Made by a program: the position numbers and the translations under genes | Shown: one piece after another, positions 1 to 41,297 of the stretch | Layout of the letters: each line of letters begins with the position of its first letter | Position numbering within the stretch: position 1 is the first letter of the stretch | Notes under the pieces: generated by a model | Told to the model about the DNA's origin: nothing | The model's input: only the letters and a program-made list of their open reading frames with translations | Databases searched by the model: none | From: a virus | Taxonomy: Duplodnaviria > Heunggongvirae > Uroviricota > Caudoviricetes | Virus record (IMG/VR): IMGVR_UViG_2897346870_000001 | Coordinates: 1-41,297 of that record | Strand: one strand, 5' to 3' | Length of the DNA: 41,297 nucleotides

Positions 1-1251
1 GTGCTTACCGATACAAAATTAAAAAACCTCAAGCCGCAGGACAAACTGTACAAGGTCTCCGATCGTGACGGGCTGTATGTAGCTGTGCTTACGTCAGGCA
101 CGGTCTCGTTTCGCTATGACTACCGTATCAACGGTCGCCGCGAAACACTGGTAATCGGGCAGTATGGGCGTGACGGTATCAGCCTGGCAGAAGCGCGAGA
201 AGAACTGATTGCTGCAAAGAAGCTGCTTAAAGCAGGCCAGTCACCGGCTGCGGCTAAACGTGACGGTATCAAAAAGATTCGTGGTGCCGAGACGTTTGCG
301 GTACATACCGACAGTTATATGAAACACGTCATCCTGGCTGACAGTACCCGCGCAATGAAACAGGCGGTGATCGACCGTGACATACTTCCGGTTCTTGGCA
401 ATAAAATGATGGCTGAAATTACCACATCGATGGTTCGTGATTTGTGTGACCGGATTGTCGAACGCGGTGGCCGGGCAACAGCAGTGCAGGCCAGGGAGAT
501 CATCAGTAGCGTATACCGTCACGCCAATGACCGTGGTCATGGTTTGTTTAATCCTGCGGCTGACATTAAACCTTCGTCTATCGCCATATTTAAACCACGA
601 GAGCGAACACTGACACCAGAAGAAATTGGCCTGTTCTTCCGCACGCTTGATGCCATTGGTGCTATGGGCACTATGAAAATGGCTTTAAAGCTGGTGCTTA
701 TCACTATGGTTCGTAAAGGCGAATTCACCAACGCAACGTGGGATGAAATAGATTTTAAAAAATGGACATGGACAATTCCTTCAGACCGCATGAAGGGAAG
801 CCGGGCGCACGTTATTTACCTGCCTAAACAGGCACAGGATATATTGGTCGGACTGCAGATGTGCGCTGGTGGAAGTGAATATCTGGTTCCTGGTCGTTAC
901 AACTTCCGGAAGCCATTATCTAATGCCGCGCTGAACTCTCTGATCGACAGAACGGTGAAAATAATAAATGAAAATGGTGAGCATATTCAGGACTTCACCG
1001 TACACGATATGCGCCGTACAGCCAGTACGTTATTGCATGAGGCTGGTTATCCTTCAGACTGGATTGAAAAGGCTCTGGCACATGAGCAGAAAGGTGTGCG
1101 CGCCGTATATAACAAAGCGGAATACGCCAGACAGCGCGCCTGGATGTTGCAGCAGTGGGCCGATATGATTGATTCCTGGATTGACGGGGAGCATACGGAT
1201 CTGATTCCGTTCTCCCCGTCGAAGTTTGAGAAATGGATGGTGGGGGAATAA
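1..1251 (+). CDS. Tyrosine site-specific integrase (P4-type prophage integrase)
   Basis: 416-aa ORF. N-terminus LTDTKLKNLKP...DGLYVAV resembles P4-family integrase N-termini; C-terminal catalytic region HDMRRTASTLL...VRAVYNKAEY. Begins with GTG at window base 1, so the true start may lie just upstream. Confidence 0.9.
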   Translation: MLTDTKLKNLKPQDKLYKVSDRDGLYVAVLTSGTVSFRYDYRINGRRETLVIGQYGRDGISLAEAREELIAAKKLLKAGQSPAAAKRDGIKKIRGAETFAVHTDSYMKHVILADSTRAMKQAVIDRDILPVLGNKMMAEITTSMVRDLCDRIVERGGRATAVQAREIISSVYRHANDRGHGLFNPAADIKPSSIAIFKPRERTLTPEEIGLFFRTLDAIGAMGTMKMALKLVLITMVRKGEFTNATWDEIDFKKWTWTIPSDRMKGSRAHVIYLPKQAQDILVGLQMCAGGSEYLVPGRYNFRKPLSNAALNSLIDRTVKIINENGEHIQDFTVHDMRRTASTLLHEAGYPSDWIEKALAHEQKGVRAVYNKAEYARQRAWMLQQWADMIDSWIDGEHTDLIPFSPSKFEKWMVGE

Positions 1252-1254
1252 CGT

Positions 1255-1449
1255 TTAATTATTCTGCTGATTTTCTTCCATCTCGGCTTCTGCTGCCAGT
1301 GATTCAATTTTATCTGCGAATATTGCTGACAGTGTTGCAAATTCAGCATCAGTGACAGCGGGAATTGGAACAAACCTGATCCCGCTGTGTGCAAGCATGT
1401 TTGCAGTTTCAAGGCATTTCCTTAAATCTGCTGGTGATGCCCTGTTCAT
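1255..1449 (-). CDS. Small hypothetical protein (64 aa, acidic C-terminus)
   Basis: ATG at 1449 overlaps the stop of the upstream methyltransferase (ATGA coupling); convergent with the integrase. Track ORF 1255..1569 trimmed to the internal Met. Confidence 0.35.
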   Translation of the reverse strand: MNRASPADLRKCLETANMLAHSGIRFVPIPAVTDAEFATLSAIFADKIESLAAEAEMEENQQNN

Positions 1450-2096
1450 GCTGCACGCTCCCGCCCCTGGTTGTCTGTTGGTGACAGCGGAGCATTGCTG
1501 AATGCATTTGTTAATCTGGCAATATCCAACGCGTATCCAGGGTGTAGTTGCACTGCCGGGTCTTCGCACTGATTACCCCAAACATCGAAGCCATGAGACG
1601 ACTGGCGGGCGAACAGTTCAATGCGAGAAACATCGCCTAACAATTGCACAAGTTTTTCACGAACGACATCTGGTTTTCTTGAATGCTCAAGCCGCGGTGC
1701 GGTAAATGACTGAACGATCCCTGCATTAATGCGCGTAGGTAGTTTTCCCTTAACTGCAAACAGGCAATCTTCACTATTGGCGCGAGTCATGTGCCCCATA
1801 CCCATAACCAGTTTATCTGGTTGTCGACTACCACATTTTATCCACGTGAAGCCCTTCATGGTCATCAGACGGAATCCCCAGGCTTCAACAACTTTTAGTG
1901 CTTCGAGTGGTTGTGTTGGCACCCACCACATGGCCAACAGACAGTTTTCACCGGCCAAATCCCACACAGGAAGGCGGCAGATATCCAGCACACTCATAAC
2001 CGGATATTTAAAACCGGCACCGCGATTACCATCTGCGGCTTTGTCCCGGTATACCCAGGGTGGATCTGCATAGATTAGTGTGTATTTCTTAGTCAT
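1446..2096 (-). CDS. MT-A70-family N6-adenine DNA methyltransferase
   Basis: Motif LIYADPPW (DPPW catalytic motif), about 215 aa, typical of phage orphan adenine methylases. Start taken at the ATG giving MTKKYTLIY; the track ORF begins 4 codons earlier at GTG. Confidence 0.8.
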   Translation of the reverse strand: MTKKYTLIYADPPWVYRDKAADGNRGAGFKYPVMSVLDICRLPVWDLAGENCLLAMWWVPTQPLEALKVVEAWGFRLMTMKGFTWIKCGSRQPDKLVMGMGHMTRANSEDCLFAVKGKLPTRINAGIVQSFTAPRLEHSRKPDVVREKLVQLLGDVSRIELFARQSSHGFDVWGNQCEDPAVQLHPGYALDIARLTNAFSNAPLSPTDNQGRERAA

Positions 2097-2355
2097 AAAC
2101 CACCCCACAACATCCTATGCCGCTATAGTCGCCACGGCGAAGGCCGTTACCTTTTGTGATACATTGGTCCCTGCGAACCGCGATCCTTGCACGCTCAACA
2201 TCACCAGAAGCAACATCCATACACTGAAGCCAAAGGTGGGCGGCAATGCGGAACTGCCCTTTTTTCTCTCTTTCAATCGCGCGTTTTTCGATCTCTATCG
2301 CCGCAGGAGTAACGGCAACAACCTTTGAATGGCTGCGCATTGAAACCTTGTTCAT
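2089..2355 (-). CDS. Hypothetical protein
   Basis: ORF in the leftward early operon, 3' end overlapping the methyltransferase start; no recognisable motif. Start ambiguous (ATG at 2355 or GTG at 2388). Confidence 0.35.
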   Translation of the reverse strand: MNKVSMRSHSKVVAVTPAAIEIEKRAIEREKKGQFRIAAHLWLQCMDVASGDVERARIAVRRDQCITKGNGLRRGDYSGIGCCGVVYD

Positions 2356-2497
2356 GTGATATTTTTCAAGTCGGCTTAACTTTCTCACTTAATCCAACCC
2401 TCTCTGAAAATTAATGCCAGCAGATAAAGCCATGCTGAAACAGAGGCCAGGAATAAGTACCATCCTGACCATTTGCTCCAGTGCCTTAGCAGCGCAC

Positions 2498-2746
2498 TCA
2501 TGCAGCGTTGCTCACAGGACGATATACACGTTGCTGAACAGGAGGTTTTTTACCCTGGAACTCTGCCGGGCTTGCTGCCTGACGTTCATCAAGCCAACGC
2601 TCAACTTCATCACGGTTCCATGCACAGCGTTTATCGGTGATATACCAGCGTTTAGGAAATTCCCCTGCGCGCTCCATACGGTCGATAGTGCTCCATGACA
2701 GTGGCACCACCGCCAGGAGTTCCTTCTTACCTAATGCACCTTTCAT
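2498..2746 (-). CDS. AlpA-family HTH regulator / excisionase-like protein
   Basis: 82 aa; LSWSTIDRMERAGEFPKRW is the characteristic AlpA/Vis-type helix-turn-helix motif. Confidence 0.7.
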   Translation of the reverse strand: MKGALGKKELLAVVPLSWSTIDRMERAGEFPKRWYITDKRCAWNRDEVERWLDERQAASPAEFQGKKPPVQQRVYRPVSNAA

Positions 2747-2795
2747 AAATACCTCTCTTGGTTGCAGTGCGGCGCGCGTGGCGCCGCGGTGGTGG

Positions 2796-3737
2796 TTACA
2801 TAGATGTTTCGTTTAATTCTTCCCGACGAACGCTGTAAACGTCGGTGGCTTTTGCCAGCAGTTCGTCATCATCTGAAAGTTTTTGTGCAATGTATTTGTA
2901 AGCCTTATCCAGTTCGGAGACAGTGCTGTAATTCATCGCTGCGCTGGTAAAGGCCATCAGCATTTCTTCTGGATCACGGCTATCCGGTTTACGCGTTTGC
3001 TCATCAGGCTTTTTCGCTGGTTTAGCGTTGATCAGACTGTTCATTCCCGCAGCAGTGGTCGTTTGCGGAGTAATGTCTCGCTCAACGCGCGGTGCCGTTT
3101 CCTGTAATTCGTCTGGGGTGTAGACGCCCATGATTACGTCAGGACAGTGCAGGCGAGACCAGCGTTTTGTCGCAAGGTATGCGAGTTGTTGTTTCGGATC
3201 ACTGGCCCAAAGTGTGGAGTTTCTTACCTGTGCTTGAGACAGCATTAACTCAAGCACTCGAGGTTGATCCTCGCCCTTCATGGTTGCCCATACGCGAACA
3301 CCGCAGCCTTCTTCGTCTTTTAGAGTCCAGCCTGGTGCGATATATGGATTGCCGTTTTTGGATGTTTTCTCAACAAACTTACCGATCACGCGTTCCCACG
3401 GCCCGAACCACTCGTAGTTGATGCGATCTTTTGTTGGCGACATCGTTGAGATAACTGCGTTTACTAATTGGGCTTCATAACCTAGCGTGCCGTTCACAAC
3501 ATGGGTTTTCTGAGCCACGGCAAACGGGTTCATTCCCCACTGCGCAGCCTGCATTGCCACGGCCATGCAATCAGCTGGTTTCCCGGCGAGGTGCGCCGGT
3601 ACCGTTACGCGGCTTTGCGCCATTACCTCGGCGAATTTCATCAGTTGGTTCAAGCCGTCTGGGCTGAAAATAGTTGCAGCAGTTCCAGCGATTGCTGTGT
3701 CTACTGGTGCGTTGATGTTTGCGATGTCGTTGCTCAT
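2796..3737 (-). CDS. RecT/Red-beta family single-strand annealing protein
   Basis: About 313 aa; conserved core (CMAVAMQAAQWGMNPF...) and C-terminal pattern comparable to lambda Bet/RecT; directly downstream of and translationally coupled (ATGA at 3734..3737) to a PD-(D/E)XK exonuclease gene. Confidence 0.7.
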   Translation of the reverse strand: MSNDIANINAPVDTAIAGTAATIFSPDGLNQLMKFAEVMAQSRVTVPAHLAGKPADCMAVAMQAAQWGMNPFAVAQKTHVVNGTLGYEAQLVNAVISTMSPTKDRINYEWFGPWERVIGKFVEKTSKNGNPYIAPGWTLKDEEGCGVRVWATMKGEDQPRVLELMLSQAQVRNSTLWASDPKQQLAYLATKRWSRLHCPDVIMGVYTPDELQETAPRVERDITPQTTTAAGMNSLINAKPAKKPDEQTRKPDSRDPEEMLMAFTSAAMNYSTVSELDKAYKYIAQKLSDDDELLAKATDVYSVRREELNETSM

Positions 3738-4555
3738 ATGTACATATCCTGTTTGCGTGCCCACTCAGGGCGTTTAATGATTTCCACACCGCCCCATTCA
3801 TCATTGATGCGGCATTCGTGATAGGTATTCAGATCCCGGCGGAACAGAGCGTGCCCGGCATCGACATCCTGCGCATCCAGCTCGAACACGCGTACCGGAT
3901 ACCGACCACAATCAATGCTTTCGCTCACGGCAAGAAAGAAAAAACCATGCGGCTGACCAGTAACCCTCATTGCGCCTTCGCGGTACATTGCGTCCTGCAC
4001 GTGGTAGCGGAATTCCTCGATGTGGCGTGCAAAACGGTCCATATCTGCAACCTTTTTCACGTCGACGATCACGTTGTGCTCGTTCAGCCATTTGTCTGGA
4101 CGAATTCGGCACAACTCACCCGTCTCTTCATCGTTCCAGTACATTGATGCTTCGCAGTAACCAGGTGCTTCCAGCATCCAGCGTGCCGCCGGATGAGCCA
4201 TTGCGCTATCACGCATCAGCTCCAGTTTTCGCCACTGCTCGACATCAAGTACCGTAATACCCATATCCGCCACATCACGAAGAAATGCTTCTTCGTCAGC
4301 TTTACCTTGTTTTGTCCGACGATCGAACTTCGGTGAAACAATGAAGCGTTTGTCGAATTCTCCAGGCTCCAGAAGCAGACAGTGCAATGCGGTTCCCATA
4401 TCCAGTGCAGACTTTTTCTCTTCGTCTTCTGGTGCTGCCTGAACCCATTTAAGAAGCGCCGGATTCTTGGCAACCATGTCCAGTTGCGACTTACTCACGC
4501 CGTCACCGGCGTGGTAGTCTTCGTTGCTGATGTCGAAATAAATTCCCGGTTTCAT
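3734..4555 (-). CDS. PD-(D/E)XK exonuclease (YqaJ / lambda-Exo-like recombination nuclease)
   Basis: 273 aa; N-terminal GIYFDISNEDYHAG and internal D...E.K signatures of YqaJ-type phage exonucleases; paired with the RecT-like gene. Confidence 0.7.
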   Translation of the reverse strand: MKPGIYFDISNEDYHAGDGVSKSQLDMVAKNPALLKWVQAAPEDEEKKSALDMGTALHCLLLEPGEFDKRFIVSPKFDRRTKQGKADEEAFLRDVADMGITVLDVEQWRKLELMRDSAMAHPAARWMLEAPGYCEASMYWNDEETGELCRIRPDKWLNEHNVIVDVKKVADMDRFARHIEEFRYHVQDAMYREGAMRVTGQPHGFFFLAVSESIDCGRYPVRVFELDAQDVDAGHALFRRDLNTYHECRINDEWGGVEIIKRPEWARKQDMYI

Positions 4556-4851
4556 GCCGCTTCCCTCTGCCCATCAATCCGATCCGCCAGATCCCAGCGG
4601 GCGATAATTGCCATTGCCTCGCGCCGGTAGGCATCCATAAGTTCTTCGAACTCAGGGCTGTCTTTAGCTGCCTCCAGCACTTCCTGGCGAACTCCTTTGC
4701 CTGTTACAGCGTCAAAAGTTGAGGCCAGTTGATGAAGCCGGATGCTCTCGATCAGTTCAACTTGTCGGTCATATAGCTGTTCTGACAGGCGGTAGTCCTT
4801 GTCGAATGCCAGCATGATTTTTTGAAGATTTTTCTGCTGATTAACGTTCAT
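4552..4851 (-). CDS. Hypothetical early protein
   Basis: About 100 aa (MNVNQQKNLQK...), overlaps the exonuclease start; first protein-sized gene of the leftward operon. Confidence 0.45.
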   Translation of the reverse strand: MNVNQQKNLQKIMLAFDKDYRLSEQLYDRQVELIESIRLHQLASTFDAVTGKGVRQEVLEAAKDSPEFEELMDAYRREAMAIIARWDLADRIDGQREAA

Positions 4852-4853
4852 TA

Positions 4854-5006
4854 TCAGCCCTCCCATATCTCGTTATCGTTGGCCACATCGCGAGCTTCTT
4901 TGCTGACGAAAGCCCACTTAATGCCTTCCTGTAAGGTGCGGAACTTCCAGCTCATGAATCCGCATGCAGTAACGCAGTACCAACCGTTGATGATTTTCCA
5001 CTGCAT
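4854..5006 (-). CDS. Small ORF (50 aa) absent from the ORF track
   Basis: Hand translation MQWKIINGWYCVTACGFMSWKFRTLQEGIKWAFVSKEARDVANDNEIWEG; GAGGT Shine-Dalgarno 9 nt upstream; stop is 2 nt before the next gene start. Confidence 0.25.
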   Translation of the reverse strand: MQWKIINGWYCVTACGFMSWKFRTLQEGIKWAFVSKEARDVANDNEIWEG

Positions 5007-5087
5007 AACTTGTTACCTCGGTCTGTTACCGTTGAGGTAATAATTATGCGTATTTGGTTTGATGTCAATAGATATGAGTTAAAAAAA

Positions 5088-5102
5088 TTACCTATTAGGT
5101 AA
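5088..5102. promoter_or_regulatory. OL-like operator palindrome TTACCTATTAGGTAA
   Basis: Near-perfect 15-bp inverted repeat at the head of the leftward early operon, just downstream of the repressor gene terminator. Confidence 0.5.
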
Positions 5103-5111
5103 TAGTATAGG

Positions 5112-5138
5112 CAATAAAAAAGCCGCCAGAAGGCGGCT
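5112..5138 (-). terminator. Rho-independent terminator of the repressor gene
   Basis: GCCGCC-AGAA-GGCGGC hairpin followed by a T-run on the minus strand, immediately 3' of the repressor CDS. Confidence 0.6.
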
Positions 5139-5159
5139 TACTTACTGAAAAGTATGATT

Positions 5160-5744
5160 TTATTGTTTGTTTTTTTCGTTCTGGTTGATGACAAATTCAA
5201 TATAACTTTCGATCTTTGCTTTCTCGGTTTCGGGTAACAATGCGTAGCGCGAGCGGTCATAGTTGATGGTCGCAGGGTCGTGCGGGTGAATCAGTAATTC
5301 ATAGCCGTGACGCCCGAATGCGGATGCAACATTCTCCAGGGTGGAAATGGAAACGCTGACCTCATTGTTTAACAGGCGGCTGATTGTCACCTGGGCGACG
5401 CCGGATGCGCGGTGAAGTTTTCCCTGTGTTGAAAGGTCGCGGCTTTCGCTCATCCAGCGTTCCAGGTTGTGAGCCGCCAGCTGACCAATGTCGCTTGGGC
5501 CGACAGGCTGAAAACCTTCCTGAGAAAGCGAGCGATCGATATCAAGCCAGTTACGTGGTTTATTGGCGGCAGCTTCAATTTTTCGCGCAACCTGGTCGCC
5601 GATAACCTTCTTGCCAAGAGCCCAGCGGTTTACCAGATTTGCCTGAGTTCCAAGTTTTTCTGCCATCCGCGTCTGAACACCATTGAATTCACGGTCGATC
5701 AAGTCGTTGAGATTTTGCCTGCGGACGTCCTGGATACTTTTCAT
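5160..5744 (-). CDS. Prophage repressor, tandem HTH (XRE-type), no peptidase S24 domain
   Basis: 194 aa with two HTH-like segments (TRMAEKLGTQANLVNRW and ASGVAQVTISRLLNN); divergent from the Cro-like gene across a three-operator region; no LexA-like Ser/Lys autocleavage module recognised. Confidence 0.75.
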   Translation of the reverse strand: MKSIQDVRRQNLNDLIDREFNGVQTRMAEKLGTQANLVNRWALGKKVIGDQVARKIEAAANKPRNWLDIDRSLSQEGFQPVGPSDIGQLAAHNLERWMSESRDLSTQGKLHRASGVAQVTISRLLNNEVSVSISTLENVASAFGRHGYELLIHPHDPATINYDRSRYALLPETEKAKIESYIEFVINQNEKNKQ

Positions 5745-5799
5745 TTTCTGGAAAATCGCCTCATATATGAATCAGTAGATGATTCAATTTAAAGCAATA

Positions 5800-5862
5800 T
5801 TACCCAACAGGTAAATGCACCTCATAGGTAACTATCCTTGATTTTTGTTACCTTATGGGTGA
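5800..5862. promoter_or_regulatory. Tripartite OR-like operator region with divergent promoters
   Basis: Three 15-bp sites: 5800..5814 TTACCCAACAGGTAA, 5817..5831 GCACCTCATAGGTAA, 5848..5862 TTACCTTATGGGTGA. Candidate rightward promoter (-35 TTGTTA 5845..5850, -10 TATTAT about 5868..5873) overlaps the third site. Confidence 0.55.
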
Positions 5863-5898
5863 ATATTTATTATCTGAAATAAATATCAGGCAATAGCT

Positions 5899-6129
5899 AT
5901 GAGCGATAACGGACATTTCGATTTCAAAAAGCACTGGCTTGCACTTACTCCGGATGAGCGTGAAGCCTTCGCACAGGAAGCCGGAACGACGAGTCACTAT
6001 ATCCAGACTCACTTAACAGGTAAGCGCAAAATGCCAGGTAAAGTATTGATGAATGGGCTTTTTAAAGCCTGTAAAACAAGACAATGGCTGCGCTCAAAAG
6101 CAGAACTGGCATACTTCTTCTACTCATGA
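5899..6129 (+). CDS. Cro-like small HTH regulator
   Basis: 76 aa, divergent from the repressor across the operator cluster and followed by a tR1-like terminator; family assignment is positional rather than by a strong motif. Confidence 0.5.
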   Translation: MSDNGHFDFKKHWLALTPDEREAFAQEAGTTSHYIQTHLTGKRKMPGKVLMNGLFKACKTRQWLRSKAELAYFFYS

Positions 6130-6151
6130 TATCCAGCCACAACCCTCTGTA

Positions 6152-6173
6152 GACCGCCACCCGGCGGTCTTTT
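6152..6173 (+). terminator. tR1-like rho-independent terminator
   Basis: GACCGCC-ACCC-GGCGGTC hairpin followed by TTTT, directly after the Cro-like gene. Confidence 0.6.
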
Positions 6174-6184
6174 CATATCTATTC

Positions 6185-6199
6185 GCACCTCAAAGGTAA
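6185..6199. promoter_or_regulatory. Operator-like palindrome GCACCTCAAAGGTAA
   Basis: Same family as the OR sites; lies between the tR1-like terminator and the next gene. Confidence 0.4.
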
Positions 6200-6279
6200 T
6201 AAAAAACCAAATCTGGTTGATATTTTTTTTGTGTCAGCACAAAATGACCGTAATCCCAATACTAATAACAGGGCTTACC

Positions 6280-6480
6280 ATGGAAATCATTACACGTATT
6301 GATGCCGCAAAGCGCGGACTTAAACGCTACTACACCGGAAAAACATGTAAGCACGGACATGACAGTGAACGCTGGGTTTACAACGGACACTGTGTTGAGT
6401 GCACCATGGAATCAAACCGTCGTATCAGGGCAGAGATTAAGCAGATCATGATTAATTCCTCCCCACAACATTCAAGCTGA
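6280..6480 (+). CDS. Small zinc-ribbon protein (cII-position hypothetical)
   Basis: 66 aa from the internal Met (MEIITRIDAAKRGLKRYYTGKTCKHGHDSERWVYNGHCVEC); C/H-x2-H...C-x2-C arrangement. Confidence 0.4.
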   Translation: MEIITRIDAAKRGLKRYYTGKTCKHGHDSERWVYNGHCVECTMESNRRIRAEIKQIMINSSPQHSS

Positions 6481-6495
6481 TAGCGTAGATTAATC

Positions 6496-7311
6496 ATGAG
6501 CAGACATGCAACAGATTGGGCCTGGGAGACAGATCCAGGTAGCTCGTCATTAAAGCTCATACTGCTCTCGATGGCTGACAGAGCCGATGAATATAACCTC
6601 TGCTACCCCAGCATAGAACGCCTCGTTAAAGACACTTGCCTGAATAAAAAAACCGTGCAGGCCGGGCTTATATCGCTCATGAAAATGGGGCTTATTTCAG
6701 ATACCGGAGAGAGAAAGGGAGCGACGAAAAGAGTGCGGGTTTTCTCTCTTAATATAACCAAAAACGGGAACATTAAAGGCAACCGGGAAGGGGGTAATGA
6801 ACCCGAAAACGGTAATGTTACCGAAAACGGGAATATACCCAAAAACGGGATGTTGAATGATCCCAAAAACGGGATGTTGAATGATCCCAAAAACGGGATC
6901 CAGAACCAGTCATATAACCAGTCATTTAACCAAGAGAGGGAGAGCAGGACAAAAAGCGGGGATTCTGTGCCTCATGACCCCGGCGCAAACAACGCCGTGA
7001 TGAATAACTTTGTTCCTCCTGGTGGGCCAGGGCAATTAGGCAAATTTGTCATGCATGAACAATGGCAACCATCAGATGACTTTCTTCGGAAAAGCTCATT
7101 GCAGGGGATCTACCTGGACAGTCTGCCAACGGCACAGGAACTTGCAGAGTTCAGAATTTACTGGATGGCTGAGGGTAAGGCATACCATCAGGCGCAGTGG
7201 GAGCAGAAGCTGGCAAGGCGGCTGCAGATTAGCAGACAGAAGCAATCAACATTACCTGATAACAACGTTCCGCACTGGAACAGCCCTGAAGCATGGGAGG
7301 ATTTCTTGTGA
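6496..7311 (+). CDS. Replication initiator (lambda O-like organiser) with internal iterons
   Basis: N-terminal winged-HTH-like region (LKLILLSMADRADEYNLCYPSIERL); central repetitive NG-rich linker encoded by iterons; followed by a lambda P-like gene. Confidence 0.65.
   Translation: MSRHATDWAWETDPGSSSLKLILLSMADRADEYNLCYPSIERLVKDTCLNKKTVQAGLISLMKMGLISDTGERKGATKRVRVFSLNITKNGNIKGNREGGNEPENGNVTENGNIPKNGMLNDPKNGMLNDPKNGIQNQSYNQSFNQERESRTKSGDSVPHDPGANNAVMNNFVPPGGPGQLGKFVMHEQWQPSDDFLRKSSLQGIYLDSLPTAQELAEFRIYWMAEGKAYHQAQWEQKLARRLQISRQKQSTLPDNNVPHWNSPEAWEDFL
6758..6903 (+). repeat. Origin-like iteron array inside the initiator gene
   Basis: Six direct repeats with core CC(A/C/G)AAAACGG(G/T)A starting at 6758, 6802, 6820, 6838, 6862 and 6886, including two identical 24-bp units (CCCAAAAACGGGATGTTGAATGAT). 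Confidence 0.6.
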
Positions 7312-8093
7312 ACAACGTTTTTACCGCAATACAAAACCGTGACGGAGAAGCCCTTTCTCGCATGTCAGGTTATGAGCATCAGTACGTCAACAATGACAAC
7401 GTAGTGAACATGTCAGCAGAGAGGCTTGTTGATGCCCTTTTCAAACAGTTGAAACAACTGTTTCCGGCGGCAGTGGTAACCAACCTGAAGACGCCAGAGC
7501 AGGAAGTTGCTGCAAAACAGCAGTGGATTGCTGCGTTTGCCGAAGGGGGGATCCGAACCCGTGAACAGGTTTCTGCTGGTATGCGCCACGCCCGCGCCAG
7601 TGATTCTCCGTTCTGGCCGTCGCCAGGGCAATTCATCAAGTGGTGCAAAGACAGCAAGATGGTTCTTGGCGTCACCATTGACGATGTGATGGCGGAGTTT
7701 CACCGGTACAGCAAGGAAAAAAGTTTATATCCTGGTGGTCCCGAAAGATTCCCGTGGCGGCATCCGGTTATGTACTGGGTCGTATGTGATACCCGCCGTG
7801 CAATGTATCAGCGCCAGCTTAGCGAGATTGAGGTTGAGAAACACGCGCGCAGGCTGCTCGATGATTGGGCGAAAAAGGTGGCTTCCGGACAGCAGATACC
7901 CGATCCGGTGATCAGCATACAGGCAAAGCCAGAGCCCATGAGTACACCTCCGGACACAGGGAGAGACGTTTACCATCCACCAGGGCGAAGTTTCGGGTGC
8001 ATGCCTAACGCCGCCACCCTTGGGGGAATAACACCGGCGCAGTGGCTGATGGAGGAATACAGGCGAGGAAAGGCGGCAGGATTTATCAAGTAA
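7308..8093 (+). CDS. Replication protein P-like (DnaB helicase loader)
   Basis: Clear similarity to lambda P as recalled (QQWIAAFAEGGIRTREQVSAGMRHARASDSPFWPSPGQFIKWCKD vs lambda RRQWVLAFRENGITTMEQVNAGMRVARRQNRPFLPSPGQFVAWCRE). GTG start overlapping the O-like stop, with GGGAGG Shine-Dalgarno. Confidence 0.75.
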   Translation: MNNVFTAIQNRDGEALSRMSGYEHQYVNNDNVVNMSAERLVDALFKQLKQLFPAAVVTNLKTPEQEVAAKQQWIAAFAEGGIRTREQVSAGMRHARASDSPFWPSPGQFIKWCKDSKMVLGVTIDDVMAEFHRYSKEKSLYPGGPERFPWRHPVMYWVVCDTRRAMYQRQLSEIEVEKHARRLLDDWAKKVASGQQIPDPVISIQAKPEPMSTPPDTGRDVYHPPGRSFGCMPNAATLGGITPAQWLMEEYRRGKAAGFIK

Positions 8094-8130
8094 TACCAGC
8101 GCGATAGCGCATTTTTTTACGTTTCGATAA

Positions 8131-8207
8131 TTACCTGTTAGGTAATAAAATATTCTAAAATCTATTGATTTCGTGTCTTATGTGGTTTTTAATTACCTCA
8201 GAGGTAA
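8131..8207. promoter_or_regulatory. Two operator palindromes upstream of the nin-like operon
   Basis: 8131..8145 TTACCTGTTAGGTAA and 8193..8207 TTACCTCAGAGGTAA; the second overlaps the Shine-Dalgarno of the 8211 gene; motif ATGTGGTT at 8180..8187. Confidence 0.45.
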
Positions 8208-8210
8208 ATC

Positions 8211-8555
8211 ATGAGAAAACAGATACAGGCTCTTGGTCGACTCAAAACAGGACAGATGAACAAAACAGAATCTGCGTATTGCCAGCACCTTGAGCTGCGT
8301 AAACGTGCAGGAGAAATCGTCTGGTATCGATTTGAGGGTATCAAGCTGCGGTTAGCTGACAACACGTTCTATACGCCCGATTTTGCTGTGATGCTCGCCA
8401 CCGGCGAGATGGAACTGCACGAAGTGAAAGGTTTCTGGACCGACGACGCCAGAGTGAAAACCAAAGTCGCCGCAGATCAGTATCCGTTCCGAATCATCGG
8501 GGTAACGGTTAAACCAAAGAAAGCAGGTGGTGGCTGGAACATCGAAGAGTTCTGA
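8211..8555 (+). CDS. PD-(D/E)xK-fold nuclease-like protein (DUF1064/VRR-NUC-like)
   Basis: 114 aa; YTPDFAV ... ELHEVKG resembles the D...E.K motif of small phage nucleases. Confidence 0.5.
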   Translation: MRKQIQALGRLKTGQMNKTESAYCQHLELRKRAGEIVWYRFEGIKLRLADNTFYTPDFAVMLATGEMELHEVKGFWTDDARVKTKVAADQYPFRIIGVTVKPKKAGGGWNIEEF

Positions 8556-8616
8556 ATCGACGATCTTTTTAGTTATCAATGTTATCAATAAGTTATGTGG
8601 ATAAGCGAGGGTAAAG

Positions 8617-9027
8617 ATGGAAAGTAATATTAAAGGGTTAGTTTCCGCCGGGCATGAGATGGCTTCGGAACTGAAAGCAGAATGTGGTGCCGTTGATATG
8701 CGCAGTGTGGCAAAGCTGATCAGCGATTTGGCAACGCAACTGGAAGTGCAACTGGTGCGTGCTAATGTGCTGGCGGCGGAGAATGCGGGGCTGAAGAAGT
8801 TCTGCAAAGACGCTGCATTCGATGCCGATTACGAAGCAGAGCTAGGTATGGAGAGAGGTGGATTCAGTGATGCACTTAACGAAATCAAAACCCCGGCCAC
8901 CGACGCATTCCTGGCTGAAGTACGTGCGCAGGGCGTGGAGATGTTTGCTGACAATCTGTTGTGCCCAGACCTTGATGACACTATCCGTGACTTTGCTGCC
9001 CATCTTCGCAATGGAGGCAACCAGTGA
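8617..9027 (+). CDS. Hypothetical protein
   Basis: 136-aa ORF in the rightward early (nin-like) operon. Confidence 0.45.
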   Translation: MESNIKGLVSAGHEMASELKAECGAVDMRSVAKLISDLATQLEVQLVRANVLAAENAGLKKFCKDAAFDADYEAELGMERGGFSDALNEIKTPATDAFLAEVRAQGVEMFADNLLCPDLDDTIRDFAAHLRNGGNQ

Positions 9028-9323
9028 GTGTATGTCTTATTGATAAACGTCGACGTGGGCAACAAATACCATCTGTTGAAATGCCGAATCATACATGGTT
9101 TTGCGTACTTGATATCGATGGTATGGATACGTTGATCGACACTCGTCATTACTGCGATACCGCAACAGCTACACCTGCAAAAGCAAAGAAAATGGCTGCT
9201 CTGATAGAAAACTGGACTCCACCTGATGGTTGGTGCAATGGGAATGATCGAGATTGGCACGAAAAAATGAAGGGCTATATCTGCGATTTTTTACGTAAAT
9301 GCAATGGATTCAGGGTGATGTGA
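9024..9323 (+). CDS. Hypothetical protein
   Basis: 99 aa; GTG start overlapping the previous stop (GTGA) with GGAGG Shine-Dalgarno. Confidence 0.4.
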   Translation: MSVCLIDKRRRGQQIPSVEMPNHTWFCVLDIDGMDTLIDTRHYCDTATATPAKAKKMAALIENWTPPDGWCNGNDRDWHEKMKGYICDFLRKCNGFRVM

Positions 9324-9324
9324 C

Positions 9325-10140
9325 ATGAGCAAGATTGACTATCAGGCACTGCGTGAAAAGGCAGAGAAAGCAACGTGTGGTGTGTGGTCGCTCGAATATG
9401 GAGAGGGCCGATTTGATGGTGATGATGCACTAATTCATCGCGAGGCTGCTGGATATATTCCCATTTGCAGAATTGAAGGAGCGCATCCTGAAAGCGGTTT
9501 CGATGAAGATTTCCAAATAGAACAGCAGGCCAATGCTGAATTCATCGCCGCAGCCAATCCGGCTACCGTGCTGGCACTACTGGATGAACGGGAAAGAAAC
9601 CAGCAATACATCAAACGCCGCGACCAGGAGAACGAGGATATTGCGCTAACGGTAGGGAAGCTGAGAGTTGAGCTTGAGGAAGTAAAACAACACGCTGAAG
9701 AATTATCCGAAACCAAGGCTGTTCGTAACCAATGGCGGCCAGATATTTGCCCAATAACCGGACGTGCATTTTTCATGTGGATTGAGCATCCAACATTGGG
9801 GAATGTGCCGACATATGGTGGCCCATTAGATAGTTACACCATTCCAACAAAGGACGGTGACGGTGAGTTTTCATGTGAGCGTTACGATCATGATTTTGGC
9901 GGTTGGGTAGAAAGCGAATGTCTTGGGTTATATCTGATTGATGATAGAGAACAATGCAGGGTCTACGAACTGGAGGAACGCGTTAAGGAACTGGATGCTC
10001 GGGAAATATCGCTCCCGGAACGTAGCAGCATGCTTCATCGAACAGATTTTCACGATGATTACCAAACGGTAATGGCATACAAAGTTTCTGAAGTCATCGC
10101 TGCAATCCGCACCGCTGGCATTCGCATCAAAGGAGAGTGA
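9325..10140 (+). CDS. Ea22-like phage protein
   Basis: 271 aa; N-terminus MSKIDYQALREKAEKATCGVWSL... is of the type seen in lambdoid ead/Ea22-like proteins (from memory). Confidence 0.5.
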   Translation: MSKIDYQALREKAEKATCGVWSLEYGEGRFDGDDALIHREAAGYIPICRIEGAHPESGFDEDFQIEQQANAEFIAAANPATVLALLDERERNQQYIKRRDQENEDIALTVGKLRVELEEVKQHAEELSETKAVRNQWRPDICPITGRAFFMWIEHPTLGNVPTYGGPLDSYTIPTKDGDGEFSCERYDHDFGGWVESECLGLYLIDDREQCRVYELEERVKELDAREISLPERSSMLHRTDFHDDYQTVMAYKVSEVIAAIRTAGIRIKGE

Positions 10141-10141
10141 T

Positions 10142-10681
10142 ATGACCCCTTTAACCGATAAGAAACAGTATCCCAGCGAGCAATATCTTAATGAGCTGAT
10201 CACCAACATAGAGTTTGCTGCAAGGGCACCAGTTGAAGTCGTGAGAGCAATGGCAGCAGAGCTACAGAAGCGGCGCGAAGCTGATAGTGCCGAACCTGCA
10301 AGTAATCATGAAGAGTTGCCACTTGATTATCTCCAAGGTCAAAAAGATGGTCTTGAATGGGCTGCGCAGCTTGCAGAAGCAAATCACCCACAAACTGGCG
10401 ACTGGCTTTACGATGACCCGCTGGAGCTGGCTAAAGCTATCAGAAAAGGTCCTGACATGCCCGAATTCGATGGACCAACTCCGGGAACTCCGGATGGTTG
10501 GATAAGCTGTAGTGAGCGAATGCCGAACGACGCGCAGTGGTGCGTAGTGAACACAGAATACGGGTATTACGTGCAATGCTGGTCTGAAGGTCAAGGGTGG
10601 CTTGGTGATGATATCAGCATACCTGAATGCGATGTAATCAATTGGATGCCGCTACCAGAACCGCCGCAGGAGGCGAAATGA
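10142..10681 (+). CDS. DUF551-containing phage protein
   Basis: C-terminal Trp-rich segment ([17 protein letters not shown]...WMPLPEPP) typical of DUF551. Confidence 0.5.
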
Positions 10682-11022
10682 TGGACTATTCACAGTTAAG
10701 TGATTTTGAAATTAACAGAATGGTAGGAGACATAATTTTTAAAGGCCTTTGGGCATGTAAACCGGAAACATCAGGGAATAACACCAACAAATGGTATTAC
10801 GGAAATACTGATACAACTTTTGAGCCATTAAACCCTTTACCTGACTACTGCAATGATCCGAGCGCCTCATGGCCGATTATTGAGAAACACAGGATTTCTA
10901 TCTTAGACCAGTTAACTGAATGGTGTGTGGATGCAAAAGACGTAAGACCAATATTTGATACCAGACCTCTCCGAGCCGCCATGATTGTATTTCTCATGAT
11001 GCAGGAAAATCAGAATGGCTAA
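10678..11022 (+). CDS. Hypothetical phage protein
   Basis: About 114 aa ([16 protein letters not shown]...); ATG overlaps the previous stop; GGAGG Shine-Dalgarno. Confidence 0.45.
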
Positions 11023-11353
11023 ATCAGCAGCAGAGCGCAAAGCCGCTCAGAGAGCCAGACAAGCTGCATCTGGTGTGCGTAAGCTGGAAATTGTGCTTGA
11101 TGCTCAGGAAATTGAAATGCTGGAGCGTAACTGTGCCACGCGTCGCCCCGGGCGTGCGCCTTACGAATTTGGTGAGTATATAGCGTTACTGATCCGCCAA
11201 GATGATGCACGCGTGCACGGGCGTATAAAATCGATCAGCAGAAAACGTTGCGGTAAGTGCGGCGAGAGAGTTCCAGTTAATTCATGTCCGTGTAATGGTG
11301 ACTCACAATGCTGGGTGACTAAAGGCTGGCATGAAACGAAATTAATAGTGTGA
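11015..11353 (+). CDS. Zinc-ribbon protein, candidate late-gene regulator
   Basis: 112 aa; C-terminal [17 protein letters not shown] cysteine cluster; last gene before a promoter-plus-terminator arrangement upstream of the terminase; stop codon lies inside the GTGACATGTCAC palindrome. Confidence 0.4.
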
Positions 11354-11361
11354 CATGTCAC
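11350..11361. promoter_or_regulatory. 12-bp perfect palindrome GTGACATGTCAC (copy 1 of 3)
   Basis: Identical copies at 13615..13626 and 32779..32790, each next to a terminator hairpin. Confidence 0.5.
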
Positions 11362-11402
11362 GAGTAGATTATGCATGATGAATTTGATGGGTTTTGAATA
11401 CT

Positions 11403-11428
11403 GCCGCCAACTATGGCGGCTTTATTTT
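11403..11428 (+). terminator. tR'-like terminator upstream of the late genes
   Basis: GCCGCCA-ACTA-TGGCGGC hairpin followed by TTTATTTT, about 45 nt upstream of the small terminase start. Confidence 0.55.
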
Positions 11429-11471
11429 GCATGGTACTATTACCACAACGGTAACTATTACCACGGTGGTT

Positions 11472-12068
11472 ATGATGCCTGCTGAACCTAAAACCTATAA
11501 ACGCAAATCAACGCAATTTAAGCCACTAACAGCAATGCAGGAGGCTTATTGCCAGTCATACATCAAAACGCCTGAAAACCAGACTCAGGCAGCGATTAAC
11601 GCAGGATTCTCCCCAAATACAGCGGCAGTTAAAGCCAGTGTCATGATGCGCGATGAACGCATTCAAAAACGGATTGCCGAGTTGATGGAGGAGCGCAACA
11701 AACGAATGCGCGTCAGTGCTGATTACGTTCTCATGCGCCTGGTGGAGATCGACCAGATGGACGTGATCGACATCCTCAACGACGATGGGAGCCTTAAACC
11801 AATCCGTGAGTGGCCGAAAATCTGGCGCACTACGCTTAGCGGCTTTGATCTGTCATCGACCATCATGAACATGAACGAGGATTCGATAGAGACAATCCTC
11901 AAAAAAATTAAATGGCCTGACAAGGTGAAGAACCTTGAGCTGATTGGTAAGCATGTTGATGTCAACGCGTTCAAAGAACGCCTGGATGTTAATGTGAATG
12001 TGACAATTGCTGATCGCATAGCGGCAGCCAGGAAGAGACTGAAAGAACGTCAGGATGGCAATCAGTGA
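11472..12068 (+). CDS. Terminase small subunit
   Basis: Terminase_2-type pattern LTAMQEAYCQSYIKTPENQTQAAINAGFSPNTA...IQKRIAEL. Start placed at the internal ATG (MMPAEPK) after the terminator rather than the track start 11394. Confidence 0.75.
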   Translation: MMPAEPKTYKRKSTQFKPLTAMQEAYCQSYIKTPENQTQAAINAGFSPNTAAVKASVMMRDERIQKRIAELMEERNKRMRVSADYVLMRLVEIDQMDVIDILNDDGSLKPIREWPKIWRTTLSGFDLSSTIMNMNEDSIETILKKIKWPDKVKNLELIGKHVDVNAFKERLDVNVNVTIADRIAAARKRLKERQDGNQ

Positions 12069-13540
12069 CAGATACAGCGTTATCTCCTGAAGAGCAGTTG
12101 ATCGAGGATATTGCAGGGTTCACTCACGATCCGCTTGGCTATGCCCTCTATGCGTTCCCGTGGGGGGAAGAAGGGACTGAACTGGCACATGCTACCGGCC
12201 CACGTCAGTGGCAGGCTGATGCGTTCCGAGAGATACGTGATCACCTGCAGAATCCAGCGACGCGCTATCAGCCGCTTATGCTGGCACGCGCTTCTGGTCA
12301 CGGTATTGGTAAATCCGCATTCATCTCAATGCTGATCAACTGGGGCATGTCCACTTGCGAGGATTGTAAGGTCGTGGTGACCGCCAACACCGACAACCAG
12401 CTACGAACGAAGACCTGGCCGGAAATTATCAAGTGGTCGAACCTTGCTATCACGAAAGACTGGTTTACCTGTACCGCTACCGCGATGTACAGCAATGATC
12501 CTGGGCACGACAAGCGGTGGCGAGCTGACGCAATCCCCTGGTCTGAGCACAACACTGAGGCATTCGCCGGACTACACAACGAGCGCAAACGCATCATCGT
12601 GGTATTCGATGAAGCGTCGAACATTGCGGATCTGGTGTGGGAAGTTGCTGAGGGTGCGCTTACGGACGAAGACACTGAGATTATCTGGGTGGCGTTCGGA
12701 AACCCTACACGTAACACCGGGCGTTTCCGCGAATGTTTCCGCAAATATAAACACCGCTGGAAAACTGCGCAGATTGACAGCCGGACGGTGGAAGGCACTA
12801 ACAAACAGCAGTTGCAGAAATGGGTTGATGACTACGGGGAAGACAGCGACTTCGTTAAAATCCGTGTGCGCGGCATATTCCCGGATGCATCTGAATTGCA
12901 GTTTATCCCTACCGGACTTACTGACGAGGCAATGAAACGGGTGGTCACCGCTGCGCAGGTTGCACATGCTCCGGTGATAATCGGCGTTGACCCGGCATAC
13001 TCAGGCGTTGATGACGCTGTGATATACCTGCGGCAGGGGCTGCACAGTAAGGTGCTGTGGACTGGCAACAAGACCACTGACGATCTGATTATGGCGAAGC
13101 GTATCGCTGACTTTGAAGACCGGTACCAGGCTGACGCAGTGTTCATCGACTTCGGTTACGGAACTGGTCTGAAGTCAATCGGTGACGGCTGGGGTCGTAC
13201 ATGGCAACTTGTTCCGTTCGGTGGCGCGTCTACTGACCCGCAGATGCTCAACAAGCGTGGGGAGATGTTCAACTCATGTAAGACATGGCTGAGGCTGGGC
13301 GGCATGCTTGATGACCAGGAAACAGCGGACGACCTGTCGGCGGCAGAGTACAAAGTTCGCGTGGACGGTAAAATCGTTATCGAACCGAAGGAAGATATCA
13401 AGGAGCGGCTTGGGCGTTCTCCTGGTAAAGGCGATGCGCTATTGCTGACGTTTGCTTTCCCTGTGTCGAAGCGTCTGCGAATTCCAGGTCAGCAGAACCA
13501 GCAAGGCAAGGCCATTACAGATTACGATCCCTATGCTTAA
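12065..13540 (+). CDS. Terminase large subunit
   Basis: 491 aa; Walker A-like ARASGHGIGKS and C-terminal nuclease region; ATGA overlap with the small subunit. Confidence 0.85.
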   Translation: MTDTALSPEEQLIEDIAGFTHDPLGYALYAFPWGEEGTELAHATGPRQWQADAFREIRDHLQNPATRYQPLMLARASGHGIGKSAFISMLINWGMSTCEDCKVVVTANTDNQLRTKTWPEIIKWSNLAITKDWFTCTATAMYSNDPGHDKRWRADAIPWSEHNTEAFAGLHNERKRIIVVFDEASNIADLVWEVAEGALTDEDTEIIWVAFGNPTRNTGRFRECFRKYKHRWKTAQIDSRTVEGTNKQQLQKWVDDYGEDSDFVKIRVRGIFPDASELQFIPTGLTDEAMKRVVTAAQVAHAPVIIGVDPAYSGVDDAVIYLRQGLHSKVLWTGNKTTDDLIMAKRIADFEDRYQADAVFIDFGYGTGLKSIGDGWGRTWQLVPFGGASTDPQMLNKRGEMFNSCKTWLRLGGMLDDQETADDLSAAEYKVRVDGKIVIEPKEDIKERLGRSPGKGDALLLTFAFPVSKRLRIPGQQNQQGKAITDYDPYA

Positions 13541-13590
13541 TCCGCTGGTGGGGATAATGTCGTTGATATCCTCTGGTGAGGATAAAACAA

Positions 13591-13626
13591 AGCCAGCTCA
13601 TAGGCTGGCTGTTTGTGACATGTCAC
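13591..13626 (+). terminator. Hairpin after the terminase, immediately followed by GTGACATGTCAC copy 2
   Basis: AGCCAGC-TCATAG-GCTGGCT hairpin 13591..13610, then GTTT and the 12-bp palindrome at 13615..13626. Confidence 0.4.
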
Positions 13627-13630
13627 GGTG

Positions 13631-14137
13631 TTATTGAATTACAATCCAGTCATCAGATAGCAGATCGGTTTGAGATGCCAGCCACGGTACAAAGCAACCG
13701 TCAGCAGTTTTCATCCCAATCCACGGTAGAAGTTTAACGCCAGGTACAAATGTATACTCGTCACCGCATGTAACGTCAAATCGCCAATCGTTCGGAGTGG
13801 CCGATTGCGGTGGCTTAACCAGTTGCAGATACATGCCTTTGCCATTCCATCCGGCACGTGCAATGCGCTTACCATCTTTGAGTGATGACAAAGCAGTGGA
13901 GAAAGATACTGTTGATATTTCAGAACGTTGTGCTGTTATCCAGTCATGGAACGTAACGCTAGTACCATGGTCTTCGCTAAGAGTTAACCCGGCCAGTCCC
14001 TCACTCTGAATTACTTCGTAATGCATTTCATTACCAGCAAAAACGCCATAAAAAACGCAGTCTTCAGCCTGAACGATACGAGAATATTTTAATGGCCATT
14101 CATTTAGATACTTAGCCAACATATCAATTGTTTTCAT
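13631..14137 (-). CDS. DUF2829-domain protein (Tad2-like candidate anti-defence protein) with unknown N-terminal extension
   Basis: C-terminal half carries the DUF2829 hallmarks ARAGWNGKGMYL and WLASQTDLLSDDWIV; leftward gene in an accessory cassette with a tRNA between the terminase and portal. Confidence 0.6.
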   Translation of the reverse strand: MKTIDMLAKYLNEWPLKYSRIVQAEDCVFYGVFAGNEMHYEVIQSEGLAGLTLSEDHGTSVTFHDWITAQRSEISTVSFSTALSSLKDGKRIARAGWNGKGMYLQLVKPPQSATPNDWRFDVTCGDEYTFVPGVKLLPWIGMKTADGCFVPWLASQTDLLSDDWIVIQ

Positions 14138-14335
14138 GATCTCACCTTAAAAAAATGCCCGGCGACCCGGGCGAACTGGAAGCAATGAGTTATGCCTTCC
14201 GTGGCTGTACTGGTTTACAGCATGAAGTCATCGCAATGGCGTCCTGCTGTAAAAAGGGCGGTGATAGTCCTTCAAGGGAAACCATCACCGCCAAGCACCT
14301 GGAACTTCTGGCATCACGGTCCTTAGGCGTGATTC

Positions 14336-14412
14336 TGGCGTGGCATGCAGGATTCGAACCTGCGACCAACCGCTTAGAAGGCGGTTGCTCTGTCCAACTT
14401 AGCTAATGCCAC
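14336..14412 (-). tRNA. tRNA-Arg (anticodon UCU)
   Basis: 77-nt minus-strand cloverleaf: 7-bp acceptor stem GTGGCAT/ATGCCAC, anticodon stem ACCGC/GCGGT with loop CTTCTAA (UCU), T-arm GCAGG-TTCGAAT-CCTGC, discriminator G plus encoded CCA; close to E. coli argU in the 3' half. Confidence 0.85.
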
Positions 14413-14734
14413 AACGCTGAGAGCACTTAGCCTGTTAAGGTGCCACACTTTGTCGCGGCTCCATAAATGCTCTCATCGTTGTACCCTCGTCTCTTCCGAG
14501 GCGTCACACCGAATCGCCGGGATGGTGAATCCCCGTGCGCGGAATAAAACCGCTCGACTTGCACATTCCGGCTACCTGGTTCGTTTGCCCGAGCAAGGGA
14601 GGGTGCCCCTTAAACGTATCCAGACCGCTATCGGCGCATGTGCCATACGCCGTACTGCTCAAAATAAAAGCTCACTCCACCTGTTCAATTTAACGACAAG
14701 CCAGTCAGGTTAATAACCGGAATGAACCATTTGC

Positions 14735-14749
14735 TTACCTGAAAGGTAA
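14735..14749. promoter_or_regulatory. Operator-like palindrome TTACCTGAAAGGTAA upstream of the structural operon
   Basis: Perfect-arm copy of the dispersed motif; CATATGTGGTT at 14791..14801. Confidence 0.4.
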
Positions 14750-14839
14750 TAATTCGTGCGTTAAATGTCAACTATCTACGATAAATAAATCATATGTGGT
14801 TAAATTGGTAATAATTTAATTGCGTACGGAGTCATTGAT

Positions 14840-15046
14840 ATGTGCATGGGTAGCTCACCATCAGTGCCTGCAACACCAGAAGTTCAGGCAGCACCACAGG
14901 AGCAGGATGCCGCCGTTGTTGATGCCCGCGACGAAGAAACACGTCGCCGTCGCGCTGCTGCTGGTCGTAGTTCTACGCTGCTTACCGGTTCTCAGGGCGA
15001 CACATCAACCGCTAATACCAGCGGTAAAACGCTGCTTGGTCAGTAA
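14840..15046 (+). CDS. Small virion-associated protein candidate (Met-Cys N-terminus, T7 gp6.7-like composition)
   Basis: 68 aa, MCMGSSPSVPATPE..., acidic centre then basic stretch; GGAG Shine-Dalgarno; position just before the portal. Confidence 0.4.
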   Translation: MCMGSSPSVPATPEVQAAPQEQDAAVVDARDEETRRRRAAAGRSSTLLTGSQGDTSTANTSGKTLLGQ

Positions 15047-15060
15047 CCGGAGTCATTGAA

Positions 15061-16740
15061 ATGGCGGAAACAACTAAAGAGCGATTGAACAAACAGTTCG
15101 CACAACTTGAAAGCGAGCGTCAGTCGTTCGAGCCGCACTGGCGCGAGTTGAGTGATTACATCAACCCGCGTGGTTCCCGCTTTCTGACTTCTGAGGTTAA
15201 CCGTAACGATCGACGCAATACACGCATTATTGATTCGACCGGGACTATGGCGGCGCGCACTCTTGCCAGCGGCATGATGTCAGGCATAACAAGCCCCGCC
15301 CGTCCGTGGTTTCGCCTGGCTACGCCAGATCCTGAAATGATGGACTATGGCCCTGTTAAGTTGTGGCTTGAGGCGGTGCAGAACCGCATGAACGATATGT
15401 TCAATAAGTCGAATCTCTATCAGTCGCTGCCGCAGTTATACGGAAGCCTCGGCACATACAGCACTGGTGCAATGGCAGTGCTGGAGGATGACGAGGACAT
15501 CATTCGCACAATGCCATTCCCGATAGGCAGTTACTACCTGGCTAACTCACCTCGTGGCAGTGTGGACACCTGTTTTCGCAAGTTCTCTATGACTGTTCGT
15601 CAGCTTGTTCAGGAGTTCGGGCTAAATAACGTCAGCGAATTCGTAAAAAGCATGTGGGAAAGCGGAACCTACGAGAAGTGGATTGAAGTGATGCATTCGG
15701 TTTACCCGAACATTGACCGCGATACATCGAAGCTGGATAGCAAGAACAAGCCATTCAAATCGGTTTATTACGAGGTTGGTGGCGATAACGACAAGTTGTT
15801 GCGTGAGTCCGGATTCGATGAGTTTCCAATTATGGCTCCGCGCTGGGAAGTTAACGGCGAAGATGTTTATGGATCATCATGCCCGGGTATGCTGGCGCTT
15901 GGACCTGTTAAGGCATTGCAGCTTCTCCAGAAGCGCAAGTCGCAGTTGATTGATAAAGCCACCAATCCGCCGATGGTTGCTCCGACTTCCCTCAAGAATC
16001 AGCGTGCCTCCCTTCTTCCTGGCGACATCACGTATATCGATCAGATTACTGGTCAGGATGGTTTCAGGCCTGCTTATCTGGTTAACCCCAGTACAGCAGA
16101 TTTGGTGGCAGACATTCAGGACACTCGTCAAATCATTAACAGCGCCTACTTTGTCGATCTGTTCATGATGTTGCAGAACATCAATACCCGCTCGATGCCT
16201 GTTGAAGCGGTGATCGAAATGAAAGAAGAAAAACTTCTGATGTTGGGGCCGGTTCTGGAGCGTCTGAACGACGAATGTCTTAATCCTCTCATTGACCGCT
16301 CTTTCTCGATGATGGTGCGTAAAAACATGCTGCCGCCACCGCCAGACGTGATGGAAGGTATGCCCCTGAAGGTCGAATACATTTCCGTCATGGCTCAGGC
16401 GCAGAAGTCTATCGGCCTGTCCAGTCTGGCGTCCACGGTTAACTTCATTGGTCAACTTGCGCAAGCGAAACCAGAAGCTCTCGACAAACTCAACGTTGAT
16501 CAGGCGATCGATGCATTCGCTGATATGTCTGGAGTGTCTCCAACCGTCATTGTTCCGCAGGAACAGGTTGAGCAGGCTCGCCAGCAACGGGCACAGCAAC
16601 AACAGCAGCAACAAATGATGGCGATGGGGATAGCGGCGGCACAGGGTGCCAAGACGCTAAGCGAAGCTAAAACTTCGGATCCGAGTGTTTTGTCAGCTAT
16701 GGCGAATGCAGTTAGTGGTCAGGGTGGGCAATCACAATGA
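15061..16740 (+). CDS. Portal (head-to-tail connector) protein
   Basis: 559 aa; position after terminase and before scaffold/capsid; Gln-rich C-terminal tail (QQQQQQQMMAMGIAAAQGA) of the kind seen in T7 gp8-type portals. Confidence 0.7.
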   Translation: MAETTKERLNKQFAQLESERQSFEPHWRELSDYINPRGSRFLTSEVNRNDRRNTRIIDSTGTMAARTLASGMMSGITSPARPWFRLATPDPEMMDYGPVKLWLEAVQNRMNDMFNKSNLYQSLPQLYGSLGTYSTGAMAVLEDDEDIIRTMPFPIGSYYLANSPRGSVDTCFRKFSMTVRQLVQEFGLNNVSEFVKSMWESGTYEKWIEVMHSVYPNIDRDTSKLDSKNKPFKSVYYEVGGDNDKLLRESGFDEFPIMAPRWEVNGEDVYGSSCPGMLALGPVKALQLLQKRKSQLIDKATNPPMVAPTSLKNQRASLLPGDITYIDQITGQDGFRPAYLVNPSTADLVADIQDTRQIINSAYFVDLFMMLQNINTRSMPVEAVIEMKEEKLLMLGPVLERLNDECLNPLIDRSFSMMVRKNMLPPPPDVMEGMPLKVEYISVMAQAQKSIGLSSLASTVNFIGQLAQAKPEALDKLNVDQAIDAFADMSGVSPTVIVPQEQVEQARQQRAQQQQQQQMMAMGIAAAQGAKTLSEAKTSDPSVLSAMANAVSGQGGQSQ

Positions 16741-17033
16741 CAGATTACGAAGACGATCAACTGAAAGAAGAAAACGCCCGTAAGCAACGTGACATGGCAC
16801 AGCGTGAAATTGATGACATTCGCTTTGTCATGAGCAGTGAACAGGGGCGTCGCGTTGTCTGGTCTGTGCTGGAGAAAGGCCGGGTGTTTTCCGCTATCTC
16901 TCCGATGGATGCTATGGCAATGGCATTTAATGAGGGGCAACGCAATCTGGCGCTGGGACTGTTTCAGCGCGTTATGGCGCATTGCCCTGAACAGTATTTG
17001 AAGATGGCCAAAGAGGCCAGTGAACAGGAGTGA
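16737..17033 (+). CDS. Hypothetical head-module protein
   Basis: 98 aa, translationally coupled to the portal stop. Confidence 0.4.
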   Translation: MTDYEDDQLKEENARKQRDMAQREIDDIRFVMSSEQGRRVVWSVLEKGRVFSAISPMDAMAMAFNEGQRNLALGLFQRVMAHCPEQYLKMAKEASEQE

Positions 17034-17035
17034 TC

Positions 17036-17731
17036 ATGAATTTATTTGAGCGTTTGCTGTATCGCCGTCTTTGCAATGAGCAGCCAGCCGATGGCGGGGC
17101 AGCTCCGGCTGCGTCAGAACCGTCAGCGCATGCAGGTGATAACCCTGCTCCAGTTGGTGATCCATCACAACAGGAAGGTGATAAGCCACAACCTGTTGCT
17201 GATGGCGATAAACCTGCTGATGACAAAAAGCATGAAAACGATAAGCAGGGTGAAAAAAAGGACGGCGATAAACCAGAGGGTGCGCCTGAGAAGTACGAGT
17301 TTCAGGCTGCCGAAGGCGTAGAGCTGGATACAGAAGCGTTGAAGGAATTCGAGCCGGTGGCGCGAGAACTAAACCTGACCAACGAGCAAGCGCAAAAGCT
17401 GGTTGATGCTTATCCGAAGATTCTGGCAGGTGTGCAGCAGCGCCAGGCAGAAGCCTGGCAGAAAACAACCGAGCAGTGGGCTGCTGATGTAAAAGCTGAC
17501 AAAGAAATTGGTGGCGACAAGTTGATTTCTAACCTTAGCGCCGCACAGCGTGCGCTTGACCAGTTCGGGACACCAGAGCTCAAAGAATATCTGAACACCA
17601 CCGGACTGGGTAATCACCCTGATCTGGTCAAAACGTTCGTGAAAATCGGAAAGGCGATGTCTGAAGATGGCATGGTCACCGGTGGTAATGAAGGCCAGCG
17701 TAGTGCGGCCGAAGTGCTCTATGGCAAATAA
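17036..17731 (+). CDS. Scaffolding protein
   Basis: Acidic, low-complexity, helix-rich protein located between portal and major capsid genes; AGGAG Shine-Dalgarno before the ATG at 17036. Confidence 0.55.
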   Translation: MNLFERLLYRRLCNEQPADGGAAPAASEPSAHAGDNPAPVGDPSQQEGDKPQPVADGDKPADDKKHENDKQGEKKDGDKPEGAPEKYEFQAAEGVELDTEALKEFEPVARELNLTNEQAQKLVDAYPKILAGVQQRQAEAWQKTTEQWAADVKADKEIGGDKLISNLSAAQRALDQFGTPELKEYLNTTGLGNHPDLVKTFVKIGKAMSEDGMVTGGNEGQRSAAEVLYGK

Positions 17732-17745
17732 GAGAGGAAATGACA

Positions 17746-18732
17746 ATGGCTGTTAAAGGCTTAACTGCGCTGACGCTGGCTGACTGGGGTAAGCGCGTCG
17801 ATCCAAACGGGAAAGTCGATAAGATTATCGAGCTTCTCGGTCAAACTAACCCGATCCTTCAGGATATGCCTTTTGTCGAAGGGAACCTTCCTACCGGACA
17901 CCGAACCACCATTCGTTCTGGTTTACCTTCAGCTACCTGGCGTTTGCTGAACTATGGCGTACAGCCAAGCAAATCAACCACAGTGCAGGTAACCGATTCC
18001 GTGGGCATGCTGGAAACCTATGCTGAAGTCGATAAGTCACTGGCTGATCTGAACGGCAATACCGCCGAATTCCGCCTGTCTGAAGACCGCGCATTTATTG
18101 AAGCGATGAATCAGCAGATGGCGCAGACGCTGTTTTATGGTGATTCCAGCGTTAACCCTCAGCAGTTTATGGGACTGTCCTCCCGCTATTCCAGCCTGTC
18201 TGCGGGTAATGCTCAGAACATCATTGATGCTGGTGGCACGGGTACAGATAACACCTCAATCTGGTTAGTAGTGTGGGGCGAAAACACCGTGCATGGCATC
18301 TTCCCGAAAGGGCAGAAGGCTGGCATCCAGATGGAAGATAAAGGCCAGGTGACACTGGAAGATGCGAATGGCGGCAAGTACGAAGGCTACCGTACCCATT
18401 ACAAATGGGACAACGGACTTGCTCTGCGTGACTGGCGTTATGTTGTTCGCATTGCAAACATCGATGTCAGCAATCTTTCAGAACCTTCCTCTGCCGCAAA
18501 TATTGCGAAGTTGATGGTTAAAGCACTGCATCGCATTCCAAACCGTGGCATGGGCCGCCCGGTGTTCTACATGAACCGCACTGTAGGCCAGGCTCTTGAT
18601 CTGCAGTCTCTGGAGAAAACATCTCTGGCTATCAGCGTAAAAGAGACTGAAGGCGAGTGGTGGACTTCATTCCGTGGTGTACCAATCCGTGAAACTGATG
18701 CGCTTCTGGAAACAGAAGCCCGCGTGGTGTAA
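17746..18732 (+). CDS. Major capsid protein
   Basis: About 329 aa, immediately after the scaffold; GAGG Shine-Dalgarno; followed by small head genes and a strong terminator. Confidence 0.65.
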   Translation: MAVKGLTALTLADWGKRVDPNGKVDKIIELLGQTNPILQDMPFVEGNLPTGHRTTIRSGLPSATWRLLNYGVQPSKSTTVQVTDSVGMLETYAEVDKSLADLNGNTAEFRLSEDRAFIEAMNQQMAQTLFYGDSSVNPQQFMGLSSRYSSLSAGNAQNIIDAGGTGTDNTSIWLVVWGENTVHGIFPKGQKAGIQMEDKGQVTLEDANGGKYEGYRTHYKWDNGLALRDWRYVVRIANIDVSNLSEPSSAANIAKLMVKALHRIPNRGMGRPVFYMNRTVGQALDLQSLEKTSLAISVKETEGEWWTSFRGVPIRETDALLETEARVV

Positions 18733-18783
18733 CGCCTGTTATTAACCTGTGGGTCGTAACAGACCCACTAATGGAGAAAGAAG

Positions 18784-19221
18784 ATGATCACCGACAAACT
18801 GTTGATGTTCTCCGAAGCACAGGCGGTAACTGATACCGCGGCTTCTACTGACGTAATCGATCTCGGTCCAATTGACGGAAAACGTCGTGATATCGGCGTG
18901 GGTTACCCGCTTGAATTTTGGGCGCTGGTTAACACAGCCGCCGCGGCAAGCGGTGATGCAACTGTAAACATCCAGTTGCAAACGAGTGAGAATAACAGCT
19001 CTTGGACCACTATTTATGATAGTGGTGCGTTGGCAAAGGCCACCCTGACAGCAGGTAAGCGAGTTGTTTCTGCAAAGGTGCCAGCCGGTGTTCAGCGATA
19101 TCTGCGTGTTAACTACTCCGTCGCAACTGGCCCACTAACGGCTGGCAAATTCACTGCGGGTATCAGTCTGGATGTTGATGCCAATACGCCGTACCCGATC
19201 CGCTCAAAAGTAACTGGTTAA
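18784..19221 (+). CDS. Putative capsid decoration/cement protein
   Basis: 145 aa, directly downstream of the capsid gene; beta-rich composition; assignment positional. Confidence 0.35.
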   Translation: MITDKLLMFSEAQAVTDTAASTDVIDLGPIDGKRRDIGVGYPLEFWALVNTAAAASGDATVNIQLQTSENNSSWTTIYDSGALAKATLTAGKRVVSAKVPAGVQRYLRVNYSVATGPLTAGKFTAGISLDVDANTPYPIRSKVTG

Positions 19222-19222
19222 G

Positions 19223-19567
19223 GTGATATCGATGTCAGGTGAGAAACCAAGATACCGCGTTCTGCGCCTCTCTCATATCCATAACACACTGTGGCCGGAG
19301 GGGGCAGAAATCGAATACGAAGGTGAGCCTGGTAGCGCACTGGAACCTGTTAACGATGCAGCCAGACAGGCAAAAGCAAAGGTAGCAGGAAAGGTGTCTA
19401 TGGCAGCAACCAGCACCAAAATCATCAACGATGTGTCAGATGATGGTGAACTGGATAAGCTCCGTGAAGAGTACGAATTGCTCTTTAACGAGAAGCCACA
19501 CCATAACGCCAAAGCCGAAACGCTCCGCGAGAAGATCGCAGATAAGCGTAAAGAACTGGGCGTGTAA
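19223..19567 (+). CDS. Hypothetical head-module protein
   Basis: 114-aa ORF ending just before the terminator. Confidence 0.4.
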   Translation: MISMSGEKPRYRVLRLSHIHNTLWPEGAEIEYEGEPGSALEPVNDAARQAKAKVAGKVSMAATSTKIINDVSDDGELDKLREEYELLFNEKPHHNAKAETLREKIADKRKELGV

Positions 19568-19584
19568 GCCTCGCGAATCCGACA

Positions 19585-19605
19585 AGGGGCTTCGGCCCCT
19601 TTATT
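19585..19605 (+). terminator. Rho-independent terminator after the head genes
   Basis: AGGGGC-TTCG-GCCCCT hairpin followed by TTATT. Confidence 0.6.
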
Positions 19606-19617
19606 GCAGGAGTGTAT

Positions 19618-19941
19618 ATGGAACTCGTAAACCTCAAAACCGGCACTGACAGCTACCAGGATGAGAGCGGAGAAACCAGAACTCGCGATGAATACCCGTG
19701 GGGGCTGTGCATCACTCTTAATAACGACACATTGAATAAGCTGAAGGCGCAACCTCAGGGCGTCGGAACAGAAGTGATGATAACTGCAAAGGCTGTTATT
19801 CGAGGCCTGTCTGCCAGAGAAACTGACGATGGTGTTAATCGCAGCGCCGATCTGCAGATCACTGATATGGCGATCGCTCCTGTTTCCGGGGATGTAGAAA
19901 AATCAGCGGCTGAAACTCTGTACGGCAATGGGGGTGAGTAA
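19618..19941 (+). CDS. Hypothetical virion protein
   Basis: 107 aa from the ATG at 19618 with AGGAG Shine-Dalgarno; first gene of the tail operon. Confidence 0.4.
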   Translation: MELVNLKTGTDSYQDESGETRTRDEYPWGLCITLNNDTLNKLKAQPQGVGTEVMITAKAVIRGLSARETDDGVNRSADLQITDMAIAPVSGDVEKSAAETLYGNGGE

Positions 19942-20546
19942 TGGCCTCTGTAGTAGAGATCTGCAATCGTGCGCTGTCCAATATTGGCAATAGCCGCAGC
20001 ATTAACAGCCTGACGGAAGCCAGCAAGGAAGCGGGGGAATGTTCGCTGCACTTTGAGGCCTGCCGTGATGCTGTGCTTTCTGATTTTGACTGGAACTTTG
20101 CTACCAAACGCGTGGCGCTTGCAGATACGAGCAATCCACCGCCTGACTGGGAATATGCGTATCAGTACCCGTCCGATTGTCTGCGCATTACTGAAATTAT
20201 GCTTCCTGGTGTACGCAATCCAACAGCAGCAATGCGTGTTCAGTACGAAGTTGGTGCAGACACCAACGGAACAGGAAAGTTGATCTACACAGACCAGCCG
20301 CAGGCATGGCTCAAGTATGTCTCTCGCGTTACAGATGTGAACATGTTTGATGCCATTTTTATGGAGGCGTTGGCCTGGCGTCTTGCGGCAGCTATTAACA
20401 TGGCGCTGACTGGGAATGCAGACCTCGGTACGTTTGCCCTCAATATGTACAATCGCGTGATTCTTAGTGCTGGCTCGCATAGCCAGAATGAATCACAGGA
20501 ACCACAGCCACCGGTTGACGAGTTTACCATTGCGAGGTTGTCCTGA
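19941..20546 (+). CDS. Tail tubular protein A-like (gp11-type adaptor)
   Basis: 201 aa; position and N-terminal pattern (EICNRALSNIGNSRSINSL) consistent with podovirus gp11-type proteins; weak by-eye match. Confidence 0.45.
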   Translation: MASVVEICNRALSNIGNSRSINSLTEASKEAGECSLHFEACRDAVLSDFDWNFATKRVALADTSNPPPDWEYAYQYPSDCLRITEIMLPGVRNPTAAMRVQYEVGADTNGTGKLIYTDQPQAWLKYVSRVTDVNMFDAIFMEALAWRLAAAINMALTGNADLGTFALNMYNRVILSAGSHSQNESQEPQPPVDEFTIARLS

Positions 20547-23011
20547 TGGCTATCAGTTGGATCCAGCCCAGCTTTGCCGGTGGTGAGATTGGACCGTCGT
20601 TGTACGGTCGTATCGACATGGCGAAGTACCAGGTGGCATTGCGCAAGTGCGATAACTTTATCGTGCGGCAGTATGGCGGCGTTGAGAATCGACCTGGTAC
20701 GCGTTTTGTCGGTGCCGCCAAATACCCAAATCGGAAATGCCGTCTGATCCCGTTCCAGTTCTCGACGGTTCAGACCTATGCTCTGGAGTTCGGACACCAG
20801 TACATGCGCGTTATCAAAGATGGTGCGTTGGTGCTGAACAGCAGCAATGTTATTTATGAAATTTCCACGCCATATACTGAAGCCGATCTGTTCCGAATTA
20901 AATTTACGCAAAGCGCCGACGTGCTTACGCTGGTTCACCCGGCATACCCGCCGAAAGAGGTGCGCCGCTATGCGCATGACAACTGGCAACTGGTTGATGT
21001 GGTAACGAAGAACGGGCCATTTGAAGATATCAATATTGACGAGTCAGTGACGGTTTATGCCAGCGCCAGCACCGGGACAATTACGTTAACGGCAAACGCC
21101 TCTATTTTTGGCGCGGAGCAGGTAGGCAAATTGTTCTATCTGGAACAGCCTGCAGTGGATTCAGTGCCGGTATGGGAAACCAGTAAGAGTACGTCGATTG
21201 GCGATATTCGCCGTGCAGACAGTAACTACTATCGCGCCGTTACAGCAGGCAAAACAGGCACTTTGCGCCCTTCGCATACAGAAGGCACATCATGGGATGG
21301 CTGGGGCGGATCCGGTGATGATGATACCGGCATTGAGTGGGAATATCTGCACAGTGGTTTTGGCATTGCCCGTATCACTGCTGCAAATGGAACTACTGCA
21401 ACTGCCGAGGTGATTTCCTATATCCCTTCGCAGGTCGTTGGCGAGGATAATGCCAGCTATAAATGGGCTAAATATGCCTGGAACAGTGTTAATGGTTATC
21501 CTGGCACTGTTGTTTATTATCAACAACGTCTTTACTTCGCCGCATCGACTGCGTTTCCTCAGACTATCTGGGCCAGCCGTACCGGGGATTATAAGGATTT
21601 TGGCAAAAGCAATCCTACGCAGGATGACGACAGAATTATCTACACCTATGCCGGACGTCAGGTTAATGAGATCCGCCACCTGATTGATGTTGGTTCTCTG
21701 GTGGCGCTGACTTCCGGAGGTGAGTACGTCATCACCGGCGACCAGAACAAAGTGTTAACCCCATCATCATTTGCATTCAGCTCTCAGGGATCAAATGGCT
21801 CAAGCAACGTCCCGCCAATTGCCGTGGCGAATATTGCTCTGTTCGTCCAGGAGAAAGGCAGCGTTGTCCGTGATCTGGCCTACTCATTCGATGTTGACGG
21901 CTATCAGGGGAACGACCTGACCATCCTTGCCAATCATCTTTTTCAGAAGCACAGCATTGTTGACTGGTGCTTCTCGATTGTCCCTTACTCCAGTGCCTTC
22001 TGCATTCGTGATGACGGTAAATTACTGGTGATGACCTATTTGCGTGATCAGCAGGTTTTTGCATGGGCACCACAATCCAGTACCGGAAAATATGAAAGCA
22101 CATGCAGTATCAGCGAAGGCAATGAAGATGCGGTGTATTTCGTCGTTAACCGAACCGTTAACGGGCAAACAGTGAGATACATCGAGCGACTGTCCAGCCG
22201 TTTATTTACCAGCGATGAAGATGCTTTCTTTGTTGATTCTGGCCTTAGCTATGATGGAAGAAATACGTCTGACAGAACGATGATCATCACTGGTGGTTCT
22301 GGCGAATGGGATTACCGCGCGGAATATACAATCAGTGTTTCTGGTGGTGCGTACTTCACCAGTAGTGATGTCGGCGCGCAACTACAGTTCCCTTATACCG
22401 GACCTGATACTGGCGATGAGGTGTCAAAAGAATTACGTTGCGACATTATTTCTGTAACCAGTAATACCGCTGTAGTGGTTCGTGCTAACAGGAACGTCCC
22501 GCCATCCCTCAGGAATGTGGCCACCACGAACTGGCAGATGGCGCGCCGGACATTTGGAGGCCTGTCTCATCTTGAAGGCCAGACCGTAAACATTCTCTCT
22601 GATGCGAACGTGGAACCACAGAAAGTGGTTTCCGGAGGTGCCGTCACGCTGGAATCTCCGGGGGCTGTAGTGCACATCGGCCTGCCAATAATTGCTGAAT
22701 TCGAAACACTGGATATCAACATTAACGGACAGGAAACGCTGCTGGACAAAAAACAGGTGATCCCGTCCGTTACTCTGGTTGTGAATGCCAGTCGCGGCAT
22801 CTGGGCGACTACGCCCGGCGGTAAATGGTACGAATATCCACAGCGTGAATTCGAGTTCTACGATGATCCTGTTGATGATGCTACCGGAAAAGTAGAAGTG
22901 AAACTGGACAGTAACTGGGGCAAAAACGGGCGTGTAAAAATCCGTCAGCTTGACCCGTTGCCGCTGTCTGTTCTTGCCGTTATTCCTCGCCTTACTGTTG
23001 GGGGATTCTGA
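20546..23011 (+). CDS. Tail tubular protein B-like (gp12-type nozzle)
   Basis: 821 aa immediately after the gp11-like gene; N-terminus IQPSFAGGEIGPSLYGRID. Confidence 0.5.
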   Translation: MAISWIQPSFAGGEIGPSLYGRIDMAKYQVALRKCDNFIVRQYGGVENRPGTRFVGAAKYPNRKCRLIPFQFSTVQTYALEFGHQYMRVIKDGALVLNSSNVIYEISTPYTEADLFRIKFTQSADVLTLVHPAYPPKEVRRYAHDNWQLVDVVTKNGPFEDINIDESVTVYASASTGTITLTANASIFGAEQVGKLFYLEQPAVDSVPVWETSKSTSIGDIRRADSNYYRAVTAGKTGTLRPSHTEGTSWDGWGGSGDDDTGIEWEYLHSGFGIARITAANGTTATAEVISYIPSQVVGEDNASYKWAKYAWNSVNGYPGTVVYYQQRLYFAASTAFPQTIWASRTGDYKDFGKSNPTQDDDRIIYTYAGRQVNEIRHLIDVGSLVALTSGGEYVITGDQNKVLTPSSFAFSSQGSNGSSNVPPIAVANIALFVQEKGSVVRDLAYSFDVDGYQGNDLTILANHLFQKHSIVDWCFSIVPYSSAFCIRDDGKLLVMTYLRDQQVFAWAPQSSTGKYESTCSISEGNEDAVYFVVNRTVNGQTVRYIERLSSRLFTSDEDAFFVDSGLSYDGRNTSDRTMIITGGSGEWDYRAEYTISVSGGAYFTSSDVGAQLQFPYTGPDTGDEVSKELRCDIISVTSNTAVVVRANRNVPPSLRNVATTNWQMARRTFGGLSHLEGQTVNILSDANVEPQKVVSGGAVTLESPGAVVHIGLPIIAEFETLDININGQETLLDKKQVIPSVTLVVNASRGIWATTPGGKWYEYPQREFEFYDDPVDDATGKVEVKLDSNWGKNGRVKIRQLDPLPLSVLAVIPRLTVGGF

Positions 23012-23475
23012 TGATCGATGTTCAAATTATTCCCGCCACCGAAGAGCATCTTCAGATGATTTTGCCGGATGTTCGTCAGGCTGATATTGACGAACTGTAT
23101 GCGGTATCGCTGATGACTACCGAAGATGCGCTGCGTGTTGGTCTTCGCACTGCGACTATGGCCTGGTCAGGGTTCGCGAACGGAGAACTGGTAACCATGT
23201 TTGGCGTATCTCCGGCGTCAATGATCGGTGGCAATGGTACGCCCTGGCTGGTCGGAACCAGCCGTATCGAAAAATATCAGAAGACATTTCTTCGCCACTG
23301 CCGCCCTGTATTGCAGCAGATGCTGGCAGTTTATCCGCGCCTGGAAAACTATGTCGACGAGCGAAACCATGTTGCCAAAGCATGGCTGCACTGGCTTGGA
23401 TTCAGGCTTGAAGAAGCCGCGCCTTATGGTGCTCTTGGTCTTAATTTCCACAGATTTCACATGGAGAGAAAATAA
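23011..23475 (+). CDS. Putative virion/internal core protein
   Basis: 154 aa between the tail tube and ejection protein genes. Confidence 0.4.
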   Translation: MIDVQIIPATEEHLQMILPDVRQADIDELYAVSLMTTEDALRVGLRTATMAWSGFANGELVTMFGVSPASMIGGNGTPWLVGTSRIEKYQKTFLRHCRPVLQQMLAVYPRLENYVDERNHVAKAWLHWLGFRLEEAAPYGALGLNFHRFHMERK

Positions 23476-24020
23476 TGTGCGATCCGGTTATTGCTGGTGG
23501 CGCAATGCTCGCCATGAGTGGCATTCAGGCATACACCCAGTACCAACAGGGAAGGTATGCCTCGAAGGTTGCAGAAGCGAACGCAGATATAGCCACAGCT
23601 CAGGCAAATGATGCAATAAACAGGGGTAACGCTGAAGCTGAGCAACGGCGCAGAGAGACCCGACAGCGGCTTGGTACACAGGTGGCGACAATGGGGGCGA
23701 CCGGCGCCGATTTATCTACCGGTAACGCGCTGGATATATTTGGCGACACTGCCCAGTTTGGCACTCTTGATTCGCTGACGACGGTGAATAACGCGCAACG
23801 CGAGGCTTACGGTTATCAGGTTCAGGCTGCCAACTATAAAGCAGAAGCCAGTTCAGCACGTAAACAGGGGAATGTAGGAGCAGCAACAACATTGCTCACT
23901 GCGCCTCTGAAGGCATACGGTGCGTACCAGATGTTTGGTGGGACGTGGAGTCCGTTTACTCAAAGCACTCCTGCGCCAATCGGGGCAGCAGCAGGAACCA
24001 GATTACCCGGAGGATTATAA
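23475..24020 (+). CDS. Internal virion protein (gp14-like)
   Basis: 181 aa, N-terminal hydrophobic segment then Ala/Gln-rich helical region. Confidence 0.45.
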   Translation: MCDPVIAGGAMLAMSGIQAYTQYQQGRYASKVAEANADIATAQANDAINRGNAEAEQRRRETRQRLGTQVATMGATGADLSTGNALDIFGDTAQFGTLDSLTTVNNAQREAYGYQVQAANYKAEASSARKQGNVGAATTLLTAPLKAYGAYQMFGGTWSPFTQSTPAPIGAAAGTRLPGGL

Positions 24021-26641
24021 TGCCAGTCGTACCAACAGTATCCGGACGTCAGGTTGAGAGTCGTGGAGTTCAGTCAGCAGGCTTGCAGACGTTTTCTCAG
24101 CCAGGTATTGGTGATGCTTTTGTTCGGGCAGGGACAGAGGCAATTGATGTTTTGGGGCAGGCAAAACAGCGTGCCAATATCGCTCTGGCTCAGGAGGCAT
24201 CTCTTAACCTCAGTCAGATAAGCAGCGATCTGCTGAATAATCCTGAAACAGGTTTGCTTAACCTGAAAGGGAAAAATGCTATTGGAAAAGGTCAGGAGTA
24301 TACGCAGCAGTTTGATGCTCAGATCGAACAACTGGCTATGTCGCTGCCGGATGAACAGGCTCGTAATGCTTTCATGCAGCAGGCACAGCAGCAGCGCATT
24401 CAGTTCACTACGCAGGCCGGGAGGTACGAAATAGGACAGGTTCGCCAGTATGAGGCGGATATGCAGGATGCGACACTAAAAAACCTATCGATGCAGTTCC
24501 GTAACCCGACAATGGCAAACCAGGCAGGATTGAAGGCATATCATAGCATCATCGCTTACGGCGAAGCCCACGGCCAGAGTCAGGAAGAGATCGAACAGAA
24601 CTGGGTTTCGTGGCGCGAGAATGCCGCGAACGGTGCGGCGGAGGCGTGGTATGTGCCGATGTATCAACAGATGATGGGTCCGAACGGCAAGATTGAGGTA
24701 ACCGATACACCGAGTGAGGCGCAGTTATTCTCTGCAATAATCTGGCAGGAGAGTGGCGGAAATCAGTACGGAAAGGACGGAACACCTCTGGTGTCGCCAA
24801 AAGGCGCTGTTGGCGTAGCGCAGGTGACGGAAGATACTGGCCCCGAAGCTGCCCGCCTTGCTGGCGTGTCGTGGGACCGAGATAAATGGTTGAATGACCC
24901 GCGCTATAATGCCCGCTTGGGGCAAGCTTATTTCGGCGCGCAGATGAAGAAATACGACAATAACCCGGTTCTGGCAGTAGCTGCCTATAACGCTGGCCCA
25001 GGAAAGGTTGACGGCTGGATTAAACAGATTGGCGATCCGCGCACAGGCGAAGTCAGTGACGCCCAGTTTGCCGCAGCTATCCCATACGACGAGACGCGCA
25101 ATTATGTGGCAAAAGTAACTGGCAGTGCTGGAGCTATTCCTGGATCTGCGACGATGGAAAACCTCATCGCACAGCCATTCTGGAACGCCATGAGTCCGGA
25201 CAAAAAGTCGCAGATGATGAGCAAGGTTGCTGGCATGTACGACATGCAGGCTTCAGCCGGTCGCGTTGCGCTACAGAGTCGAATGCAGGATGACCTATCC
25301 AAAATTGAGGCCGGTAAGCAGGTGACGCCTATTTCAGCGCACGAATGGGCCGCCGTTATGCCGCTTCAGGCAGCGCCTGCCGAGCGCCTGCAGATGGAAA
25401 AAACCTTCCAGCAATACCAGCAGGCAATGACGCTACAACCTGTTTATCAGACCATTATGCAGGGCAACGTCCAGCAGGGTACCGCCGCCGTGCAGGCAAT
25501 GGCACCGCAGGAAAACGACCCTGACTTTAAATACAAAGCAGAGCTTTATGCATCGGCAAAGGTCAAGCTTGGGCAGGTACTGAAGGCGCGGGAAGCGGAT
25601 CCGGGGGCATGGCTGCAACAAAACTCTCCGGTTGTGCAAGCTGCATTCCAGCAGTACCTCAATGACCCTTCATCTGGTGAATACCTGGTTTCCCGCATAC
25701 AGTCTGAAAAAGACCGCCTGGGGATAATGAGCAAAAAAGTTTTACCGGAGTCCATGGTCAACGACGTACTGCAGCGTATTGACAACACGCAGGAATCTAG
25801 CGTAAAGGCCATTCAGTCGGTGGCGCAGTCGTTCGGCAAATACTCGGATCAGGTGATGCAGCAGGTTCAGAAGAACGCTTATCCTGCGTTGCAGGTTGTC
25901 ATGGCTACCGAGAACCCGCGCGCGGCAAATGCGCTCTGGCAAAACCGTAGCGTTAAAACTGCTGACTTACGCGGCAGTCTTGAGAAAACCGACGCGGATA
26001 GCGCCGACTCGTCATGGAATGACCAATCGAAAGATTTTGCAGGCACGATGGTTGTTCAGCCTGGTGGCACTGCCGTGTGGAATAACTTCAACGAGCAGGG
26101 AAAACGACTTACTTACATCAACATGCAGCGCGGAATGTCGGCGTCTGATGCAGCAAAACAGGCGTATCAGGACATCCTCGGCGAGCAGTACCAGACCAAT
26201 GGCACTTGGCGGCTACCTAAGCGTGCAGGGATAGATATTCGTGACGTTAACGATGGTGCCAATGCGTATCTGAAAAACCTGTCAGCAGATCAGATTATGC
26301 CGCTTATTGGTGACCCAAGGCTACCTGATGAGGTTAACCGTGAGCAGAGTATCTCCCGCATTCGTGATAATGCGCAGTGGGTTACCAGCAGCGACGAAAC
26401 AGGACTTACCCTGATGCTCAACGGGCTGATCGTCAACGGTGCCGATGGCAACCCGATTACGGTGACGTTCAACGATCTGGCGAAACTGGGAACAACCAAC
26501 CGATCAGTATGGAACCGCATTACCAAGTTCATTGATACTCCGGTGAAATATACTCCCGGACAGTCTAAGGAATACAGCGCAGAAAGTCAGCGCGACAACC
26601 TGATTAACATTTTCCAGAACGGCCAGCAATCAGGACGATAA
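24020..26641 (+). CDS. Internal virion protein with lytic transglycosylase (SLT) domain
   Basis: SLT signatures IWQESGGNQ ... AYNAGPGKV. Start placed at the ATG overlapping the previous stop (GGAGGA Shine-Dalgarno) rather than the track start 23945. Confidence 0.7.
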   Translation: MPVVPTVSGRQVESRGVQSAGLQTFSQPGIGDAFVRAGTEAIDVLGQAKQRANIALAQEASLNLSQISSDLLNNPETGLLNLKGKNAIGKGQEYTQQFDAQIEQLAMSLPDEQARNAFMQQAQQQRIQFTTQAGRYEIGQVRQYEADMQDATLKNLSMQFRNPTMANQAGLKAYHSIIAYGEAHGQSQEEIEQNWVSWRENAANGAAEAWYVPMYQQMMGPNGKIEVTDTPSEAQLFSAIIWQESGGNQYGKDGTPLVSPKGAVGVAQVTEDTGPEAARLAGVSWDRDKWLNDPRYNARLGQAYFGAQMKKYDNNPVLAVAAYNAGPGKVDGWIKQIGDPRTGEVSDAQFAAAIPYDETRNYVAKVTGSAGAIPGSATMENLIAQPFWNAMSPDKKSQMMSKVAGMYDMQASAGRVALQSRMQDDLSKIEAGKQVTPISAHEWAAVMPLQAAPAERLQMEKTFQQYQQAMTLQPVYQTIMQGNVQQGTAAVQAMAPQENDPDFKYKAELYASAKVKLGQVLKAREADPGAWLQQNSPVVQAAFQQYLNDPSSGEYLVSRIQSEKDRLGIMSKKVLPESMVNDVLQRIDNTQESSVKAIQSVAQSFGKYSDQVMQQVQKNAYPALQVVMATENPRAANALWQNRSVKTADLRGSLEKTDADSADSSWNDQSKDFAGTMVVQPGGTAVWNNFNEQGKRLTYINMQRGMSASDAAKQAYQDILGEQYQTNGTWRLPKRAGIDIRDVNDGANAYLKNLSADQIMPLIGDPRLPDEVNREQSISRIRDNAQWVTSSDETGLTLMLNGLIVNGADGNPITVTFNDLAKLGTTNRSVWNRITKFIDTPVKYTPGQSKEYSAESQRDNLINIFQNGQQSGR

Positions 26642-26642
26642 C

Positions 26643-28340
26643 ATGCCAATTTACACAGATGATCCGGGACAGGGCATTAACCAGCCAATTGGCAACGCGC
26701 CAGCAGGGCTTGGCGAATCGCTGCTTTCTTCCCTTAAGCAGGGATTTGAAGAGGGGCCGGTCATGTCCGGCTACCGCTTTGCGCAGGTCGACTCGCTGGC
26801 GAATGACCCAAACTCTACAGTTATCAGTAAGCAGGACGCAGATGAGCTCCTGAAGCAGTACGGCGTAAAGAGCATAAACGTGCCAGATTCTGGCGTTACG
26901 CAGGCTTTTCTCGATCATGTTATTGCCGAACGCAAAGATTCTCTGGCACGCCAGCAGATTGCGATGTCGGCACCGAGCGGGTGGGTAGCCACGCCGCTTA
27001 ATTTCGCAGCCAGCCTAGCTGGTTCAATGGCAGATCCTGGTAACGTGGCGCTGGCGCTGGTTCCGTTCGCTGGAGAAGCAAAGGCAGCTTCTGTGCTTGG
27101 CCGATTTGGCGAGCGATTTGTTGCGGGTGCACGCATGGGGGCAGCGCAGGCGGTGGTGACCGTGCCGCTTACCGGGCTGGCAGCGGCGGCGGAAGGTGAC
27201 GACTTCACCTATAGCAACGCGTTGGAAAGTACTTTCTTTAACACGATGGCTGGCGGTCTAATGCATGCCGGCGGCGGCCTTATCGCCGATATCGTGCGAC
27301 CGCGTCGCGTTCCCGATGCTGCAACGGGAGAGTCCCCGGCGTTTTCTGGCGATGCGCAGCCAACCCCGGTGATAACGCCTGACAACATTCCGGCGGGCGT
27401 GAATATCCCTGAGGTTGGCGCTAACGCAGATCTGGCGGCGGCCATTTCCAATGAAGCGGAGAGCTACGCATACAGCCGGGCTTATGACGACGTGGTTCCT
27501 GACTATATGGCGCGCCAGCAGGAGTTACAGAGCGGACAGATCGGTAACGTTGCCGACCTGCGTGCCGAGCTTGCGGCTAATCAACGTCATGCTGACTCGC
27601 TTGATGCGACGCTGCAGCAGCGCACCAAAAAGTATCAGGGGCAGCGGATGAAGTTTAAGGATGCGCGCTCTAGGGCACTGAAAGAGATTCAGGCCGAGAA
27701 AGACGCCATCGCTGCACGCAATCAGGAGATCAACACATCGCTGGAGCAGAACGCGACAGCAGAGCAGGCGCGCTGGCGCCAGTCTCAGATTTCCCGCGGC
27801 GAGATCCCCGACGACCTGAAAGTCACCATTTCCGAGCGTGCGCAGCAGATCCTGGACGGCATGCAGATGTCGCCGGTCGCTGGCGCAGTTCGCACTGCCG
27901 CAAGCGCCATCAGGGATGCTGACTGGAGCGTGAACCAGCAGGCGTATCGCGCTGCGCTGGCACACATGATGGAAGGACGTAGCCCAGATGTTGAGCCCTT
28001 CTATGAACTGCACAAATCGGCACTGCGCGAACGCGCCATCCATCGCATACAGAACCCGGCACGGCAGGTTGATGAAACGGCTCGCCCAGCAAGCGAAACA
28101 GCCGATCGGGTTTATCAAGAAACGCAAAAGGCAGATCATGAAATTACCGCTGCCGCTGCAGACCTTGATAACGAGCTCAACCTGAGTAACGCCCTGCTTG
28201 ACGATATCGCTGTCGATAACCCTGATCTTGCGACCACGTTGCGCCAGAAACTCAATGATATTCGTGCCGACGCCAGCGACAATAGCATGAGCAACGCTTT
28301 CCGGGCATTTGCCGCCTGTATGATTAACCGGGGGATGTGA
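26643..28340 (+). CDS. Internal virion (ejection) protein
   Basis: 565 aa, Ala-rich, within the run of large late genes. Confidence 0.5.
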   Translation: MPIYTDDPGQGINQPIGNAPAGLGESLLSSLKQGFEEGPVMSGYRFAQVDSLANDPNSTVISKQDADELLKQYGVKSINVPDSGVTQAFLDHVIAERKDSLARQQIAMSAPSGWVATPLNFAASLAGSMADPGNVALALVPFAGEAKAASVLGRFGERFVAGARMGAAQAVVTVPLTGLAAAAEGDDFTYSNALESTFFNTMAGGLMHAGGGLIADIVRPRRVPDAATGESPAFSGDAQPTPVITPDNIPAGVNIPEVGANADLAAAISNEAESYAYSRAYDDVVPDYMARQQELQSGQIGNVADLRAELAANQRHADSLDATLQQRTKKYQGQRMKFKDARSRALKEIQAEKDAIAARNQEINTSLEQNATAEQARWRQSQISRGEIPDDLKVTISERAQQILDGMQMSPVAGAVRTAASAIRDADWSVNQQAYRAALAHMMEGRSPDVEPFYELHKSALRERAIHRIQNPARQVDETARPASETADRVYQETQKADHEITAAAADLDNELNLSNALLDDIAVDNPDLATTLRQKLNDIRADASDNSMSNAFRAFAACMINRGM

Positions 28341-30889
28341 TGGCAGCAAACGAATTTTTGACGCAGTGCGAGCGCAGTGTAAATGCTGCCGCTGGTCGCG
28401 AGCTTTCTTCCGATGAGATGGAGTCGCTGGTGCGTGACATGAACGACACCACTAGGCGAATTCTGGCGACCAATGAGGCGCTGTCTCTGGAAGAGGCCGC
28501 GATGCGCGCAGCGGAAGAACTGAGCAATGCCGATATGCTGGCAAAACAGATTGAGTCTCGCAATAAGGCAATCAACACCCGTATTGCCGCACAACGACTT
28601 AGAGAGCTTCGTACTATCTGGAAAGACCGCCCGGATATCGGGCTTGAAGCAATGCTGGTTGGCCGTAACGATGCGCGTACCGGCGCCCGCCGGTCGGTAT
28701 CTTCGGAGGTGGCGCAACTGCGCGGCAAGTATCATTCCGGTATCAACTACGATTTTGACCGTGCCGGGCTGGTGCAATTCATCGCCAGCGGCAGCAATGA
28801 CAGGGAAATTGCCGATGCAATGTGGCGCATAGGGCGCGGGCAGTCAACTGACGGTATGACAAAGCAATCCGTAAGCGCTGCACAAATCATCATGAAATGG
28901 CAGGAAACTGCGCGCATTGATGAGAACCGTGCCGGGGCATGGATACGCAAAGAGCCGGGCTATATAGTGCGCCAGTCACACGACATCATGAAGATCCGCG
29001 CCGCAGGTTATGAAGCATGGCGAAATGCTATTCTCCCGCGCCTTGATGAGCGCACTTTTGACGGCGTGGCTGACCGCGAGCAGTTCATGCGTAACATTTA
29101 TAACGGGCTGGCTTCCGGCGTGCATCTTACATCTGAAAAGCCCGATTGGATGAATGGCTTTAAGGGATCGGCGAACGCAGCTAAACGCGCCAGCCAAGAG
29201 CGAATTTTGCACTTCAAAGATGGTATCTCGTGGCACGAGTACAACCAGCAATTCGGCACCGGCAGCCTGCGAGAGGCGCTGTTTGGTGGCTTAAACAGCG
29301 CTGCCCGCACAACGGGCATGATGCGCGTATTGGGCACTAACCCACAGAACATGTTTAAGTACCTGACGGACACCATTGCTGAAGATATCAGCAAATCCGG
29401 AAGACCGGCAGCGTTGGCTGACTACATGACGAAGGTGCGTCGCATTAACCGTACCGTAATGCCGCAGGTTGACGGCTCGCTAAATATTCCTGGCAGCGTA
29501 GGCTGGGCCAATGCGTCGGCGGCTGTACGCGGCTGGTTGCGTATGAGCCAGCTTGGTGGCGCGGTAATCTCATCGTTTAACGACGTGCCTATCGCCGCTA
29601 CCGAGATGCGCTACCAAGGGCAGAATTTTATGCAGGCGTTGCTTGGTGCTATGAGAGGCCGCTTCACGCGTTACAACAGCGCGGAGCAGAAAGAGATCCT
29701 TTCCTCTATCGGAGTTTATTCCGACTCCATGACGCAGGAAATCATCCGGCGCATATCTGGTGATGACACGCTGAATGGAAAACTTGGTCGCGCGCAGCAG
29801 CTTTTCTTTAAGTACAACCTCATGAACTTCTGGACCGAGAGCGGTCGCAACAGTAACGCCATGATGATAACCAACTGGCTTGCAAAGAATGCTGACCAGC
29901 CTCATGCGCGGCTACCGGAAGACCTGCGACGCGTGCTGGATCTGCACGGTATTGGCGAACGTGAGTGGGAAATTTTTCGCAACATGGACATGGCCGATAG
30001 CGAAGGTCGTAAGTTCATGACGACCAGCGGCATCCGCGGCGTGCCTGACGAAGTGATTGCCGGTTATGTAGAGAGTAAGGGGATCAAGCCAACGCAGCGC
30101 GCTATCGCTGACGCACGCGATCAATTGGAAGGGCAGTTGCGCGGCTACATCCTTGACCGCCTGAATATCGCCATGTCAGAGCCTGGCGATCGCACGCAGG
30201 CGTTTATGAAGATGGGCACGGTGCCAGGAACGGTGGCTGGGGAAGCAATACGATTCGCTGGTCAGTACAAATCGTTCACTGCAAGCTTCATGCAGAACGT
30301 ACTAGGACGCGAAGTATTCGGGCGTGGTTATATTCCTGCTGGGCTTGGTGAGTCGAAAACCGGATCGCTGACGAATGCGCTGCTGCGTAACGGGAAGGGG
30401 GCTTTCCTTGGTGCTGCAAACCTCTTTGTCTGGGCGACTATGTTTGGTTATATCTCCATGCAGTCAAAACTCATGCTGAAAGGGCAAACACCGCGCCCGG
30501 CAGATGCCAAGACGTTTCTCGCAGCCGCATCTCAGGGGGGCGGTCTTGGCATCTTGGGTGACTTCATGTTTGGCGAGGTCAACCGCATGGGGGCCGGGCC
30601 GGTTACGTCGCTAATGGGGCCGGCAGCATCGAACGCTGACAGCATTATCACGCTGCTCCAGCAGACCACGAGAGGGGATGCAGATTTGGGTGACTGGTAT
30701 CGCACGGCACTTGACAATACGCCATTCCTCAACGTGTTCTGGCTTCGTACGGCGATGAATGGTTTAATATTGAACCGGATACAAGATGCCCTTGACCCTG
30801 GCTCTCTTGAGCGTTATCAGCGCCGTGTTGAGCGTGAGCAGGGTAACGAATTTCTGATTCCACCATCGCAGTTCATGCTAGGGAAGTAA
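28337..30889 (+). CDS. Large internal virion (ejection) protein
   Basis: 850 aa, last of three large core proteins before the tail fibre region. Confidence 0.5.
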   Translation: MMAANEFLTQCERSVNAAAGRELSSDEMESLVRDMNDTTRRILATNEALSLEEAAMRAAEELSNADMLAKQIESRNKAINTRIAAQRLRELRTIWKDRPDIGLEAMLVGRNDARTGARRSVSSEVAQLRGKYHSGINYDFDRAGLVQFIASGSNDREIADAMWRIGRGQSTDGMTKQSVSAAQIIMKWQETARIDENRAGAWIRKEPGYIVRQSHDIMKIRAAGYEAWRNAILPRLDERTFDGVADREQFMRNIYNGLASGVHLTSEKPDWMNGFKGSANAAKRASQERILHFKDGISWHEYNQQFGTGSLREALFGGLNSAARTTGMMRVLGTNPQNMFKYLTDTIAEDISKSGRPAALADYMTKVRRINRTVMPQVDGSLNIPGSVGWANASAAVRGWLRMSQLGGAVISSFNDVPIAATEMRYQGQNFMQALLGAMRGRFTRYNSAEQKEILSSIGVYSDSMTQEIIRRISGDDTLNGKLGRAQQLFFKYNLMNFWTESGRNSNAMMITNWLAKNADQPHARLPEDLRRVLDLHGIGEREWEIFRNMDMADSEGRKFMTTSGIRGVPDEVIAGYVESKGIKPTQRAIADARDQLEGQLRGYILDRLNIAMSEPGDRTQAFMKMGTVPGTVAGEAIRFAGQYKSFTASFMQNVLGREVFGRGYIPAGLGESKTGSLTNALLRNGKGAFLGAANLFVWATMFGYISMQSKLMLKGQTPRPADAKTFLAAASQGGGLGILGDFMFGEVNRMGAGPVTSLMGPAASNADSIITLLQQTTRGDADLGDWYRTALDNTPFLNVFWLRTAMNGLILNRIQDALDPGSLERYQRRVEREQGNEFLIPPSQFMLGK

Positions 30890-30890
30890 T

Positions 30891-31262
30891 ATGAACAGAA
30901 TTATATTAATGATTATTCTTATGCTTTTAGTTGTAAAATCTTTTGCAGATACTACCTCACCGTTAATGATTCAGCCTAAAAATGGGGAAACACTGGAGGA
31001 TTCTAAAAAGCATACAATGGAATATTTTGGATGTATAAAAGGGCAGGCCGTAAAATACGCTAAGACAGGAGAAAGTGTTGATTCTATATCCAAAGCTTCG
31101 GTTGTGTCATGCGAGTCGTACATACAAAAGATTGCTGAATCAAATATATACTATTTAAATTCCTCTCAAGACGGTAAGCGGAAATTTATTGGAAGGCTTA
31201 AATCAGATGGTGAAAGTTTAGCAACGAAATTTGCTATGGATGAAAAGCTAAAAAATAAATAG
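30891..31262 (+). CDS. AT-rich moron: secreted protein with signal peptide
   Basis: 123 aa; N-terminal MNRIILMIILMLLVVKSFA signal peptide, two Cys; GC content visibly much lower than neighbouring genes; start 1 nt after the preceding stop. Confidence 0.55.
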   Translation: MNRIILMIILMLLVVKSFADTTSPLMIQPKNGETLEDSKKHTMEYFGCIKGQAVKYAKTGESVDSISKASVVSCESYIQKIAESNIYYLNSSQDGKRKFIGRLKSDGESLATKFAMDEKLKNK

Positions 31263-31372
31263 GTGACTACATGCAAGCGATAGGATTCATTGGGCTGATG
31301 GTTTGCAGCTAACCTGCAAGTTTGCGAAGTGCCAAACAAATAATCTCACGGCGCTGTTCATCCCCAGGAAGC

Positions 31373-31395
31373 TGCATTGTGATTTTCACAATGCA
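31373..31395 (+). terminator. Perfect 10-bp hairpin TGCATTGTGA-TTT-TCACAATGCA
   Basis: Downstream of the moron gene; followed by GGTTTTAAA; possible end of the late transcript. Confidence 0.35.
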
Positions 31396-31412
31396 GGTTT
31401 TAAACCACTGCT

Positions 31413-31619
31413 TCATTTTCGTAAAGCCATACAAATCATGGCTTGCACCCCACCGGCAGAAGGTATGGTGATTTCCACCATACCCTTCGAGAAGCGTTGA
31501 GAAATCTTCTTATGTTGAGATTTCCAGTCTAGACCCATTCCCTCAACGATAGGTTTCATTGGGGTGTACGGTTCGCCGTTGTGATTGACAACATAAAGTT
31601 CTGCGCCGTGGAATGGCAC
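31413..31619 (-). pseudogene. Possible truncated antirepressor/Rha-like N-terminal fragment
   Basis: 68-aa GTG-initiated ORF (VVNHNGEPYTPMKPIVEGMGLDWKSQHKKI) resembling N-terminal DNA-binding domains of Rha/Ant proteins, with no Shine-Dalgarno and no C-terminal domain. Confidence 0.2.
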
Positions 31620-31766
31620 GTTGATAGTAGTGACAAATTTGAAACATCGCTGGTTGTAAGCCAGCAGATGCTCGTTATTTTACGTCGCGGCACAATTTCT
31701 CGCTGCTGGCTCTTTTACACGCATTAACCAAATATGGTTGATTTTAATATCCACCTGTGCCTATTA

Positions 31767-31846
31767 TTACCTTTGCGGTAAATTTACATCGCACTCCTCT
31801 TGTGCCATAGTAATCGGGCACTGGCAAAATCCAGTGCCGGGATTGG
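31767..31846. repeat. Inverted repeat IR-A, left copy (antirepressor promoter/leader)
   Basis: About 80 bp, near-identical in reverse complement to 34928..35007; includes operator TTACCTTTGCGGTAA (31767..31781) and the palindromic hairpin GCACTGG-CAAAAT-CCAGTGC. Confidence 0.8.
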
Positions 31847-32048
31847 TCTCCCGGATTACTACAGAGGCACATATGCCGCATAAGCGGTTTTTTTATGTGT
31901 AAAGCGCACCTATTCTATGGTGGGCTGTGTGGGGGCACCGAAAGGTGCGCCGGGTTCCTTTGTAGCCGGTAAGACCAACTCTGCACAGTTCACCACCATC
32001 TGATTGGTCTCAGCGGTGGTGATTAACCTAACTACAAAGGTGATCGCC

Positions 32049-32741
32049 ATGAATACCAAACCTTCCATCTTTTCCTTTGAGTCATCCTGCCAGATCCGTA
32101 TGTTCATGATTGACGGAGAACCTTGGTTTGTCACCAAAGATGTGTGCAATGCTTTGAATATTGATGTTACACAAGCGAGAAAACTTGATAAAAAAGGCTG
32201 GAACAAAAAGGGGCTGTATTCAATACAGACCCCTGGTGGAATACAAGAACTATCCATCGTTTCAGAATCAGGTCTCTACATCCTTATTCTGCGTTGCAAA
32301 GAGGCAATGACTGAGGGAACGAGAGCATTCAGATTTCTTGAATGGGTTACAGGTGAGGTTCTTCCTCAGATCCGCCGCACCGGAAGCTACATTAAAAACT
32401 CGCTCCCGCAGGAAGAGCGCATAAAGATGGTTGCCGACCAGGTAGCCAACGCCACGGCGTCAGCAGTAATGCAGGCGATGAAGATAGAGAACAAAACCTA
32501 CAGTGCCCCACTGAAGCCCGGCTACCGCAGCCTGATTCATTCGCCGTCTGGTGTTCTCGGCCTGACGGAGAACTCACTGCTGATGAATCTGCTGAACCAG
32601 TTACAGGAAGACGGGCATGACGTATCGGGCGCGGCGGCGGAGTTGACCACCATGTTCTGCTACATCGTCGGTGTGAACAAATGCCTGCGTGATATCCAGA
32701 CGCACGCGGAGTACATCAACGACAAAGCAGGGTTCTTCTGA
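32049..32741 (+). CDS. Antirepressor, BRO-N N-terminal domain plus shared C-terminal domain (copy 1)
   Basis: N-terminus MNTKPSIFSFESSCQIRMFMIDGEPWFVTKDVCNALNI is a BRO-N-type fold; C-terminal 125 aa nearly identical to the gene at 34013..34723; AGGTGA Shine-Dalgarno. Confidence 0.7.
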   Translation: MNTKPSIFSFESSCQIRMFMIDGEPWFVTKDVCNALNIDVTQARKLDKKGWNKKGLYSIQTPGGIQELSIVSESGLYILILRCKEAMTEGTRAFRFLEWVTGEVLPQIRRTGSYIKNSLPQEERIKMVADQVANATASAVMQAMKIENKTYSAPLKPGYRSLIHSPSGVLGLTENSLLMNLLNQLQEDGHDVSGAAAELTTMFCYIVGVNKCLRDIQTHAEYINDKAGFF

Positions 32742-32743
32742 CG
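32341..32743. repeat. Inverted repeat IR-B, left copy (3' half of antirepressor 1)
   Basis: About 400 bp, near-identical in reverse complement to 34011..34413; produces mirrored 61-aa artefact ORFs in the track (32392..32577 and 34177..34362). Confidence 0.85.
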
Positions 32744-32778
32744 AGCGGCGGCACAGGGATGTGCAAAACGAAACTATC

Positions 32779-32815
32779 GTGACATGTCACAGGCCGCTTT
32801 CGCGGCCTTGTTTTT
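32779..32815 (+). terminator. GTGACATGTCAC copy 3 fused to a strong rho-independent terminator
   Basis: Palindrome 32779..32790 directly followed by AGGCCGC-TTTC-GCGGCCT plus TGTTTTT (32791..32815). Confidence 0.7.
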
Positions 32816-32975
32816 AACGAATGCCACCGCCACCCGGGCGGGAATCCGCAGAACGCCCACCGCAGCGGGAGCCGTCAGCAGCAGTGTCGCTGTCGTGCTG
32901 ACAACGACCGGCAAAGGCCTGAGTTGAAGCTACCAGAGACAACAAAACGAACAGTGCAGCAAATGCTTTTTTCAT
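32814..32975 (-). CDS. Small secreted protein (53 aa) with signal peptide
   Basis: MKKAFAALFVLLSLVASTQAFA signal peptide then a Gly/Arg/Asp-rich 31-aa mature region with two Cys; start at the internal ATG of track ORF 32814..33047. Confidence 0.4.
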   Translation of the reverse strand: MKKAFAALFVLLSLVASTQAFAGRCQHDSDTAADGSRCGGRSADSRPGGGGIR

Positions 32976-33056
32976 TGTGAAATTTCCATCTATAAACCAC
33001 CTCAATGTGGCGTCAATGAGTGTAGCACTGACTTTTGTTTCGTCCATAAAAAACTA

Positions 33057-33569
33057 CTATGCAGGCTTTTTGGATTTGTACGAATAATCCCACGGATAAA
33101 CATTTCTACTAAGTGGAGCTGTATTCGTTCGTTCATGAAATAATTTTGTGAAATTCAATACGGAATCCATCCAAACTTTTGCGTTAGCTTTGGTGTGTGC
33201 GGGCGGGTCCCAATAAGCTAGTAAGGCTGCATCTCTTATTTCATTGACTGCATATATGAGATATGCGTTACTGGTTGGTTTTGGCCTGTAATTTCCTTGT
33301 TCATCAATCAATCCATATGACCACTCATCCCAACACTGTTCAGTACATGAGTATGAATATGATGCATATTCACCAATATTGACATGAACCTTTCTGAGAT
33401 GGAAGCCTAATACTTCCTCTGGTCTTTCAAAAAGAGTATCTTTTCCCAGATCAGGATGATGACCATGACGCCAGTGTTGTTTAAAAGCATCTTTTAGCGA
33501 AATCAGAAAGTCATCAGTTTTAAACTCACCAGTAGGTATAACCTTCCCGCTATACTCACTCAAAAACAT
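33057..33569 (-). CDS. YafO-like toxin candidate (type II toxin-antitoxin family)
   Basis: By-eye alignment to E. coli YafO recalled from memory: HPDLGKDTLFE vs LPDIFGRDALYD, LRKVHVNI vs ERVAHIHL, AYLIYAVNEIRDAALLAYWDPPAH vs AHLVYCQGAFDEQAWLLIAILKPEPH. AT-rich; overlaps the upstream gene by 14 nt. Confidence 0.5.
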   Translation of the reverse strand: MFLSEYSGKVIPTGEFKTDDFLISLKDAFKQHWRHGHHPDLGKDTLFERPEEVLGFHLRKVHVNIGEYASYSYSCTEQCWDEWSYGLIDEQGNYRPKPTSNAYLIYAVNEIRDAALLAYWDPPAHTKANAKVWMDSVLNFTKLFHERTNTAPLSRNVYPWDYSYKSKKPA

Positions 33570-33882
33570 CGAATTCCTCTTCCTTCATATGCGTTTCTAA
33601 TGAGTTAAGCTGGCGGAAAGATATCTCTTTTGATTCTGCAGATGAGAGCTTTTTTATCCGCTTTATATTCTTTGTGATAGGAATAGACATTGTATGCACA
33701 TCAGCGGATGCTCTTGGCTTTGTGCTGATAAAAATATGGCGCAATGCCGCATTTTCACTATTGAACGAGCCAATAGCTGATTTACGTGCTACAACCTTAC
33801 CAGTAAAAATACGACTCTTGCTACGCTTTGCATGAGTTCCGCTTCTTACCGGACCTCTCATCACGAATCCAAGTTTTGTCAT
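33556..33882 (-). CDS. Putative antitoxin/partner of the YafO-like gene (unknown family)
   Basis: 108 aa, basic with acidic C-terminus (MKEEEFDVFE); first gene of a two-gene overlapping operon; GGAG Shine-Dalgarno. Confidence 0.35.
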   Translation of the reverse strand: MTKLGFVMRGPVRSGTHAKRSKSRIFTGKVVARKSAIGSFNSENAALRHIFISTKPRASADVHTMSIPITKNIKRIKKLSSAESKEISFRQLNSLETHMKEEEFDVFE

Positions 33883-33924
33883 CTTTAATCTCCGGTAAGT
33901 TACAGGTATAAAATAAAAACAGGT

Positions 33925-33939
33925 TTACCTTTAAGGTAA
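33925..33939. promoter_or_regulatory. Operator palindrome TTACCTTTAAGGTAA upstream of the toxin-like operon
   Basis: Perfect-arm copy of the dispersed motif, 43 nt upstream of the 33882 start on the minus strand. Confidence 0.45.
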
Positions 33940-34010
33940 TAGTACGCTATTCACCCACAGTCTGCAATCTGTACAGAATTATTTAAAGGCACATCCCTGT
34001 GCCGCCGTTC

Positions 34011-34413
34011 TGTCAGAAGAACCCTGCCTTGTCGTTGATGTACTCCGCGTGCGTCTGGATATCACGCAGGCATTTGCTCACACCGACGATGTAGCAGAAC
34101 ATGGTGGTCAGTTCCGCCGCCGCGCCCGATACATCATGCCCGTCGTCCTGCAACTGATTCAGCAGATTCATCAGCAATGAGTTCTCCGTCAGGCCGAGAA
34201 CACCAGACGGCGAATGAATCAGACTGCGGTAGCCGGGCTTCAGCGGGGCGCTGTAGGTTTTGTTCTCTATCTTCATCGCCTGCATTACTGCTGACGCCGT
34301 GGCGTTGGCTACCTGGTCGGCAACCATCTTTATGCGTTCTTCCTGCGGGAGCGAGTTTTTAATGTAACTTCCGGTGCGGCGGATCTGAGGAAGAACCTCA
34401 CCTGTAACCCATT
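34011..34413. repeat. Inverted repeat IR-B, right copy
   Basis: Reverse complement of 32341..32743. Confidence 0.85.
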
Positions 34414-34723
34414 TGCGAAAGCGGTAGGGGATAGTGCCTGGTGTCACTGCGTCGCGGCAGCGGAGGATCAGTGTGTAGAGGCCTGACTCGGAGATGATGT
34501 TGATCTCTTTTACTCGGCTGTCAAAAATTGCACGATGTTCATGCCCTATGTTGAACATAGACCTTTCATCATCATCCAGTTTTTCAAGTGCTTGGGTGAC
34601 GTTTTGGATACGCAGCGCACTACAAACGTCTTGGGCTACAAACCATGGTTGGCCATCGATAATGATGGAACGGATAGGGTTAACAGATTCAAATTTGAAG
34701 ATGGCAGTTTGAGCATTAGCCAT
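34013..34723 (-). CDS. Antirepressor, BRO-N N-terminal domain plus shared C-terminal domain (copy 2)
   Basis: N-terminus MANAQTAIFKFESVNPIRSIIIDGQPWFVAQDVCSALRI (BRO-N-type); C-terminal domain differs from copy 1 at only 2 of about 118 residues; GGAG Shine-Dalgarno. Confidence 0.7.
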   Translation of the reverse strand: MANAQTAIFKFESVNPIRSIIIDGQPWFVAQDVCSALRIQNVTQALEKLDDDERSMFNIGHEHRAIFDSRVKEINIISESGLYTLILRCRDAVTPGTIPYRFRKWVTGEVLPQIRRTGSYIKNSLPQEERIKMVADQVANATASAVMQAMKIENKTYSAPLKPGYRSLIHSPSGVLGLTENSLLMNLLNQLQDDGHDVSGAAAELTTMFCYIVGVSKCLRDIQTHAEYINDKAGFF

Positions 34724-34927
34724 GGTGGTTATCTCCACTTAGTGATTTTAATCACCACCGCAACGCCAATTACTGGTGGTGAACTGGACAAGGTTGGCGT
34801 ACCGGCCTAAGTGGTACCGGCGTCCTTTCGGACCCCTGCCCAGCCCACCATAATTCGGATATAGCTGTGCTTAACGCATAAAAAAACCACGTCTGGCGTG
34901 GTATGCGCCACTTAGTAACTCGGGACG

Positions 34928-35007
34928 CCAATCCCGGCACTGGATTTTGCCAGTACCCGATTACTATGGCACAAGAGGAGTGCGATGTAAATTTACCTCA
35001 AAGGTAA
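34928..35007. repeat. Inverted repeat IR-A, right copy (antirepressor 2 promoter/leader)
   Basis: Reverse complement of 31767..31846; contains operator at 34993..35007 (TTACCTCAAAGGTAA). Confidence 0.8.
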
Positions 35008-35038
35008 ATATAAGCACTCCACTTGGTAATTGCAAACC

Positions 35039-35296
35039 TTATCTGGTTTGCTTTCGTAATTGTTCGGCACAATAGTCGAGATGTGTTTGCAGATCCTGCA
35101 TAGACATCTGTGAGCTGGTGACGTAGTTAATCAGTGCAGTCAGTTCGGCAAGTGGGCCATCGACATTAAATCCATCCTTATCGAGATCCCGGAGTAATTT
35201 CATCAAGTGCGATCCCTCCACCAGTGATCTGACGCCTCCCGGCGTGTGAATCCTTTCGGTAAATCCCTCTTCCAGTGGATAGTGATACTGCTGCAT
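35039..35296 (-). CDS. Stand-alone paralogue of the antirepressor C-terminal domain
   Basis: 85 aa; TPGGVRSLVEGSHLMKLLRDLDKDGFNVDGPLAELTALINYV...DLQTH parallels SPSGVLGLTENSLLMNLLNQLQEDGHDVSGAAAELTTMFCYI...DIQTH of the two antirepressors; GGAGAAG Shine-Dalgarno. Confidence 0.45.
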   Translation of the reverse strand: MQQYHYPLEEGFTERIHTPGGVRSLVEGSHLMKLLRDLDKDGFNVDGPLAELTALINYVTSSQMSMQDLQTHLDYCAEQLRKQTR

Positions 35297-35372
35297 CTTA
35301 TCTTCTCCATGCAATAACTGTATAAATATACAGTATCAAATAATTTGTTTGCTATCCAGCACGTTTTGCAAA

Positions 35373-35387
35373 TCACCTGAAAGGTAA
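35373..35387. promoter_or_regulatory. Operator-like palindrome TCACCTGAAAGGTAA in the divergent region before the tailspike
   Basis: One-mismatch copy of the motif; CATATGTGGTT at 35418..35428. Confidence 0.4.
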
Positions 35388-35491
35388 TATCTTTTCGTAT
35401 TTATGGGTTATCTATCCATATGTGGTTTTTCAGGTAATAGAATAACCAGATATGCGGCGCAACGGGTGCTGCGACTATCTGGAGATTTAAC

Positions 35492-37894
35492 ATGACGGTC
35501 TCAACCGAAGTTGACCACAACGAATACACAGGTAACGGCGTTACGACATCGTTTCCGTATACTTTTCGAATTTTCAGAAAATCAGACCTGGTTGTTCAGG
35601 TGTCTGACCTGAACGGGAACGTAACAGAATTGGTTCTGGATGCCGGTTATACGGTAACTGGGGCGGGCACTTATAGTGGCGGTTCTGTGGTTCTTCCGTC
35701 TCCGCTTGCTACTGGATGGCGAATTACGATAGATCGTGTGCTTGATGTAGTACAGGAGACAGACCTTCGCAATCAGGGAAAGTTTTTTCCCGAAGTGCAT
35801 GAAGATGCCTTTGACTACCTGACGATGCTGATCCAGCAATGTTTTGGGTGGTTCAGACGTGCATTGATGAAACCATCTTTGCTTGCAAAATATTACGATG
35901 CAAAGCAAAACAGAATTTCTAACCTTGCAGATCCATCACTTGAGCAGGACGCTGTAAATAATCGCTCAATGCGTAATTATGTCGATGCTGCAATCGCCGG
36001 GGTTGTTGGTGGTTTTGGTTGGTTTATTCAGTATGGTTATGGGGCAGTATACCGAACGTTCCAGGATAAAATGAGGGAATCACTCACTCCTGAGGATTTT
36101 GGCGCTGTTGGAGGTGATGCTGATGATACCTTGGCACTGATCAATGCCTTTACTGCAGCAAAGGAAACTGGTCTAGATATTAAGCTTCGTCGTATATACA
36201 ACTGCTCAAGCGACATCTCAGTAACTAATTTTTATAGTGATGTTTTTGGCGTAAGCATGGCTACATGCGGAATAAAATTTGCTGCTGGATATGGTCTTAT
36301 CATTGATAACTCGGGTACGACTGTAGTAAGAAAACCTGTTGGTTTACGTAATTTCACGATAAAAGCTACCGGGCAACTTCAGGGTACTGCGCTTACGTTT
36401 TTAGGGGCAAGGGGAGTCGAATACGCCCGACAACTTATCGTTCGTGACCTGGATGTGTCAAATGATGCTGGTACTCAATCCTCTTTTGATACTGTCTTTA
36501 AGCTAAGCAGAGCTGGTCAGTGTGTATTTGACGGCGTTAACGTAACGGGTGGAGGAACATCTGTACCAGCATATCGAATGGGTAAAATATTCGACCTGCA
36601 CTCAACAAAGAATATCAATATTGTCAATGGTTCTTATCAGAACTTCGACACCTTCATGTACGCGCATGACGATACCGAAGGTGTTGTGGTTTTCGGTAAC
36701 CATATCATTGCTGGTCGCCGCGGAGTTGTTTCTGAAAACAATGTTGGTAACCTGTTCCAGGTTACAAATAACCACTTCAATACTTCCATAAGTGCTGTAG
36801 AGTTGGGTGATTTGTCTAACAACGGAGGAAACCATAGTGTAATTACAGATAACTTTTGTATGGTATGGAATGGTATTCCTGAGGATTTAACCACACCTTA
36901 TATCGGTTTTAAATCATGTGCTCAGTACGGTACGTTCACTAATAATGAGGTGTTATTGACAGGCTTCAGTAAGGACACTACGCATACTCTCCTGACAGGA
37001 AATACCGCTGGCACTAGATTTGCTGCTAATAATACTATTAGTAACTCGCGTGTAAATAATTGCACAAGGGGTATTCAGTTAACTGCTGGTACTAATGCTA
37101 ACAATATTTCTAATATACAGCGAGTTGGTGTATCTCTTGCGAACGTTATTATAGATGGTGGTTCAAACAACAGATACTGGATATTTGATACGGATACTAA
37201 TGCGTTCACAACTAAAGCTATTAAGCTATGTAACCCTGGTGTTGCAGAAGCACAGCAGATTCGCTTTTATTCATCGACGGACTCATCTGTCCCTACAGGG
37301 ATTTTACGTGTCTCTGGTGGAGATCCCGGCGTTACGGGTTCTGGTACAGCAGAAATGACGTCGCACGTATTTGCTGTGAAGCAAATACGTCCTGCCACGG
37401 CAAATACCTATCCTTGCGGGGCAAGTTCGTTTCCGTGGTCTGGTGGATTCACTCAAACGGCGTTCACTATCACGTCAGATGCCATTTGCAAATCAGACCC
37501 ATTACTAATGACTGATGCCATTCTCGATGCCGCAGAAGAGGTTCAGCTAGTCCAGTATAAGTATCTGGATAGGATTAAAGAAAAAGGCGCTGATGGCGCC
37601 CGCTGGCACTTCGGCGCCATTGCTCAACGGTACGTGGAGGCATTCGAAAGGCATGGTCTTGATGCTCATCGCTTTGGTTTCATCTGTTATGATGAATGGG
37701 GTGACACTCCTGCCGTCATAGATGATGAAACCGGTGAGGTAATCACTCCTGCTATAGAAGCTGGTTCCCGTTACGGCATTCGTTATGAAGAAATGTTGGT
37801 AATGGAAGCTGCAATGCAACGAAGGAACTACTCTCGATTACTTGATAAATATGAAGCGCTTCTCGCCAGGATAGAGTTGCTGGAGTCTGAATGA
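35492..37894 (+). CDS. Tailspike/tail fibre with beta-helix depolymerase-like centre and C-terminal intramolecular chaperone (S74-like) domain
   Basis: 800 aa; N-terminal particle-binding-type domain; central Asn/Thr/Gly-rich repeats typical of right-handed beta-helix; C-terminal ...ARWHFGAIAQRYVEAFERHGLDAHRFGFICYDEW... resembles autoproteolytic chaperone domains of endosialidase-type fibres. Confidence 0.75.
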   Translation: MTVSTEVDHNEYTGNGVTTSFPYTFRIFRKSDLVVQVSDLNGNVTELVLDAGYTVTGAGTYSGGSVVLPSPLATGWRITIDRVLDVVQETDLRNQGKFFPEVHEDAFDYLTMLIQQCFGWFRRALMKPSLLAKYYDAKQNRISNLADPSLEQDAVNNRSMRNYVDAAIAGVVGGFGWFIQYGYGAVYRTFQDKMRESLTPEDFGAVGGDADDTLALINAFTAAKETGLDIKLRRIYNCSSDISVTNFYSDVFGVSMATCGIKFAAGYGLIIDNSGTTVVRKPVGLRNFTIKATGQLQGTALTFLGARGVEYARQLIVRDLDVSNDAGTQSSFDTVFKLSRAGQCVFDGVNVTGGGTSVPAYRMGKIFDLHSTKNINIVNGSYQNFDTFMYAHDDTEGVVVFGNHIIAGRRGVVSENNVGNLFQVTNNHFNTSISAVELGDLSNNGGNHSVITDNFCMVWNGIPEDLTTPYIGFKSCAQYGTFTNNEVLLTGFSKDTTHTLLTGNTAGTRFAANNTISNSRVNNCTRGIQLTAGTNANNISNIQRVGVSLANVIIDGGSNNRYWIFDTDTNAFTTKAIKLCNPGVAEAQQIRFYSSTDSSVPTGILRVSGGDPGVTGSGTAEMTSHVFAVKQIRPATANTYPCGASSFPWSGGFTQTAFTITSDAICKSDPLLMTDAILDAAEEVQLVQYKYLDRIKEKGADGARWHFGAIAQRYVEAFERHGLDAHRFGFICYDEWGDTPAVIDDETGEVITPAIEAGSRYGIRYEEMLVMEAAMQRRNYSRLLDKYEALLARIELLESE

Positions 37895-37949
37895 AACCTT
37901 GGTCATTGACGTAGCCATCAATGAGCCTGTTTGCCACTTTGTCTAACTT

Positions 37950-37973
37950 CCTTTTCTCATAAGTGACCGCTTT
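37950..37973 (+). terminator. Hairpin after the tailspike (weak terminator)
   Basis: AAGTGACCG-CTTTGA-CGGTCACTT 9-bp stem; weak T-tract. Confidence 0.3.
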
Positions 37974-38030
37974 GACGGTCACTTAAATCTTATCCAACAA
38001 CTCCTGCAATATCAGTCAAAGCCAGCCAAT

Positions 38031-38056
38031 AGTTGACATCATCAGTTGACATCATC
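38031..38056 (+). repeat. Tandem direct repeat 2 x AGTTGACATCATC upstream of the lysis cassette
   Basis: Two exact 13-bp units each containing TTGACA; followed by a hairpin and an AT-rich region with inverted TGATAAACA / TGTTTATCA. Confidence 0.6.
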
Positions 38057-38207
38057 CACGCCCTTAAGGACGTGGTTTTACGGCACACTGGATAAAAATG
38101 ATAGAAAAATGCGCGAATAATCATAAAAATCACGAGTAATAATTATCCATAAATGGTTTATTGTGTATGATAAACATTTATTTAATGGAGTTGTTTATGT
38201 GAAATAA

Positions 38208-38624
38208 ATGGTGTTTATCATGTCAATTCAGACAACCAGTGATTCTTTGAATCAGTGGCTTAGCATGACTTCTCTGGCGGCGGTGATAGCAGGAGTTCCT
38301 CCCGAGGTTGCTTTGGGGGCTTTGGCTGGAGCGGTAATTTTTGTTACCTCTGCGGTAGAGTATCCCATTCGTCGTCGTGTACTCTTGTCGATGCTTAGCT
38401 TTCTCTGCGGCCTTCTTTTTTATAAACCAGCAGCATCAATTCTTATCGGCATAGCCAGCCTGATCCCTACTATCACGCAGGACTCTTTTGAAAAAGGGAT
38501 TGTTTTCTCTGCTGGCGCATTCGTGTCAGCAATTGTTGCTGTGCGTATTGGTATATGGCTCTACCACCGTTCCGATAATCCACGCGAGTTAATTCCGGGG
38601 AGAAAAGACGATGGTAACGCATGA
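38208..38624 (+). CDS. Holin
   Basis: Small protein with multiple hydrophobic transmembrane segments and charged C-terminus; first gene of the lysis cassette. Dual ATG starts at 38208 and 38220. Confidence 0.6.
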   Translation: MVFIMSIQTTSDSLNQWLSMTSLAAVIAGVPPEVALGALAGAVIFVTSAVEYPIRRRVLLSMLSFLCGLLFYKPAASILIGIASLIPTITQDSFEKGIVFSAGAFVSAIVAVRIGIWLYHRSDNPRELIPGRKDDGNA

Positions 38625-38919
38625 GTTTTTTTTGCTTATCACCAATGCAGTTATTTGTACTGGCATAGCAATTCGTGTTGTCACATTCCGGCGTAACGGA
38701 TCTCAACATCGAAGATGGGGGGGGTGGCTTGCTTATTTCCTGATTGTTGCTGCGGCCAGTATTCCGGTTCGTGTTGCCTATGCAATCTGGTTCCGCACGC
38801 CAATGGCTGTGGATTTATCTGAGGTCATTATCAACGCTGTCATGCTCGCTGCGGTTATTAAAACGCGCGGTAACGTCGTTCAAATTTTCAAAGTATCGAG
38901 GTCTAAACATGGAGATTAA
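38611..38919 (+). CDS. Second holin-like membrane protein
   Basis: 102 aa with 2-3 predicted transmembrane helices; overlaps the holin end and endolysin start; GGGGAG Shine-Dalgarno. Confidence 0.5.
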
Positions 38920-39538
38920 ACAATTCCAGCGAGCTGCTGGTATTAGCGAGGCGCTGGCCGCACGCTGGTTCTCGCATATAACTTCTGCGATGAAAGAGTT
39001 TGGTATCAGCAAACCAGAAGATCAGGCAATGTTTATTGCTCAGGTCGGGCATGAGTCTGGAGGTTTCACCCGGTTGCAGGAAAATTTCAACTACAGCGTC
39101 AGCGGACTGGCTAACTTTGTTCGGGCTGGGCGTCTCACTCAGGGACAGGCCAACGCACTGGGTCGCCGTGCTGGTGAACCGCCATTACCACTCGAGCGCC
39201 AGCGTGCGATCGCAAATTTGGTGTACAGCAAACGCATGGGGAACAATGCCCCCGGCGATGGCTGGAATTACCGGGGTCGCGGACTTATCCAGATTACCGG
39301 TTTGAATAACTATCGTGATTGCGGAAACGGCCTGAAAGTGGACCTGCTGGAGAATCCTGAACTGTTGGCGCAGGACGAATACGCGGCTCGTAGCGCGGCG
39401 TGGTTCTTCTCCAGCAAAGGCTGCATGAAGTATACCGGAGATATTGCACGTGTAACTCTGCTTATCAATGGTGGCCGGAACGGCATTGATGACCGGAGCG
39501 CGCGATACATCACTGCCAGTAAGGTGCTGGCGGTATGA
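38909..39538 (+). CDS. Endolysin, glycoside hydrolase family 19 type
   Basis: GH19 signatures [13 protein letters not shown] and [16 protein letters not shown]; start set at the internal ATG (MEIKQFQ) with GAGG Shine-Dalgarno rather than the track start 38744. Confidence 0.8.
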
Positions 39539-40032
39539 TCTGGGCATTCGCAAAAGCATACTGGAAACAGTTGGTTATCATGGCGATGCTTGCTGTTCTG
39601 GTCATATCAGGAGTTGTAGCCTGGAATGCACACGGTAGTCGTCAGTACGACGCCGGGTATGCACAGGCACAGGAAGATCAGAAACAGGCTGATGATAAGG
39701 CCAGGTCACAACGTGATCAGGAGAAAACACAAATTGAACGTGAAGCACAATCCCGTATCGATGTGGCGCGTGTTGATGCTGAGCATGCTAATGCCGCTGC
39801 TGACAGCCTGCGCGCCGAGCTTGACAAAACCAAGCGACTCGCCGAACACTATACCGGATCTTTCCCCACTGGCACGTCAGCCAGCAAGGTCATCGGTGTG
39901 CTCGCCGACATGCTTGAAGAAAGCAACCGAGTTTACAACGCAACAGCAGCTGAGGCTGAAAAGTATCGGATTGCAGGAGAATCCTGCGAACAGCAATACG
40001 ATTCACTGAAGAAACAAAAATCGTGGCACTGA
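39535..40032 (+). CDS. i-spanin (Rz-like)
   Basis: N-terminal transmembrane helix, coiled-coil periplasmic domain; ATGA overlap with the endolysin stop. Confidence 0.7.
39761..40009 (+). CDS. o-spanin (Rz1-like lipoprotein) nested in the +1 frame of the i-spanin gene
   Basis: [17 protein letters not shown] signal peptide with lipobox LTAC, then a Pro-rich mature region; wholly embedded in the Rz-like gene. Confidence 0.55.
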   Translation: MWRVLMLSMLMPLLTACAPSLTKPSDSPNTIPDLSPLARQPARSSVCSPTCLKKATEFTTQQQLRLKSIGLQENPANSNTIH

Positions 40033-40162
40033 TTTCCGGTGACGGTATATAAAACGGTACGGCGAAAATCAGGTTGCAGAAAGTTGTTATCAGTCAATTG
40101 GTTATGTGTGTCGTAAATAATTGAGTGGGAATGATTTGACCCTGCACTATGAATGAACAAAA

Positions 40163-40189
40163 CCCTCTGTTACTACAGAGGGTTTTTTA
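40163..40189. terminator. Bidirectional rho-independent terminator at the right end of the lysis cassette
   Basis: CCCTCTG-TTACTA-CAGAGGG hairpin flanked by AAAA upstream and TTTTTTAT downstream. Confidence 0.75.
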
Positions 40190-40226
40190 TCTTCAAGAAT
40201 TATAGGATTGAAGTTACTAACATCGA

Positions 40227-40766
40227 TTAATTAAACCAGCTGTCCGATTTGTTCTCTTCTGCTTTGCCCACGCTTTTCATCAGATCGCGACCGCCTTCAG
40301 TCATATTTCTGTTGGCGTCAGCTTCAGATTGCACCACATCGGTTTGCGCAGCTTTGTGCTTCAGTTCCTGATCGATAAATTCGTTTTCTCGCTTAACGCG
40401 GGCTTCTTCTTTCGCCAGCGCCAGTTTTTGTTTCTGAATCTCTAAGCTGCGTAGCTCATCTTCATAACTTTGATCGCGTTTTTTGTCCGCAGAGGCTTCG
40501 GCGTCCAGTTTATCCTGACGAGCTTTCTTATTTGCCGCTGCCGTTGCCGCTCTTTTGTTAGCGGCGGCCTGGGCATTTGCGCGACGTTGCTTCTCTTGCT
40601 GGATTTCCCTGTTGCGCTCCGCGACCCATTCGTCATGCTGCCTTTGCTCTTCATTTTTACCTTGCTGTTCCGCTTCTGCGACAGCAGAGAGTTGATCCTG
40701 CAATGATGAGGCGATAGCCGGATAGCTTAAGGAGGCTAAGATGGCGCAAAGAAAAACTTTCTTCAT
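40227..40766 (-). CDS. Periplasmic coiled-coil protein with signal peptide (flanking or cargo gene)
   Basis: MKKVFLCAILASLSYPAIA signal peptide then a highly charged Lys/Glu/Ala/Gln-rich helical region. Confidence 0.5.
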   Translation of the reverse strand: MKKVFLCAILASLSYPAIASSLQDQLSAVAEAEQQGKNEEQRQHDEWVAERNREIQQEKQRRANAQAAANKRAATAAANKKARQDKLDAEASADKKRDQSYEDELRSLEIQKQKLALAKEEARVKRENEFIDQELKHKAAQTDVVQSEADANRNMTEGGRDLMKSVGKAEENKSDSWFN

Positions 40767-40781
40767 GACTCCTCCTGATTA

Positions 40782-41297
40782 TTAGCTCTTTTCAGGACAT
40801 TTGGTATTTGGCTGAATACGCGTTTCGTTATACGTCGTGGTAATAACAACGGCTAAACCTGTCGTAAACTGGCACTCTTTACCCACCTGGGTAGAGGTAT
40901 ACACTTTGGTGCCTTCCTTATAGGTTAAAGAAACACCTTCCACTAAGGTTTTATCATTCACCATAGAACCCGCTGCCGCGCCTACAGCTCCGCCGCCAAC
41001 TGCACCTGCCGTCGTTCCGGAATTGCTGCCAGACCCGACGTTGTGGCCGATAACACCGCCAGCGACTGCGCCAATAAGCGCGCCGAAGGCTTGTGCGTTC
41101 CGTTTATTTTGGGAGTTGTCTACGGCAACTTTTGCGGGAAGAATGGAAATAATATTAACGGTTTTAGTTTCTTGTTTGGTATTCAGTTGATCGGTTTGAT
41201 AAACATCGGCAGCATGATCGTCAGCATTTGACTGGCATCCTGCCAGAGTGAATGACGCTAACATTGCCACAGGCAGAAGACATTTTTTAAATTTCAT
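40782..41297 (-). CDS. Glycine-zipper outer-membrane lipoprotein (flanking gene)
   Basis: Lipobox LAGC after the signal peptide, then glycine-zipper segment GALIGAVAGGVIGHNVGSG; start codon is the last three bases of the window. Confidence 0.6.
   Translation of the reverse strand: MKFKKCLLPVAMLASFTLAGCQSNADDHAADVYQTDQLNTKQETKTVNIISILPAKVAVDNSQNKRNAQAFGALIGAVAGGVIGHNVGSGSNSGTTAGAVGGGAVGAAAGSMVNDKTLVEGVSLTYKEGTKVYTSTQVGKECQFTTGLAVVITTTYNETRIQPNTKCPEKS

Follow-up and report, generated by a model that had tools for sequence, protein, structure and literature searches.

Putative operators of a single repressor at the unit starts of a phiV10/epsilon15-like prophage

The DNA analysed here (the window, 41,297 nucleotides) is a phiV10/epsilon15-like (Uetakevirus) prophage located at guaA, with host DNA beyond attR at positions 40137-41297. 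A short palindrome is repeated along this prophage and is almost certainly the sequence recognised by Rep, the repressor that the prophage itself encodes. Our results support a single-repressor regulon with putative operators before nearly every transcription unit. Homology, annotation of phage epsilon15, conservation and overlap with promoters all agree with one repressor served by dispersed operators, as an initial annotation of this DNA had suggested. It is very probable that the dyad is the Rep operator, placed at unit starts, and that induction goes through Ant and LexA. The arrangement itself is already known. Since the same sites have been annotated in Salmonella phage epsilon15 and the homologous Rep has been studied in phage SPC32H, the prophage presents an ordinary further member of a known repressor-operator system. 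What the sequences themselves show is an enriched motif that lies between genes and close to promoters, with conserved sites and spacings, along with the homologies and a LexA box.

The palindrome was first noticed as TTACCT-N3-AGGTAA and was said to be far above chance, which is borne out by six exact copies in the window (0.00 expected from 100 dinucleotide shuffles) and 18 copies with at most two mismatches (0.87 expected). Its core, TTACC-N5-GGTAA, is present in 10 exact copies, with 14 matches at one mismatch or less (0.64 expected). In an unbiased count of all window palindromes with arms of 5-6 bp and spacers of 0-14 bp, these 10 copies rank first and the runner-up reaches three. Trained on SPC32H and Klebsiella phage BUCT711 only, a weight matrix scores 12 sites in the window at no less than 14 bits, compared with 0.1 expected; each position holds 1.7-1.8 bits in the arms and 0.4-0.8 in the spacer. 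The extended form of the operator is A-TTACC-(A/T-rich N5)-GGTAA-T, with half-site centres 10 bp, or one helical turn, apart. Fifteen sites, 12 strong and three weak, are credible and occupy nine intergenic regions. The initial claim that every copy is intergenic is true of all 15, in a prophage whose intergenic share is estimated at about 8% from the ORF map and the annotation of relatives. Intragenic weak matches at 6009, 10327, 24259 and 38344 are at chance level and were not counted. The coordinates given in the initial annotation are correct: copies at 5088, 8131, 8193, 14735, 33925 and 34993 are exact, those at 5800, 31767 and 35373 have one mismatch each and those at 5817, 5848 and 6185 two each. 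Its list was nevertheless incomplete, the pair at 11440 and 11458 near terS being absent.

In the early region, operator OL1 (TTACCGTTGAGGTAA, 5026..5040, 19.4 bits) directly adjoins the -10 hexamer of the leftward early promoter and extends over its start region, and OL2 (TTACCTATTAGGTAA, 5088..5102, 26.4 bits) is placed upstream of the -35 hexamer. The two operators are 62 bp apart and bracket this predicted PL-like promoter, TTGACA-17-AATTAT (5040..5068, minus strand, 10 of 12 matches), which sits downstream of the rep terminator (5120-5139, minus strand), itself located between rep and OL2. What had been taken for a long-spacer variant at 5013..5040 is really the ordinary exact-core site OL1 and an orphan TTACCT half-site beside it (5013-5018). 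The PL layout can be read in epsilon15 as in the window. Three further operators lie between rep and the gene of a Cro-like regulator. The OR3-like operator (TTACCCAACAGGTAA, 5800..5814, 19.9 bits) is closest to rep, whose promoter it would overlap; the OR2-like operator (GCACCTCATAGGTAA, 5817..5831), with a weak left arm, is 17 bp from OR3; and the OR1-like operator (TTACCTTATGGGTGA, 5848..5862, 14.6 bits) falls between the -35 and -10 of the rightward promoter TTGTTA-17-TATTAT (5845..5873). The spacings of the triple are 17 and 31 bp. The OR3-like site has orthologues at SPC32H 34390, epsilon15 33341 and BUCT711 6402, and the OR2-like site has exact ones at SPC32H 34407, epsilon15 33358 and BUCT711 6419; the triple recognised in the initial annotation is real and conserved. 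A weak site (GCACCTCAAAGGTAA, 6185..6199, 9.4 bits), preceded by a terminator (6151-6170), lies upstream of the gp42/DnaT-like/P replication unit and has orthologues at phiV10 33112 and Tyrion 35365. The operator at 8131..8145 (TTACCTGTTAGGTAA, 24.6 bits) is within the spacer of the promoter TCGATA-16-TAAAAT, and phiV10 has an annotated terminator immediately ahead of the orthologous site. Its partner, 62 bp away (TTACCTCAGAGGTAA, 8193..8207), has a right arm that also serves the DUF1064 gene (ATG 8211) as ribosome-binding site.

The remaining operators belong to late and accessory genes. A terS-proximal operator (TTACCACAACGGTAA, 11440-11454, 19.6 bits) and its neighbour (TTACCACGGTGGTTA, 11458-11472, one mismatch) are located between a terminator (11403-11420) and terS, and the next operator (TTACCTGAAAGGTAA, 14735..14749, 20.8 bits) is upstream of the gp06/portal/virion operon. 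The operator TTACCTTTGCGGTAA (31767..31781) coincides with the transcription start of TTGATT-18-TATTAT, the promoter of Bro-N gene 1 (32004-32741, plus strand). Similarly, TTACCTCAAAGGTAA (34993..35007) lies where transcription would start from TTGCAA-17-TATATT, the leftward promoter of Bro-N gene 2 (34013-34738, minus strand), the leader of which is an inverted copy of the leader at 31782. The operator TTACCTTTAAGGTAA (33925..33939, 23.9 bits) is found upstream of a leftward three-gene moron unit, running from 33882 down to 32814 and containing a YafO-like ORF. For the toxin operon of the initial annotation, the YafO match of the ORF stays at 20.1 bits, below the cutoff of 25, although a feature in the phage TL-2011b region matching this segment carries a YafO-family toxin name in RefSeq. 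The last operator (TCACCTGAAAGGTAA, 35373..35387, 19.6 bits) lies where ant and the tail-fibre gene diverge, most likely in the spacer of the tail-fibre promoter, whose TTGCAA (35365-35370) is under the scan threshold and was read by eye.

The epsilon15 record (AY150271.2) contains seven features labelled "protein_bind: repressor, lysogeny", located before terS, before the portal operon, at gp19 (the ant position)/tailspike, after the replication genes and, three of them, at PL. The three whose sequence was read have ATTACC-N5-GGTAAT. Orthologues of the terS-proximal, 14735 and 35373 operators are among the annotated sites (epsilon15 12-27, 2931-2947 and 19895-19911, respectively). The two phages share the core dyad, the PL cluster with its 62-bp spacing, genome organisation and the site at the replication/late junction. 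They differ in that the epsilon15 repressor, gp38, is only 42% identical overall to the window Rep, that the record labels seven of 15 detectable sites and none in the OR triple, and that the window has extra sites before the two Bro-N genes and the moron unit, units missing from epsilon15.

Intrinsic terminators divide the genome into at least nine transcription units, and each unit start examined has one to three operators, with the exception of the lysis operon. The operator-bearing units are the PL-like early-left, divergent rep/cro, replication, DUF1064-to-gp55, terminase and portal/virion units, the two Bro-N genes, the three-gene moron and the tail-fibre gene. Upstream of the lysis operon, no recognisable site is present in the window prophage, whereas phiV10, SPC32H and epsilon15 each have one. 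Seven of 35 sigma70-like matches overlap an operator, compared with 0.65 by random placement and at most four in any of 2000 random placements. The statement that the repressor gates these operons suits well four of the nine operator regions, which have a consensus sigma70 promoter. The sigma70 scan gave no promoter above its threshold at the other five (6185, 11440, 14735, 33925 and 35373); for this reason gating is what we infer there, with promoter occlusion assumed.

One alternative is that a host transcription factor recognises the dyad, or that the dyad is part of the promoters themselves, as a -10-like GGTAAT would be. GGTAAT does resemble a weak -10 hexamer, and TA-rich hexamers directly follow several sites (AGGTAA-TAAAAT). 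However, the position relative to predicted promoters varies between spacer, start site and upstream of -35, and dyad symmetry with 10-bp spacing of half-sites suits a dimer of helix-turn-helix (HTH) proteins. Moreover, no operator site occurs in the host DNA beyond attR or in the 14.6 kb of host sequence around the related prophage L002, and the motif accompanies Rep through Escherichia, Salmonella, Klebsiella, Enterobacter, Citrobacter, Erwinia, Superficieibacter and Scandinavium. We regard a host or promoter origin of the dyad as very improbable.

Conservation in related prophages, which the initial annotation had named as a check, was found across the genus for both sites and spacings. The core motif is at orthologous positions in seven Uetakevirus genomes and, out of six additional enterobacterial Rep loci, in the five that were read site by site. 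Each of 13 Rep-encoding loci has 4-11 exact core copies; SPC32H has 10 exact core dyads at orthologous positions, and epsilon15, Tyrion and BUCT554 have 14-15 copies with at most one mismatch (less than one expected). Spacings of 62, 17+30/31 and 18 bp are conserved. The two PL operators are separated by 62 bp in phiV10, SPC32H, epsilon15, Tyrion, BUCT554 and loci L008, L011 and L013, by 63 bp in BUCT711 and L010 and by 61 bp in L012; the 8131/8193 pair keeps a distance of 62 bp in each of the seven genomes and at four other loci, with 61 bp in L012. The arms are kept while spacers and flanks drift, over Rep identities from 100% down to 42%. Such conservation, together with nearly exact 62-bp and 17-bp spacings and the overlap with promoters, speaks against the repeats being relics of module junctions, i.e. 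recombination boundaries of a mosaic phage with no regulatory role. The sites do lie at module borders and the 31767 and 34993 operators belong to a 105-nt inverted duplication, but we find this origin hardly credible.

The rep gene (5160..5744, minus strand) encodes a 194-aa repressor, 100% identical to phiV10 gp40 and ZX5 ORF21 and homologous to SPC32H Rep (PDB 5d50_A, E=4e-42, residues 1-190). In SPC32H Rep, the N-terminal domain binds DNA and is followed by a middle dimerisation domain and a C-terminal tetramerisation/Ant-binding domain; palindromic sites are bound by the Rep tetramer (PMC9986798, PMC9638917). The same three domains are predicted by homology in the window Rep. Its description as a tandem-HTH repressor is misleading: the SPC32H homologue uses the N-terminal domain, and the Pfam HTH_3 match (residues 106-147) falls inside 5D4Z, a crystallised C-terminal fragment that aligns to residues 89-190, and probably corresponds to the dimerisation domain. 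The recognition helix (helix 3), NLVNRW, is invariant in six genus members aligned. Helix 3 differs in four aligned distant homologues of the N-terminal domain, and the motif is missing at five of five such loci. Overexpression of ZX5 ORF21 reduces holin and endolysin transcripts by 99.97-99.99% and abolishes free phage (PMC9782041). As the window lysis operon has no recognisable site, this repression of lysis genes could be indirect.

The second regulator, a Cro-like protein of 76 aa (5899..6129, plus strand), is a homologue of phiV10 gp41 and epsilon15 gp39 and matches phrog_35, "transcriptional repressor" (E=5.6e-13). Its identity across the genus is 58-84%, with an invariant segment AGTTSHYIQ.HLT. 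Because it is at least as conserved as the N-terminal domain of Rep, conservation cannot tell which of the proteins reads the dispersed sites, and both may do so. It has to be considered that these sites are read mainly by the Cro-like protein, or by AlpA-like/PerC-like early-left regulators, with Rep acting only at PL and OR; the terS and portal sites would then serve an activator or lytic regulator and not be lysogenic operators. This would agree with the HTH family of the Cro-like protein, with its putative recognition segment being as invariant as the operator arms and with the lack of sigma70-like promoters at 11440 and 14735, as expected of activator-dependent late promoters. On the other hand, epsilon15 curators assign these late-region sites to the repressor, early clusters and dispersed sites have the same sequence, and late lysis genes in ZX5 are silenced by Rep overexpression (PMC9782041). 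CI and Cro share operators in classical switches, and Cro binding is therefore compatible with Rep. We consider a main role of these other regulators improbable.

The ant gene (35039..35296, minus strand; start codon set by alignment and local sequence) encodes a small antirepressor with 89% identity to SPC32H Ant over 83 aa and lies beside the tailspike gene as in SPC32H. Ant is presumably an SOS-controlled inactivator of Rep. A perfect LexA box (CTGTATAAATATACAG, 35318..35333) begins 22 bp upstream of its start codon; of the three exact CTGT-N8-ACAG matches that the window contains, it alone stands at a gene start. The initial annotation counted an antirepressor among the regulated genes but overlooked this SOS-sensing switch. 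Operators do precede the Bro-N genes, but the SOS-sensing antirepressor is Ant and not Bro-N. We infer binding of Rep to the sites, bridging or looping by its tetramer, simultaneous derepression and Bro-N feed-forward as follows. In a Rep tetramer, modelled on SPC32H, pairs of N-terminal HTH domains would each read one dyad, so that a single tetramer could hold two operators, and Rep on its operators would occlude promoters in the lysogen. Pfam finds no S24 peptidase domain in Rep; induction would therefore proceed without RecA cleavage. DNA damage would remove LexA from its box, Ant would be made and disassemble the Rep tetramer, and all gated units would be released together. The Bro-N proteins, gated by Rep, may reinforce the switch once released.

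This scheme follows the Rep-Ant-LexA switch of SPC32H (PDB 5D4Z, 5D50), reportedly the subject of Kim & Ryu 2013 and Kim et al. 2016, which the window resembles in the full-length Rep homologue, the position of ant and the LexA box at ant. Binding, tetramer formation and Ant action have been demonstrated in SPC32H, whereas the window Rep is known from sequence, and between the two the C-terminal half of Rep has diverged much more than Ant. As in lambda CI/Cro, the repressor and cro genes diverge from a region with three operators, another cluster lies at the leftward early promoter and the sites have dyad symmetry. Contrary to lambda, the window Rep lacks the S24 autocleavage domain and would be inactivated via the antirepressor. 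Its operators extend to the replication, packaging, virion, tail-fibre and accessory units, which are separated by terminators and each have their own operator. The P1 C1 regulon and the "stoperators" of mycobacteriophage L5 gp71 are further cases of one repressor with many dispersed sites, including before an antirepressor. Their sites, of 17 bp in P1 and 13 bp in L5, lack symmetry, and their proteins are unrelated to Rep; L5 sites work inside transcription units in an orientation-dependent manner, whereas window sites are perfect dyads at unit starts. The resemblance to P1 C1 put forward initially thus holds as an analogy of dispersed sites but not as a relationship. SPC32H Rep also shares its architecture of N-terminal DNA-binding and C-terminal TetDloop tetramerisation domains, as well as antirepressor logic, with Rco of plasmid pLS20 (PMC9986798). 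Rco is a TetDloop tetramer that loops DNA; for Rep, the near-invariant distance of 62 bp within operator pairs hints that it may do so too.

The window holds an almost complete phiV10/epsilon15-like prophage and about 1.1 kb of host DNA, since it begins within the integrase gene and carries the attR core ATTGAGTGGGAATGATT (core sequence taken from PMC9782041) at 40120-40136. A 99%-identical prophage adjoins guaA. The immunity region (4800-8600) shares 97.5-98.4% identity with phiV10, PAS61, phiv142-3 and other E. coli Uetakevirus podophages. As 562 of 5426 complete E. coli genomes contain this region, an accurate operator map serves three ends: annotating such prophages, foreseeing which accessory genes stay silent in a lysogen, and engineering phiV10-type reporter phages. 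We consider it very probable that lysogeny and induction of this prophage are governed by the 194-aa repressor, Rep, acting through dispersed operators with the dyad core TTACC-N5-GGTAA.

The initial annotation had noticed the palindrome TTACCT-N3-AGGTAA ahead of many operons. Six exact copies are present in the window, compared with none in 100 dinucleotide shuffles, and all positions named at that time were recovered with two or fewer mismatches (18 matches, 0.87 expected). When every palindrome with 5-6-bp arms and 0-14-bp spacers was counted independently of this pattern, the commonest proved to be TTACC-N5-GGTAA with 10 copies, all others occurring three times or fewer; with one mismatch allowed, the core gives 14 matches in the window against 0.64 expected. 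A weight matrix trained exclusively on SPC32H and Klebsiella phage BUCT711, with the window left out, finds 12 window sites scoring at least 14 bits (0.1 expected), its arms holding 1.7-1.8 bits per position and the A/T-rich spacer 0.4-0.8 bits. The supposed long-spacer variant at 5013..5040 resolves into a normal site with an exact core (5026-5040) and an additional half-site at 5013, and the earlier list lacked a pair before terS, at 11440 (exact core) and 11458 (one mismatch). Matches at 6009, 10327, 24259 and 38344 are intragenic, weak and compatible with chance. The 15 credible sites are all intergenic, as had been claimed, in a prophage whose intergenic part amounts to about 8% by an estimate from the ORF map and annotated relatives. 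A host transcription factor was considered as the reader of the dyad and rejected, as no copies occur in the host part of the window or in 14.6 kb of DNA flanking L002, a related prophage.

Intrinsic terminators divide the genome into transcription units, and in the window a dyad stands at every examined unit start save that of the lysis operon. The early-left promoter (TTGACA-17-AATTAT, 5068..5040, minus strand, 10/12 matches) lies downstream of rep and of the intrinsic rep terminator (5120-5139, minus strand); operator OL1 (5026) abuts its -10 hexamer and OL2 (5088), 62 bp from OL1, is located upstream of its -35 hexamer. Three dyads (5800, 5817 and 5848) occupy the space between the start of rep (5744) and that of the divergent gene for a 76-aa Cro-like regulator (5899), which is the OR1-3-like layout originally described, and 5848 falls inside the rightward promoter TTGTTA-17-TATTAT. 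Site 6185, a weak one, is found 3' of the cro terminator (6151-6170), ahead of the gp42, DnaT-like and P genes. P is followed by two dyads 62 bp apart, 8131 in the spacer of TCGATA-16-TAAAAT and 8193, whose right arm (GAGGTAA) is at the same time the Shine-Dalgarno sequence for DUF1064, a gene with its ATG 3 nt on at 8211; the same double use of an operator arm was seen in phiV10, SPC32H and BUCT711, where the flanks were read. Further to the right, the terS pair follows a terminator at 11403-11420, and the site at 14735 precedes the gp06/portal/virion operon. Two convergent Bro-N genes are each driven by a promoter-like element whose start site coincides with an operator (31767 and 34993), site 33925 stands before a leftward three-gene moron unit, and site 35373 separates ant, encoding a small antirepressor, from the tail-fibre gene.

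Across the whole window, 7 of 35 sigma70-like matches overlap an operator, whereas 0.65 such overlaps are expected from random placement, and none of 2000 trials exceeded 4. A consensus sigma70 promoter was sought at 6185, 11440, 14735, 33925 and 35373 and none was detected; promoter occlusion is accordingly not claimed for the terS and portal sites, and Rep presumably has some role at such promoter-less late sites. No Rep dyad was found upstream of the holin/lysis operon in 37895-38207, a place where phiV10 (24692), SPC32H (24782) and epsilon15 (24704) have one. The match at 38344 was rejected as a lysis-operon site, being intragenic and not kept in phiV10. The O-antigen acetylase gene, which occupies the lysis-upstream position in phiV10, is missing from the window prophage. 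The 0.7-kb gap between terminase and portal genes contains a tRNA-Arg gene (anticodon TCT, 14336-14412, minus strand), likewise in L002 and SPC32H.

The dyads are conserved at orthologous positions in relatives, a property on which the initial annotation had staked its regulon. Exact core copies number 8 in phiV10, 10 in SPC32H, 11 in epsilon15, 9 each in Tyrion and BUCT711 and 8 in BUCT554, and in epsilon15, Tyrion and BUCT554 the core with at most one mismatch is matched 14-15 times against fewer than one expected. Six further enterobacterial genomes, found by means of their Rep, have 4-7 core copies in approximately 8 kb. Spacing is preserved as well: the PL pair is separated by 61-63 bp (62 in 9 of 12 loci), the DUF1064 pair by 62 bp (61 in one locus), the OR triple by 17 and 30/31 bp, and the terS pair by 18 bp (20 in BUCT554). 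The arms stay constant while spacers and flanks drift, and helix 3 of the Rep N-terminal domain, NLVNRW, is invariant though Rep identity falls to 42%. Five distant homologues sharing only the N-terminal domain all lack the motif, and the four of them that were aligned carry another helix 3 (SIVNQH or TQVSRL); the scan that returned them is biased, since its peptide patterns cover the N-terminus or the recognition helix, and it lends the pairing of Rep and motif slight support.

Rep itself (5160..5744, minus strand) matches phiV10 gp40 and ZX5 ORF21 with 100% identity, and shows 42-78% identity to the Reps of the genus, with 66 invariant columns. Its residues 1-190 align with residues 2-197 of SPC32H Rep (5d50_A, E=4e-42), a protein whose structure has been solved both alone and with antirepressor (5d50, 5d4z). 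A secondary account (PMC9986798) describes SPC32H Rep as consisting of a DNA-binding domain at the N-terminus, a dimerisation domain in the middle and, at the C-terminus, a domain for tetramerisation and Ant binding, and by homology the window Rep is a full-length counterpart with all three. According to another secondary account (PMC9638917), SPC32H Rep binds DNA as a tetramer that Ant breaks, and pairs of N-terminal domains, from different dimers, read "palindromic DNA sites". Pfam returns HTH-type matches only, including HTH_3 at residues 106-147, and no Peptidase_S24 domain in Rep. The HTH_3 region belongs to the part of Rep (residues 89-190) that aligns with 5D4Z, a crystallised C-terminal fragment, and is outside the DNA-reading N-terminal domain; we infer that it is the dimerisation domain; the description of Rep as a tandem-HTH repressor was therefore a misreading. 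In the ZX5 study, overexpression of the identical Rep abolished free phage and reduced holin/endolysin transcripts by 99.97-99.99%; Rep was tested there by overexpression and no operator was defined (PMC9782041).

The other candidate reader of the dispersed sites is the Cro-like protein (5899..6129, plus strand; phrog_35 match), which is conserved as strongly as Rep and likewise has an invariant putative recognition segment. With such a segment invariant in both proteins, a choice by covariation failed, and sequence conservation does not separate Rep from Cro. The notion of a regulon under a single repressor is supported, with corrections to the type of repressor, the induction switch and the likeness to phage P1.

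The switch lies beside the tail-fibre gene. An ORF on the minus strand at 35039-35296 shares 89% identity with SPC32H Ant and occupies the same place next to the tailspike gene (SPC32H_020/021), from which it diverges. A perfect LexA box, CTGTATAAATATACAG, is located at 35318-35333 and begins 22 bp upstream of the ant ATG. Because this box adjoins the Ant-like ORF, induction probably runs from LexA through Ant to Rep and not via RecA cleavage of the repressor; the SOS-sensing circuit was absent from the initial annotation, which had given the antirepressor part to the Bro-N genes. These are operator-gated, as proposed, and the probable SOS-sensing antirepressor is Ant. Between the window and SPC32H, Ant keeps 89% identity but its target Rep only 42%, and Rep divergence is greatest in the C-terminal half, where Ant binds.

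For Bro-N proteins a feed-forward role is plausible. Overexpression of a Bro-N "anti-repressor" in ZX5 lowered prophage titre (PMC9782041), and the ZX5 region annotated "anti-repressor" is 94.5% identical in DNA to the corresponding segment of the window. The two convergent paralogues share 75% amino acid identity with near-identical C-terminal halves, and operators 31767 and 34993 with their leaders are part of a 105-nt inverted duplication. The inverted repeats (31757-31861/34913-35017, 105 nt, 91%; 32239-32742/34012-34515, 504 nt, 89%) flank a 1.3-kb segment with the moron unit, and recombination between their arms could invert it; phiV10 has one Bro-N gene only. The moron unit includes a YafO-like ORF, earlier called a toxin: its YafO match is sub-threshold, and the matching TL-2011b region bears a RefSeq YafO-family toxin name. 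Since they are operator-gated, the Bro-N genes and the moron unit are probably not lysogenic-conversion genes.

Judged from its gene and site content, the prophage belongs to the epsilon15/SPC32H Rep-Ant-LexA system, of which it displays every defining feature open to testing. As in that system, ATTACC-N5-GGTAAT dyads are found at PL, OR, terS, portal, ant/tailspike and the replication-late junction. The epsilon15 record (AY150271.2) contains seven "protein_bind / repressor / lysogeny" features (12-27, 2931-2947, 19895-19911, 32479-32494, 32554-32570, 32616-32632 and 35906-35922), orthologous to the terS, portal, ant/tail-fibre, PL and 8131 sites of the window; its three PL sites read ATTACCATTTTGGTAAT, ATTACCTTTTGGGTAAT and ATTACCATTTTGGTAAT. 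The phiV10 record has no repressor-site features, and no description of the motif or of epsilon15/phiV10 operators was found in the accessible full-text literature. As the epsilon15 sites are already annotated and neither the phiV10 record nor the ZX5 paper gives any, the operator map for the E. coli lineage is new as annotation, not as biology, and no new concept is added to the epsilon15 and SPC32H work.

Among other phages, lambda CI/Cro shares the OR/OL layout, in which three operators separate a divergent repressor-cro gene pair; unlike lambda CI, whose C-terminal S24 peptidase is cleaved through RecA, Rep lacks S24 and its C-terminus aligns to 5D4Z, described in PMC9986798 as comprising dimerisation and tetramerisation domains. 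Operators of P1 C1 and L5 gp71 are asymmetric, and both proteins are apparently unrelated to Rep. The likeness to P1 C1 put forward earlier holds as functional analogy, operators controlling many operons including an antirepressor (in the window, nine intergenic regions and two Bro-N genes). It fails for the operator, a 17-bp asymmetric sequence in P1 but a perfect dyad here, and apparently for the repressor: SPC32H Rep is the only structural relative found, and the family matches of Rep are of XRE/HTH_3 type. L5 gp71 resembles Rep only in its many dispersed sites; L5 stoperators are asymmetric, lie inside transcription units and act in one orientation, whereas the symmetric window sites stand at unit starts, several after terminators.

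In the lysogen, Rep tetramers would sit on the dyads, a mode of DNA binding that secondary accounts (PMC9638917, PMC9986798) describe for the homologous SPC32H Rep. Dyads 62 bp apart, some six helical turns and on the same DNA face, could be held by one tetramer enclosing the promoter, and single dyads would overlap a promoter spacer or start site. Upon SOS, removal of LexA would allow Ant to be made, Rep tetramers would fall apart and all units would presumably be released together. A more tentative extension, which we regard as possible though rather doubtful when its three elements are taken jointly, is as follows. All Uetakeviruses might have one immunity specificity, proposed because phages of E. 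coli, Klebsiella and Salmonella do not differ in their operator arms or in NLVNRW, although Rep identity drops to 42% overall and Ant keeps 89%; the near-invariant 62-bp pairs, which bracket a promoter at two loci, might each be drawn into an extremely tight micro-loop by one Rep tetramer; and Rep-gated Bro-N proteins might lock induction once LexA-controlled Ant has started it. If specificity is indeed single, Rep or Ant of one phage should repress or induce prophages of another host genus. The wider interest rests in this apparent single immunity type across host genera and in the conserved 62-bp pairs, whose geometry makes looping by a tetramer of known structure testable.

Another over-represented perfect palindrome, GTGACATGTCAC, has three exact copies in the window (11350-11361, 13615-13626 and 32779-32790) and one to three in each of seven phage or prophage loci compared, among them phiV10 (2262, 19493), SPC32H (2145, 19634, 38629) and epsilon15 (2142, 19517, 39612), where the record does not annotate it. 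Almost all inspected copies are found where a transcription unit has its 3' end, adjacent to the hairpin of an intrinsic terminator, and the last early-right gene has its stop codon within the copy at 11350; the palindrome might serve to bind a protein or act as an element of RNA 3' ends. Finally, six direct repeats of 18-24 bp with the core (A/C)CC(A/G)AAAACGG(G/T)A are present at 6750-6902, inside the DnaT-like replication gene (6496-7311), and look like origin iterons within an initiator gene, by analogy with lambda O.

Follow-up and report, generated by a model that had tools for sequence, protein, structure and literature searches.

The window, by which we mean the whole 41,297-nucleotide stretch of DNA analyzed here, is a phiV10-like prophage of Escherichia coli (genus Uetakevirus, epsilon15 group). 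Its lysis–lysogeny switch is very probably antirepression of the SPC32H Rep/Ant type, with BRO-N antirepressor cassettes providing a second layer. The core switch mechanism is already known from phage SPC32H, and the trigger of induction has a known answer: the SOS response leads to LexA cleavage, Ant production, and Rep disassembly. A first-pass annotation of this DNA had proposed antirepressor-driven induction, with the BRO-N proteins as the drivers, and had left the trigger open. Its observations are confirmed in part and its interpretation is supported in part. Specifically, antirepression stands, but the leading role passes from the BRO-N proteins to a small gene that has a LexA box and encodes an orthologue of a characterized antirepressor.

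The repressor and its operators

The repressor gene, rep, occupies positions 5160–5744 on the minus strand, an open reading frame running from ATG to stop. Its 194-amino-acid product is 100% identical to the repressor of phage phiV10. Pfam assigns to Rep a YdaS-type HTH at residues 21–61 and HTH_3 over two stretches, the best at residues 106–147; NCBIfam gives sub-threshold HTH matches only. No Peptidase_S24 match appears in Pfam even at E ≤ 1, and the Ala-Gly or Cys-Gly dipeptide that marks LexA/lambda CI-type cleavage sites is absent from the whole 194-residue protein. The first-pass annotation had described two HTH-like modules with no autocleavage peptidase and had named an S24 domain search as a check; the search, now run, bears out the description.

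A phmmer search against the PDB aligned Rep residues 1–190 with residues 2–197 of chain 5D50_A, SPC32H Rep (E = 4e-42), and the C-terminal domain also matched 5D4Z. The 5D50 crystal structure, deposited simply as “Repressor,” spans the whole homologous chain and contains HTH domains only. The two repressors are 42% identical over their full length (53% in the N-terminal domain and 38% in the C-terminal domain). Because identity is just 42%, we infer, rather than observe, that the binding mode of SPC32H Rep carries over to Rep. Like repressors of the lambda CI/LexA type, Rep has an N-terminal HTH, divergent PL/PR-like promoters to repress, and SOS-inducible control. Unlike them, it lacks the S24 domain and the cleavage site and, by homology to 5D4Z and 5D50, would use a second, C-terminal HTH-like fold for oligomerization and Ant binding.

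The candidate operator is the palindrome TTACC-N5-GGTAA, present in the window in 14 copies at no more than one mismatch, versus 1.3 expected. Operator sites overlap both PL- and PR-like promoters. The OL/PL-like region (5026–5102, minus strand) comprises operators at 5026–5040 and 5088–5102 around a promoter, TTGACA-17-AATTAT (5068→5040), that faces the leftward early operon. The OR/PR-like region (5800–5873, plus strand) comprises operators at 5800–5814 and 5848–5862 and a promoter, TTGTTA-17-TATTAT (5845→5873), that points to a gene for a 76-amino-acid cro-like regulator divergent from rep (5899–6129, plus strand; phrog_35 “transcriptional repressor,” E = 5.6e-13). An intrinsic terminator follows rep at 5120–5139 on the minus strand (8-bp stem with six GC pairs, then a T-run), and a terminator is marked at the corresponding position in the phiV10 record. 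The notion is that Rep would bind the operators at PL, PR, and dispersed promoters and that the SOS response would leave Rep uncleaved.

Rep could instead be proteolyzed after all, by cryptic RecA-dependent cleavage, by a phage ImmA/IrrE-type metalloprotease, or by a host protease, with Ant as an accessory. HTH repressors without S24 domains can be cut by COG2856 proteases, which is the sole general basis for such a proposal. Against it stand the missing S24 domain and cleavage dipeptides, a homologous full-length structure made of HTH domains only, and the phiV10 record, which annotates no protease gene beside rep. The literature on SPC32H (PMC7380047) likewise has Rep inactivated by Ant without cleavage, and Kim and Ryu reportedly state the same in their 2013 abstract. 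We give Rep proteolysis almost no weight and favor an intact Rep that is removed by Ant.

The small antirepressor gene and its LexA box

The predicted SOS-controlled trigger, ant, lies at 35039–35296 on the minus strand and encodes 85 amino acids. Judged by sequence, this small gene is the orthologue of the experimentally characterized SPC32H ant, which encodes the published LexA-controlled antirepressor. Specifically, 83 of the 85 residues align with PDB 5D50_E, the Ant chain of the Rep–Ant complex (E = 1.6e-47), and tblastn gives 89% identity to SPC32H Ant. The genomic position is also the same: ant is divergent from, and directly upstream of, the tailspike ORF (35492–37894, plus strand), and its SPC32H counterpart at 19676–19936 (minus strand) precedes tsp, which begins at 20134 (plus strand). 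Annotation pipelines leave the protein unnamed. It belongs to phrog_450, labeled “unknown function” in PHROG; Pfam and NCBIfam yield no model; PGAP names it a hypothetical protein, as does the record of phage vB_EcoP_ZX5. Thus, the SOS trigger is easily overlooked, as happened in the first-pass annotation and in the ZX5 study. The former had counted two BRO-N antirepressors and a stand-alone paralogue of their C-terminal domain. All three genes are present, and Ant is 37–42% identical to the C-terminal ~80 residues of both BRO-N proteins, but the small gene is an Ant orthologue and not a mere paralogue.

Ahead of ant lies a LexA (SOS) box, TACTGTATATTTATACAGTT, at 35316–35335 on the minus strand, which ends 19 nucleotides upstream of the ATG. 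A search of the window with the pattern that the first-pass annotation itself had used, CTGT-N8-ACAG, returned a perfect match, CTGTATAAATATACAG, at 35318–35333. In a scan with a 20-nucleotide position weight matrix (PWM) trained on E. coli sites, the box scored 28.2 bits, above every training site; the next-best site in the window reached 13.0 bits, and the best across 50 shuffles, used as the control, reached 18.5 bits. That 13.0-bit site (9447–9466) falls within the shuffle range and inside a coding region, and it was rejected. The layout of operator, 52 bp, LexA box, ~19 nucleotides, and ATG is conserved in eight Uetakevirus genomes from phages of Escherichia, Salmonella, Enterobacter, and Klebsiella. 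The first-pass annotation, which had recommended a search with a proper PWM, had seen no convincing LexA box upstream of the antirepressor genes. This is true of both BRO-N genes, at which the PWM scan of the window found none, but not of ant, where a near-consensus box sits directly upstream and supplies the trigger that had been left open.

The box aligns with that of SPC32H, which differs from its variant SPC32N by a CAG-to-AAG change inside the box. Kim and Ryu reportedly found, in 2013, that this change in SPC32N gives constitutive Ant. Around the LexA box, a scan for consensus sigma-70 promoters came up empty; hexamers for the ant promoter are therefore left unassigned, and overlap between box and promoter is only presumed.

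The stretch that separates ant from the tailspike gene contains, at 35373–35387, a Rep operator-like palindrome, TCACC-N5-GGTAA, whose 52-bp distance to the LexA box is fixed. In the epsilon15 record, the corresponding site is labeled as one bound by the repressor. If Rep also represses ant from there, removing LexA might by itself be too little for induction. The constitutive Ant phenotype reported for SPC32N argues against a need for more than LexA loss.

In the scheme that we favor, host LexA would occupy the SOS box at the ant promoter in the lysogen. Upon DNA damage, RecA*-stimulated cleavage of LexA would allow Ant to be made. By homology to SPC32H, an Ant tetramer would then bind Rep dimers, break the DNA-binding Rep tetramer, and free the operators. 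PMC9638917 describes this arrangement for the characterized proteins: a Rep tetramer occupies the DNA and is broken by an Ant tetramer, which binds a pair of Rep dimers. PMC7380047, which cites Kim & Ryu 2013, also reports control of Ant by LexA in prophages of Salmonella. Finally, a DNA-damaging microcin induced phiV10-species prophages 21- to 47-fold (bioRxiv 10.64898/2026.05.26.727859). Antirepressor-driven induction with a repressor that has no autocleavage domain, as the first-pass annotation had it, is how the homologous Rep and Ant of SPC32H have been published to work (PDB 5D50).

The resemblance to SPC32H (Kim & Ryu, J Virol 2013; Kim et al., PNAS 2016; PDB 5D4Z, 5D50) encompasses the genus Uetakevirus, a two-HTH Rep without S24, an 85–86-residue Ant (89% identity) whose gene diverges from that of the tailspike, a LexA box equally far from the ant start codon, and the operator consensus TTACC-N5-GGTAA. 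The two phages differ in Rep, which is 42% identical, and in that SPC32H lacks both BRO-N genes and isrK/C4 RNAs, whereas the window has two such cassettes and the remnant of a third.

BRO-N antirepressor cassettes and their C4 RNAs

The two BRO-N proteins, encoded at 32049–32741 on the plus strand (cassette 1, 230 amino acids) and at 34013–34723 on the minus strand (cassette 2, 236 amino acids), are on sequence grounds fusions of BRO-N to an Ant-like domain. Both carry the Pfam Bro-N domain PF02498 (E = 1.8e-13 and 9.4e-20, respectively) and match PHROG 130 “anti-repressor Ant” (E = 4e-51 and 8e-56); NCBIfam yields no model for either. Residues 147–228 of the cassette 1 protein match phrog_450, and residues 154–230 of the cassette 2 protein match PDB 5D50_E (E = 2.2e-13). 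The proteins are 75% identical overall, and their Ant-like domains differ at two positions only. A truncated N-terminal fragment of a P22-type antirepressor, at 31413–31619 on the minus strand (P22_AR_N, E = 6.8e-21, profile positions 4–73 of 115), represents the third-cassette remnant; PGAP calls its equivalent in E. coli strain A_5 an incomplete pseudogene.

The first-pass annotation had noted that the antirepressor genes carry the phage operator. Operator-like copies indeed lie at both BRO-N promoters, as well as upstream of ant, but control is not by operator alone: an isrK-like leader and a C4 RNA, neither noticed in the first-pass annotation, precede each BRO-N gene. In the promoter region of cassette 1 (31767–31811, plus strand), the operator at 31767–31781 abuts a −35 element, TTTACA, followed by a 17-nucleotide spacer and a TG-CATAGT −10 (31783→31811). 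The predicted transcript start, ~31818, falls on the very base where the match to the isrK model begins (31818–31894; Rfam RF01394, 74.7 bits, GA 50); this leader small RNA has a1 (CUACAGAGG) and b1 (UUGGUCU) sites and a terminator. Next comes the C4 antisense RNA (31913–32000; RF01695, 78.6 bits, GA 45) with loops a′ (CCUUUGUAG) and b′ (AGACCAA). The remainder of the cassette (32001–32741) consists of targets b2 (32004–32010) and a2 (32032–32040, over the Shine-Dalgarno sequence) and the BRO-N gene.

Cassette 2 has the same organization on the minus strand. Its promoter region (34963–35007) has an operator at 34993–35007 abutting a TTTACA −35, a 17-nucleotide spacer, and a TG-CATAGT −10 (34991→34963). 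The isrK-like leader (34880–34956; RF01394, 63.5 bits, GA 50; c4-a1b1, 43.4 bits) contains a1 (CUAAGUGG), b1 (UUGGCGU), and an intrinsic terminator, and the C4 RNA (34772–34855; RF01695, 66.0 bits, GA 45), complementary to its targets, contains loops a′ (CCACUUAG) and b′ (ACGCCAA). Targets b2 and a2, the latter again CUAAGUGG and overlapping the Shine-Dalgarno sequence, together with the BRO-N gene complete the cassette (34013–34771). Terminator-like hairpins with T-runs lie in the leaders at 31875–31888 (plus strand) and 34902–34886 (minus strand). The interval between C4 and the BRO-N start codon is just 48 nucleotides long and in neither cassette contains an ORF, icd-like or other.

In both cassettes, a′ with a1 and a2, and b′ with b1 and b2, show exact complementarity over 7–9 nucleotides. 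The sequences of the two cassettes are different and internally compensated, and seven cassettes compared fall into three C4 specificity classes in which compensating changes keep the complementarity. Unconstrained RNAduplex runs of C4 against cognate and non-cognate targets gave no discrimination, because whole molecules unfold, so explicit loop/target complementarity was used instead. A difference in C4 specificity with compensating changes is said to have been described for P1 versus P7 by Citron and Schuster in 1990.

Such specificity classes are one of several features shared with the immI region of P1 and P7, the regulatory logic of which is set out in PMC8198154. In both, a secondary antirepressor gene lies behind a same-strand C4 RNA (RF01695), with a1/b1 upstream of C4 and a2/b2 downstream over the ribosome-binding site. 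The immI promoter is controlled by C1; here, a putative Rep operator, a palindrome abutting the −35 in both cassettes, may play the corresponding part. The window departs from P1 in having no icd-like ORF, such that a2 covers the antirepressor's own Shine-Dalgarno sequence; in its BRO-N::SPC32H-Ant-domain fusion in place of P1 Ant1/2; in a primary repressor unrelated to P1 C1; and in two cassettes in one genome, inverted relative to each other. The Salmonella prophage Gifsy-1 provides a second parallel in isrK-orf45-anrP, where an isrK small RNA (RF01394) with its own terminator heads the antirepressor transcript. There, the read-through transcript carries a C4-like RNA (STnc1160) and the antirepressor gene, which is transcribed but translationally silent; the short isrK RNA, acting in trans, switches on translation of the antirepressor and is able to trigger prophage induction (PMC4825925, Hershko-Shalev et al. 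2016). In contrast to Gifsy-1, the window has no orf45, a podovirus context with a different repressor, and no known AntQ link.

By analogy with these systems, we infer the role and timing of the BRO-N cassettes: they probably supply antirepressor in a secondary, riboregulated way and are not the SOS trigger. In a lysogen they would be off twice over, in transcription through the Rep operator at the promoter and in translation through the C4 a′ loop on the ribosome-binding site. They would most likely come on only after the first Rep inactivation, thereby locking the lytic decision, on infection, or once the isrK-like leader titrates C4.

Experimental material also comes from phage vB_EcoP_ZX5 (PMC9782041), whose ORF21 repressor is 100% identical to Rep and whose gene order, small ant, C4/isrK, and BRO-N gene, is the same; it differs in having one cassette only, of C4 class B. 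The anti-repressor of ZX5, ORF4, shares 81% identity with the cassette 2 protein, and the C-terminal 150 residues are essentially identical. Overexpression of ORF4 cut the lysogen titer from 1e9 to 1e6, shifting the phage to lysis; the study tested the BRO-N protein alone, by overexpression, and makes no mention of LexA or SPC32H (PMC9782041). This result, the induction of Gifsy-1 in stationary phase by its isrK-controlled antirepressor (PMC4825925), and the pairing of operator sites with no LexA box at the BRO-N genes all speak for the first-pass model, in which the BRO-N antirepressors drive induction in response to some non-SOS signal and LexA is uninvolved. We nevertheless consider that model very unlikely. 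It fits poorly with the near-consensus LexA box at ant and with induction of phiV10-type prophages by DNA damage, and a gene repressed by both Rep and C4 is hardly the first to respond. Moreover, the BRO-N gene is frameshifted in the phiV10 reference, and neither SPC32H nor epsilon15 has the cassette; the BRO-N genes are thus dispensable for the basic switch.

A different proposal, to which we assign a modest chance, is that the BRO-N::Ant cassettes act mainly in trans on repressors that belong to other Uetakevirus-type prophages, whether resident or incoming, as do P22 Ant, P1 virs, and Gifsy crosstalk, so that two C4 specificities amount to two extra immunity groups. The window holds two cassettes with orthogonal C4/target sets, and the genus has three specificity classes. 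The locus is a hotspot of interchangeable antirepressor cassettes, including a P22-type arc-ant-sar in TL-2011b; copies of rep reach two per E. coli genome; and PMC7380047 documents antirepressor crosstalk in Salmonella. However, the Ant-like domains of the two cassettes, differing at only two positions, probably have one target, and the ZX5 protein worked on its own phage, whose Rep is identical. Action in trans is compatible with an SPC32H-type switch and does not exclude it.

Taking the LexA-gated Rep/Ant switch as the base, we tentatively suggest a three-tier circuit not previously described in these terms: LexA-gated small Ant acts first, followed by two Rep-repressed BRO-N::Ant fusions under orthogonal C4 RNAs, with the isrK-like leaders as C4 sponges. 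If so, the cassettes could feed back positively and so make induction irreversible, could admit inputs that do not depend on SOS, as in Gifsy-1, or could cross-induce related prophages. The three C4 classes of the genus would, moreover, constitute a second, RNA-based immunity code above a shared operator consensus.

Distribution and significance

Stacked C4-controlled antirepressor cassettes offer a tidy natural case of orthogonal RNA-based control. For those engineering phiV10-type phages, ant or its LexA box is the element to remove. PADLOC, run on the YafO-like pair, the Tad2-like protein, and the small secreted proteins, returned no matches.

An SPC32H-type switch also predicts the response of these common prophages, among them those in O157 and further pathogenic E. 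coli, to antibiotics and bacteriocins that damage DNA. The co-occurrence of the two proteins speaks for such a switch: among phage records, Rep occurs in 37 and Ant in 35. Across 5426 complete E. coli genomes, rep is present in 536 and ant in 528, about one in ten.

Repressor, operators, and the small antirepressor

Over its immunity region (4800-6500), the window is 98-99% identical by sequence comparison to the phiV10-group Escherichia phages, which are epsilon15-like podoviruses of the genus Uetakevirus. The first-pass annotation placed a 194-residue repressor, here Rep, at 5160-5744 on the minus strand and saw no autocleavage domain in it, and both points hold. Specifically, the open reading frame is present, and Pfam detects HTH_3 (best stretch 106-147) and a YdaS-type HTH (21-61) in its product, with no peptidase S24 match in Rep even at E<=1. 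Neither an Ala-Gly nor a Cys-Gly dipeptide occurs anywhere in the 194-residue sequence. Rep is 100% identical to the repressors of phiV10, ZX5, PAS61, and others, 75-78% identical to Enterobacter phage repressors, ~45% identical to those of Klebsiella phages, and ~42% identical to those of epsilon15, SPN1S, and the Salmonella phage SPC32H. The SPC32H Rep chain of PDB 5D50 matches Rep over its full length (E=4e-42), and PDB 5D4Z matches its C-terminal half.

The proposed phage operator, TTACC-N5-GGTAA, is real: 10 exact and 4 one-mismatch copies exist versus 1.3 expected. Copies at 5026 and 5088 lie on either side of a PL-like promoter, copies at 5800 and 5848 overlap a PR-like promoter, and others accompany each of the two BRO-N promoters or precede a small gene, ant. 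In the epsilon15 GenBank record, the site equivalent to the one upstream of ant is annotated as a repressor binding site. Additional operator-like palindromes (8131-8145, 8193-8207, 11440-11472, 14735-14749, and 38344-38358) are scattered before the DUF1064 gene, within the small terminase gene, before structural genes, and in the lysis region, and phiV10 and SPC32H harbor such palindromes at equivalent positions. This dispersed-operator layout recalls that of P1 C1.

Judged from its sequence, the small gene (35039-35296, minus strand; 85 residues) is the orthologue of SPC32H ant. Its product is 89% identical to SPC32H Ant and matches the Ant chain of 5D50 (E=1.6e-47), and the gene is placed as in SPC32H, divergent from the tailspike gene. 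Rep and Ant co-occur: 37 phage records carry Rep and 35 carry Ant, and among 5426 complete E. coli genomes, the counts are 536 for Rep and 528 for Ant. A passage of PMC9638917, citing Kim et al. 2016, describes Rep as a tetramer on DNA and the Ant tetramer as binding two Rep dimers, thereby breaking the Rep tetramer.

Across the genus, Ant is far better conserved than Rep (89% versus 42% identity to the window proteins in SPC32H, 85.5% versus 42% in epsilon15, 64% versus 45% in Klebsiella phages), and the operator consensus TTACC-N5-GGTAA is common throughout. This pattern suggests either an Ant able to act on divergent Reps or swapping of the immunity region independently of ant. Despite an existing crystal structure and functional papers, small Ant falls into an annotation gap: no Pfam or NCBIfam model matches it (window 35039-35296; sequence L009, 5125-5382), its PHROG family, 450, is labeled "unknown function," and both PGAP and the ZX5 record list it as a hypothetical protein. 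The ZX5 study mentions neither LexA nor SPC32H (PMC9782041).

Probable LexA control of ant

No convincing LexA box had been noted upstream of the antirepressor genes, leaving the trigger of induction as a puzzle. That reading stands for the BRO-N genes, near which a position weight matrix scan of the 41-kb window reveals no notable LexA site, and fails for ant, which is preceded by CTGT-N8-ACAG without mismatch (35318-35333). The 20-mer, TACTGTATATTTATACAGTT on the minus strand, ends 19 nt before the ant ATG. With a matrix built from 26 E. coli SOS boxes, the ant box scores 28.2 bits, above every training site; the runner-up in the 41 kb reaches 13.0 bits, and the top site in any of 50 shuffles reaches 18.5 bits. 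The layout of operator, 52 bp, LexA box, ~19 nt, and ATG is common to the window, phiV10, SPC32H, epsilon15, Tyrion, BUCT554, and two Klebsiella phages, and the boxes of these 8 genomes score 18 to 28 bits.

In the 2013 work of Kim and Ryu, SPC32H Rep reportedly stays uncleaved during the SOS response, and a single base change in the LexA box is reported to make Ant constitutive in the sibling phage SPC32N. By sequence comparison, the SPC32H and SPC32N boxes differ by CAG to AAG, and the window carries the intact CAG. A DNA-damaging microcin induces prophages of the phiV10 species 21- to 47-fold (bioRxiv 10.64898/2026.05.26.727859). Thus, the LexA box, the SPC32H-type Ant, the conserved layout, the co-occurrence, and the microcin induction together give the trigger question a conventional answer that is already published. 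The proposal of antirepressor-driven induction with a non-cleavable repressor was itself correct; the system to which it belongs was published between 2013 and 2016 for another Uetakevirus phage.

BRO-N::Ant fusions, their predicted RNA control, and a proposed switch

Both BRO-N proteins named in the first-pass annotation (protein 1, 32049-32741, plus strand; protein 2, 34013-34723, minus strand) are present, as is the stand-alone 85-residue relative of their C-terminus, which is Ant. Sequence matches indicate that, in each, a linker joins a BRO-N domain to a complete Ant-like domain. The match to 5D50_E (E=2.2e-13) spans residues 154-230 of protein 2, and both proteins match the small-Ant family, PHROG 450 (~1e-36). 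The two are 75% identical overall, with just two differences from residue ~108 on. Phage ZX5, whose Rep is identical, encodes an "anti-repressor," ORF4, that is 81% identical to protein 2 and essentially the same over the C-terminal 150 residues; ORF4 overexpression lowers the lysogen titer from 1e9 to 1e6 (PMC9782041).

Upstream of each BRO-N gene, on the same strand, Rfam detects two RNAs in succession. The first is an isrK sRNA (74.7 and 63.5 bits in cassettes 1 and 2, against a gathering threshold of 50), and the second is a C4 antisense RNA (78.6 and 66.0 bits, threshold 45). The operator palindrome is followed immediately by a promoter, TTTACA-17-(TG)CATAGT, whose predicted transcription start falls at about base 1 of the isrK model, and the isrK-like stretch terminates in a hairpin and T-run. 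The C4 loop of cassette 1, CCUUUGUAG, is complementary both to CUACAAAGG, which lies over the BRO-N Shine-Dalgarno, and to CUACAGAGG in the leader. AGACCAA is complementary to UUGGUCU, one copy of which is in the leader and another immediately behind C4. The equivalent sets in cassette 2 are CCACUUAG/CUAAGUGG and ACGCCAA/UUGGCGU. Seven cassettes (two from the window and one each from phiV10, ZX5, TL-2011b, Tyrion, and a Klebsiella phage) form three complementarity classes, and all three copies of each site co-vary by class, which is covariation evidence that the C4-target pairings matter.

The same architecture exists in the P1/P7 immI operon, in which C1 represses ant transcription and the C4 antisense RNA represses its translation (PMC8198154), and at the Gifsy-1 isrK-anrP locus, where the antirepressor mRNA is made and remains untranslated until short IsrK acts in trans, contributing to prophage induction (PMC4825925). 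In the window cassettes, unlike these systems, C4 is not separated from the antirepressor gene by an icd or orf45 frame.

The notion is that, in the lysogen, Rep would occupy PL, PR, and the dispersed operators, LexA would occupy ant, and both Rep and C4 would silence the BRO-N genes. DNA damage would remove LexA, enabling production of Ant, which would dismantle Rep tetramers. Homology and the LexA box strongly support this first half, which we consider very probable. Subsequently, Rep-controlled promoters, including the two cassette promoters, would open; high transcription would yield many short isrK-like RNAs, whose a1/b1 sites could soak up C4, and the BRO-N::Ant fusions would then be translated, reinforcing Rep inactivation. 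For this second half, drawn from the anatomy and the P1 and Gifsy-1 precedents, we judge the case evenly balanced, and a role of the cassettes in trans, directed at other prophages, is a credible alternative.

The cassettes are accessory, given that SPC32H lacks a BRO-N gene as well as any isrK or C4 element, the epsilon15 ant locus has no BRO-N gene, and the phiV10 BRO-N gene is frameshifted. That gene, p23 (phiV10 19551-20230, "putative anti-immunity protein"), is disrupted inside the Ant-like domain relative to the intact window and ZX5 genes, and the small ORF p22 is probably its displaced remainder. Two BRO-N genes occupy the same locus in several other E. coli genomes, with both C4 cassettes confirmed in one, strain A_5. 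The literature examined appears to mention neither the fusion of BRO-N to an Ant-like domain nor the pairing of two orthogonal C4 cassettes within a single prophage; these features extend known types of regulation modestly.

Prophage boundary and neighboring cargo

The integrase gene (1-1251) marks the window start. The att core ATTGAGTGGGAATGATT, published in PMC9782041, occurs once, at 40120-40136; beyond it, 40227-41297 contains DUF5384 and glycine-zipper (lipoprotein) Pfam matches, from which we infer host yfgI/yfgH-like genes. Thus, the window ends outside the prophage there and begins inside the integrase gene at the other end.

The interval from the last injection/structural gene to ant (30891-35039) is a hotspot of interchangeable antirepressor cassettes. 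In the window, it houses a truncated P22_AR_N fragment (31413-31619) and the two C4/isrK-BRO-N cassettes, inverted relative to each other with 504-nt arms that are 89% complementary; TL-2011b has a P22-type arc-ant cassette with a sar RNA at the same place, and SPC32H and epsilon15 have nothing there. Between the two cassettes, within 33057-33882 (minus strand), lies a gene for a 170-residue YafO-toxin-like protein (Pfam YafO_toxin E=7e-4, below cut-off; PGAP, YafO family toxin) that overlaps an upstream 108-residue ORF. PADLOC returns no match for the pair. A perfect TTACC-N5-GGTAA is located just upstream (33925-33939), and the pair may be a Rep-controlled toxin-antitoxin-like moron. Finally, a Tad2-like domain (Thoeris anti-defence 2; E=1.2e-23) is present in a 168-residue protein (13631-14137, minus strand) whose gene adjoins tRNA-Arg(tct) (14336-14412, minus strand), between the terminase and portal genes.

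Follow-up and report, generated by a model that had tools for sequence, protein, structure and literature searches.

We found that a small gene at the early/late junction of the window, the whole 41,297-nt stretch of phage DNA analyzed here, encodes a 112-aa protein, X, of an unstudied family of putative DNA-binding proteins. Together with the palindrome GTGAC-NN-GTCAC, into which its gene ends, X forms a regulator and its putative cognate site at transcription-unit boundaries. X probably represents a novel type of early-to-late switch, and the most likely reading, which we put forward tentatively, is that X is a Q-like read-through factor that acts from adjoining palindromes.

The DNA of the window is that of a temperate podophage (prophage) of epsilon15/phiV10-like type, 97.7% identical to TL-2011b. 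The first-pass annotation of this DNA had described T7/podovirus-like virion genes without a phage RNA polymerase, and a lambdoid early region, and both descriptions were confirmed: we found a T7-type portal (PF12236), a capsid of the epsilon15 GP7 type, no phage RNA polymerase among the large ORFs, and early ORFs matching a repressor, Cro-like, O-like and P-like proteins, Ea22, DUF551 and NinX. No Q or N family was matched by the early ORFs tested (Pfam and PHROG). The first late gene is that of the small terminase subunit (terS, 11475-12068, + strand; Pfam Terminase_2, E 1e-29, and the TL-2011b annotation). The phage carries 11 copies of the repressor operator TTACC-N5-GGTAA, with one present at each of the terS, portal operon and ant units, and the late operons appear to carry their own repressor-controlled promoters, a function that for terS is putative.

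Gene X (11015-11353, + strand) closes the rightward early operon. Its sole match in the PHROG scan and a Pfam scan at E ≤ 1 was phrog_536 (E 1.5e-54, residues 1-111 on profile positions 2-114 of 115), labelled 'transcriptional regulator'; we found no experiment behind this label, and the paper on ZX5, a close relative, does not mention the protein. The structural model (AlphaFold with a 58-sequence alignment; a single-sequence run gave pLDDT 44) predicts a basic, Arg-rich N-terminal helix, a ribbon-helix-helix (RHH) and a C-terminal Cys-rich, zinc-ribbon-like domain, and the central part shows the beta-strand/helix/helix fold that dimerises in the RHH superfamily. In the family alignment, Cys 79 and 82 are invariant and Cys 99 is nearly so, and the fourth Cys lies at ~92-94, at a position that varies across the family. 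The small zinc-ribbon gene reported before the terminase is thus real. It had also been held to be unrelated to Q, and a comparison with the Pfam and PHROG Q families bore this out, with no match to X. The hosts of the family are mostly Enterobacterales, Vibrio and Aeromonas.

The best PDB sequence matches of the X family profile were TraR and YbiI, at sub-threshold E values of 0.024-0.035, and the motif CxxCGxx(I/L)P is common to the family and these RNA polymerase-binding zinc-finger proteins. As in the C4 zinc finger of TraR/DksA (CxxC-N17-CxxC), a helix is followed by CxxCGxx(I/L)P...C; however, X retains one Cys of the last CxxC, the fourth ligand is elsewhere, and the preceding helix belongs to the RHH core. 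TraR was absent from the structural matches of the X model, and Foldseek against PDB and BFVD returned nothing informative. X resembles Arc, Mnt, CopG, omega and toxin-antitoxin antitoxins in its RHH fold, in the size of its DNA-binding module and in a short palindromic or repeated site, and the heptad spacing of omega equals the 7-bp centre-to-centre distance of the pentamers of the X site. Those small regulators act on operators located at promoters, where they repress initiation, whereas the X sites are at gene 3' ends and X adds the N-terminal basic helix and the zinc-ribbon domain. A role as a homing endonuclease or other nuclease was rejected: X lacks any nuclease motif, and the genome that carries it retains intact sites.

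The palindrome that had been noticed upstream of the terminator is indeed there, as the perfect 12-bp sequence GTGACATGTCAC at 11350-11361, and the TGA stop codon of X (11351-11353) is inside it. Three exact matches to this 12-mer lie in the window, at 11350, 13615 and 32779, and the chance expectation for GTGAC-NN-GTCAC in 41 kb is ~0.04 copies. X-carrying phages have one to three copies each (three apiece in the window, epsilon15, N15 and Vibrio K308), and the genomes of lambda and P22 have none. The X stop codon is within the palindrome at 200 of 217 loci, or in 82 of 92 distinct contexts, and these loci are spread over three subfamilies (92, 55 and 53) that have 32-41% mutual amino-acid identity. 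At all loci, the last sense codon of X ends in G regardless of the amino acid. The sequence 3' of the gene-end palindrome is unrelated between loci, and what follows varies among a terminator, an RBS plus gene, and a LexA-box promoter.

The GTGAC/GTCAC arms are invariant across proteins of ~30% identity, with no compensatory changes, and the 2-nt centre varies freely. Since the centre differs even inside one genome, X does not covary with the central dinucleotide. Hence, the palindrome is best explained as the site of a dimeric, sequence-specific protein and not as an RNA stem. In this it departs from lambda N/nut, where compensatory variation would be expected of an RNA hairpin site; the Arg-rich N-terminal helix of X recalls N, but in X an RHH fold follows it. 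A literature search for the palindrome sequence gave no match, and to our knowledge no CRP, LexA, Fur or LacI-type site fits it. The palindrome is a family-wide site tied to the X stop codon and not a promoter element.

Between copy 1 and the late genes lies an A+T-rich linker of 41 nt (11362-11402, + strand; 23-24 nt in epsilon15-type relatives), which contains CATGAT (11374-11379) and GATGAATTTGATGGGTT. The latter resembles lambda's AACGATGGGTT and is kept in the relative L090. The linker is followed by the intrinsic terminator T1 (11403-11428, + strand, GCCGCCaactatGGCGGC plus TTTATTTTG), which ends the early-right operon. The earlier call of a terminator here was correct: a stem of 7 bp at 11403-11420, with 6 G-C pairs, precedes TTTATTTTG, and a rho-independent terminator is annotated in epsilon15. 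Folding the RNA of 11340-11440 gave the terminator and a weak palindrome hairpin, with no convincing alternative (antiterminator) structure.

Downstream of T1 lies the putative terS promoter/operator region (11432-11461, + strand). It comprises a conserved, extended -10-like TGgTACTAT (11432-11440), the repressor operator TTACCACAACGGTAA (11440-11454), whose counterpart in epsilon15 is an annotated repressor binding site, and a second -10-like element, AACTAT/TATTAC (11453-11461). The region forms a direct repeat, ACTATTACCAC twice, and -10-like repeats flank the operator (11435-11461); a -35 is poor or absent, T1 is conserved at a constant 37 nt from the operator, and no terminator lies between the repeats and terS. 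The palindrome is 70 nt upstream of this region.

We found the other two copies beside hairpins as well, and a strong hairpin lies within 45 nt of every copy (3/3 in the window and 3/3 in epsilon15). Copy 2 (13615-13626) belongs to an arrangement at 13591-13626 of hairpin T2, GTTT and palindrome, flanked by the terL stop (13540) and, at 13631, by the stop of a reverse-strand, Tad2-like moron. The T2 hairpin (13591-13610) is a strong terminator on the - strand and has a weak T-tract on the + strand, where copy 2 is 4 nt past it. Copy 3 (32779-32790, + strand) is directly followed by the strong terminator T3, a stem at 32791-32808 plus TGTTTTTAAC (the whole unit spanning 32779-32818); it ends the isrK-C4-antirepressor unit, faces a converging - strand gene, and has the same arrangement in epsilon15 at 19517. 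At copies 2 and 3, the palindrome stands behind the hairpin precisely in the direction that has no T-tract.

In distant lambdoid relatives, X occupies the position of Q. It is the last or near-last early gene in L223, L224, L226, L227, L236, L222 and Vibrio K308 (L004), and downstream of it in those contigs are a lambda/P22-type late promoter, one to three terminators, and holin and lysozyme genes; L219 has the same late region farther downstream of X. The late promoters have the layout -35, 17 nt, -10, 6 nt, and a second -10-like hexamer followed by GG or GA. By sequence, nine distant lambdoid loci have this second, sigma-pause-like hexamer and terminators downstream of X, and scans of their neighborhoods with Pfam and PHROG revealed no recognisable Q gene near X. 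The palindrome is 48-98 nt upstream of the late -35 across the relatives, and the late start sites follow it by ~90-95 bp; in five divergent lambdoid loci its end is 48-55 nt from the -35 and 74-78 nt from the -10. Similarly, TACTAT in the window starts 73 nt past the palindrome end and the second TATTAC of epsilon15 76 nt past it, with a 17-nt difference in spacing between window-type and epsilon15-type loci.

X also coexists with a Q homologue (N15), with an Ogr-position regulator (Yersinia P2-like phages) and with Mor (a Mu-like contig), so it is not simply the Q of Q-less phages. In N15, one copy of the site is 24 nt upstream of what reads as a TTGACG-18-TAGAGT promoter in the ant region. 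Two sites stand in tandem in L231, at a convergent junction that lacks any hairpin.

As in lambda Q and P22 gp23, X is a small regulator encoded by the last early gene with its cis site immediately downstream; the X relatives share the lambda/P22 late promoter layout, followed by terminators and lysis genes, and terminators separate early and late genes as in lambda. Unlike the Q families, X has no sequence or HMM similarity to them, its predicted fold is RHH plus a zinc-ribbon-like domain, it coexists with Q in N15, and its site, a perfect palindrome, sits at the stop codon or beside terminators and not near or within the late promoter. In contrast to lambda pR', the conserved promoter-like element of the window comes after the terminator and is repressor-controlled. 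The Q-like switch postulated earlier for this junction is therefore retained in part: a regulator-like gene unrelated to Q is at the early/late junction, but the wiring is not as proposed.

In the reading that we favor, X dimers would bind GTGAC-N2-GTCAC, and the three copies would mark three hairpin/terminator barriers along the rightward path, which leads out of the early operon into terS-terL, then into the portal and structural genes, and on to the tailspike and lysis genes. Bound X would engage RNA polymerase that passes or initiates nearby, leading to read-through of adjacent and downstream terminators. Action in cis is favored because the site adjoins the gene, as for lambda Q and qut, which act in cis. 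Since the late operons also seem to have repressor-controlled promoters of their own, any read-through brought about by X would supplement this control and would not be the sole route to late expression. This proposal draws on the stop-codon linkage of site and gene across three divergent subfamilies, the one to three sites per X phage against ~0.04 expected, the strong hairpin near every copy in the window and epsilon15, the Q position of X in lambdoid relatives with no recognisable Q, the absence of Q, N or phage RNA polymerase homologues among the tested ORFs of the window, and the RNA polymerase-binding proteins TraR and YbiI as best, though sub-threshold, profile matches. Against it, X is found alongside Q, an Ogr-position regulator and Mor; many gene-end palindromes are followed directly, without a terminator, by an RBS plus gene or by a LexA-box promoter; the tandem sites of L231 have no hairpin; and copy 2 is reached on the + strand 4 nt after the terL hairpin, when termination there can no longer be prevented. 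The site is also ~90-95 bp upstream of the late starts, whereas known Q binding elements are near the promoter acted on, and antitermination is not strictly required, because the terS, portal operon and ant units have repressor operators. A more specific version, that X would be a fourth class of Q-type late antiterminator with no structural relation to the three known classes, an RHH/zinc-ribbon dimer with a DNA-reading module sharing MatP ancestry and loaded onto RNA polymerase from the 12-bp palindrome, located either ~90-95 bp ahead of a lambda-style late promoter or right next to a terminator, is in our estimation unlikely.

Several features would also suit a roadblock or insulator, in which palindrome-bound X halts RNA polymerase at transcription-unit boundaries, supplies termination where the neighboring hairpin has no T-tract, and shields late, SOS-controlled and integrase units from early transcription. 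This accounts for sites at gene 3' ends and convergent junctions, including the two tandem sites between converging genes in L231, for the T-tract-less orientation at copies 2 and 3, for every downstream context (RBS plus gene, LexA promoter, integrase module), and is compatible with phages equipped with a Q, Ogr or Mor of their own. We regard it as doubtful nonetheless: it would duplicate what the intrinsic terminators, strong in the + direction, already do at copies 1 and 3, would leave lambdoid relatives with terminator-containing late leaders without a candidate antiterminator, and does not explain the recurrent 48-55 nt to the downstream -35. That spacing in five divergent loci would fit an upstream activator or modulator, with X, ~90-95 bp from the start, tuning the late promoter and leaving termination unaffected; in the window its target would be the weak, repressor-controlled terS promoter. 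The poor or absent -35 of that promoter agrees with activation, as do the similarity of 73 nt (window) and 76 nt (epsilon15) to the 74-78 nt of the lambdoid loci and the N15 copy 24 nt before its promoter. Yet the lambdoid late promoters are near consensus and should need no activation, their obvious control point being the leader terminators; many sites have no downstream promoter, and the 17-nt difference between window-type and epsilon15-type loci is not expected. We consider activation quite unlikely.

The first-pass annotation had placed a promoter at 11350-11400 and read the order as promoter, then terminator. Taken literally, this has a -35, GTGACA, within the palindrome, with X loading there as on a Q element and a short RNA ending at T1, like the lambda 6S RNA. 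We found GTGACA-18-CATGAT in the window, and epsilon15 has GTGACA-17-TAAATT, with the same -10 hexamer as lambda pR'; the linker sequence TTTGATGGGTT, kept in L090, also resembles lambda's pause-inducing AACGATGGGTT. However, GTGACA-18-CATGAT is a 9/12 sigma-70 match, and a 7-kb scan yielded 6 matches of this grade compared to 9.0 ± 3.3 in shuffles, which is chance level. The candidate -10 is not conserved, reading CGCGAT in L090 (80% identical) and TCAATT in L098, and the conserved promoter-like element is instead after the terminator, at 11432-11440. Moreover, the RNA would be just ~30-40 nt, with the hairpin starting from ~+3 in epsilon15; copies 2 and 3 lie so close to hairpins that a promoter would not fit; and the palindrome of the relatives is 48-98 nt upstream of the actual late -35 and does not overlap it. 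The proposed promoter and its order were not supported, and we judge the literal model very unlikely. The palindrome might also be no X site at all and hitch-hike as a module junction, a recombination hotspot or an RNA 3'-end element. Similarity between relatives stops exactly at the palindrome, after X and after terL alike, unrelated morons abut it at 4-5 nt, and an RNA hairpin of 4-5 bp is possible; but invariant arms over 30%-identity divergence, with a free centre and no compensatory changes, its absence from lambda and P22, and the lack of an associated recombinase make this explanation exceedingly improbable.

The half-sites GTGAC/GTCAC are identical to those of matS, GTGAC[AG]N[TC]GTCAC (consensus GTGACATTGTCAC; PMC3603311, PMC8669397), and MatP has an RHH-type DNA-binding core (PMC12756933). 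X and MatP thus share an RHH-type core at the level of the (predicted) fold, and few sites dispersed over each replicon. X could have an architectural role, bridging or organizing phage DNA at its few matS-like sites or interfering with host MatP/matS or MukBEF, with indirect transcriptional effects only. The hosts of the family, mostly Enterobacterales, Vibrio and Aeromonas, are of clades that have MatP. The X site differs from matS in that one central base is missing (a 2-nt centre and 12 bp, compared to 3 nt and 13 bp), and the 13-bp matS is absent from the window, which has one 1-mismatch match, at chance level. X has no significant sequence similarity to E. coli MatP (hhalign E 0.13, BLASTP E 1.3, where the MatP homologues returned were almost all at least 97% identical, with one at 69%, and formed no diverse MatP profile). 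The MatP domains PF06303 and PF17414 had no match in 58 family members (X and 57 others), and X has a Cys-rich C-terminal domain and not the four-helix bundle and C-terminal coiled coil of MatP. Since an architectural role also leaves the sites at phage gene ends and terminators unexplained, we consider it highly improbable. The half-site identity raises the question of whether the X family and MatP have a common origin, and that of cross-talk between them; none of the prophages in an earlier survey contained the 13-bp matS (PMC3603311).

Literature searches, the ZX5 paper included, returned nothing relevant on late-gene control in epsilon15/phiV10-type phages, which include serotype-converting phages of Salmonella and E. 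coli. For these phages, the present analysis supplies a putative regulator-site pair and maps its three sites along with the 11 repressor operators. Because X is at the Q position in diverse lambdoid phages with no recognisable Q, its family may be a missing antiterminator class.

At copy 2, the left flank is conserved and the right flank in relatives consists of many unrelated reverse-strand cassettes. Since this post-terL copy forms the fixed border of a hypervariable slot, which in the window holds the Tad2-like anti-Thoeris gene, the slot should be useful for finding anti-defense cargo.

The window belongs to an epsilon15-like (Uetakevirus) temperate podophage, since its positions 10600-12100 share 97.7% identity with Escherichia phage TL-2011b and also match phiV10, ZX5, PAS61 and, more distantly, epsilon15. 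Gene order, taken from TL-2011b and epsilon15 annotation, begins with the integrase, leftward early operon, repressor, Cro-like gene and O-like and P-like replication genes; continues with Ea22, DUF551, NinX, the 112-aa ORF studied here (X) and the small and large terminase genes (terS and terL); and ends with a reverse-strand moron, portal and structural genes, a reverse-moron block, tailspike and lysis genes. The first-pass annotation had described T7/podovirus-like virion genes, lambdoid early regulation and replication, and no phage RNA polymerase gene, and this description held: Pfam identified a T7-type portal (PF12236), an epsilon15 GP7 capsid and an internal protein with an SLT domain, the O-like and P-like genes carry over from the reference annotations, and a search of the window's large ORFs found no RNA polymerase. 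No Q-family or N-family match was found among the early ORFs tested. The leftward operon also encodes a PerC-family transcriptional activator homologue (PF06069; 2089-2388, - strand) and an MT-A70 DNA methyltransferase (1446-2108, - strand), and a tRNA gene (14339-14412, - strand; Rfam RF00005, 69 bits) lies in the space separating moron and portal operon, adjoined by two strong - strand terminators (14157-14172 and 14257-14292).

X matches no Pfam family and is a member of phrog_536 (E 1.5e-54), a small family with 152 clusters at 50% identity among 1.84 billion representatives; no experiments on any member were found in the literature searched. Its AlphaFold model, from a 58-sequence alignment, is confident (pLDDT 92) and has a helix (5-19), an extended stretch (20-29), two helices (30-42 and 52-75), a Cys-rich segment (78-99) and a last helix (100-108). 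Conservation is complete or nearly so at R8 and R13 (both in the basic helix), R43, E54, L59, C79, C82, P87, G95 and C99. The best PDB sequence matches of the family profile were the DksA/TraR zinc fingers TraR and YbiI, which span X residues 48-109 and have the motif CxxCGxx(I/L)P in common; at E 0.02-0.04, this likeness is only a lead.

We gathered more than 200 X-homologue loci from viral and genome collections and found the TGA stop of X inside the palindrome G-TGA-C-NN-GTCAC in 200 of 217 untruncated loci (82 of 92 distinct contexts). These were 92 epsilon15-type, 55 Yersinia P2-type and 53 N15-type loci, and protein identity among the three subfamilies is only 32-41%. The last sense codon of X always ends in G, irrespective of the amino acid encoded, and where the gene end has shifted, the palindrome is still within ~10 nt. 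Whole X-carrying genomes have 1-3 copies vs ~0.04 expected by chance (three each in N15 and Vibrio phage K308, one plus a half-site in a Yersinia phage); the window has three exact 12-mers (11350, 13615 and 32779), epsilon15 has three in equivalent places, and lambda and P22 have none. The arms are invariant with no compensatory changes, and the 2-nt centre differs between copies, even in the same genome, a pattern that looks like that of a site for a dimeric sequence-specific protein and not that of an RNA stem. There is good support for X and GTGAC-N2-GTCAC being a cognate pair, and we infer that the conserved basic helix and ribbon-helix-helix of X read the palindrome arms. A one-mismatch palindrome, GTGACATGGCAC, lies in coding sequence just after the portal gene (16789-16800; ~1.2 expected by chance).

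Sequence 3' of the palindrome is unrelated between loci: it may be a terminator and terS, a ribosome-binding site (RBS) and small ORF, LexA-box promoters with umuD-like or other morons, or a DUF4224-like gene near an integrase. Hence, the gene-end site is not consistently paired with a terminator. In the LexA-box loci, found in some epsilon15-like prophages, the palindrome leads into a putative TTGACT/TTGACG-17-TACTGT promoter with a canonical LexA box (TACTGT-N8-ACAGTA), after 6 nt in L057, L059, L082, L060 and L091 and after 7 nt in L058 and L065; this promoter would drive a umuD-like gene or other moron inserted 5' of terS. L027 and ~20 further prophage loci of E. coli have, directly after the palindrome and in place of linker and terminator, a small ORF (MPKIRYDLEDMRDN...) that carries its own RBS, and the second palindrome is thereby ~186 bp further away.

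MatP was among the structural matches of X and had the most aligned residues (72) of the top ten. Its site, matS, is GTGAC[AG]N[TC]GTCAC (PMC3603311, PMC8669397), and the phage site GTGACATGTCAC equals the E. coli consensus GTGACATTGTCAC less one central base. Sequence comparisons with E. coli MatP were not significant, and the MatP Pfam domain matched no X-family member scanned. Hence, the resemblance is confined to fold class and half-site, and any common ancestry is hypothetical. The 13-bp matS is absent from the window, and a published survey found it in none of the prophages examined (PMC3603311).

At the X-terS junction, the first-pass annotation had proposed a promoter within 11350-11400, then a terminator and the terminase, with X as a Q-like factor. 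The ORF (11015-11353, + strand), the palindrome including the TGA stop (11350-11361), terminator T1 (11403-11428; stem 11403-11420 plus T-tract) and the terS start (11475) are all present. The promoter fared poorly: the interval has a single 9/12 consensus match (GTGACA-18-CATGAT), the scan gave fewer matches than shuffled sequence, and the candidate -10 is lost in diverged relatives. Around the repressor operator before terS there are an extended -10-like TGgTACTAT (11432-11440) and a second element, AACTAT/TATTAC (11453-11461), and epsilon15 has the same layout. Hence, the best promoter candidate lies 3' of T1, not 5'; every promoter and pause-element assignment here is by sequence inspection. 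The first codons of terS contain a tandem 10-nt repeat, ATAAACGCAA/ATCAACGCAA (11497-11516).

Each of the three palindromes in the window has a hairpin nearby. Copy 1 is 41 nt 5' of T1. Copy 2 is 4 nt 3' of the terL hairpin (13591-13610), a good terminator on the - strand only, and another 4 nt separate it from the stop of a reverse-strand Tad2-like (Thoeris anti-defence 2) gene (13631-14137; PF11195, E 1e-23); in relatives, the left flank of this copy is conserved and the right flank is one of many unrelated reverse-strand cassettes with stops 4-5 nt from the palindrome. Copy 3 is 37 nt 3' of an antirepressor-like gene and abuts a strong + strand terminator (32791-32808). On the + strand, these three hairpins are the barriers between the early operon and the end of the lysis cassette; the only other strong + strand terminator in the window, at 40159, closes that cassette.

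Among distant relatives, we found one late-region architecture in nine lambdoid loci (L223, L224, L226, L227, L236, L222, L231, L219 and Vibrio phage K308, L004). In most of them, X comes last or nearly last among the early genes, with the late region further downstream in L219 and L231. The putative late promoter has a near-consensus -35, 17 nt, a -10, 6 nt, a second -10-like hexamer and then GGTG/GATG, the same spacing as TAAATT-6-AACGAT-GGG of lambda/P22; 1-3 intrinsic terminators, holin and lysozyme follow. Counted from the -35, the nearest palindrome ends 48-55 nt upstream in five loci and 97-98 nt upstream in two; in the other two it is far away. No Q-family match was found among the genes neighbouring X in the lambdoid relatives, and nothing else supports a Q-like role of X as strongly as this Q-position architecture without a Q neighbour. 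The 11-mer CACGGTGGTTA, just 5' of the window's terS start (11461-11471), is identical in L226 (8524-8534), where it occupies the pause-element position of the late promoter; this may be coincidence, since GGTGG doubles as the terS Shine-Dalgarno.

There is also good support for the pair as a marker of transcription-unit boundaries, located at or close to where early operons end. For the direction of its effect, we tentatively favour Q-like promotion of read-through, in which X at its sites would carry transcription past the barriers on the late path, for four reasons: an antiterminator is needed in the lambdoid relatives, where X is the only candidate; strong + strand terminators follow two of the three window sites; all three late-path barriers carry a site; and a site at X's own gene end fits preferential cis action. 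The Q position of X in lambdoid relatives speaks for this reading. N15, which carries X (gene 46) together with a Q homologue (gene 40) and has a late promoter and terminator of its own annotated, counts against simple equivalence of X and Q.

A roadblock or insulator seems unlikely overall, and it better accounts for X alongside other regulators, that is, Q in N15, a regulator at the Ogr position in Yersinia P2-like phages (X after gpA) and Mor in a Mu-like contig (X just 5' of GemA and Mor). It also better accounts for convergent junctions, such as L231 8475-8509, where converging Bro-N and HTH genes have two tandem TGTGACGCGTCAC sites, 23 bp apart, and an extra half-site between their stops but no hairpin terminator. 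Upstream activation by X would explain the recurrent spacing to promoters and is, in our estimate, rather improbable; the literal promoter-terminator order at the X-terS junction lacks support and is still less probable. The N15 palindromes (28550, 33237 and 39269; loci L214 and L002) include one at the gene 46 stop, one inside repA and a third that is followed after 24 nt by a promoter-like element, TTGACG-18-TAGAGT, and after ~115 nt by the annotated terminator preceding the antirepressor operon. In Chlobot and Pantoea prophages, X is near xis/int modules.

Apart from X, the window has 11 TTACC-N4-5-GGTAA inverted repeats vs 0.09 expected, matching the repressor sites (ATTACC-N4/5-GGTAAT) that the epsilon15 record annotates at the immunity region and 5' of terS, the portal operon and tailspike. 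They are at 5026, 5088 and 5800 (immunity region), 8131, 8193, 10059, 11440 (between T1 and terS), 14735 (5' of the portal operon), and 31767, 33925 and 34993 (ant and moron block). The prophage repressor thus appears to control the late operons directly, via their own repressor-controlled promoters, with operators ahead of terS, the portal operon and the antirepressor units. A module made up of an isrK sRNA, a C4 antisense RNA and Bro-N/antirepressor (RF01394, RF01695) is present twice in opposite orientations (31818-32741, + strand, and 34013-34956, - strand), each copy adjoining a repressor operator, and the two Ant-like proteins have near-identical C-terminal halves.

Follow-up and report, generated by a model that had tools for sequence, protein, structure and literature searches.

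The 12-bp palindrome GTGACATGTCAC, present three times in an epsilon15/phiV10-like (Uetakevirus) prophage, is very probably a selected protein-binding DNA site. Judging from comparative and structure-model evidence, its binder is probably the 112-amino-acid protein whose gene ends within the first copy. Comparison across phages generalises the motif to GTGAC-N2-GTCAC. The explanation that we favour, at somewhat better than even chances, is that the palindrome is the operator of a protein combining a ribbon-helix-helix (RHH) domain with a zinc ribbon, and that this protein acts as a repressor-type boundary or roadblock. A search of the literature turned up no description of either the motif or the gp49-type protein family. 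The whole stretch of DNA analysed, hereafter the window, is 41,297 nucleotides long, and its relevant features are as follows:

11015 to 11353, plus strand: gene of the putative site-binding protein (112 amino acids; epsilon15 gp49 / phiV10 p55 / N15 gp46 family; phrog_536)
11350 to 11361: site 1, GTGACATGTCAC, holding the TGA stop of the preceding gene
11401 to 11430, plus strand: intrinsic terminator t1 (stem 11403 to 11420 and T-run), between site 1 and the small-terminase start
12065 to 13540, plus strand: large terminase gene
13581 to 13610, minus strand: terminator hairpin common to two convergent genes (stem 13591 to 13610)
13615 to 13626: site 2, GTGACATGTCAC, between the convergent 3' ends of the large terminase gene and the Tad2-like moron
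13631 to 14137, minus strand: Tad2-like moron
32779 to 32790: site 3, GTGACATGTCAC, 37 nt past the stop of the antirepressor gene (32004 to 32741) and touching a terminator hairpin
32791 to 32818, plus strand: intrinsic terminator t3 (stem 32791 to 32808 and TGTTTTTAAC), beginning one base past site 3

An exact search of the whole window finds the 12-mer at these three places only, and 100 dinucleotide-preserving shuffles contain no copy, which bears out the earlier claim that three identical copies are too many for chance. The single additional match with up to two mismatches (position 16789, GTGACATGGCAC) is at chance level. A distance of 2.3 kb separates sites 1 and 2. Site 2 lies 4 nt from the hairpin shared by its two neighbouring genes and 4 nt from the moron stop, and site 3 marks a convergent end, facing a leftward operon whose last gene is at 32814 to 33047 (minus strand). 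The 12-mer matches no restriction or uptake sequence known to us.

Site 1 is intact in 75 of 80 close IMG/VR relatives, and epsilon15 carries the exact 12-mer at all three equivalent places despite differing flanks and even differing adjoining hairpins. The architecture of site 2 is kept in epsilon15, phiV10 and prophages of Citrobacter, Pseudocitrobacter, Superficieibacter, Erwinia and Klebsiella, with the palindrome and its 4-nt offsets conserved over five genera while the hairpin differs in sequence and the gene on the minus strand changes. In TL-2011b, site 2 is missing, and the terminator and moron are replaced there. Equivalents of site 3, with unrelated left flanks, occur in epsilon15 (19517), phiV10 (19493), TL-2011b (32282) and BUCT711 (18526).

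Some of these flanks change abruptly at the palindrome. Left of site 3, the window has a c4/antirepressor module, and the sequence in phiV10 and epsilon15 is unrelated up to the palindrome edge; right of site 2, 80 relatives diverge 0 to 10 bp past the palindrome, with many different minus-strand genes. Such mosaic junctions, like the occurrence of the gene-plus-site cassette in several unrelated phage backbones, would suit the recombination hotspot named in the initial annotation, or a wider module-boundary reading in which palindromes serve as hotspots or short shared homologies for swapping cassettes (morons, antirepressor modules), with or without a dedicated enzyme. The junctions themselves are real, but a conserved site amid variable intergenic DNA coincides with mosaic junctions automatically and explains them at least as well. 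The sites are not accompanied by any recombinase or nuclease, the RHH/zinc-ribbon protein lacks catalytic features, and sites at fixed positions inside conserved or essential genes (repA in N15 and phiKO2; gp08 and cII-like genes in ZF40-type phages) are not cassette junctions. We therefore consider this proposal very unlikely.

The link between gene and site is clearest in unrelated phages. Backbones that carry a homologue include epsilon15, the Pectobacterium myophage ZF40, the telomere phages N15 and phiKO2, and a Vibrio siphophage; such phages have about three sites per genome, usually with one on or just past the stop of the gene. In epsilon15, N15, phiKO2, a Yersinia P2-like phage and ZF40, the stop TGA lies inside GTGAC or the site follows 2 to 14 nt later. 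ZF40 (66% identical homologue) has three sites, one of them 3 nt past the stop, and N15 and phiKO2 (about 35 to 37%) have three each in matching places, one on the stop. Vibrio K303 (31%) has three sites, the Yersinia phage (42%) has a site on the stop and an imperfect second copy, and BUCT711 has four sites. One Aeromonas phage encodes a 30% identical homologue but lacks any exact site, so the pairing is not universal at about 30% identity. PY54 is of the N15 type but lacks the gene, and no site occurs in it, even in the homologous repA stretch.

Prophage loci from 27 species contain 35 sites against 0.48 expected, and in about 20 of the 27 a site lies 0 to 14 bp from the stop. N2 sites in homologue-bearing loci number 132 in 1.44 Mb and 35 in 0.51 Mb (about 1.4 and 0.5 expected), and each other half-site spacing occurs only 0 to 5 times in the same DNA. 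With these other spacings at background level, the motif does not look, in the loci compared, like a common sequence lacking positional bias, a possibility that had been raised for the host genome. In the reverse direction, 32 of 120 IMG/VR stretches containing the 14-mer TGTGACATGTCACA include an ORF of the family, and these 32 hold 26 extra N2 sites against 1.1 expected; the other 88 lack the family gene within the examined 2 to 15 kb part of the contig, and part of the 120 matches must be chance. The central dinucleotide is uniform within each genome (AT in Uetakevirus and ZF40, TG/CA in N15 and phiKO2). The gene at 11015 to 11353, already named as a candidate binder, is the only one to accompany the motif in phages unrelated to each other, and its putative role is further supported by an RHH fold.

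This fold comes from a confident structure model, in which an N-terminal basic helix precedes the RHH and a Cys-rich zinc ribbon forms the C terminus. The strongest residue conservation in the family is in the basic helix, and we pair this helix with the invariant GTGAC half-sites in proposing the protein as binder. As dimers, RHH proteins recognise short symmetric operators, and most of them are repressors; P22 Arc, Mnt, CopG, MetJ and the ParD/MazE/TacA-type antitoxins are examples. Unlike these, the phage protein has no detectable membership in any Pfam RHH family and adds the conserved basic helix and the zinc ribbon. It also apparently binds an individual 12-bp site instead of a tandem array, and its putative operators are not at its own promoter: one sits at its stop codon, the rest far away at operon ends or within genes.

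The closest resemblance in target sequence is to E. coli matS, GTGAC-RNY-GTCAC, whose half-sites are identical to those of the phage motif (GTGACRNYGTCAC). Direct reading of the sequences shows a basic helix with K-x3-R-A-R ahead of the RHH strand in both MatP and the phage protein, and both have few, dispersed sites, some of them within genes. Pairs of sites 2.2 to 2.7 kb apart occur in Uetakevirus, in ZF40 (around the cI-cro region) and in K303, and the hosts of the family are restricted to bacteria such as Enterobacterales, Vibrio and Aeromonas, which are MatP-bearing groups. The phage protein might accordingly bridge its two to four sites, looping the phage DNA, or recruit or exclude host chromosome organisers; alternatively, the sites might be matS mimics bound by host MatP. 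Transcriptional effects would then be secondary. However, a profile comparison with E. coli MatP is not significant, and the phage protein has a zinc ribbon instead of the four-helix bundle and the C-terminal coiled-coil tetramerisation tail of MatP. The phage spacer is one base shorter, strictly N2 and never the N3 of matS barring one 13-mer in K303. The sites are also linked to the phage protein's own gene, and host MatP explains neither this co-occurrence nor the absence of sites from PY54. Taken jointly, the two variants seem to us improbable.

The three copies were first noted as each hugging a terminator hairpin, and this description holds for all of them in the window, with distances of 0 to 39 nt (t1 starts about 39 to 41 nt past site 1, depending on the scan). 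It needs one correction: the hairpin at 13591 to 13610 has a strong T-run on the minus strand (TTGTTTTAT) and a weak one on the plus strand (GTTTGTGA), and satisfies the terminator criterion on the minus strand. Followed along the strongly terminated transcript, all three copies therefore present the order stop codon, palindrome, hairpin, T-run. A rho-independent terminator is annotated at the position equivalent to t1 in epsilon15, the hairpin at site 2 is annotated as a terminator in phiV10, and t3 is so annotated in both phages. Just 4.4% of the positions in the window are 45 nt or less from a terminator-like hairpin, a figure that overstates the surprise because phage non-coding DNA clusters at operon ends. 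The broader association with terminators at operon boundaries stands for the Uetakevirus lineage, but ZF40, N15, phiKO2 and BUCT711 have sites without an adjacent terminator, within coding regions or upstream of a promoter. Adjacency may partly mirror where non-coding DNA exists.

A rival reading, following the initial annotation, is an antitermination loading site. The gene closes the early-right operon and is followed directly by the terminase genes, and the succession of regulator gene, DNA site, terminator some tens of nucleotides on, and late genes (terminase or lysis) parallels lambda Q with PR'-qut and tR'. The site-bound protein could pass to RNA polymerase and cause the following terminator to be ignored, so that late genes await the last early product. 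All three sites precede a terminator along its strong direction, the order of site then terminator after the gene recurs in many other prophages, and neither phiV10 nor epsilon15 has an annotated Q-like protein. No sigma-70 promoter of good quality was found between t1 and the terminase start; the sole promoter-like match in the region (GTGACA-18-CATGAT) overlaps site 1. A roadblock at site 1 would also reduce read-through into terminase, and no good promoter follows t1; because of this, the Q-like reading fits copy 1 at least as well.

The zinc-finger half of the protein bears on the same question. The best PDB sequence matches of the family profile are TraR and YbiI, and the match spans a helix and the C-x2-C-G-x2-(L/I)-P zinc finger (hhalign probability 46-63%). 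C4 zinc-finger proteins of the TraR/DksA type bind the RNA polymerase secondary channel, and phage-encoded examples exist; this borderline similarity would suit a polymerase-acting factor over a passive block. However, it is below curated thresholds, does not reach the Pfam model (PF01258), and disappears when a profile of the C-terminal half is used alone. The phage protein also lacks the second C-x2-C pair, and its second RHH helix takes the place of the one that enters the channel in TraR.

Other observations tell against antitermination, which we judge unlikely. The protein has no homology to Q families or other known antiterminators, and RHH proteins are not known to us to act in this way. 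ZF40, N15 and phiKO2 encode Q-like proteins of their own besides the gp49-family gene. Site 2 comes after its hairpin for rightward (late) transcription, and the promoter-like match at site 1 appears weak and, on our reading of the relatives' loci, is not conserved. With other sites inside genes and away from any terminator, no specific evidence supports the dedicated antitermination or termination factor that the initial annotation had suggested.

An RNA processing site had been proposed as well. All three window copies are transcribed directly ahead of a terminator hairpin, and folding predicts a mini-hairpin of 4-5 bp at copies 1 and 2, so the transcript might be imagined to carry a short hairpin or to be processed there. 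Yet a 12-nt palindrome yields a stem of only 4-5 bp, which does not form in the best fold of copy 3. The motif is a strict DNA palindrome in which 10 of 10 half-site bases are conserved and the centre varies, unlike hairpin covariation. In N15 and phiKO2, where sites occur in both orientations and the centre differs between strands, the RNA would read differently. No Rfam family matches at the sites. An RNA-level function is thus highly improbable.

We return to the operator and roadblock explanation. The palindrome would be a cognate double-stranded-DNA operator bound by a symmetric dimer of the protein, and gene and site would form a portable cassette, with one operator in or just past the gene's own stop and about two more elsewhere. 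In the window, all three sites stand where transcription blocks finish at their 3' side, just ahead of intrinsic terminators: at the ends of the early-right operon, of the terminase operon and convergent moron, and of the structural/antirepressor block and convergent operon. Accumulated protein would occupy the sites, strengthening terminators in both directions and insulating convergent or adjacent units. That the action is roadblock or insulation, rather than antitermination, activation or looping, is a tentative choice, somewhat short of an even chance.

When bound to O3, which lies at the 3' end of its own gene, LacI reportedly forms a roadblock that truncates lacI mRNA. The putative phage operator likewise overlaps the end of its candidate binder's own coding sequence, and a self-limiting block to polymerase is possible: bound site 1 would curb read-through past the gene, and hence its own mRNA. 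The two proteins are unrelated, however, and the lac arrangement is a by-product of an adjacent regulated promoter, whereas the putative counterpart in the phages is conserved family-wide in many genomic contexts. In other phages, the pair of protein and site may damp elongation in early genes, such as ZF40 gp08, the cII-like gp12 and N15 repA. At the N15 antirepressor locus, it may shield a downstream promoter: one site lies 53 nt beyond the gene that closes the repA operon, and about 25 bp further downstream comes the -35 element of the isrK/C4/antirepressor promoter. An insulator against read-through would stand in just such a place.

The 12-bp palindrome GTGACATGTCAC occurs as an exact match at positions 11350, 13615 and 32779 (copies 1, 2 and 3) and nowhere else in the 41.3-kb window. 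The initial annotation considered three identical 12-mers to be highly improbable by chance, and this judgement stands, in that none of 100 dinucleotide-preserving shuffles of the window contained a copy. Allowing up to two mismatches adds a single match, within chance expectation, at 16789 (GTGACATGGCAC). This one-mismatch copy, at 16789-16800, is inside ORF 16737..17033 and is kept in phages phiV10 and TL-2011b; being at chance level, it could be a weak fourth site or have no meaning at all. The window is an E. coli prophage of the epsilon15/phiV10 type (Uetakevirus), and its annotation was carried over from phiV10, TL-2011b and epsilon15.

Copies of the palindrome and adjacent terminator-like hairpins in the window
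11350, copy 1: includes the TGA stop of ORF 11015..11353 (+); end of the early rightward operon, just 5' of the small and large terminase genes
11403-11420 (+), terminator-like hairpin: 39-41 nt past copy 1; T-run
13591-13610 (-), terminator-like hairpin: 4 nt ahead of copy 2; plus-strand T-run weak
13615, copy 2: flanked by the large terminase gene and a highly variable minus-strand gene convergent to it, here Tad2-like
32779, copy 3: convergence point of a rightward antirepressor gene and a leftward operon
32791-32808 (+), terminator-like hairpin: abuts the 3' side of copy 3; T-run

The hairpins beside the sites are G+C-rich and followed by a T-run, as predicted for intrinsic terminators, and their RNA folds have z-scores of -2 to -3.2. 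Followed in the direction of strong termination, all three copies present the same order of stop codon, palindrome, hairpin and T-run. Just 4.4% of positions in the window are equally near such a hairpin, a figure that overstates the surprise because phages have little intergenic DNA and most of it is at the ends of operons. The proposal that each copy hugs a terminator hairpin thus describes the window correctly, but it does not extend to sites inside genes of other phages. The 112-aa ORF 11015..11353 (hereafter the regulator gene) has in many lineages a terminator of unrelated sequence 7-45 nt beyond its site; in other lineages, N15 and Pantoea among them, the next gene begins immediately.

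Copy 1 also overlaps a weak promoter-like match, GTGACA-18-CATGAT (9/12), with the terminator at 11401..11430 (+) downstream of it; the match is not conserved in other contexts of the regulator family, and copies 2 and 3 have no such overlapping match. A -10-like hexamer lies 2-4 nt 3' of the site at copy 1 and in ZF40, N15/phiKO2 and two Pantoea-type loci. We rejected a promoter element because this hexamer is absent from epsilon15, from most other loci and from copies 2 and 3. A genome end or cos site is ruled out by the presence of three copies and by copies inside genes of other phages. The ends of the linear phiV10 record fall inside copy 1 (...GTGA / CATGTTAC...), splitting the element between them, because the record was cut after the stop of the last gene.

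Nor is the palindrome an operator of the cI-type prophage repressor, whose sequence differs: ATTACC-N5-GGTAAT, annotated in epsilon15 and present in the window at 11440-11470. Here TTACCACAACGGTAAC and a second partial copy lie between the terminator at 11401..11430 and the start of the small terminase gene. These repeats match the ATTACC-N5-GGTAAT "repressor" sites annotated before the late gene blocks of epsilon15, which suggests that the late blocks may be under direct prophage-repressor control. The longest small-terminase ORF, starting at 11394 as in the phiV10 annotation, would take in the operator-like repeats as well as the terminator; an ATG ATG in the same frame at 11472/11475, matching the TL-2011b and epsilon15 starts, is a more plausible start.

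Among Uetakevirus relatives, the sites are conserved beyond their surroundings. Salmonella phage epsilon15, whose terminase region is only ~81% identical, carries the exact 12-mer at the three equivalent places, and the flanks, even the adjoining hairpin sequences, have diverged around them. Phage phiV10 has two exact copies, and copy 1 with one mismatch. Among the matches listed, copy 1 is intact in 75 of 80 close IMG/VR relatives, and copy 2 in 54 of the 62 of these in which its position could be anchored. Whatever minus-strand gene follows copy 2, its distances of 4 nt to the hairpin and to that gene's stop are kept in Citrobacter, Pseudocitrobacter, Superficieibacter, Erwinia and Klebsiella prophages. 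Such patterns indicate that the palindromic element is under selection. The sequence to the left of copy 3, like that to the right of copy 2, changes identity at the palindrome or at most 10 bp from it. We read these mosaic junctions as a consequence of a conserved functional island within variable DNA, and the island may also serve as microhomology for module exchange; that the sites are recombination hotspots in the first place seems very improbable.

The gene after copy 2, 13631..14137 (-), is convergent to the large terminase gene and encodes a Tad2-like domain (Thoeris anti-defence 2; PF11195, E 1e-23). Many different genes occupy its slot in relatives, and the slot is therefore probably a position for anti-defence or moron cassettes. 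A tRNA gene (14339-14412, -; Rfam tRNA, 69 bits) lies in the variable region past the terminase genes, where related phage records have an annotated tRNA-Arg.

The regulator gene (epsilon15 gp49, phiV10 p55, phrog_536) has homologues in quite different phages, and palindromes of the consensus GTGAC-N2-GTCAC accompany them.

Regulator homologues (with % identity) and sites in other phages
ZF40 (Pectobacterium), myovirus: homologue (66%); 3 copies of TGTGACATGTCACA, one of them 3 nt past the homologue's stop
N15 and phiKO2, telomere phages: homologues (~35-37%); 3 copies each of GTGACTGGTCAC or its complement, one on the stop
K303 (Vibrio), siphovirus: homologue (31%); 3 sites (GTGACRCGTCAC)
Yersinia P2-like phage: homologue (42%); GTGACGCGTCAC on the stop and an imperfect copy 21 bp downstream
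BUCT711 (Klebsiella), Uetakevirus: 4 sites
Aeromonas phage: homologue (30%); only a degenerate ATGACATGGCAC, on the stop
PY54, N15-type, without a homologue: 0 sites, including in the homologous part of repA

The three sites of N15 and phiKO2 are at identical places in both. Prophage loci were collected with a narrowed family alignment, the wide alignment being too diverse, and 27 loci from different species contain 35 sites where 0.48 were expected. About 20 of these 35 are 0-14 bp from the end of the homologue, and the TGA of GTGAC is usually its stop codon. All of the 167+ sites have the N2 spacing; the half-sites are seen at any other spacing 0-5 times in these 2 Mb, and such spacings are at background in ~3 Mb of prophage and flanking DNA. 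Together with the lack of sites in PY54, this background level speaks indirectly against a restriction site or DNA uptake sequence of the host. In the reverse direction, 32 of 120 IMG/VR stretches with TGTGACATGTCACA (2-15 kb each, among the matches listed) encode a family member, and these stretches carry 26 extra N2 sites versus 1.1 expected. Thirty further sites in the listed IMG/VR stretches are in phrog_2479 and a cII-like activator, both of them ZF40-type genes. The sites of one genome usually share their central dinucleotide, suggesting that site recognition may be lineage-specific.

ORF 11015..11353 had been put forward as a candidate binder of the palindrome, and the co-occurrence of gene and site across phages, together with their joint absence from PY54, argues for this assignment. 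It is from this co-occurrence that we infer specific binding of the family protein to a short symmetric operator. An Arc-like or antirepressor module was rejected as the binder, in that epsilon15 and phiV10 have no such module and retain the sites. In Citrobacter, Pseudocitrobacter and Erwinia prophages, a LexA-box-like TACTGT-N8-ACAGTA is present ~30-60 nt past the site at the regulator stop, and the gene directly downstream of the regulator-operator cassette is predicted to be SOS-controlled.

Two antirepressor genes in the window, 32004..32741 (+) and 34013..34738 (-), are each just downstream of a copy of an isrK-like RNA with a C4 antisense RNA after it (31818-32000, +, and 34772-34956, -; RF01394 and RF01695, well above gathering scores), an arrangement indicating that the antirepressors are under P1/N15-type c4-RNA control. 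The small "Arc-like" ORF 31738..31902 shares sequence with the isrK match and is possibly not a gene. The modules form large inverted repeats (32239-32742/34012-34515, 504 nt, 89%; 31757-31861/34913-35017, 105 nt, 91%) flanking a 1.27-kb segment in which copy 3 and its terminator lie together with three small leftward genes. This segment could invert by homologous recombination.

The phage half-sites are identical to those of matS, the E. coli MatP binding site, whose 13-bp consensus is GTGACRNYGTCAC (PMC6907758). However, the phage spacer is N2 in all 167+ sites, and N3 spacing is found 0-1 times. The sole N3-spaced site in the phages examined is a 13-bp GTGACACCGTCAC at K303 19491-19503, which fits the host matS consensus GTGACRNYGTCAC. 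Homology to MatP was rejected, as profile comparison was not significant (hhalign probability 0.5% for the family alignment versus E. coli MatP). Unlike MatP, which has a four-helix bundle and a C-terminal coiled coil, the modelled family protein has neither. Bridging of sites in the manner of MatP we regard as improbable.

An AlphaFold2 model based on an alignment of 57 family members is confident (pLDDT 92.6) and comprises a basic N-terminal helix, an extended segment, two helices, a Cys-rich ribbon and a short final helix. The modelled fold has the strand-helix-helix order of the ribbon-helix-helix (RHH) superfamily, whose members pair into dimers with a two-stranded sheet. The most conserved residues (R8, K9, Q12, R13 and R15) are in the N-terminal helix, and the cysteines are conserved as well. 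In the sites, the half-sites are invariant and the centre is variable; we infer a role for the basic helices in reading GTGAC, with the ribbon lying across the centre. No Pfam family matches the regulator protein, Foldseek detected no significant match in the PDB, and among curated RHH models only 1-2 of the 57 members touch RHH_5 or RHH_1 (E 0.01-0.07). The window protein matches LexA-regulated YbfE in NCBIfam at E 0.05.

The best sequence matches of the family profile in the PDB are TraR (E 0.03) and YbiI (E 0.04), both zinc-finger binders of the RNA polymerase secondary channel. Profile comparison with TraR/DksA gave hhalign probabilities of 46% and 63%, and the signal was lost with a profile of only the C-terminal half. 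PF01258 (TraR/DksA zinc finger) matches none of the 57 members, the first Cx2C motif alone is invariant, and a database search with TraR as query recovered only close TraR relatives. Homology to TraR/DksA is borderline and not robust. The link is a weak lead that would favour direct action on polymerase.

Intergenic sites mark operon ends: the three in the window, those of K303, directly 5' of the terminase gene and of one further gene, and one in N15/phiKO2, 53 nt past the final repA-operon gene and ~25 bp ahead of the -35 element from which isrK/C4/antirepressor are transcribed. Other sites are inside genes, in ZF40-type gp08 and cII-like genes, which flank the cI-cro region, and in N15/phiKO2 repA, and are positionally conserved though their flanks have diverged. 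Such in-gene sites can act only on elongating polymerase or by way of DNA architecture. Given binding of the protein to the site, our tentative choice, at somewhat less than even chances, is a self-limiting roadblock or insulator of the repressor type. We choose it because RHH proteins are predominantly repressors, because LacI-O3 sets a precedent for an operator placed where the gene for its regulator ends, and because a palindrome beside a bidirectional hairpin would act symmetrically on both directions of transcription.

Antitermination like that of lambda Q fits copy 1 well, where the last early gene, site, terminator and terminase follow one another, no other promoter was detected and no Q homologue is annotated. 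The family protein has no sequence match to Q protein families in Pfam, NCBIfam or PDB, and we consider this reading rather unlikely. An RNA-level role is also unlikely, as no known RNA family in Rfam matches at the sites and the orientations of the N15 sites are against it. A bolder reading is a horizontally mobile protein-operator system of temperate Enterobacterales and Vibrio phages, made up of an RHH and zinc-ribbon protein with an operator on its own stop and matS-type half-sites. In it, direct action on transcribing polymerase by a TraR-like zinc-finger module, or MatP-like bridging, would set programmable boundaries of transcription, be it by antitermination or by insulation, at the terminase, immunity, replication and antirepressor modules; this reading is rather unlikely.

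RHH regulators with palindromic operators are a known kind of system. In the literature searched we found no paper with the 12-mer variants, the function of the family or a phage MatP/matS-like system. The family, its RHH and zinc-ribbon architecture, the operator embedded in the regulator's own stop, the matS-type half-sites, and the spread over podo-, myo- and siphoviruses and phage-plasmids appear to be undescribed.

The analysis provides a precise candidate pair, a 112-aa protein and a 12-bp site with three to four sites per genome. This pair bears on late-gene and boundary control in epsilon15/phiV10-type phages, which are used in O157 typing and as reporters, and gene 46 of N15, a model phage-plasmid, belongs to the family. 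The near-identity to matS half-sites raises the question of cross-talk with host chromosome organisation. If the protein is an insulator or roadblock, or a polymerase-directed factor, the pair would be a new compact module defining the ends of transcription units, and would also account for the clustering of mosaic junctions at the sites.

Follow-up and report, generated by a model that had tools for sequence, protein, structure and literature searches.

The window, a stretch of 41,297 nucleotides, corresponded to a prophage of E. coli related to phiV10 and epsilon15 (Uetakevirus). A tRNA gene and an accessory gene were located between the large terminase gene and the portal gene, both reading leftward against the rightward late genes, as described in the initial annotation. 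All the sequence features named in that annotation were recovered at their coordinates, and none of the three adverse outcomes that it had listed (no DUF2829 profile match, a predicted structure unrelated to Tad2, rejection of the cloverleaf by tRNA scanners) occurred. The features of the region are as follows, in window coordinates.

12065-13540, plus strand: large terminase gene, left neighbour of the tRNA and accessory-gene pair
13591-13610, no strand assigned: hairpin closing the leftward gene, also lying after the terminase gene on the other strand (scan)
13631-14137, minus strand: gene of a chimeric 168-aa protein, WP_250205060.1, named "DUF2829 domain-containing protein" (ORF and database match)
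13637-13906, minus strand: Tad2-like (PF11195) domain, residues 78-167 (Pfam, alignment with PDB sequences)
13917-13921, minus strand: recombination junction, GAAA(T) microhomology between two parent alleles (BLAST and three-allele DNA alignment)
13919-14137, minus strand: N-domain, residues 1-73, a phrog_4846-type module (sequence match)
14141-14148, minus strand: ribosome-binding site AAGGTGAG, common to all small (sponge-type) alleles
14149-14172, minus strand: terminator-like hairpin 2, GCCCGG-GTCG-CCGGGC followed by A and T7, immediately upstream of the ribosome-binding site
14257-14292, minus strand: terminator-like hairpin 1, a 14-bp stem with CTTTTT after it, immediately downstream of the tRNA (scan)
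14336-14412, minus strand: tRNA-Arg(UCU), argU-like, CCA encoded (ARAGORN, Rfam)
14413-14736, minus strand: conserved leader of about 324 nt with several hairpins, from promoter to tRNA (folding, alignment)
14735-14749, no strand assigned: palindromic putative operator TTACC-N5-GGTAA, over the -10 and the likely start site (site count, alignment)
14743-14748, minus strand: putative -10 hexamer TACCTT, 17 nt after the -35 (cross-genus alignment)
14766-14771, minus strand: putative -35 hexamer TTGACA of the leftward promoter of leader, tRNA and accessory gene (sequence reading, cross-genus alignment)
15061-16740, plus strand: portal gene, right neighbour of the pair

Organization of the leftward transcription unit

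A sigma-70 consensus scan of positions 13,400-15,200 returned no promoter. The motif TTGACA-17-TACCTT surfaced only through cross-genus alignment, and was missed by the scan because its -10 fits the consensus at three of six positions. TTGAC was invariant in the relatives from E. coli, Klebsiella, Cedecea and Salmonella, with a variable spacer after it, and the -10 read TACCTT in the window, phiV10, Klebsiella and Cedecea, and TACCCT in Salmonella. From these sequences we infer that the two hexamers are the promoter elements of the unit. Fourteen TTACC-N5-GGTAA sites were counted in the window versus 0.64 expected, a number reached by none of 100 shuffles. Pairs of these sites flanked the gene of the 194-aa HTH repressor (5160-5744), and across genera the half-sites were invariant and the 5-nt spacer variable. 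The overlap of one such site with the leftward -10 suggests that the unit is repressed in the lysogen, and a putative repressor operator at this place suggests how a temperate phage may time its counter-defence.

The leader folded with a z-score of -2.5, and 14 of its 74 predicted pairs showed compensatory changes among five sequences; it had no match in Rfam. Promoter, leader and gene were retained in relatives devoid of the tRNA. Hairpin 1, with one or two stem substitutions, and its T-run were conserved in all nine aligned slot alleles, and the equivalent of the hairpin at 13591-13610 is annotated in phiV10 as a putative rho-independent terminator. The two terminator-like hairpins stand between the only recognisable promoter and the gene of the 168-aa protein. 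A scan found no promoter directly upstream of this gene, where the ribosome-binding site abuts the T7 tract of hairpin 2 and leaves no space for one. Candidate promoters between the two hairpins were weak matches by eye, in a stretch partly deleted in one Gp49 allele, and were discarded. The larger membrane-protein alleles of the slot carry in TATAAT-like sequences. The term "moron", in the sense of a unit expressed in the lysogen, is doubtful here, as the gene has no promoter of its own and the unit's promoter overlaps an operator of the kind found on both sides of the repressor gene. Two rightward ORFs, one over the tRNA and leader (14155-14406, annotated PhiV10p04 in phiV10) and one over the leader (14450-14713), were judged spurious.

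ARAGORN called a single tRNA in the window, an Arg tRNA with anticodon TCT, and its cloverleaf was accepted by a second tool (Rfam RF00005, 69.2 bits versus a threshold of 29, E = 1.8e-14). It was identical to K-12 argU at 63 of 77 positions (82%). The differences in the acceptor and anticodon stems were compensatory, and the anticodon loop, T-arm, A20, C35, G73 and CCA end were the same. A20, C35, G73 and the CCA end are features for arginine acceptance, being identity elements of ArgRS. The proposal that this tRNA supplies AGA decoding was consistent with codon counts, the frequency of AGA per 1000 codons being 10.8 in the early genes and 10.7 in the right-arm genes versus 2.3 in the structural genes, an enrichment of about five-fold. 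It did not hold for the adjoining accessory gene, which has no AGA or AGG codon.

A chimeric gene in a variable slot

The ORF at 13631-14137 encodes, as reported earlier, a 168-aa protein with the DUF2829 signatures GWNGKGM and PWLASQTDLLSDDW. Residues 1-73 coincided exactly with the N-domain of a phrog_4846 protein of 139 aa, and the remainder was about 99% identical to a stand-alone Tad2 of 98 aa. The two BLAST segments overlapped at query bases 287-291. In the DNA alignment the chimera and both parents had identical flanks, and the junction was visible. The gene is therefore an in-frame chimera produced by recombination between two alleles of one slot; the fusion guessed from the protein sequence is demonstrable at the DNA level. 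The name given to WP_250205060.1 masks this chimeric make-up. The 98-aa and 168-aa forms constitute a natural pair of constructs with which to ask what the added domain contributes.

The identical chimera gene was present on 7 to at least 12 public contigs, compared to more than 450 for the stand-alone form, and its occurrence on at least 12 contigs shows that it is no assembly artefact. Its DNA was 100% identical in six loci with differing early regions, and the prophages carrying the allele represented four or more distinct early-region mosaics and came from unrelated samples. The copies showed zero variation and had a single origin. The chimera was absent from 5426 complete E. coli genomes and from 50,697 phage records, and no other fusion of the N-domain to Tad2 with a different junction was found in protein searches or in 120 IMG/VR loci. 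Clustering can conceal such fusions, the 168-aa protein having sat in a cluster represented by the 98-aa form. No internal start was present ahead of the Tad2 domain, which can consequently be produced only as part of the fusion.

The DUF2829 assignment was borne out by Pfam: PF11195 matched residues 78-167 over profile positions 2-73 of 73, with 83.8 bits versus a cut-off of 25 (E = 1.2e-23). This domain aligned with all seven distinct solved Tad2 PDB sequences, including HgmTad2, SptTad2, ModTad2 and SPO1 Tad2, with E-values of 3e-14 to 2e-11 from the single sequence and 2e-22 to 2e-19 from a profile. We infer a Tad2 fold from these alignments, with helix alpha-1 followed by an antiparallel sheet. 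The reference for the ligand pocket was the gcADPR pocket of SPO1 Tad2 (W25, N26, I63, T65, D67, H71, W73, S76, T78 and D79), the roles of the residues being described in 10.1101/2023.05.01.538930 and 10.1101/2023.11.15.567273. The corresponding residues of the 168-aa protein were W97, N98, M142, T144, D146, V150, W152, S155, T157 and D158. Eight of the ten contact or water-coordinating residues were identical (W97, N98, T144, D146, W152, S155, T157 and D158), and the two differences, I63 to M142 and H71 to V150, agreed with M76 and V84 of HgmTad2. Mutation of W21/N22 and S90/T92/D93 in HgmTad2 abolishes gcADPR binding (10.1101/2023.05.01.538930, 10.1101/2023.11.15.567273), and all five residues were conserved. 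One water-mediated contact differed, T82 of HgmTad2 being C148. The cyclic-dinucleotide (cGG/cGAMP) pocket of HgmTad2 (R31, S47, F70, N85) was not conserved, with R31 replaced by K108, F70 by L136, and N85 deleted. The inter-strand insertion was 30 residues long, compared to 24 in SPO1 and 41 in HgmTad2.

The N-domain lies directly ahead of helix alpha-1, which in Tad2 contributes to the formation of the homotetramer, with pockets at the protomer interfaces. Natural Tad2 proteins with other N-terminal domains exist, one of them in the PDB (9kzr). The N-terminal part had been described as lacking a recognisable family. This was correct for Pfam, NCBIfam and PADLOC, in which residues 1-75 had no match, but not for PHROG, where they matched family 4846 (E = 2e-48) over profile positions 1-75 of 140 only, the C-terminal half being replaced. 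For the N-domain and the other slot alleles together, Pfam, NCBIfam and PADLOC gave nothing except coiled-coil noise, and literature searches by accession and PHROG number retrieved no paper. A first model from 27 close homologues reached a pLDDT of only 60.7 and was set aside; after distant family members were added, the fold was predicted with confidence (pLDDT of 93.3) and resembled no solved structure. The family is small and limited to the terminase-portal slot of Enterobacteriaceae prophages. Its domain is acidic, with conserved W14, W66, R20 and D56, and always N-terminal, paired with at least four different C-terminal modules. The usual partner is a helical segment, which was exchanged exactly at the domain boundary in the chimera.

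The initial annotation had treated the tRNA and the protein gene together as an accessory cassette. This view was not upheld: the tRNA, terminators and spacer belong to a conserved backbone that about 503 of the 5426 complete E. coli genomes (about 9%) contain, and within the leftward unit variation is confined to the gene following the second terminator. The slot, delimited in 62 IMG/VR loci, contained Acb4/PF13876 in 27, Tad2 in 3, Acb2/PF24729 in 1, membrane coiled-coil proteins in 12 and N-family proteins in 5-8, along with other unassigned proteins. PF13876 is the Acb4 sponge family (PMC11722364); the commonest occupant is an anti-CBASS sponge. In a Klebsiella phage a Tad2 gene lies beside the same tRNA, in the same slot. 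The terminase-portal slot is an anti-defence hotspot, with alternative known counter-defence genes at a fixed position between identical flanks. Alternating among three known sponge families and several unassigned small proteins, it offers a short testable list of candidate counter-defence genes in E. coli prophages.

Proposed role of the unit and alternative explanations

We propose that the window carries a phiV10-like slot with a Tad2 sponge chimera under repressor control, a tRNA supplying AGA decoding and a second module in the N-domain, and we consider this explanation as a whole to be reasonably probable. The leftward unit would be ordered as conserved, operator-overlapped promoter, structured leader, tRNA, two conserved terminator-like hairpins, exchangeable gene with the common ribosome-binding site at its start, and final terminator. 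Since it has the same operator as the flanks of the repressor gene, the unit would be silent in the lysogen and turned on together with the early promoters. The tRNA would aid the translation of AGA-rich early and right-arm genes. The Tad2 domain would assemble like the solved Tad2 tetramers and sequester an ADP-ribose signal made by TIR proteins, most likely 3'cADPR (1''-3' gcADPR) of type I Thoeris, keeping the host abortive-infection effector from firing during lytic growth. The N-domain would probably be a second, independent counter-defence module on the same polypeptide. In lysogens carrying the P22-like prophage Kapi1, a Tad2-like gene has the highest expression of all prophage genes (PMC12922286), which argues against presuming that expression is lytic only. 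The two hairpins between promoter and gene, the rarity of the chimera, the variety of signals bound by Tad2 homologues and the placement of the N-domain in front of helix alpha-1 also weigh against the proposed explanation.

Taken separately, the proposal of a new counter-defence function for the phrog_4846 N-domain, as a novel sponge for a signal or by direct inhibition of an immune protein of the host, is tentative and somewhat doubtful; it comes from the fusion to Tad2, the confinement to a slot shared with Acb4, Tad2 and Acb2, and a fold without solved relative. If true, the Uetakevirus terminase-portal slot would be a repressor-controlled, early-expressed anti-defence island, and its other unassigned occupants would be further candidate defence or counter-defence genes. 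Among these candidates are the membrane coiled-coil proteins, a protein of 81 aa, another of about 146 aa that is rich in Cys, and, as a stand-alone protein, the N-terminal domain found ahead of Tad2 in Kapi1_043-type proteins. The structured leader might then allow RNA polymerase past both terminators. Phage sponges decide whether the Thoeris, CBASS and Pycsar signalling defences work; new sponge families have lately been found via fusion partners of known sponges, and the chimera gives the same type of lead.

It is unlikely, although worth consideration, that the Tad2 domain is a working sponge for another signal, instead of or besides 3'cADPR. Candidates would be His-ADPR (type II Thoeris), N7-cADPR (type IV), cyclic UMP/CMP (Pycsar) or cyclic dinucleotides (CBASS). 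Tad2 homologues vary widely in the signal bound: among 18 tested, each of CBASS, Pycsar and Thoeris I, II and IV was blocked by one or more, and many blocked two systems or more (PMC12393519). The length of the inter-strand insertion, intermediate between those of SPO1 and HgmTad2, and the predominance of an anti-CBASS sponge in the slot point in the same direction. However, the canonical WLASQTD and GWNG pocket was intact, whereas the His-ADPR binder ModTad2 has WTPSVSD, and the loss of R31, F70 and N85 from the HgmTad2 pocket speaks against cyclic dinucleotides. Could the chimera instead be a recent neutral or mildly harmful recombination accident not yet lost, its N-domain being inert or spoiling the assembly of Tad2? 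The rarity of the allele, its single origin and zero variation, its absence from the complete genomes and phage records, and a junction microhomology of 4-5 nt, typical for illegitimate recombination, would fit such an event. We nevertheless regard it as quite unlikely, given that the reading frame, the common ribosome-binding site and both complete domains were kept, that the allele occurred in at least four early-region mosaics and in unrelated samples, and that multi-domain Tad2 proteins are common and functional. With no internal start, Tad2 is made only as the fusion, and a loss of function would have a cost.

A further alternative gives the main activity to the N-domain, for instance as a protein inhibitor of a host defence, Tad2 serving mostly as a substitute oligomerisation scaffold for the helical C-terminus. 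The constant N-terminal location with at least four partner modules, the swap of the helical partner exactly at the boundary, the acidic character and the conserved W14, W66, R20 and D56 agree with this idea. It appears highly improbable in view of the fully kept Tad2 pocket residues, though decay would hardly be visible yet after so recent an event, and of the fact that no function is on record for any N-family member in PHROG, Pfam, NCBIfam, PADLOC or the literature. As for the tRNA, phage tRNAs that bypass tRNA-targeting defences are known, and by this precedent it could be a counter-defence device, standing in for a host tRNA-Arg that an anticodon nuclease has cleaved or depleted. The other cargo of its transcription unit consists of counter-defence genes, which would agree. 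This is very unlikely: the anticodon loop was identical to that of host argU, with no change hinting at nuclease evasion, the AGA enrichment in early and right-arm genes favours codon supply, and the tRNA was missing from 22 of 62 related slots.

Comparison with known systems

The C-terminal 90 residues of the 168-aa protein resemble Tad2 (SPO1 gp34.65, HgmTad2/AcrIIA7, SptTad2; PF11195) in carrying the GWNG and WLASQTD pocket motifs. The characterised members lack its 73-residue N-terminal domain, and the cyclic-dinucleotide pocket proper to HgmTad2 is not shared. Two-domain Tad2-like proteins of the same size (166-175 aa), with an extra N-terminal domain followed by Tad2, exist in enterobacterial prophages (Kapi1_043, phrog_872), and one of them occupies the same terminase-tRNA slot in a Klebsiella phage. 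Their N-terminal domain, of the YIGVK...SWSPKEVFEKAY type, shows no sequence relationship to that of the chimera. Kapi1_043 is encoded past the lysis genes in a P22-like phage and strongly expressed in lysogens (PMC12922286), whereas the chimera lies in the terminase-portal slot.

The phrog_4846 proteins (139-140 aa, e.g., WP_016236152.1) are identical to the chimera over residues 1-73 and share its slot, promoter, ribosome-binding site and start codon, but have a helical C-terminal half (KLQCL...AINAGFDAI) where the chimera has Tad2. Acb4 (PF13876, the N4 Gp49/Sf6 gp66 family; PhiV10p03) is found at exactly this position in phiV10 and in 143 or more complete E. coli genomes, again behind the two hairpins and the common ribosome-binding site. 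It is nonetheless an unrelated protein family, and the 168-aa protein has no PF13876 match. The tRNA shares with E. coli argU and other phage tRNA-Arg(UCU) the anticodon loop, T-arm, A20, G73 and encoded CCA; it differs from argU in its compensatory stem changes and in being part of a phage transcription unit, with a structured leader before it and two terminators after it.

Tad2 and a second small phage domain are also joined on one polypeptide in Acb4-Tad2 of the Pasteurella phage Pm86 and in Sequestin (PF21825)-Tad2. Such sponge-sponge fusions act against two signalling systems simultaneously, and it was through this pattern that Sequestin was discovered (PMC12265669). Unlike in these proteins, the partner domain in the chimera is neither PF13876 nor PF21825, and it resembles no solved structure.

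A chimeric gene between the terminase and portal genes

phiV10 and its relatives (Escherichia phages, genus Uetakevirus) showed 98-99% identity to the region, as did prophages in many E. coli chromosomes, and the 198-nt spacer between ORF and tRNA was present in 503 of the 5426 complete E. coli genomes. The integrase at the left end is followed by the repressor/cro region, replication, terminase, portal, capsid and tail genes, then by the tailspike and lysis genes. The position between the large terminase and portal genes, called here the slot, holds a single exchangeable gene read leftward. The main features are the following:

1-1251, integrase, left end of the window
13631-14137 (-), 168-aa ORF (ORF call)
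13917-13921, parent-switch junction of the chimera, GAAA(T) microhomology (DNA alignment)
14336-14412 (-), tRNA-Arg(TCT), the sole tRNA in the window (ARAGORN, Rfam)
14413-14736 (-), leader of about 324 nt, from promoter to tRNA

The 168-aa ORF was present as described in the initial annotation, and the DUF2829 domain proposed for its C-terminal half corresponded to Pfam PF11195 (Tad2-like, formerly DUF2829), covering residues 78-167 with a score of 83.8 bits for a cut-off of 25. The suggested fusion was demonstrated by two slot alleles matching the two parts, together with the DNA junction. At the same position, strain ECSC054 possesses a stand-alone 98-aa DUF2829 protein near-identical to the C-terminal part, and strain 04-00955 a 139-aa protein identical to the N-terminal part over its first 73 residues. 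The flanks of the three alleles are identical in the DNA alignment: the upstream flank spans a hairpin, the T7 tract, the ribosome-binding site and the start codon, and the downstream flank begins at the stop codon. The 168-aa protein combines two alleles of one slot in a chimera.

The exact protein (WP_250205060.1) was found in 7-12 public contigs from unrelated samples; it was not found in the 5426 complete E. coli genomes nor in 50,697 phage records. The stand-alone 98-aa form occurred in more than 450 contigs. The chimera DNA was 100% identical in six contigs whose early regions are different mosaics, which points to a single recent origin followed by spread. No in-frame ATG was present between codons 38 and 102, so that the Tad2 domain is most likely produced only as a fusion. 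In one GenBank record the same locus is annotated as a 102-aa protein, "MTAQRSE" (13631-13939), starting at the I67 ATA codon, which conceals the N-terminal domain. The 168-aa reading relies on the ribosome-binding site and ATG common to all alleles.

Predicted promoter, leader and tRNA of the leftward unit

The tRNA and the ORF are separated by two terminator-like hairpins, and a third one lies 3' of the ORF. Both upstream hairpins were kept in nine of nine aligned alleles, and in one strain the stem of the second had changed in a compensatory way. The small alleles have their ribosome-binding site immediately after the T7 tract, leaving no room for a promoter of their own. A predicted leftward promoter, TTGACA-17-TACCTT, lies some 355 nt ahead of the tRNA on the minus strand; its hexamers are conserved in four genera and its spacer is variable. 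The palindrome TTACC-N5-GGTAA overlaps its -10 element. Fourteen copies, nearly all intergenic, were present in the window versus 0.64 expected, with pairs flanking the HTH repressor gene (5160-5744):

Palindromes 1-7: 5026-5040, 5088-5102, 5800-5814, 5848-5862, 8131-8145, 8193-8207, 11440-11454
Palindromes 8-14: 11458-11472, 14735-14749, 31767-31781, 33925-33939, 34993-35007, 35373-35387, 38344-38358

The same AATTATTACC-N5-GGTAA layout recurs at the early leftward promoter near 5071. The palindrome resembles an operator through which a repressor would directly govern many prophage transcription units, beyond the two early promoters; in a literature search, no operator had been published for phages of the phiV10 type. 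From these motifs we infer that the unit would be shut off in the lysogen and derepressed along with the early promoters. AATTATTACC occurs in a second exact copy (14807-14816, minus strand), just upstream of the leftward -35 element and, on the opposite strand, shortly ahead of the 68-aa gene and the portal gene. The block surrounding it (14790-14830) is near-invariant across four genera, and this copy may be part of a divergent rightward promoter or represent a second site for a regulator.

For the small terminase gene (11394-12068, plus strand), records place the start differently, giving 224 aa (TTG) or 197 aa (downstream ATG). As two palindromes fall within the first 80 nt of the longer version, the shorter gene, preceded by a regulated promoter, is favoured.

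The leader contains conserved hairpins, with compensatory changes in 14 of 74 predicted pairs among five sequences and a fold z-score of -2.5, and it had no Rfam match. It is retained in relatives devoid of the tRNA. A processed small RNA is one possibility for it; another is an element aiding read-through, which would hypothetically carry the polymerase past the two downstream hairpins.

The tRNA was accepted by ARAGORN and by the Rfam tRNA model (69.2 bits, E 1.8e-14). It shares 63 of 77 positions with K-12 argU, including the anticodon loop, T-arm, A20 and discriminator; where the stems differ, the changes are compensatory, and CCA is encoded. AGA codons reached 10.8 per 1000 in the early genes, 10.7 in the right arm and 2.3 in the packaging and structural genes, and the 168-aa ORF contained none. 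Every E. coli allele examined had the tRNA, but only 40 of 62 wider loci did. The initial annotation had placed tRNA and gene in one cassette: they are indeed neighbours, but the tRNA, absent from 22 of the 62 loci, is an optional backbone element outside the exchangeable gene. The plus-strand ORFs 14155-14406 and 14450-14713, overlapping tRNA and leader, look like annotation artefacts; the former is the annotated CDS PhiV10p04, and the phiV10 GenBank record has no tRNA annotation.

Elsewhere in the window, a low-GC (0.39-0.40), AGA-rich gene pair (33057-33882, minus strand) lies between Bro-N genes (32004-32741 and 34013-34738). Its larger product matched the YafO toxin weakly, below threshold (E 7e-4), and the pair may be a toxin-antitoxin-like or other right-arm accessory module. 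The 123-aa ORF at 30891-31262 (plus strand), of very low GC (0.33), without a Pfam match and directly 3' of the 850-aa tail or injection gene, is likely another foreign insertion.

Occupants of the slot in relatives

The slot of phiV10, and that of at least 143 complete E. coli genomes, holds a Gp49-family protein matching PF13876, the family of the Acb4 anti-CBASS sponges (PMC11722364). Searching with a 17-nt motif from the conserved leader retrieved 120 IMG/VR loci, and in 62 the slot was delimited by the terminase gene. Acb4 proteins occupied 27 of these, membrane coiled-coil proteins 12, the family of the N-terminal domain (N-family) five, its C-terminal part alone three more, and Tad2 three; among the 12 unclassified occupants one is an Acb2/Tad1-hairpin protein (PF24729, E 3.6e-17). 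Thus, three known sponge families fill half of the slots.

Individual occupants were located in IMG/VR relatives (L107 410-703, L044 386-655, L096 619-885, L062 371-811, L049 320-565). They comprise that Acb2/Tad1-hairpin protein (PF24729), a Cys-rich protein of about 146 aa, an 81-aa protein without family and a stand-alone 88-aa protein resembling the Tad2-fused N-terminal domain of Kapi1_043. Some alleles, in other E. coli strains (L010 447-1265, L012 519-1220) and in 12 of the 62 loci, encode proteins of 200-306 aa (phrog_4780/13369) in which N-terminal membrane helices are combined with a long coiled coil, and these alleles carry their own TATAAT-like sequence. The products may be exclusion or defence proteins of the prophage rather than counter-defence.

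A Klebsiella phage possesses, in the slot adjoining the same tRNA, a 173-aa Tad2 protein near-identical to Kapi1_043 of a P22-like phage. This two-domain gene lies in the terminase-tRNA slot of the Klebsiella epsilon15-like locus (L018 1983-2504), whereas in the E. coli P22-like phage Kapi1 (L015 2285-2806) it follows the lysis genes, indicating movement between phage genera and between slots.

The two domains and known sponges

The Tad2 domain, an ordinary member of a well-studied family, aligned with every solved Tad2 (HgmTad2/AcrIIA7, SptTad2, ModTad2 and SPO1 gp34.65). Pocket residue roles were taken from two structure papers (10.1101/2023.05.01.538930, 10.1101/2023.11.15.567273) and numbering from the printed alignments. 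SPO1 residues W25, N26, T65, D67, W73, S76, T78 and D79 correspond to W97, N98, T144, D146, W152, S155, T157 and D158 of the chimera; M142 and V150 replace SPO1 I63 and H71, as do M76 and V84 in HgmTad2. HgmTad2 W21/N22 and S90/T92/D93, whose mutation abolishes gcADPR binding (same papers), are all kept. In contrast, the cyclic-dinucleotide pocket of HgmTad2 lacks conservation (K replaces R31, L replaces F70, and N85 is absent). This pattern predicts a gcADPR-type sponge; the ligand is named as a prediction because Tad2 homologues differ in the systems blocked, some also acting on type II/IV Thoeris, Pycsar or CBASS (PMC12393519).

The absence of a recognisable family for the N-terminus held for Pfam, NCBIfam and PADLOC (residues 1-75); these residues do align with the N-terminal half of PHROG 4846, which has no assigned function. 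An exhaustive HMMER search found only 14 such domains among 1.84 billion representatives, and a profile search 85 in 5.8 billion clusters, all from Enterobacteriaceae. The domain is N-terminal in every family member, normally followed by a helical segment and at times by a further domain, and the family occupies the same slot in Klebsiella, Cedecea and Salmonella. With a deeper alignment, the AlphaFold2 model (pLDDT 93.3, pTM 0.81) showed a helix, three strands, a long loop, a strand and a helix. Compared with predicted viral structures, it came closest to uncharacterised phage proteins (TM about 0.7). A second Tad2 domain was considered and rejected.

The initial description and interpretation were largely right. 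What is new is the demonstrated chimeric origin, an N-terminal domain of confidently predicted fold without assigned function, a fixed position swapping three sponge families and several unknowns, and, as the motifs suggest, likely repressor control of the leftward unit. Tad2 fusions with Acb4 or PF21825 are known, and this pattern was used in discovering the Sequestin sponges (PMC12265669). By the same logic, which is one of association, the N-terminal domain is a candidate counter-defence module.

Follow-up and report, generated by a model that had tools for sequence, protein, structure and literature searches.

An exported 123-residue protein encoded directly after the ejection genes of enterobacterial prophages: a candidate periplasmic superinfection exclusion factor

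What is the role of a small, AT-rich gene that closes the block of ejection genes in a prophage, and which step of the phage or host life cycle could its product serve? The question is raised by a Caudoviricetes sequence of 41,297 nucleotides (IMG/VR record IMGVR_UViG_2897346870_000001; the whole stretch analysed is called the window hereafter), in which an ORF for 123 amino acids follows the last gene for an internal virion protein. To our knowledge, the conduit by which short-tailed phages pass their DNA across the periplasm remains poorly understood and few natural inhibitors of it are known. If the product of the 123-aa ORF is indeed soluble and periplasmic, its tight linkage to the ejection genes would make it a candidate probe of this conduit step.

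An exported protein at the end of the ejection block

The 123-aa gene is the last of the ejection block in temperate short-tailed enterobacterial prophages, and is preceded in the window by the genes of a T7 gp14-like protein and of three large ejection proteins (Table 1). Phage homologues of the third of these, the 850-aa protein, are annotated as internal virion protein. Its best matches among 50,697 sequenced phage genomes (45-49%) belong to Stenotrophomonas and Pseudomonas podophages, and none of these genomes holds a close relative, yet the protein is common in enterobacterial prophages; this prophage lineage thus appears to be without an isolated representative. The window is about 99% identical from 24700 to 32026 to a prophage of Escherichia coli N21, an isolate from cerebrospinal fluid, with 100% identity over 721 bp around the 123-aa ORF. 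Past 32026, the two match only as rearranged pieces. Comparison with the locus L020 places a mosaic boundary inside the ejection module (window 23011-24020 versus 23945-30889), a 154-aa protein and the gp14-like protein being 98-99% identical between the two and the three large ejection proteins 27-37%. Elsewhere in the window, the late block, which is on the plus strand, contains a minus-strand tRNA-Arg gene (anticodon TCT, 14336-14412) between its terminase and portal genes.

Table 1. Positions of the 123-aa gene, its parts and its neighbours in the window
Feature	Position	Strand	Basis or remark
T7 gp14-like internal virion protein, 181 aa	23475..24020	+	Pfam PF24072 T7_gp14, 29.2 bits (cut-off 27)
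Large ejection protein, SLT lytic transglycosylase domain, 898 aa	23945..26641	+	Pfam SLT 63.7 bits; NCBIfam transglycosylase
Middle ejection protein, 565 aa	26643..28340	+	phrog_3003; phrog_342 'internal virion protein with endolysin domain'
Last ejection (internal virion) protein, 850 aa	28337..30889	+	phrog_684 'virion structural protein', E = 9e-271
SD-like AGGGAAG, TAA of the upstream gene and 1-nt spacer	30880..30890	+	Direct sequence reading
Gene of the exported 123-aa protein	30891..31262	+	ORF of 123 codons; the position includes the stop
Predicted Sec signal peptide, residues 1-19 (MNRIILMIILMLLVVKSFA), predicted cleavage between SFA and D	30891..30947	+	Heuristic n/h/c-region analysis
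Mature domain, 104 aa, 11.6 kDa, pI 8.8	30948..31259	+	Flexible N-terminal tail, then helical bundle
Cys48 codon	31032..31034	+	Family-invariant; probable first half of a disulfide
Cys74 codon	31110..31112	+	Family-invariant; probable second half of a disulfide
Remnant of a gene for a 98-aa multi-TM protein, first 7 codons (MQAIGFI)	31271..31312	+	Homology breaks at 31292
Intrinsic terminator (AGGCCGCTTTCGCGGCCT + T-run)	32791..32808	+	In relatives, just after the slot gene

The sequence-only reading had described the gene as strikingly poorer in GC than its surroundings and as starting 1 nt after the stop of the last internal virion gene, and both descriptions are borne out. The TAA of the 850-aa gene occupies 30887-30889 and is followed by a single T and by the ATG at 30891, while the SD-like AGGGAAG (30880-30886) lies within the 3' end of the 850-aa gene. 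As far as the sequence can tell, this geometry is typical of translational coupling, and the distance from stop to start is 1-2 nt at every locus of the 123-aa type. The GC content of the ORF is 0.333 (GC3 0.29), against 0.53-0.58 for the three preceding ejection genes, and is the minimum among the 52 non-overlapping ORFs of the window (mean 0.494, sd 0.044, z = -3.6). A windowed GC plot, which the earlier reading had proposed as a check, gives the same picture: stretches of 372 nt that are equally AT-rich amount to 0.02% of all, and the minimum of the entire 41 kb begins at 30887. The deviation recurs at every locus, the family genes having a GC content of 0.30-0.41 versus 0.48-0.56 upstream. 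Within the ORF but on its antisense strand (31081-31110, minus strand) is the region's best match to a promoter (ATGACA-18-TAGAAT, 10/12), probably a by-product of this AT-richness.

The product has the appearance of a protein destined for the periplasm. Its N-terminus reads MNRIILMIILMLLVVKSFA and continues beyond the predicted cleavage site with DTTSP. It combines a charged n-region (MNR, +1), a hydrophobic core of 12 residues (IILMIILMLLVV) and a c-region ending in KSFA before the D, the residues at -3 and -1 being small. The maximum KD19 value in the mature part is 0.36, and this part holds no second TM-like segment. By our heuristic, the tripartite signal, the AxA-type site and the lack of any further TM segment are those of a Sec-exported soluble periplasmic protein. 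The same heuristic recovers the tripartite form in all 29 family members examined despite their differing signal sequences, which lends support to the signal peptide that had been noticed in the single sequence. In the family alignment, this segment drifts in sequence and keeps its hydrophobicity. One member is a lipobox (LSAC) variant, tethered through a long linker.

AlphaFold2 predicts a confident helical bundle for the mature domain (model meb36cc4b640b; pLDDT 91.6, pTM 0.81), so that the structure prediction proposed earlier has a clear outcome. The model starts with a flexible tail of about 15 residues, and its helices span residues 16-40, 44-54, 57-65 and 74-102. Apart from Met1, the sole invariant columns of the deep alignment (A2) are C48 and C74; K55, Y56, E61, K113 and D117 are nearly invariant across the family. 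The model places C48 on helix 1 and C74 where helix 2 ends, and because these positions would face each other in an antiparallel hairpin, a periplasmic disulfide between them is likely.

The absence of a family annotation and the odd base composition could suggest that the ORF is a chance reading frame in AT-rich spacer DNA. This is hardly credible. The dN/dS ratio of the mature domain is 0.05-0.09 between genera, at dS values of 0.8-1.5 at which synonymous change is near saturation, the frame is kept across genera at 25-98% identity together with the two invariant cysteines, and the structure prediction is confident. These data on selection and conservation effectively refute a chance ORF: the 123-aa ORF is a genuine gene, and the purifying selection acting on it is strong. 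Compared with the mature part, the signal peptide changes more quickly (dN/dS 0.2-1.9).

Homologues with 61-98% identity are present in Escherichia, Klebsiella, Salmonella, Enterobacter, Phytobacter and Sodalis. From 1.84 billion representatives, a profile search contributed no more than about 15 further genuine relatives, 25-45% identical, which comprise forms of 102-117 aa and the lipoprotein with its LSAC lipobox. The family thus includes proteins of 123, 102, 110, 117 and 145 aa besides the lipoprotein, with identity down to about 25%. Two strong-looking matches of the deep profile, P0023 (2352 aa, 40 repeats) and P0034, were discarded as repeat-protein artefacts. The statement that the protein belongs to no recognisable family has held up: Pfam (E <= 0.1), NCBIfam and PADLOC gave no match, the sole PHROG match had an E-value of 0.093, and a tblastn search of the 50,697 phage genomes found nothing. 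The fold search that had been proposed alongside returned no specific structural match, either among solved structures (PDB) or among predicted viral ones (BFVD). In the literature, the RefSeq accessions of the protein and of its slot neighbours appear in no paper.

The slot after the last ejection gene

Genomic contexts were read for every family lineage within reach, in three sets: public assemblies, one representative genome per species, and 21 IMG/VR viral contigs. The family gene lies directly 3' of the last ejection gene in 49 of 50 loci, in prophages of Escherichia, Klebsiella, Salmonella, Enterobacter, Citrobacter and Phytobacter, at a distance of 1-33 nt; in the few cases where the distance seems larger, the gene upstream is frameshifted. 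The lone exception is a 61%-identical copy from Sodalis that adjoins a Rep3 replicase gene on a short contig. This adjacency holds beside at least four ejection-protein architectures (824-855, 974, 1005 and 1129 aa) and is independent of the element downstream, which may be an antirepressor gene, an Arc/Mnt-type repressor, a lysis cassette or a tailspike gene. Each of the roughly 15 relatives from the profile search whose context could be read sits in the same place. In L012 and L013, a gap of 147 nt seems to separate the family gene from a 1005-aa last ejection gene. A short ORF in between (L012:7853-8001, L013:6170-6318) matches the ejection-protein profile, so the 1005-aa gene would be frameshifted near its end and the gap is probably not real.

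The gene is nevertheless dispensable. The matching end of the ejection gene is present in 144 of 5,426 complete E. coli genomes, and only 6 of these 144 have the 123-aa gene, which is 99-100% identical across the six; in 56 others of the 144 the slot holds an unrelated secreted protein of 186 aa (phrog_11983). Since 49 of the 50 loci place the family gene after the last ejection gene, it is an old, dispensable companion of the ejection module and not a recent add-on. Similarity within the family is only loosely tied to that among the ejection proteins: the L012 member has a 79%-identical core beside ejection proteins of 28-30% identity, and the L021 member a 31%-identical core beside a 53%-identical last ejection protein. 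The module has therefore been reshuffled by recombination. Strict co-divergence with one particular ejection protein was considered as a clue to a binding partner and rejected. The Spearman coefficients are 0.35-0.65 with clear exceptions, and they are uninformative because the pairs are non-independent and the signal is confounded by linkage.

In the strict definition, a moron is an extra gene that brings a promoter and a terminator of its own, deviates in composition and is patchily distributed. The 123-aa gene resembles the lambdoid morons in the sense of Juhala and Hendrix as an extra gene of deviant composition and patchy presence at a module boundary, and differs from them in that no promoter of its own was detected and in its long residence in one slot, where it has diverged to about 25% identity. 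The moron label given by the sequence-only reading therefore survives for the deviant GC and the patchy presence (6 of 144). The gene is not a recent addition, and no private promoter was detected above background in 14 lineages.

Evidence on expression comes from both sides of the gene. In the search for a dedicated promoter, a consensus scan and a position weight matrix (PWM) scan both stayed at background level: no consensus sigma-70 promoter was found on the plus strand of 30300-30890, in a scan that a weak or atypical promoter could escape, and the best PWM scores over 160 nt upstream in 14 lineages fell within the background of the ejection genes. On the other side, a strong hairpin with a T-run stands 14 nt 3' of the family gene in L018 and L010, and a matching hairpin follows the gene of the 186-aa protein in L003. 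From its sequence and place, this hairpin reads as the operon terminator. In the window, it has been moved by about 1.5 kb by inserted DNA (the remnant of the 98-aa protein gene, an antirepressor pseudogene and an isrK-C4-BRO-N module). As no promoter of its own was detected and the operon terminator stands behind it in relatives, the 123-aa gene can be read as the final cistron of the late operon that encodes the ejection proteins, and its co-expression with this operon is plausible.

A protein made at this time could act in the periplasm of the virion-producing cell itself, either in lysis timing, as an antiholin-like protein or a lysis-inhibition sensor, or in protection from the envelope damage that secondary adsorptions would cause before assembly is complete. 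The geometry of the locus fits late-operon expression well, with the 1-nt gap, the undetected promoter and the terminator seen in relatives. T4 offers precedents for such a late role in RI and Spackle, two small proteins of the periplasm with a part in lysis inhibition (for Spackle, PMC7677548). Against it, the family is not tied to any type of lysis cassette: the window and most loci combine holin_8, holin_3_7 and GH19, L055 has holin_2_1 with a lysozyme, and L024 has a different endolysin. Furthermore, the gene is dispensable in most relatives, and the signal peptide has a normal predicted cleavage site and is not an anchor of the SAR type. We thus regard a late role in the producer as decidedly unlikely.

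A variable cargo slot separates the ejection genes from the antirepressor/tailspike region. In Enterobacterales, its occupants are the 123-aa family, a protein matching Rap1a, the 186-aa secreted protein, a 159-aa lipoprotein and several membrane peptides of 48-67 aa (for the last three kinds, L003:4193-4753; L039:6490-6969; L027:6556-6759; L043:6476-6649; L045:6450-6617; L048:6471-6617; L050:4937-5113), all of them AT-rich (GC 0.20-0.44 versus 0.5-0.6 upstream). Of the 11 cargo types found directly 3' of the ejection gene in this order, 8 carry a signal peptide, a lipobox or a TM segment. The binomial probability of such a proportion of envelope-targeted products is about 2e-4, given a background rate of 20% that we assumed. 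The slot 3' of the last ejection gene has the look of a hotspot for cargo. Relatives in Pseudomonas and alphaproteobacteria have a tail fibre or spike gene directly after the ejection gene.

One cargo type deserves separate mention. Rap1a is an immunity family against type VI peptidoglycan amidases. Sibling prophages of Klebsiella and Leclercia carry in the slot a secreted protein of 118-127 aa (L025:6547-6930, L028:6547-6930, L026:6556-6912), which matches the Pfam family Rap1a (PF18602; 48.8 bits versus a cut-off of 27.7) and also phrog_3870. Judging by this match, the gene is possibly an orphan immunity gene borne by a prophage.

Could the 123-aa protein likewise be an orphan periplasmic immunity protein that protects the lysogen against a competitor's toxin, such as a type VI peptidoglycan hydrolase or a bacteriocin? 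The presence of a bona fide Rap1a-family protein in the slot of the Klebsiella and Leclercia siblings speaks for it, and so does a general build shared with Rap1a and Tai4, which are small periplasmic helical bundles dependent on one disulfide (PMC3852654). Like Rap1a and Tai4a, the 123-aa protein combines a signal peptide with a bundle of helices some 100 aa long, in which a disulfide is suggested by the model and the invariant cysteines, and the occurrence of a signal peptide or a lipobox among family members is as in such immunity proteins. Direct comparison gives no sign of kinship: a distant membership in Rap1a or Tai4 was rejected, as there is no Pfam match and hhalign against the Rap1a-like slot proteins gives a probability of 0.09%. 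Context speaks against this role too. No effector adjoins the family gene at any of the 50 loci (49 in the prophage slot, one beside the Rep3 replicase gene), no member lies in a secretion-system cluster, and the effector-linked relatives that one would expect among 1.84 billion representatives were not found. The undetected lysogen promoter is a further argument against immunity, which on balance seems unlikely.

Possible action in the periplasm

P22 already provides an example of dispensable cargo that is targeted to the envelope and encoded at the boundary behind the ejection genes. What is new here is the protein family, its soluble periplasmic nature, the phage lineage that hosts it and the strict conservation of its position. 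In P22, sieA sits between genes 16 and 9 and blocks DNA injection, and mutations that escape it map to the ejection proteins gp16 and gp20 (PMC10883804). The 123-aa gene has the same location, directly after the last ejection gene and before an antirepressor (immI-type) region and the tailspike gene, that is, in the interval from the last ejection gene to the tailspike of a temperate short-tailed phage. By analogy, the target presumed for its product would also be the incoming conduit of ejection proteins. Judged by this location, the role in exclusion or host interaction that the sequence-only reading had suggested is a reasonable proposal. The two proteins are nonetheless dissimilar. SieA is a multi-pass inner-membrane protein with a conserved motif, FxRYPxEAxxFNK (PMC10883804). 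This motif is cytoplasmic and the gene has its own promoter, PsieA, whereas the 123-aa protein is predicted to be soluble after signal cleavage and its promoter was undetected; the motif is absent from its sequence, in which the signal peptide is the only hydrophobic segment. The ejection sets differ as well, being T7 gp14-like and SLT-bearing here and composed of gp7, gp20 and gp16 in P22.

In its build, the protein is closer to T4 Spackle (gp61.3), a periplasmic helical bundle of 75 aa with one disulfide that binds the tail lysozyme and excludes superinfection (PMC7677548). Both are small, exported and compactly alpha-helical with two cysteines, the disulfide of the 123-aa protein being predicted from its invariant cysteines. 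Spackle targets the part of the superinfecting phage that degrades the cell wall, and the phage of the window has an SLT domain in an ejection protein. A Spackle-like fold is not supported: neither sequence nor structure of the 123-aa protein gave a match. Spackle is also an early gene of a virulent myovirus, in contrast to the 123-aa gene of a temperate short-tailed prophage.

Among the readings considered, we lean, tentatively and with somewhat less than even confidence, towards the 123-aa protein being a binding protein of the periplasm that keeps superinfecting relatives out at the step of envelope crossing. Once exported, it would act stoichiometrically and intercept the apparatus with which a related phage crosses the envelope, either the ejected internal proteins or the machinery for penetrating the cell wall. 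The incoming DNA would thereby be kept from the cytoplasm, so that superinfection exclusion would take place in the periplasm. The prophage would have to express the gene at a low level, through an undetected promoter or by read-through, and strong expression would follow induction.

The argument for exclusion starts from where the two partners could meet. As virion assembly is cytoplasmic, a soluble protein with a cleaved signal never meets the ejection proteins of the cell that produces the virions; the meeting can therefore occur only in a cell that already has the protein in its periplasm and receives the ejected proteins of another virion. Exclusion is suggested by this logic taken together with the slot equivalent to that of sieA, the prevalence of envelope-targeted products there and the nearly exclusive association with one module. 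More generally, the purifying selection, the confident model, the export signals, the adjacency to the ejection genes, the slot theme and the precedents all count in its favour.

Several observations count against it. Exclusion would need expression in the lysogen, and no sigma-70 promoter rises above background in the 160 nt upstream across the 14 lineages. The similarity of family members follows the ejection proteins only loosely, as L012 and L021 illustrate. The adjacency itself could merely mean that the end of an operon is a safe place for cargo to insert. In four lineages that carry the family, no SLT domain could be detected in the large ejection proteins, which weakens the version in which the protein, like Spackle, would inhibit a hydrolase. 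Mimicry of a segment of an ejection protein was also considered and rejected. The Foldseek matches in BFVD were weak and fell on phage proteins of about 900 aa (E 0.35-3.3), and profile-profile comparison with the alignments of the 898-, 565- and 850-aa proteins gave probabilities of at most 1.1%.

It is tempting to extend periplasmic exclusion into a more specific proposal, which we consider speculative and rather doubtful. The family would then be a new class of soluble periplasmic exclusion proteins that bind the internal proteins ejected by ejectosomes of the T7 gp14/15/16 type and poison the assembly of the trans-envelope conduit, and the slot after the ejection genes would be a general hotspot in which temperate short-tailed phages keep envelope-level defence cargo, captured type VI immunity genes included. 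If this is true, prophages of clinical E. coli, Klebsiella and Salmonella possess a new exclusion mechanism that bears on host range in phage therapy, and the hotspot could be mined for new entry-blocking proteins.

Alternatively, the gene could serve the host, by altering the envelope of the lysogen or its interaction with an animal, for instance through resistance to lysozyme, peptides or serum. AT-rich prophage cargo often has roles in host fitness or virulence, as with bor and lom of lambda. The closest genome is that of the cerebrospinal-fluid E. coli, while humans, chickens and wastewater are the sources of further carriers. The family occurs as well in Phytobacter and in the insect symbiont Sodalis, which fits poorly with such a role, its fold is unlike that of known lysozyme inhibitors, and the strict link to one phage module would be left unexplained. 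We consider a host-fitness function very improbable. Were the gene ordinary accessory cargo without a phenotype, little would be lost, given its rarity (present in 6 of the 5,426 complete genomes of E. coli). The rule that the slot carries rotating envelope-targeted cargo, a Rap1a-type homologue among it, is a simple genomic guide to more such proteins, and this rule and the Rap1a-type neighbour may prove more reusable findings than the gene itself.

Rearranged DNA downstream of the gene

The DNA that follows the 123-aa gene in the window bears several marks of rearrangement. The first is the remnant of the gene for the 98-aa multi-TM protein, and L002 is alignable with the window only up to 31292. 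The intact gene (phrog_3075) is found in L002, L009, L015-17 and L043. An obligate two-gene module formed by this membrane protein and the 123-aa family was considered and rejected: the 98-aa gene accompanies only some family loci and occurs in L043, where the family is absent. A second rearrangement scar, like the remnant at 31271-31312, is a truncated pseudogene of a P22_AR_N antirepressor (31413-31619, minus strand).

Beyond these lies a module composed of an isrK sRNA, a C4 antisense RNA and a BRO-N antirepressor gene, which is present in two inverted copies (31762-32764, plus strand; 35007-33989, minus strand). The Rfam matches of the two copies are at 31818-31894 and 31913-32000 (plus strand) and at 34880-34956 and 34772-34855 (minus strand). 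The first copy sits between the 123-aa gene and the displaced operon terminator. A second AT-rich block extends over 33057-33882 on the minus strand (GC about 0.39) and contains overlapping ORFs of 170 and 108 aa. The 170-aa ORF has a weak, sub-threshold match to the YafO toxin (E = 7e-4) and may represent toxin-antitoxin cargo.
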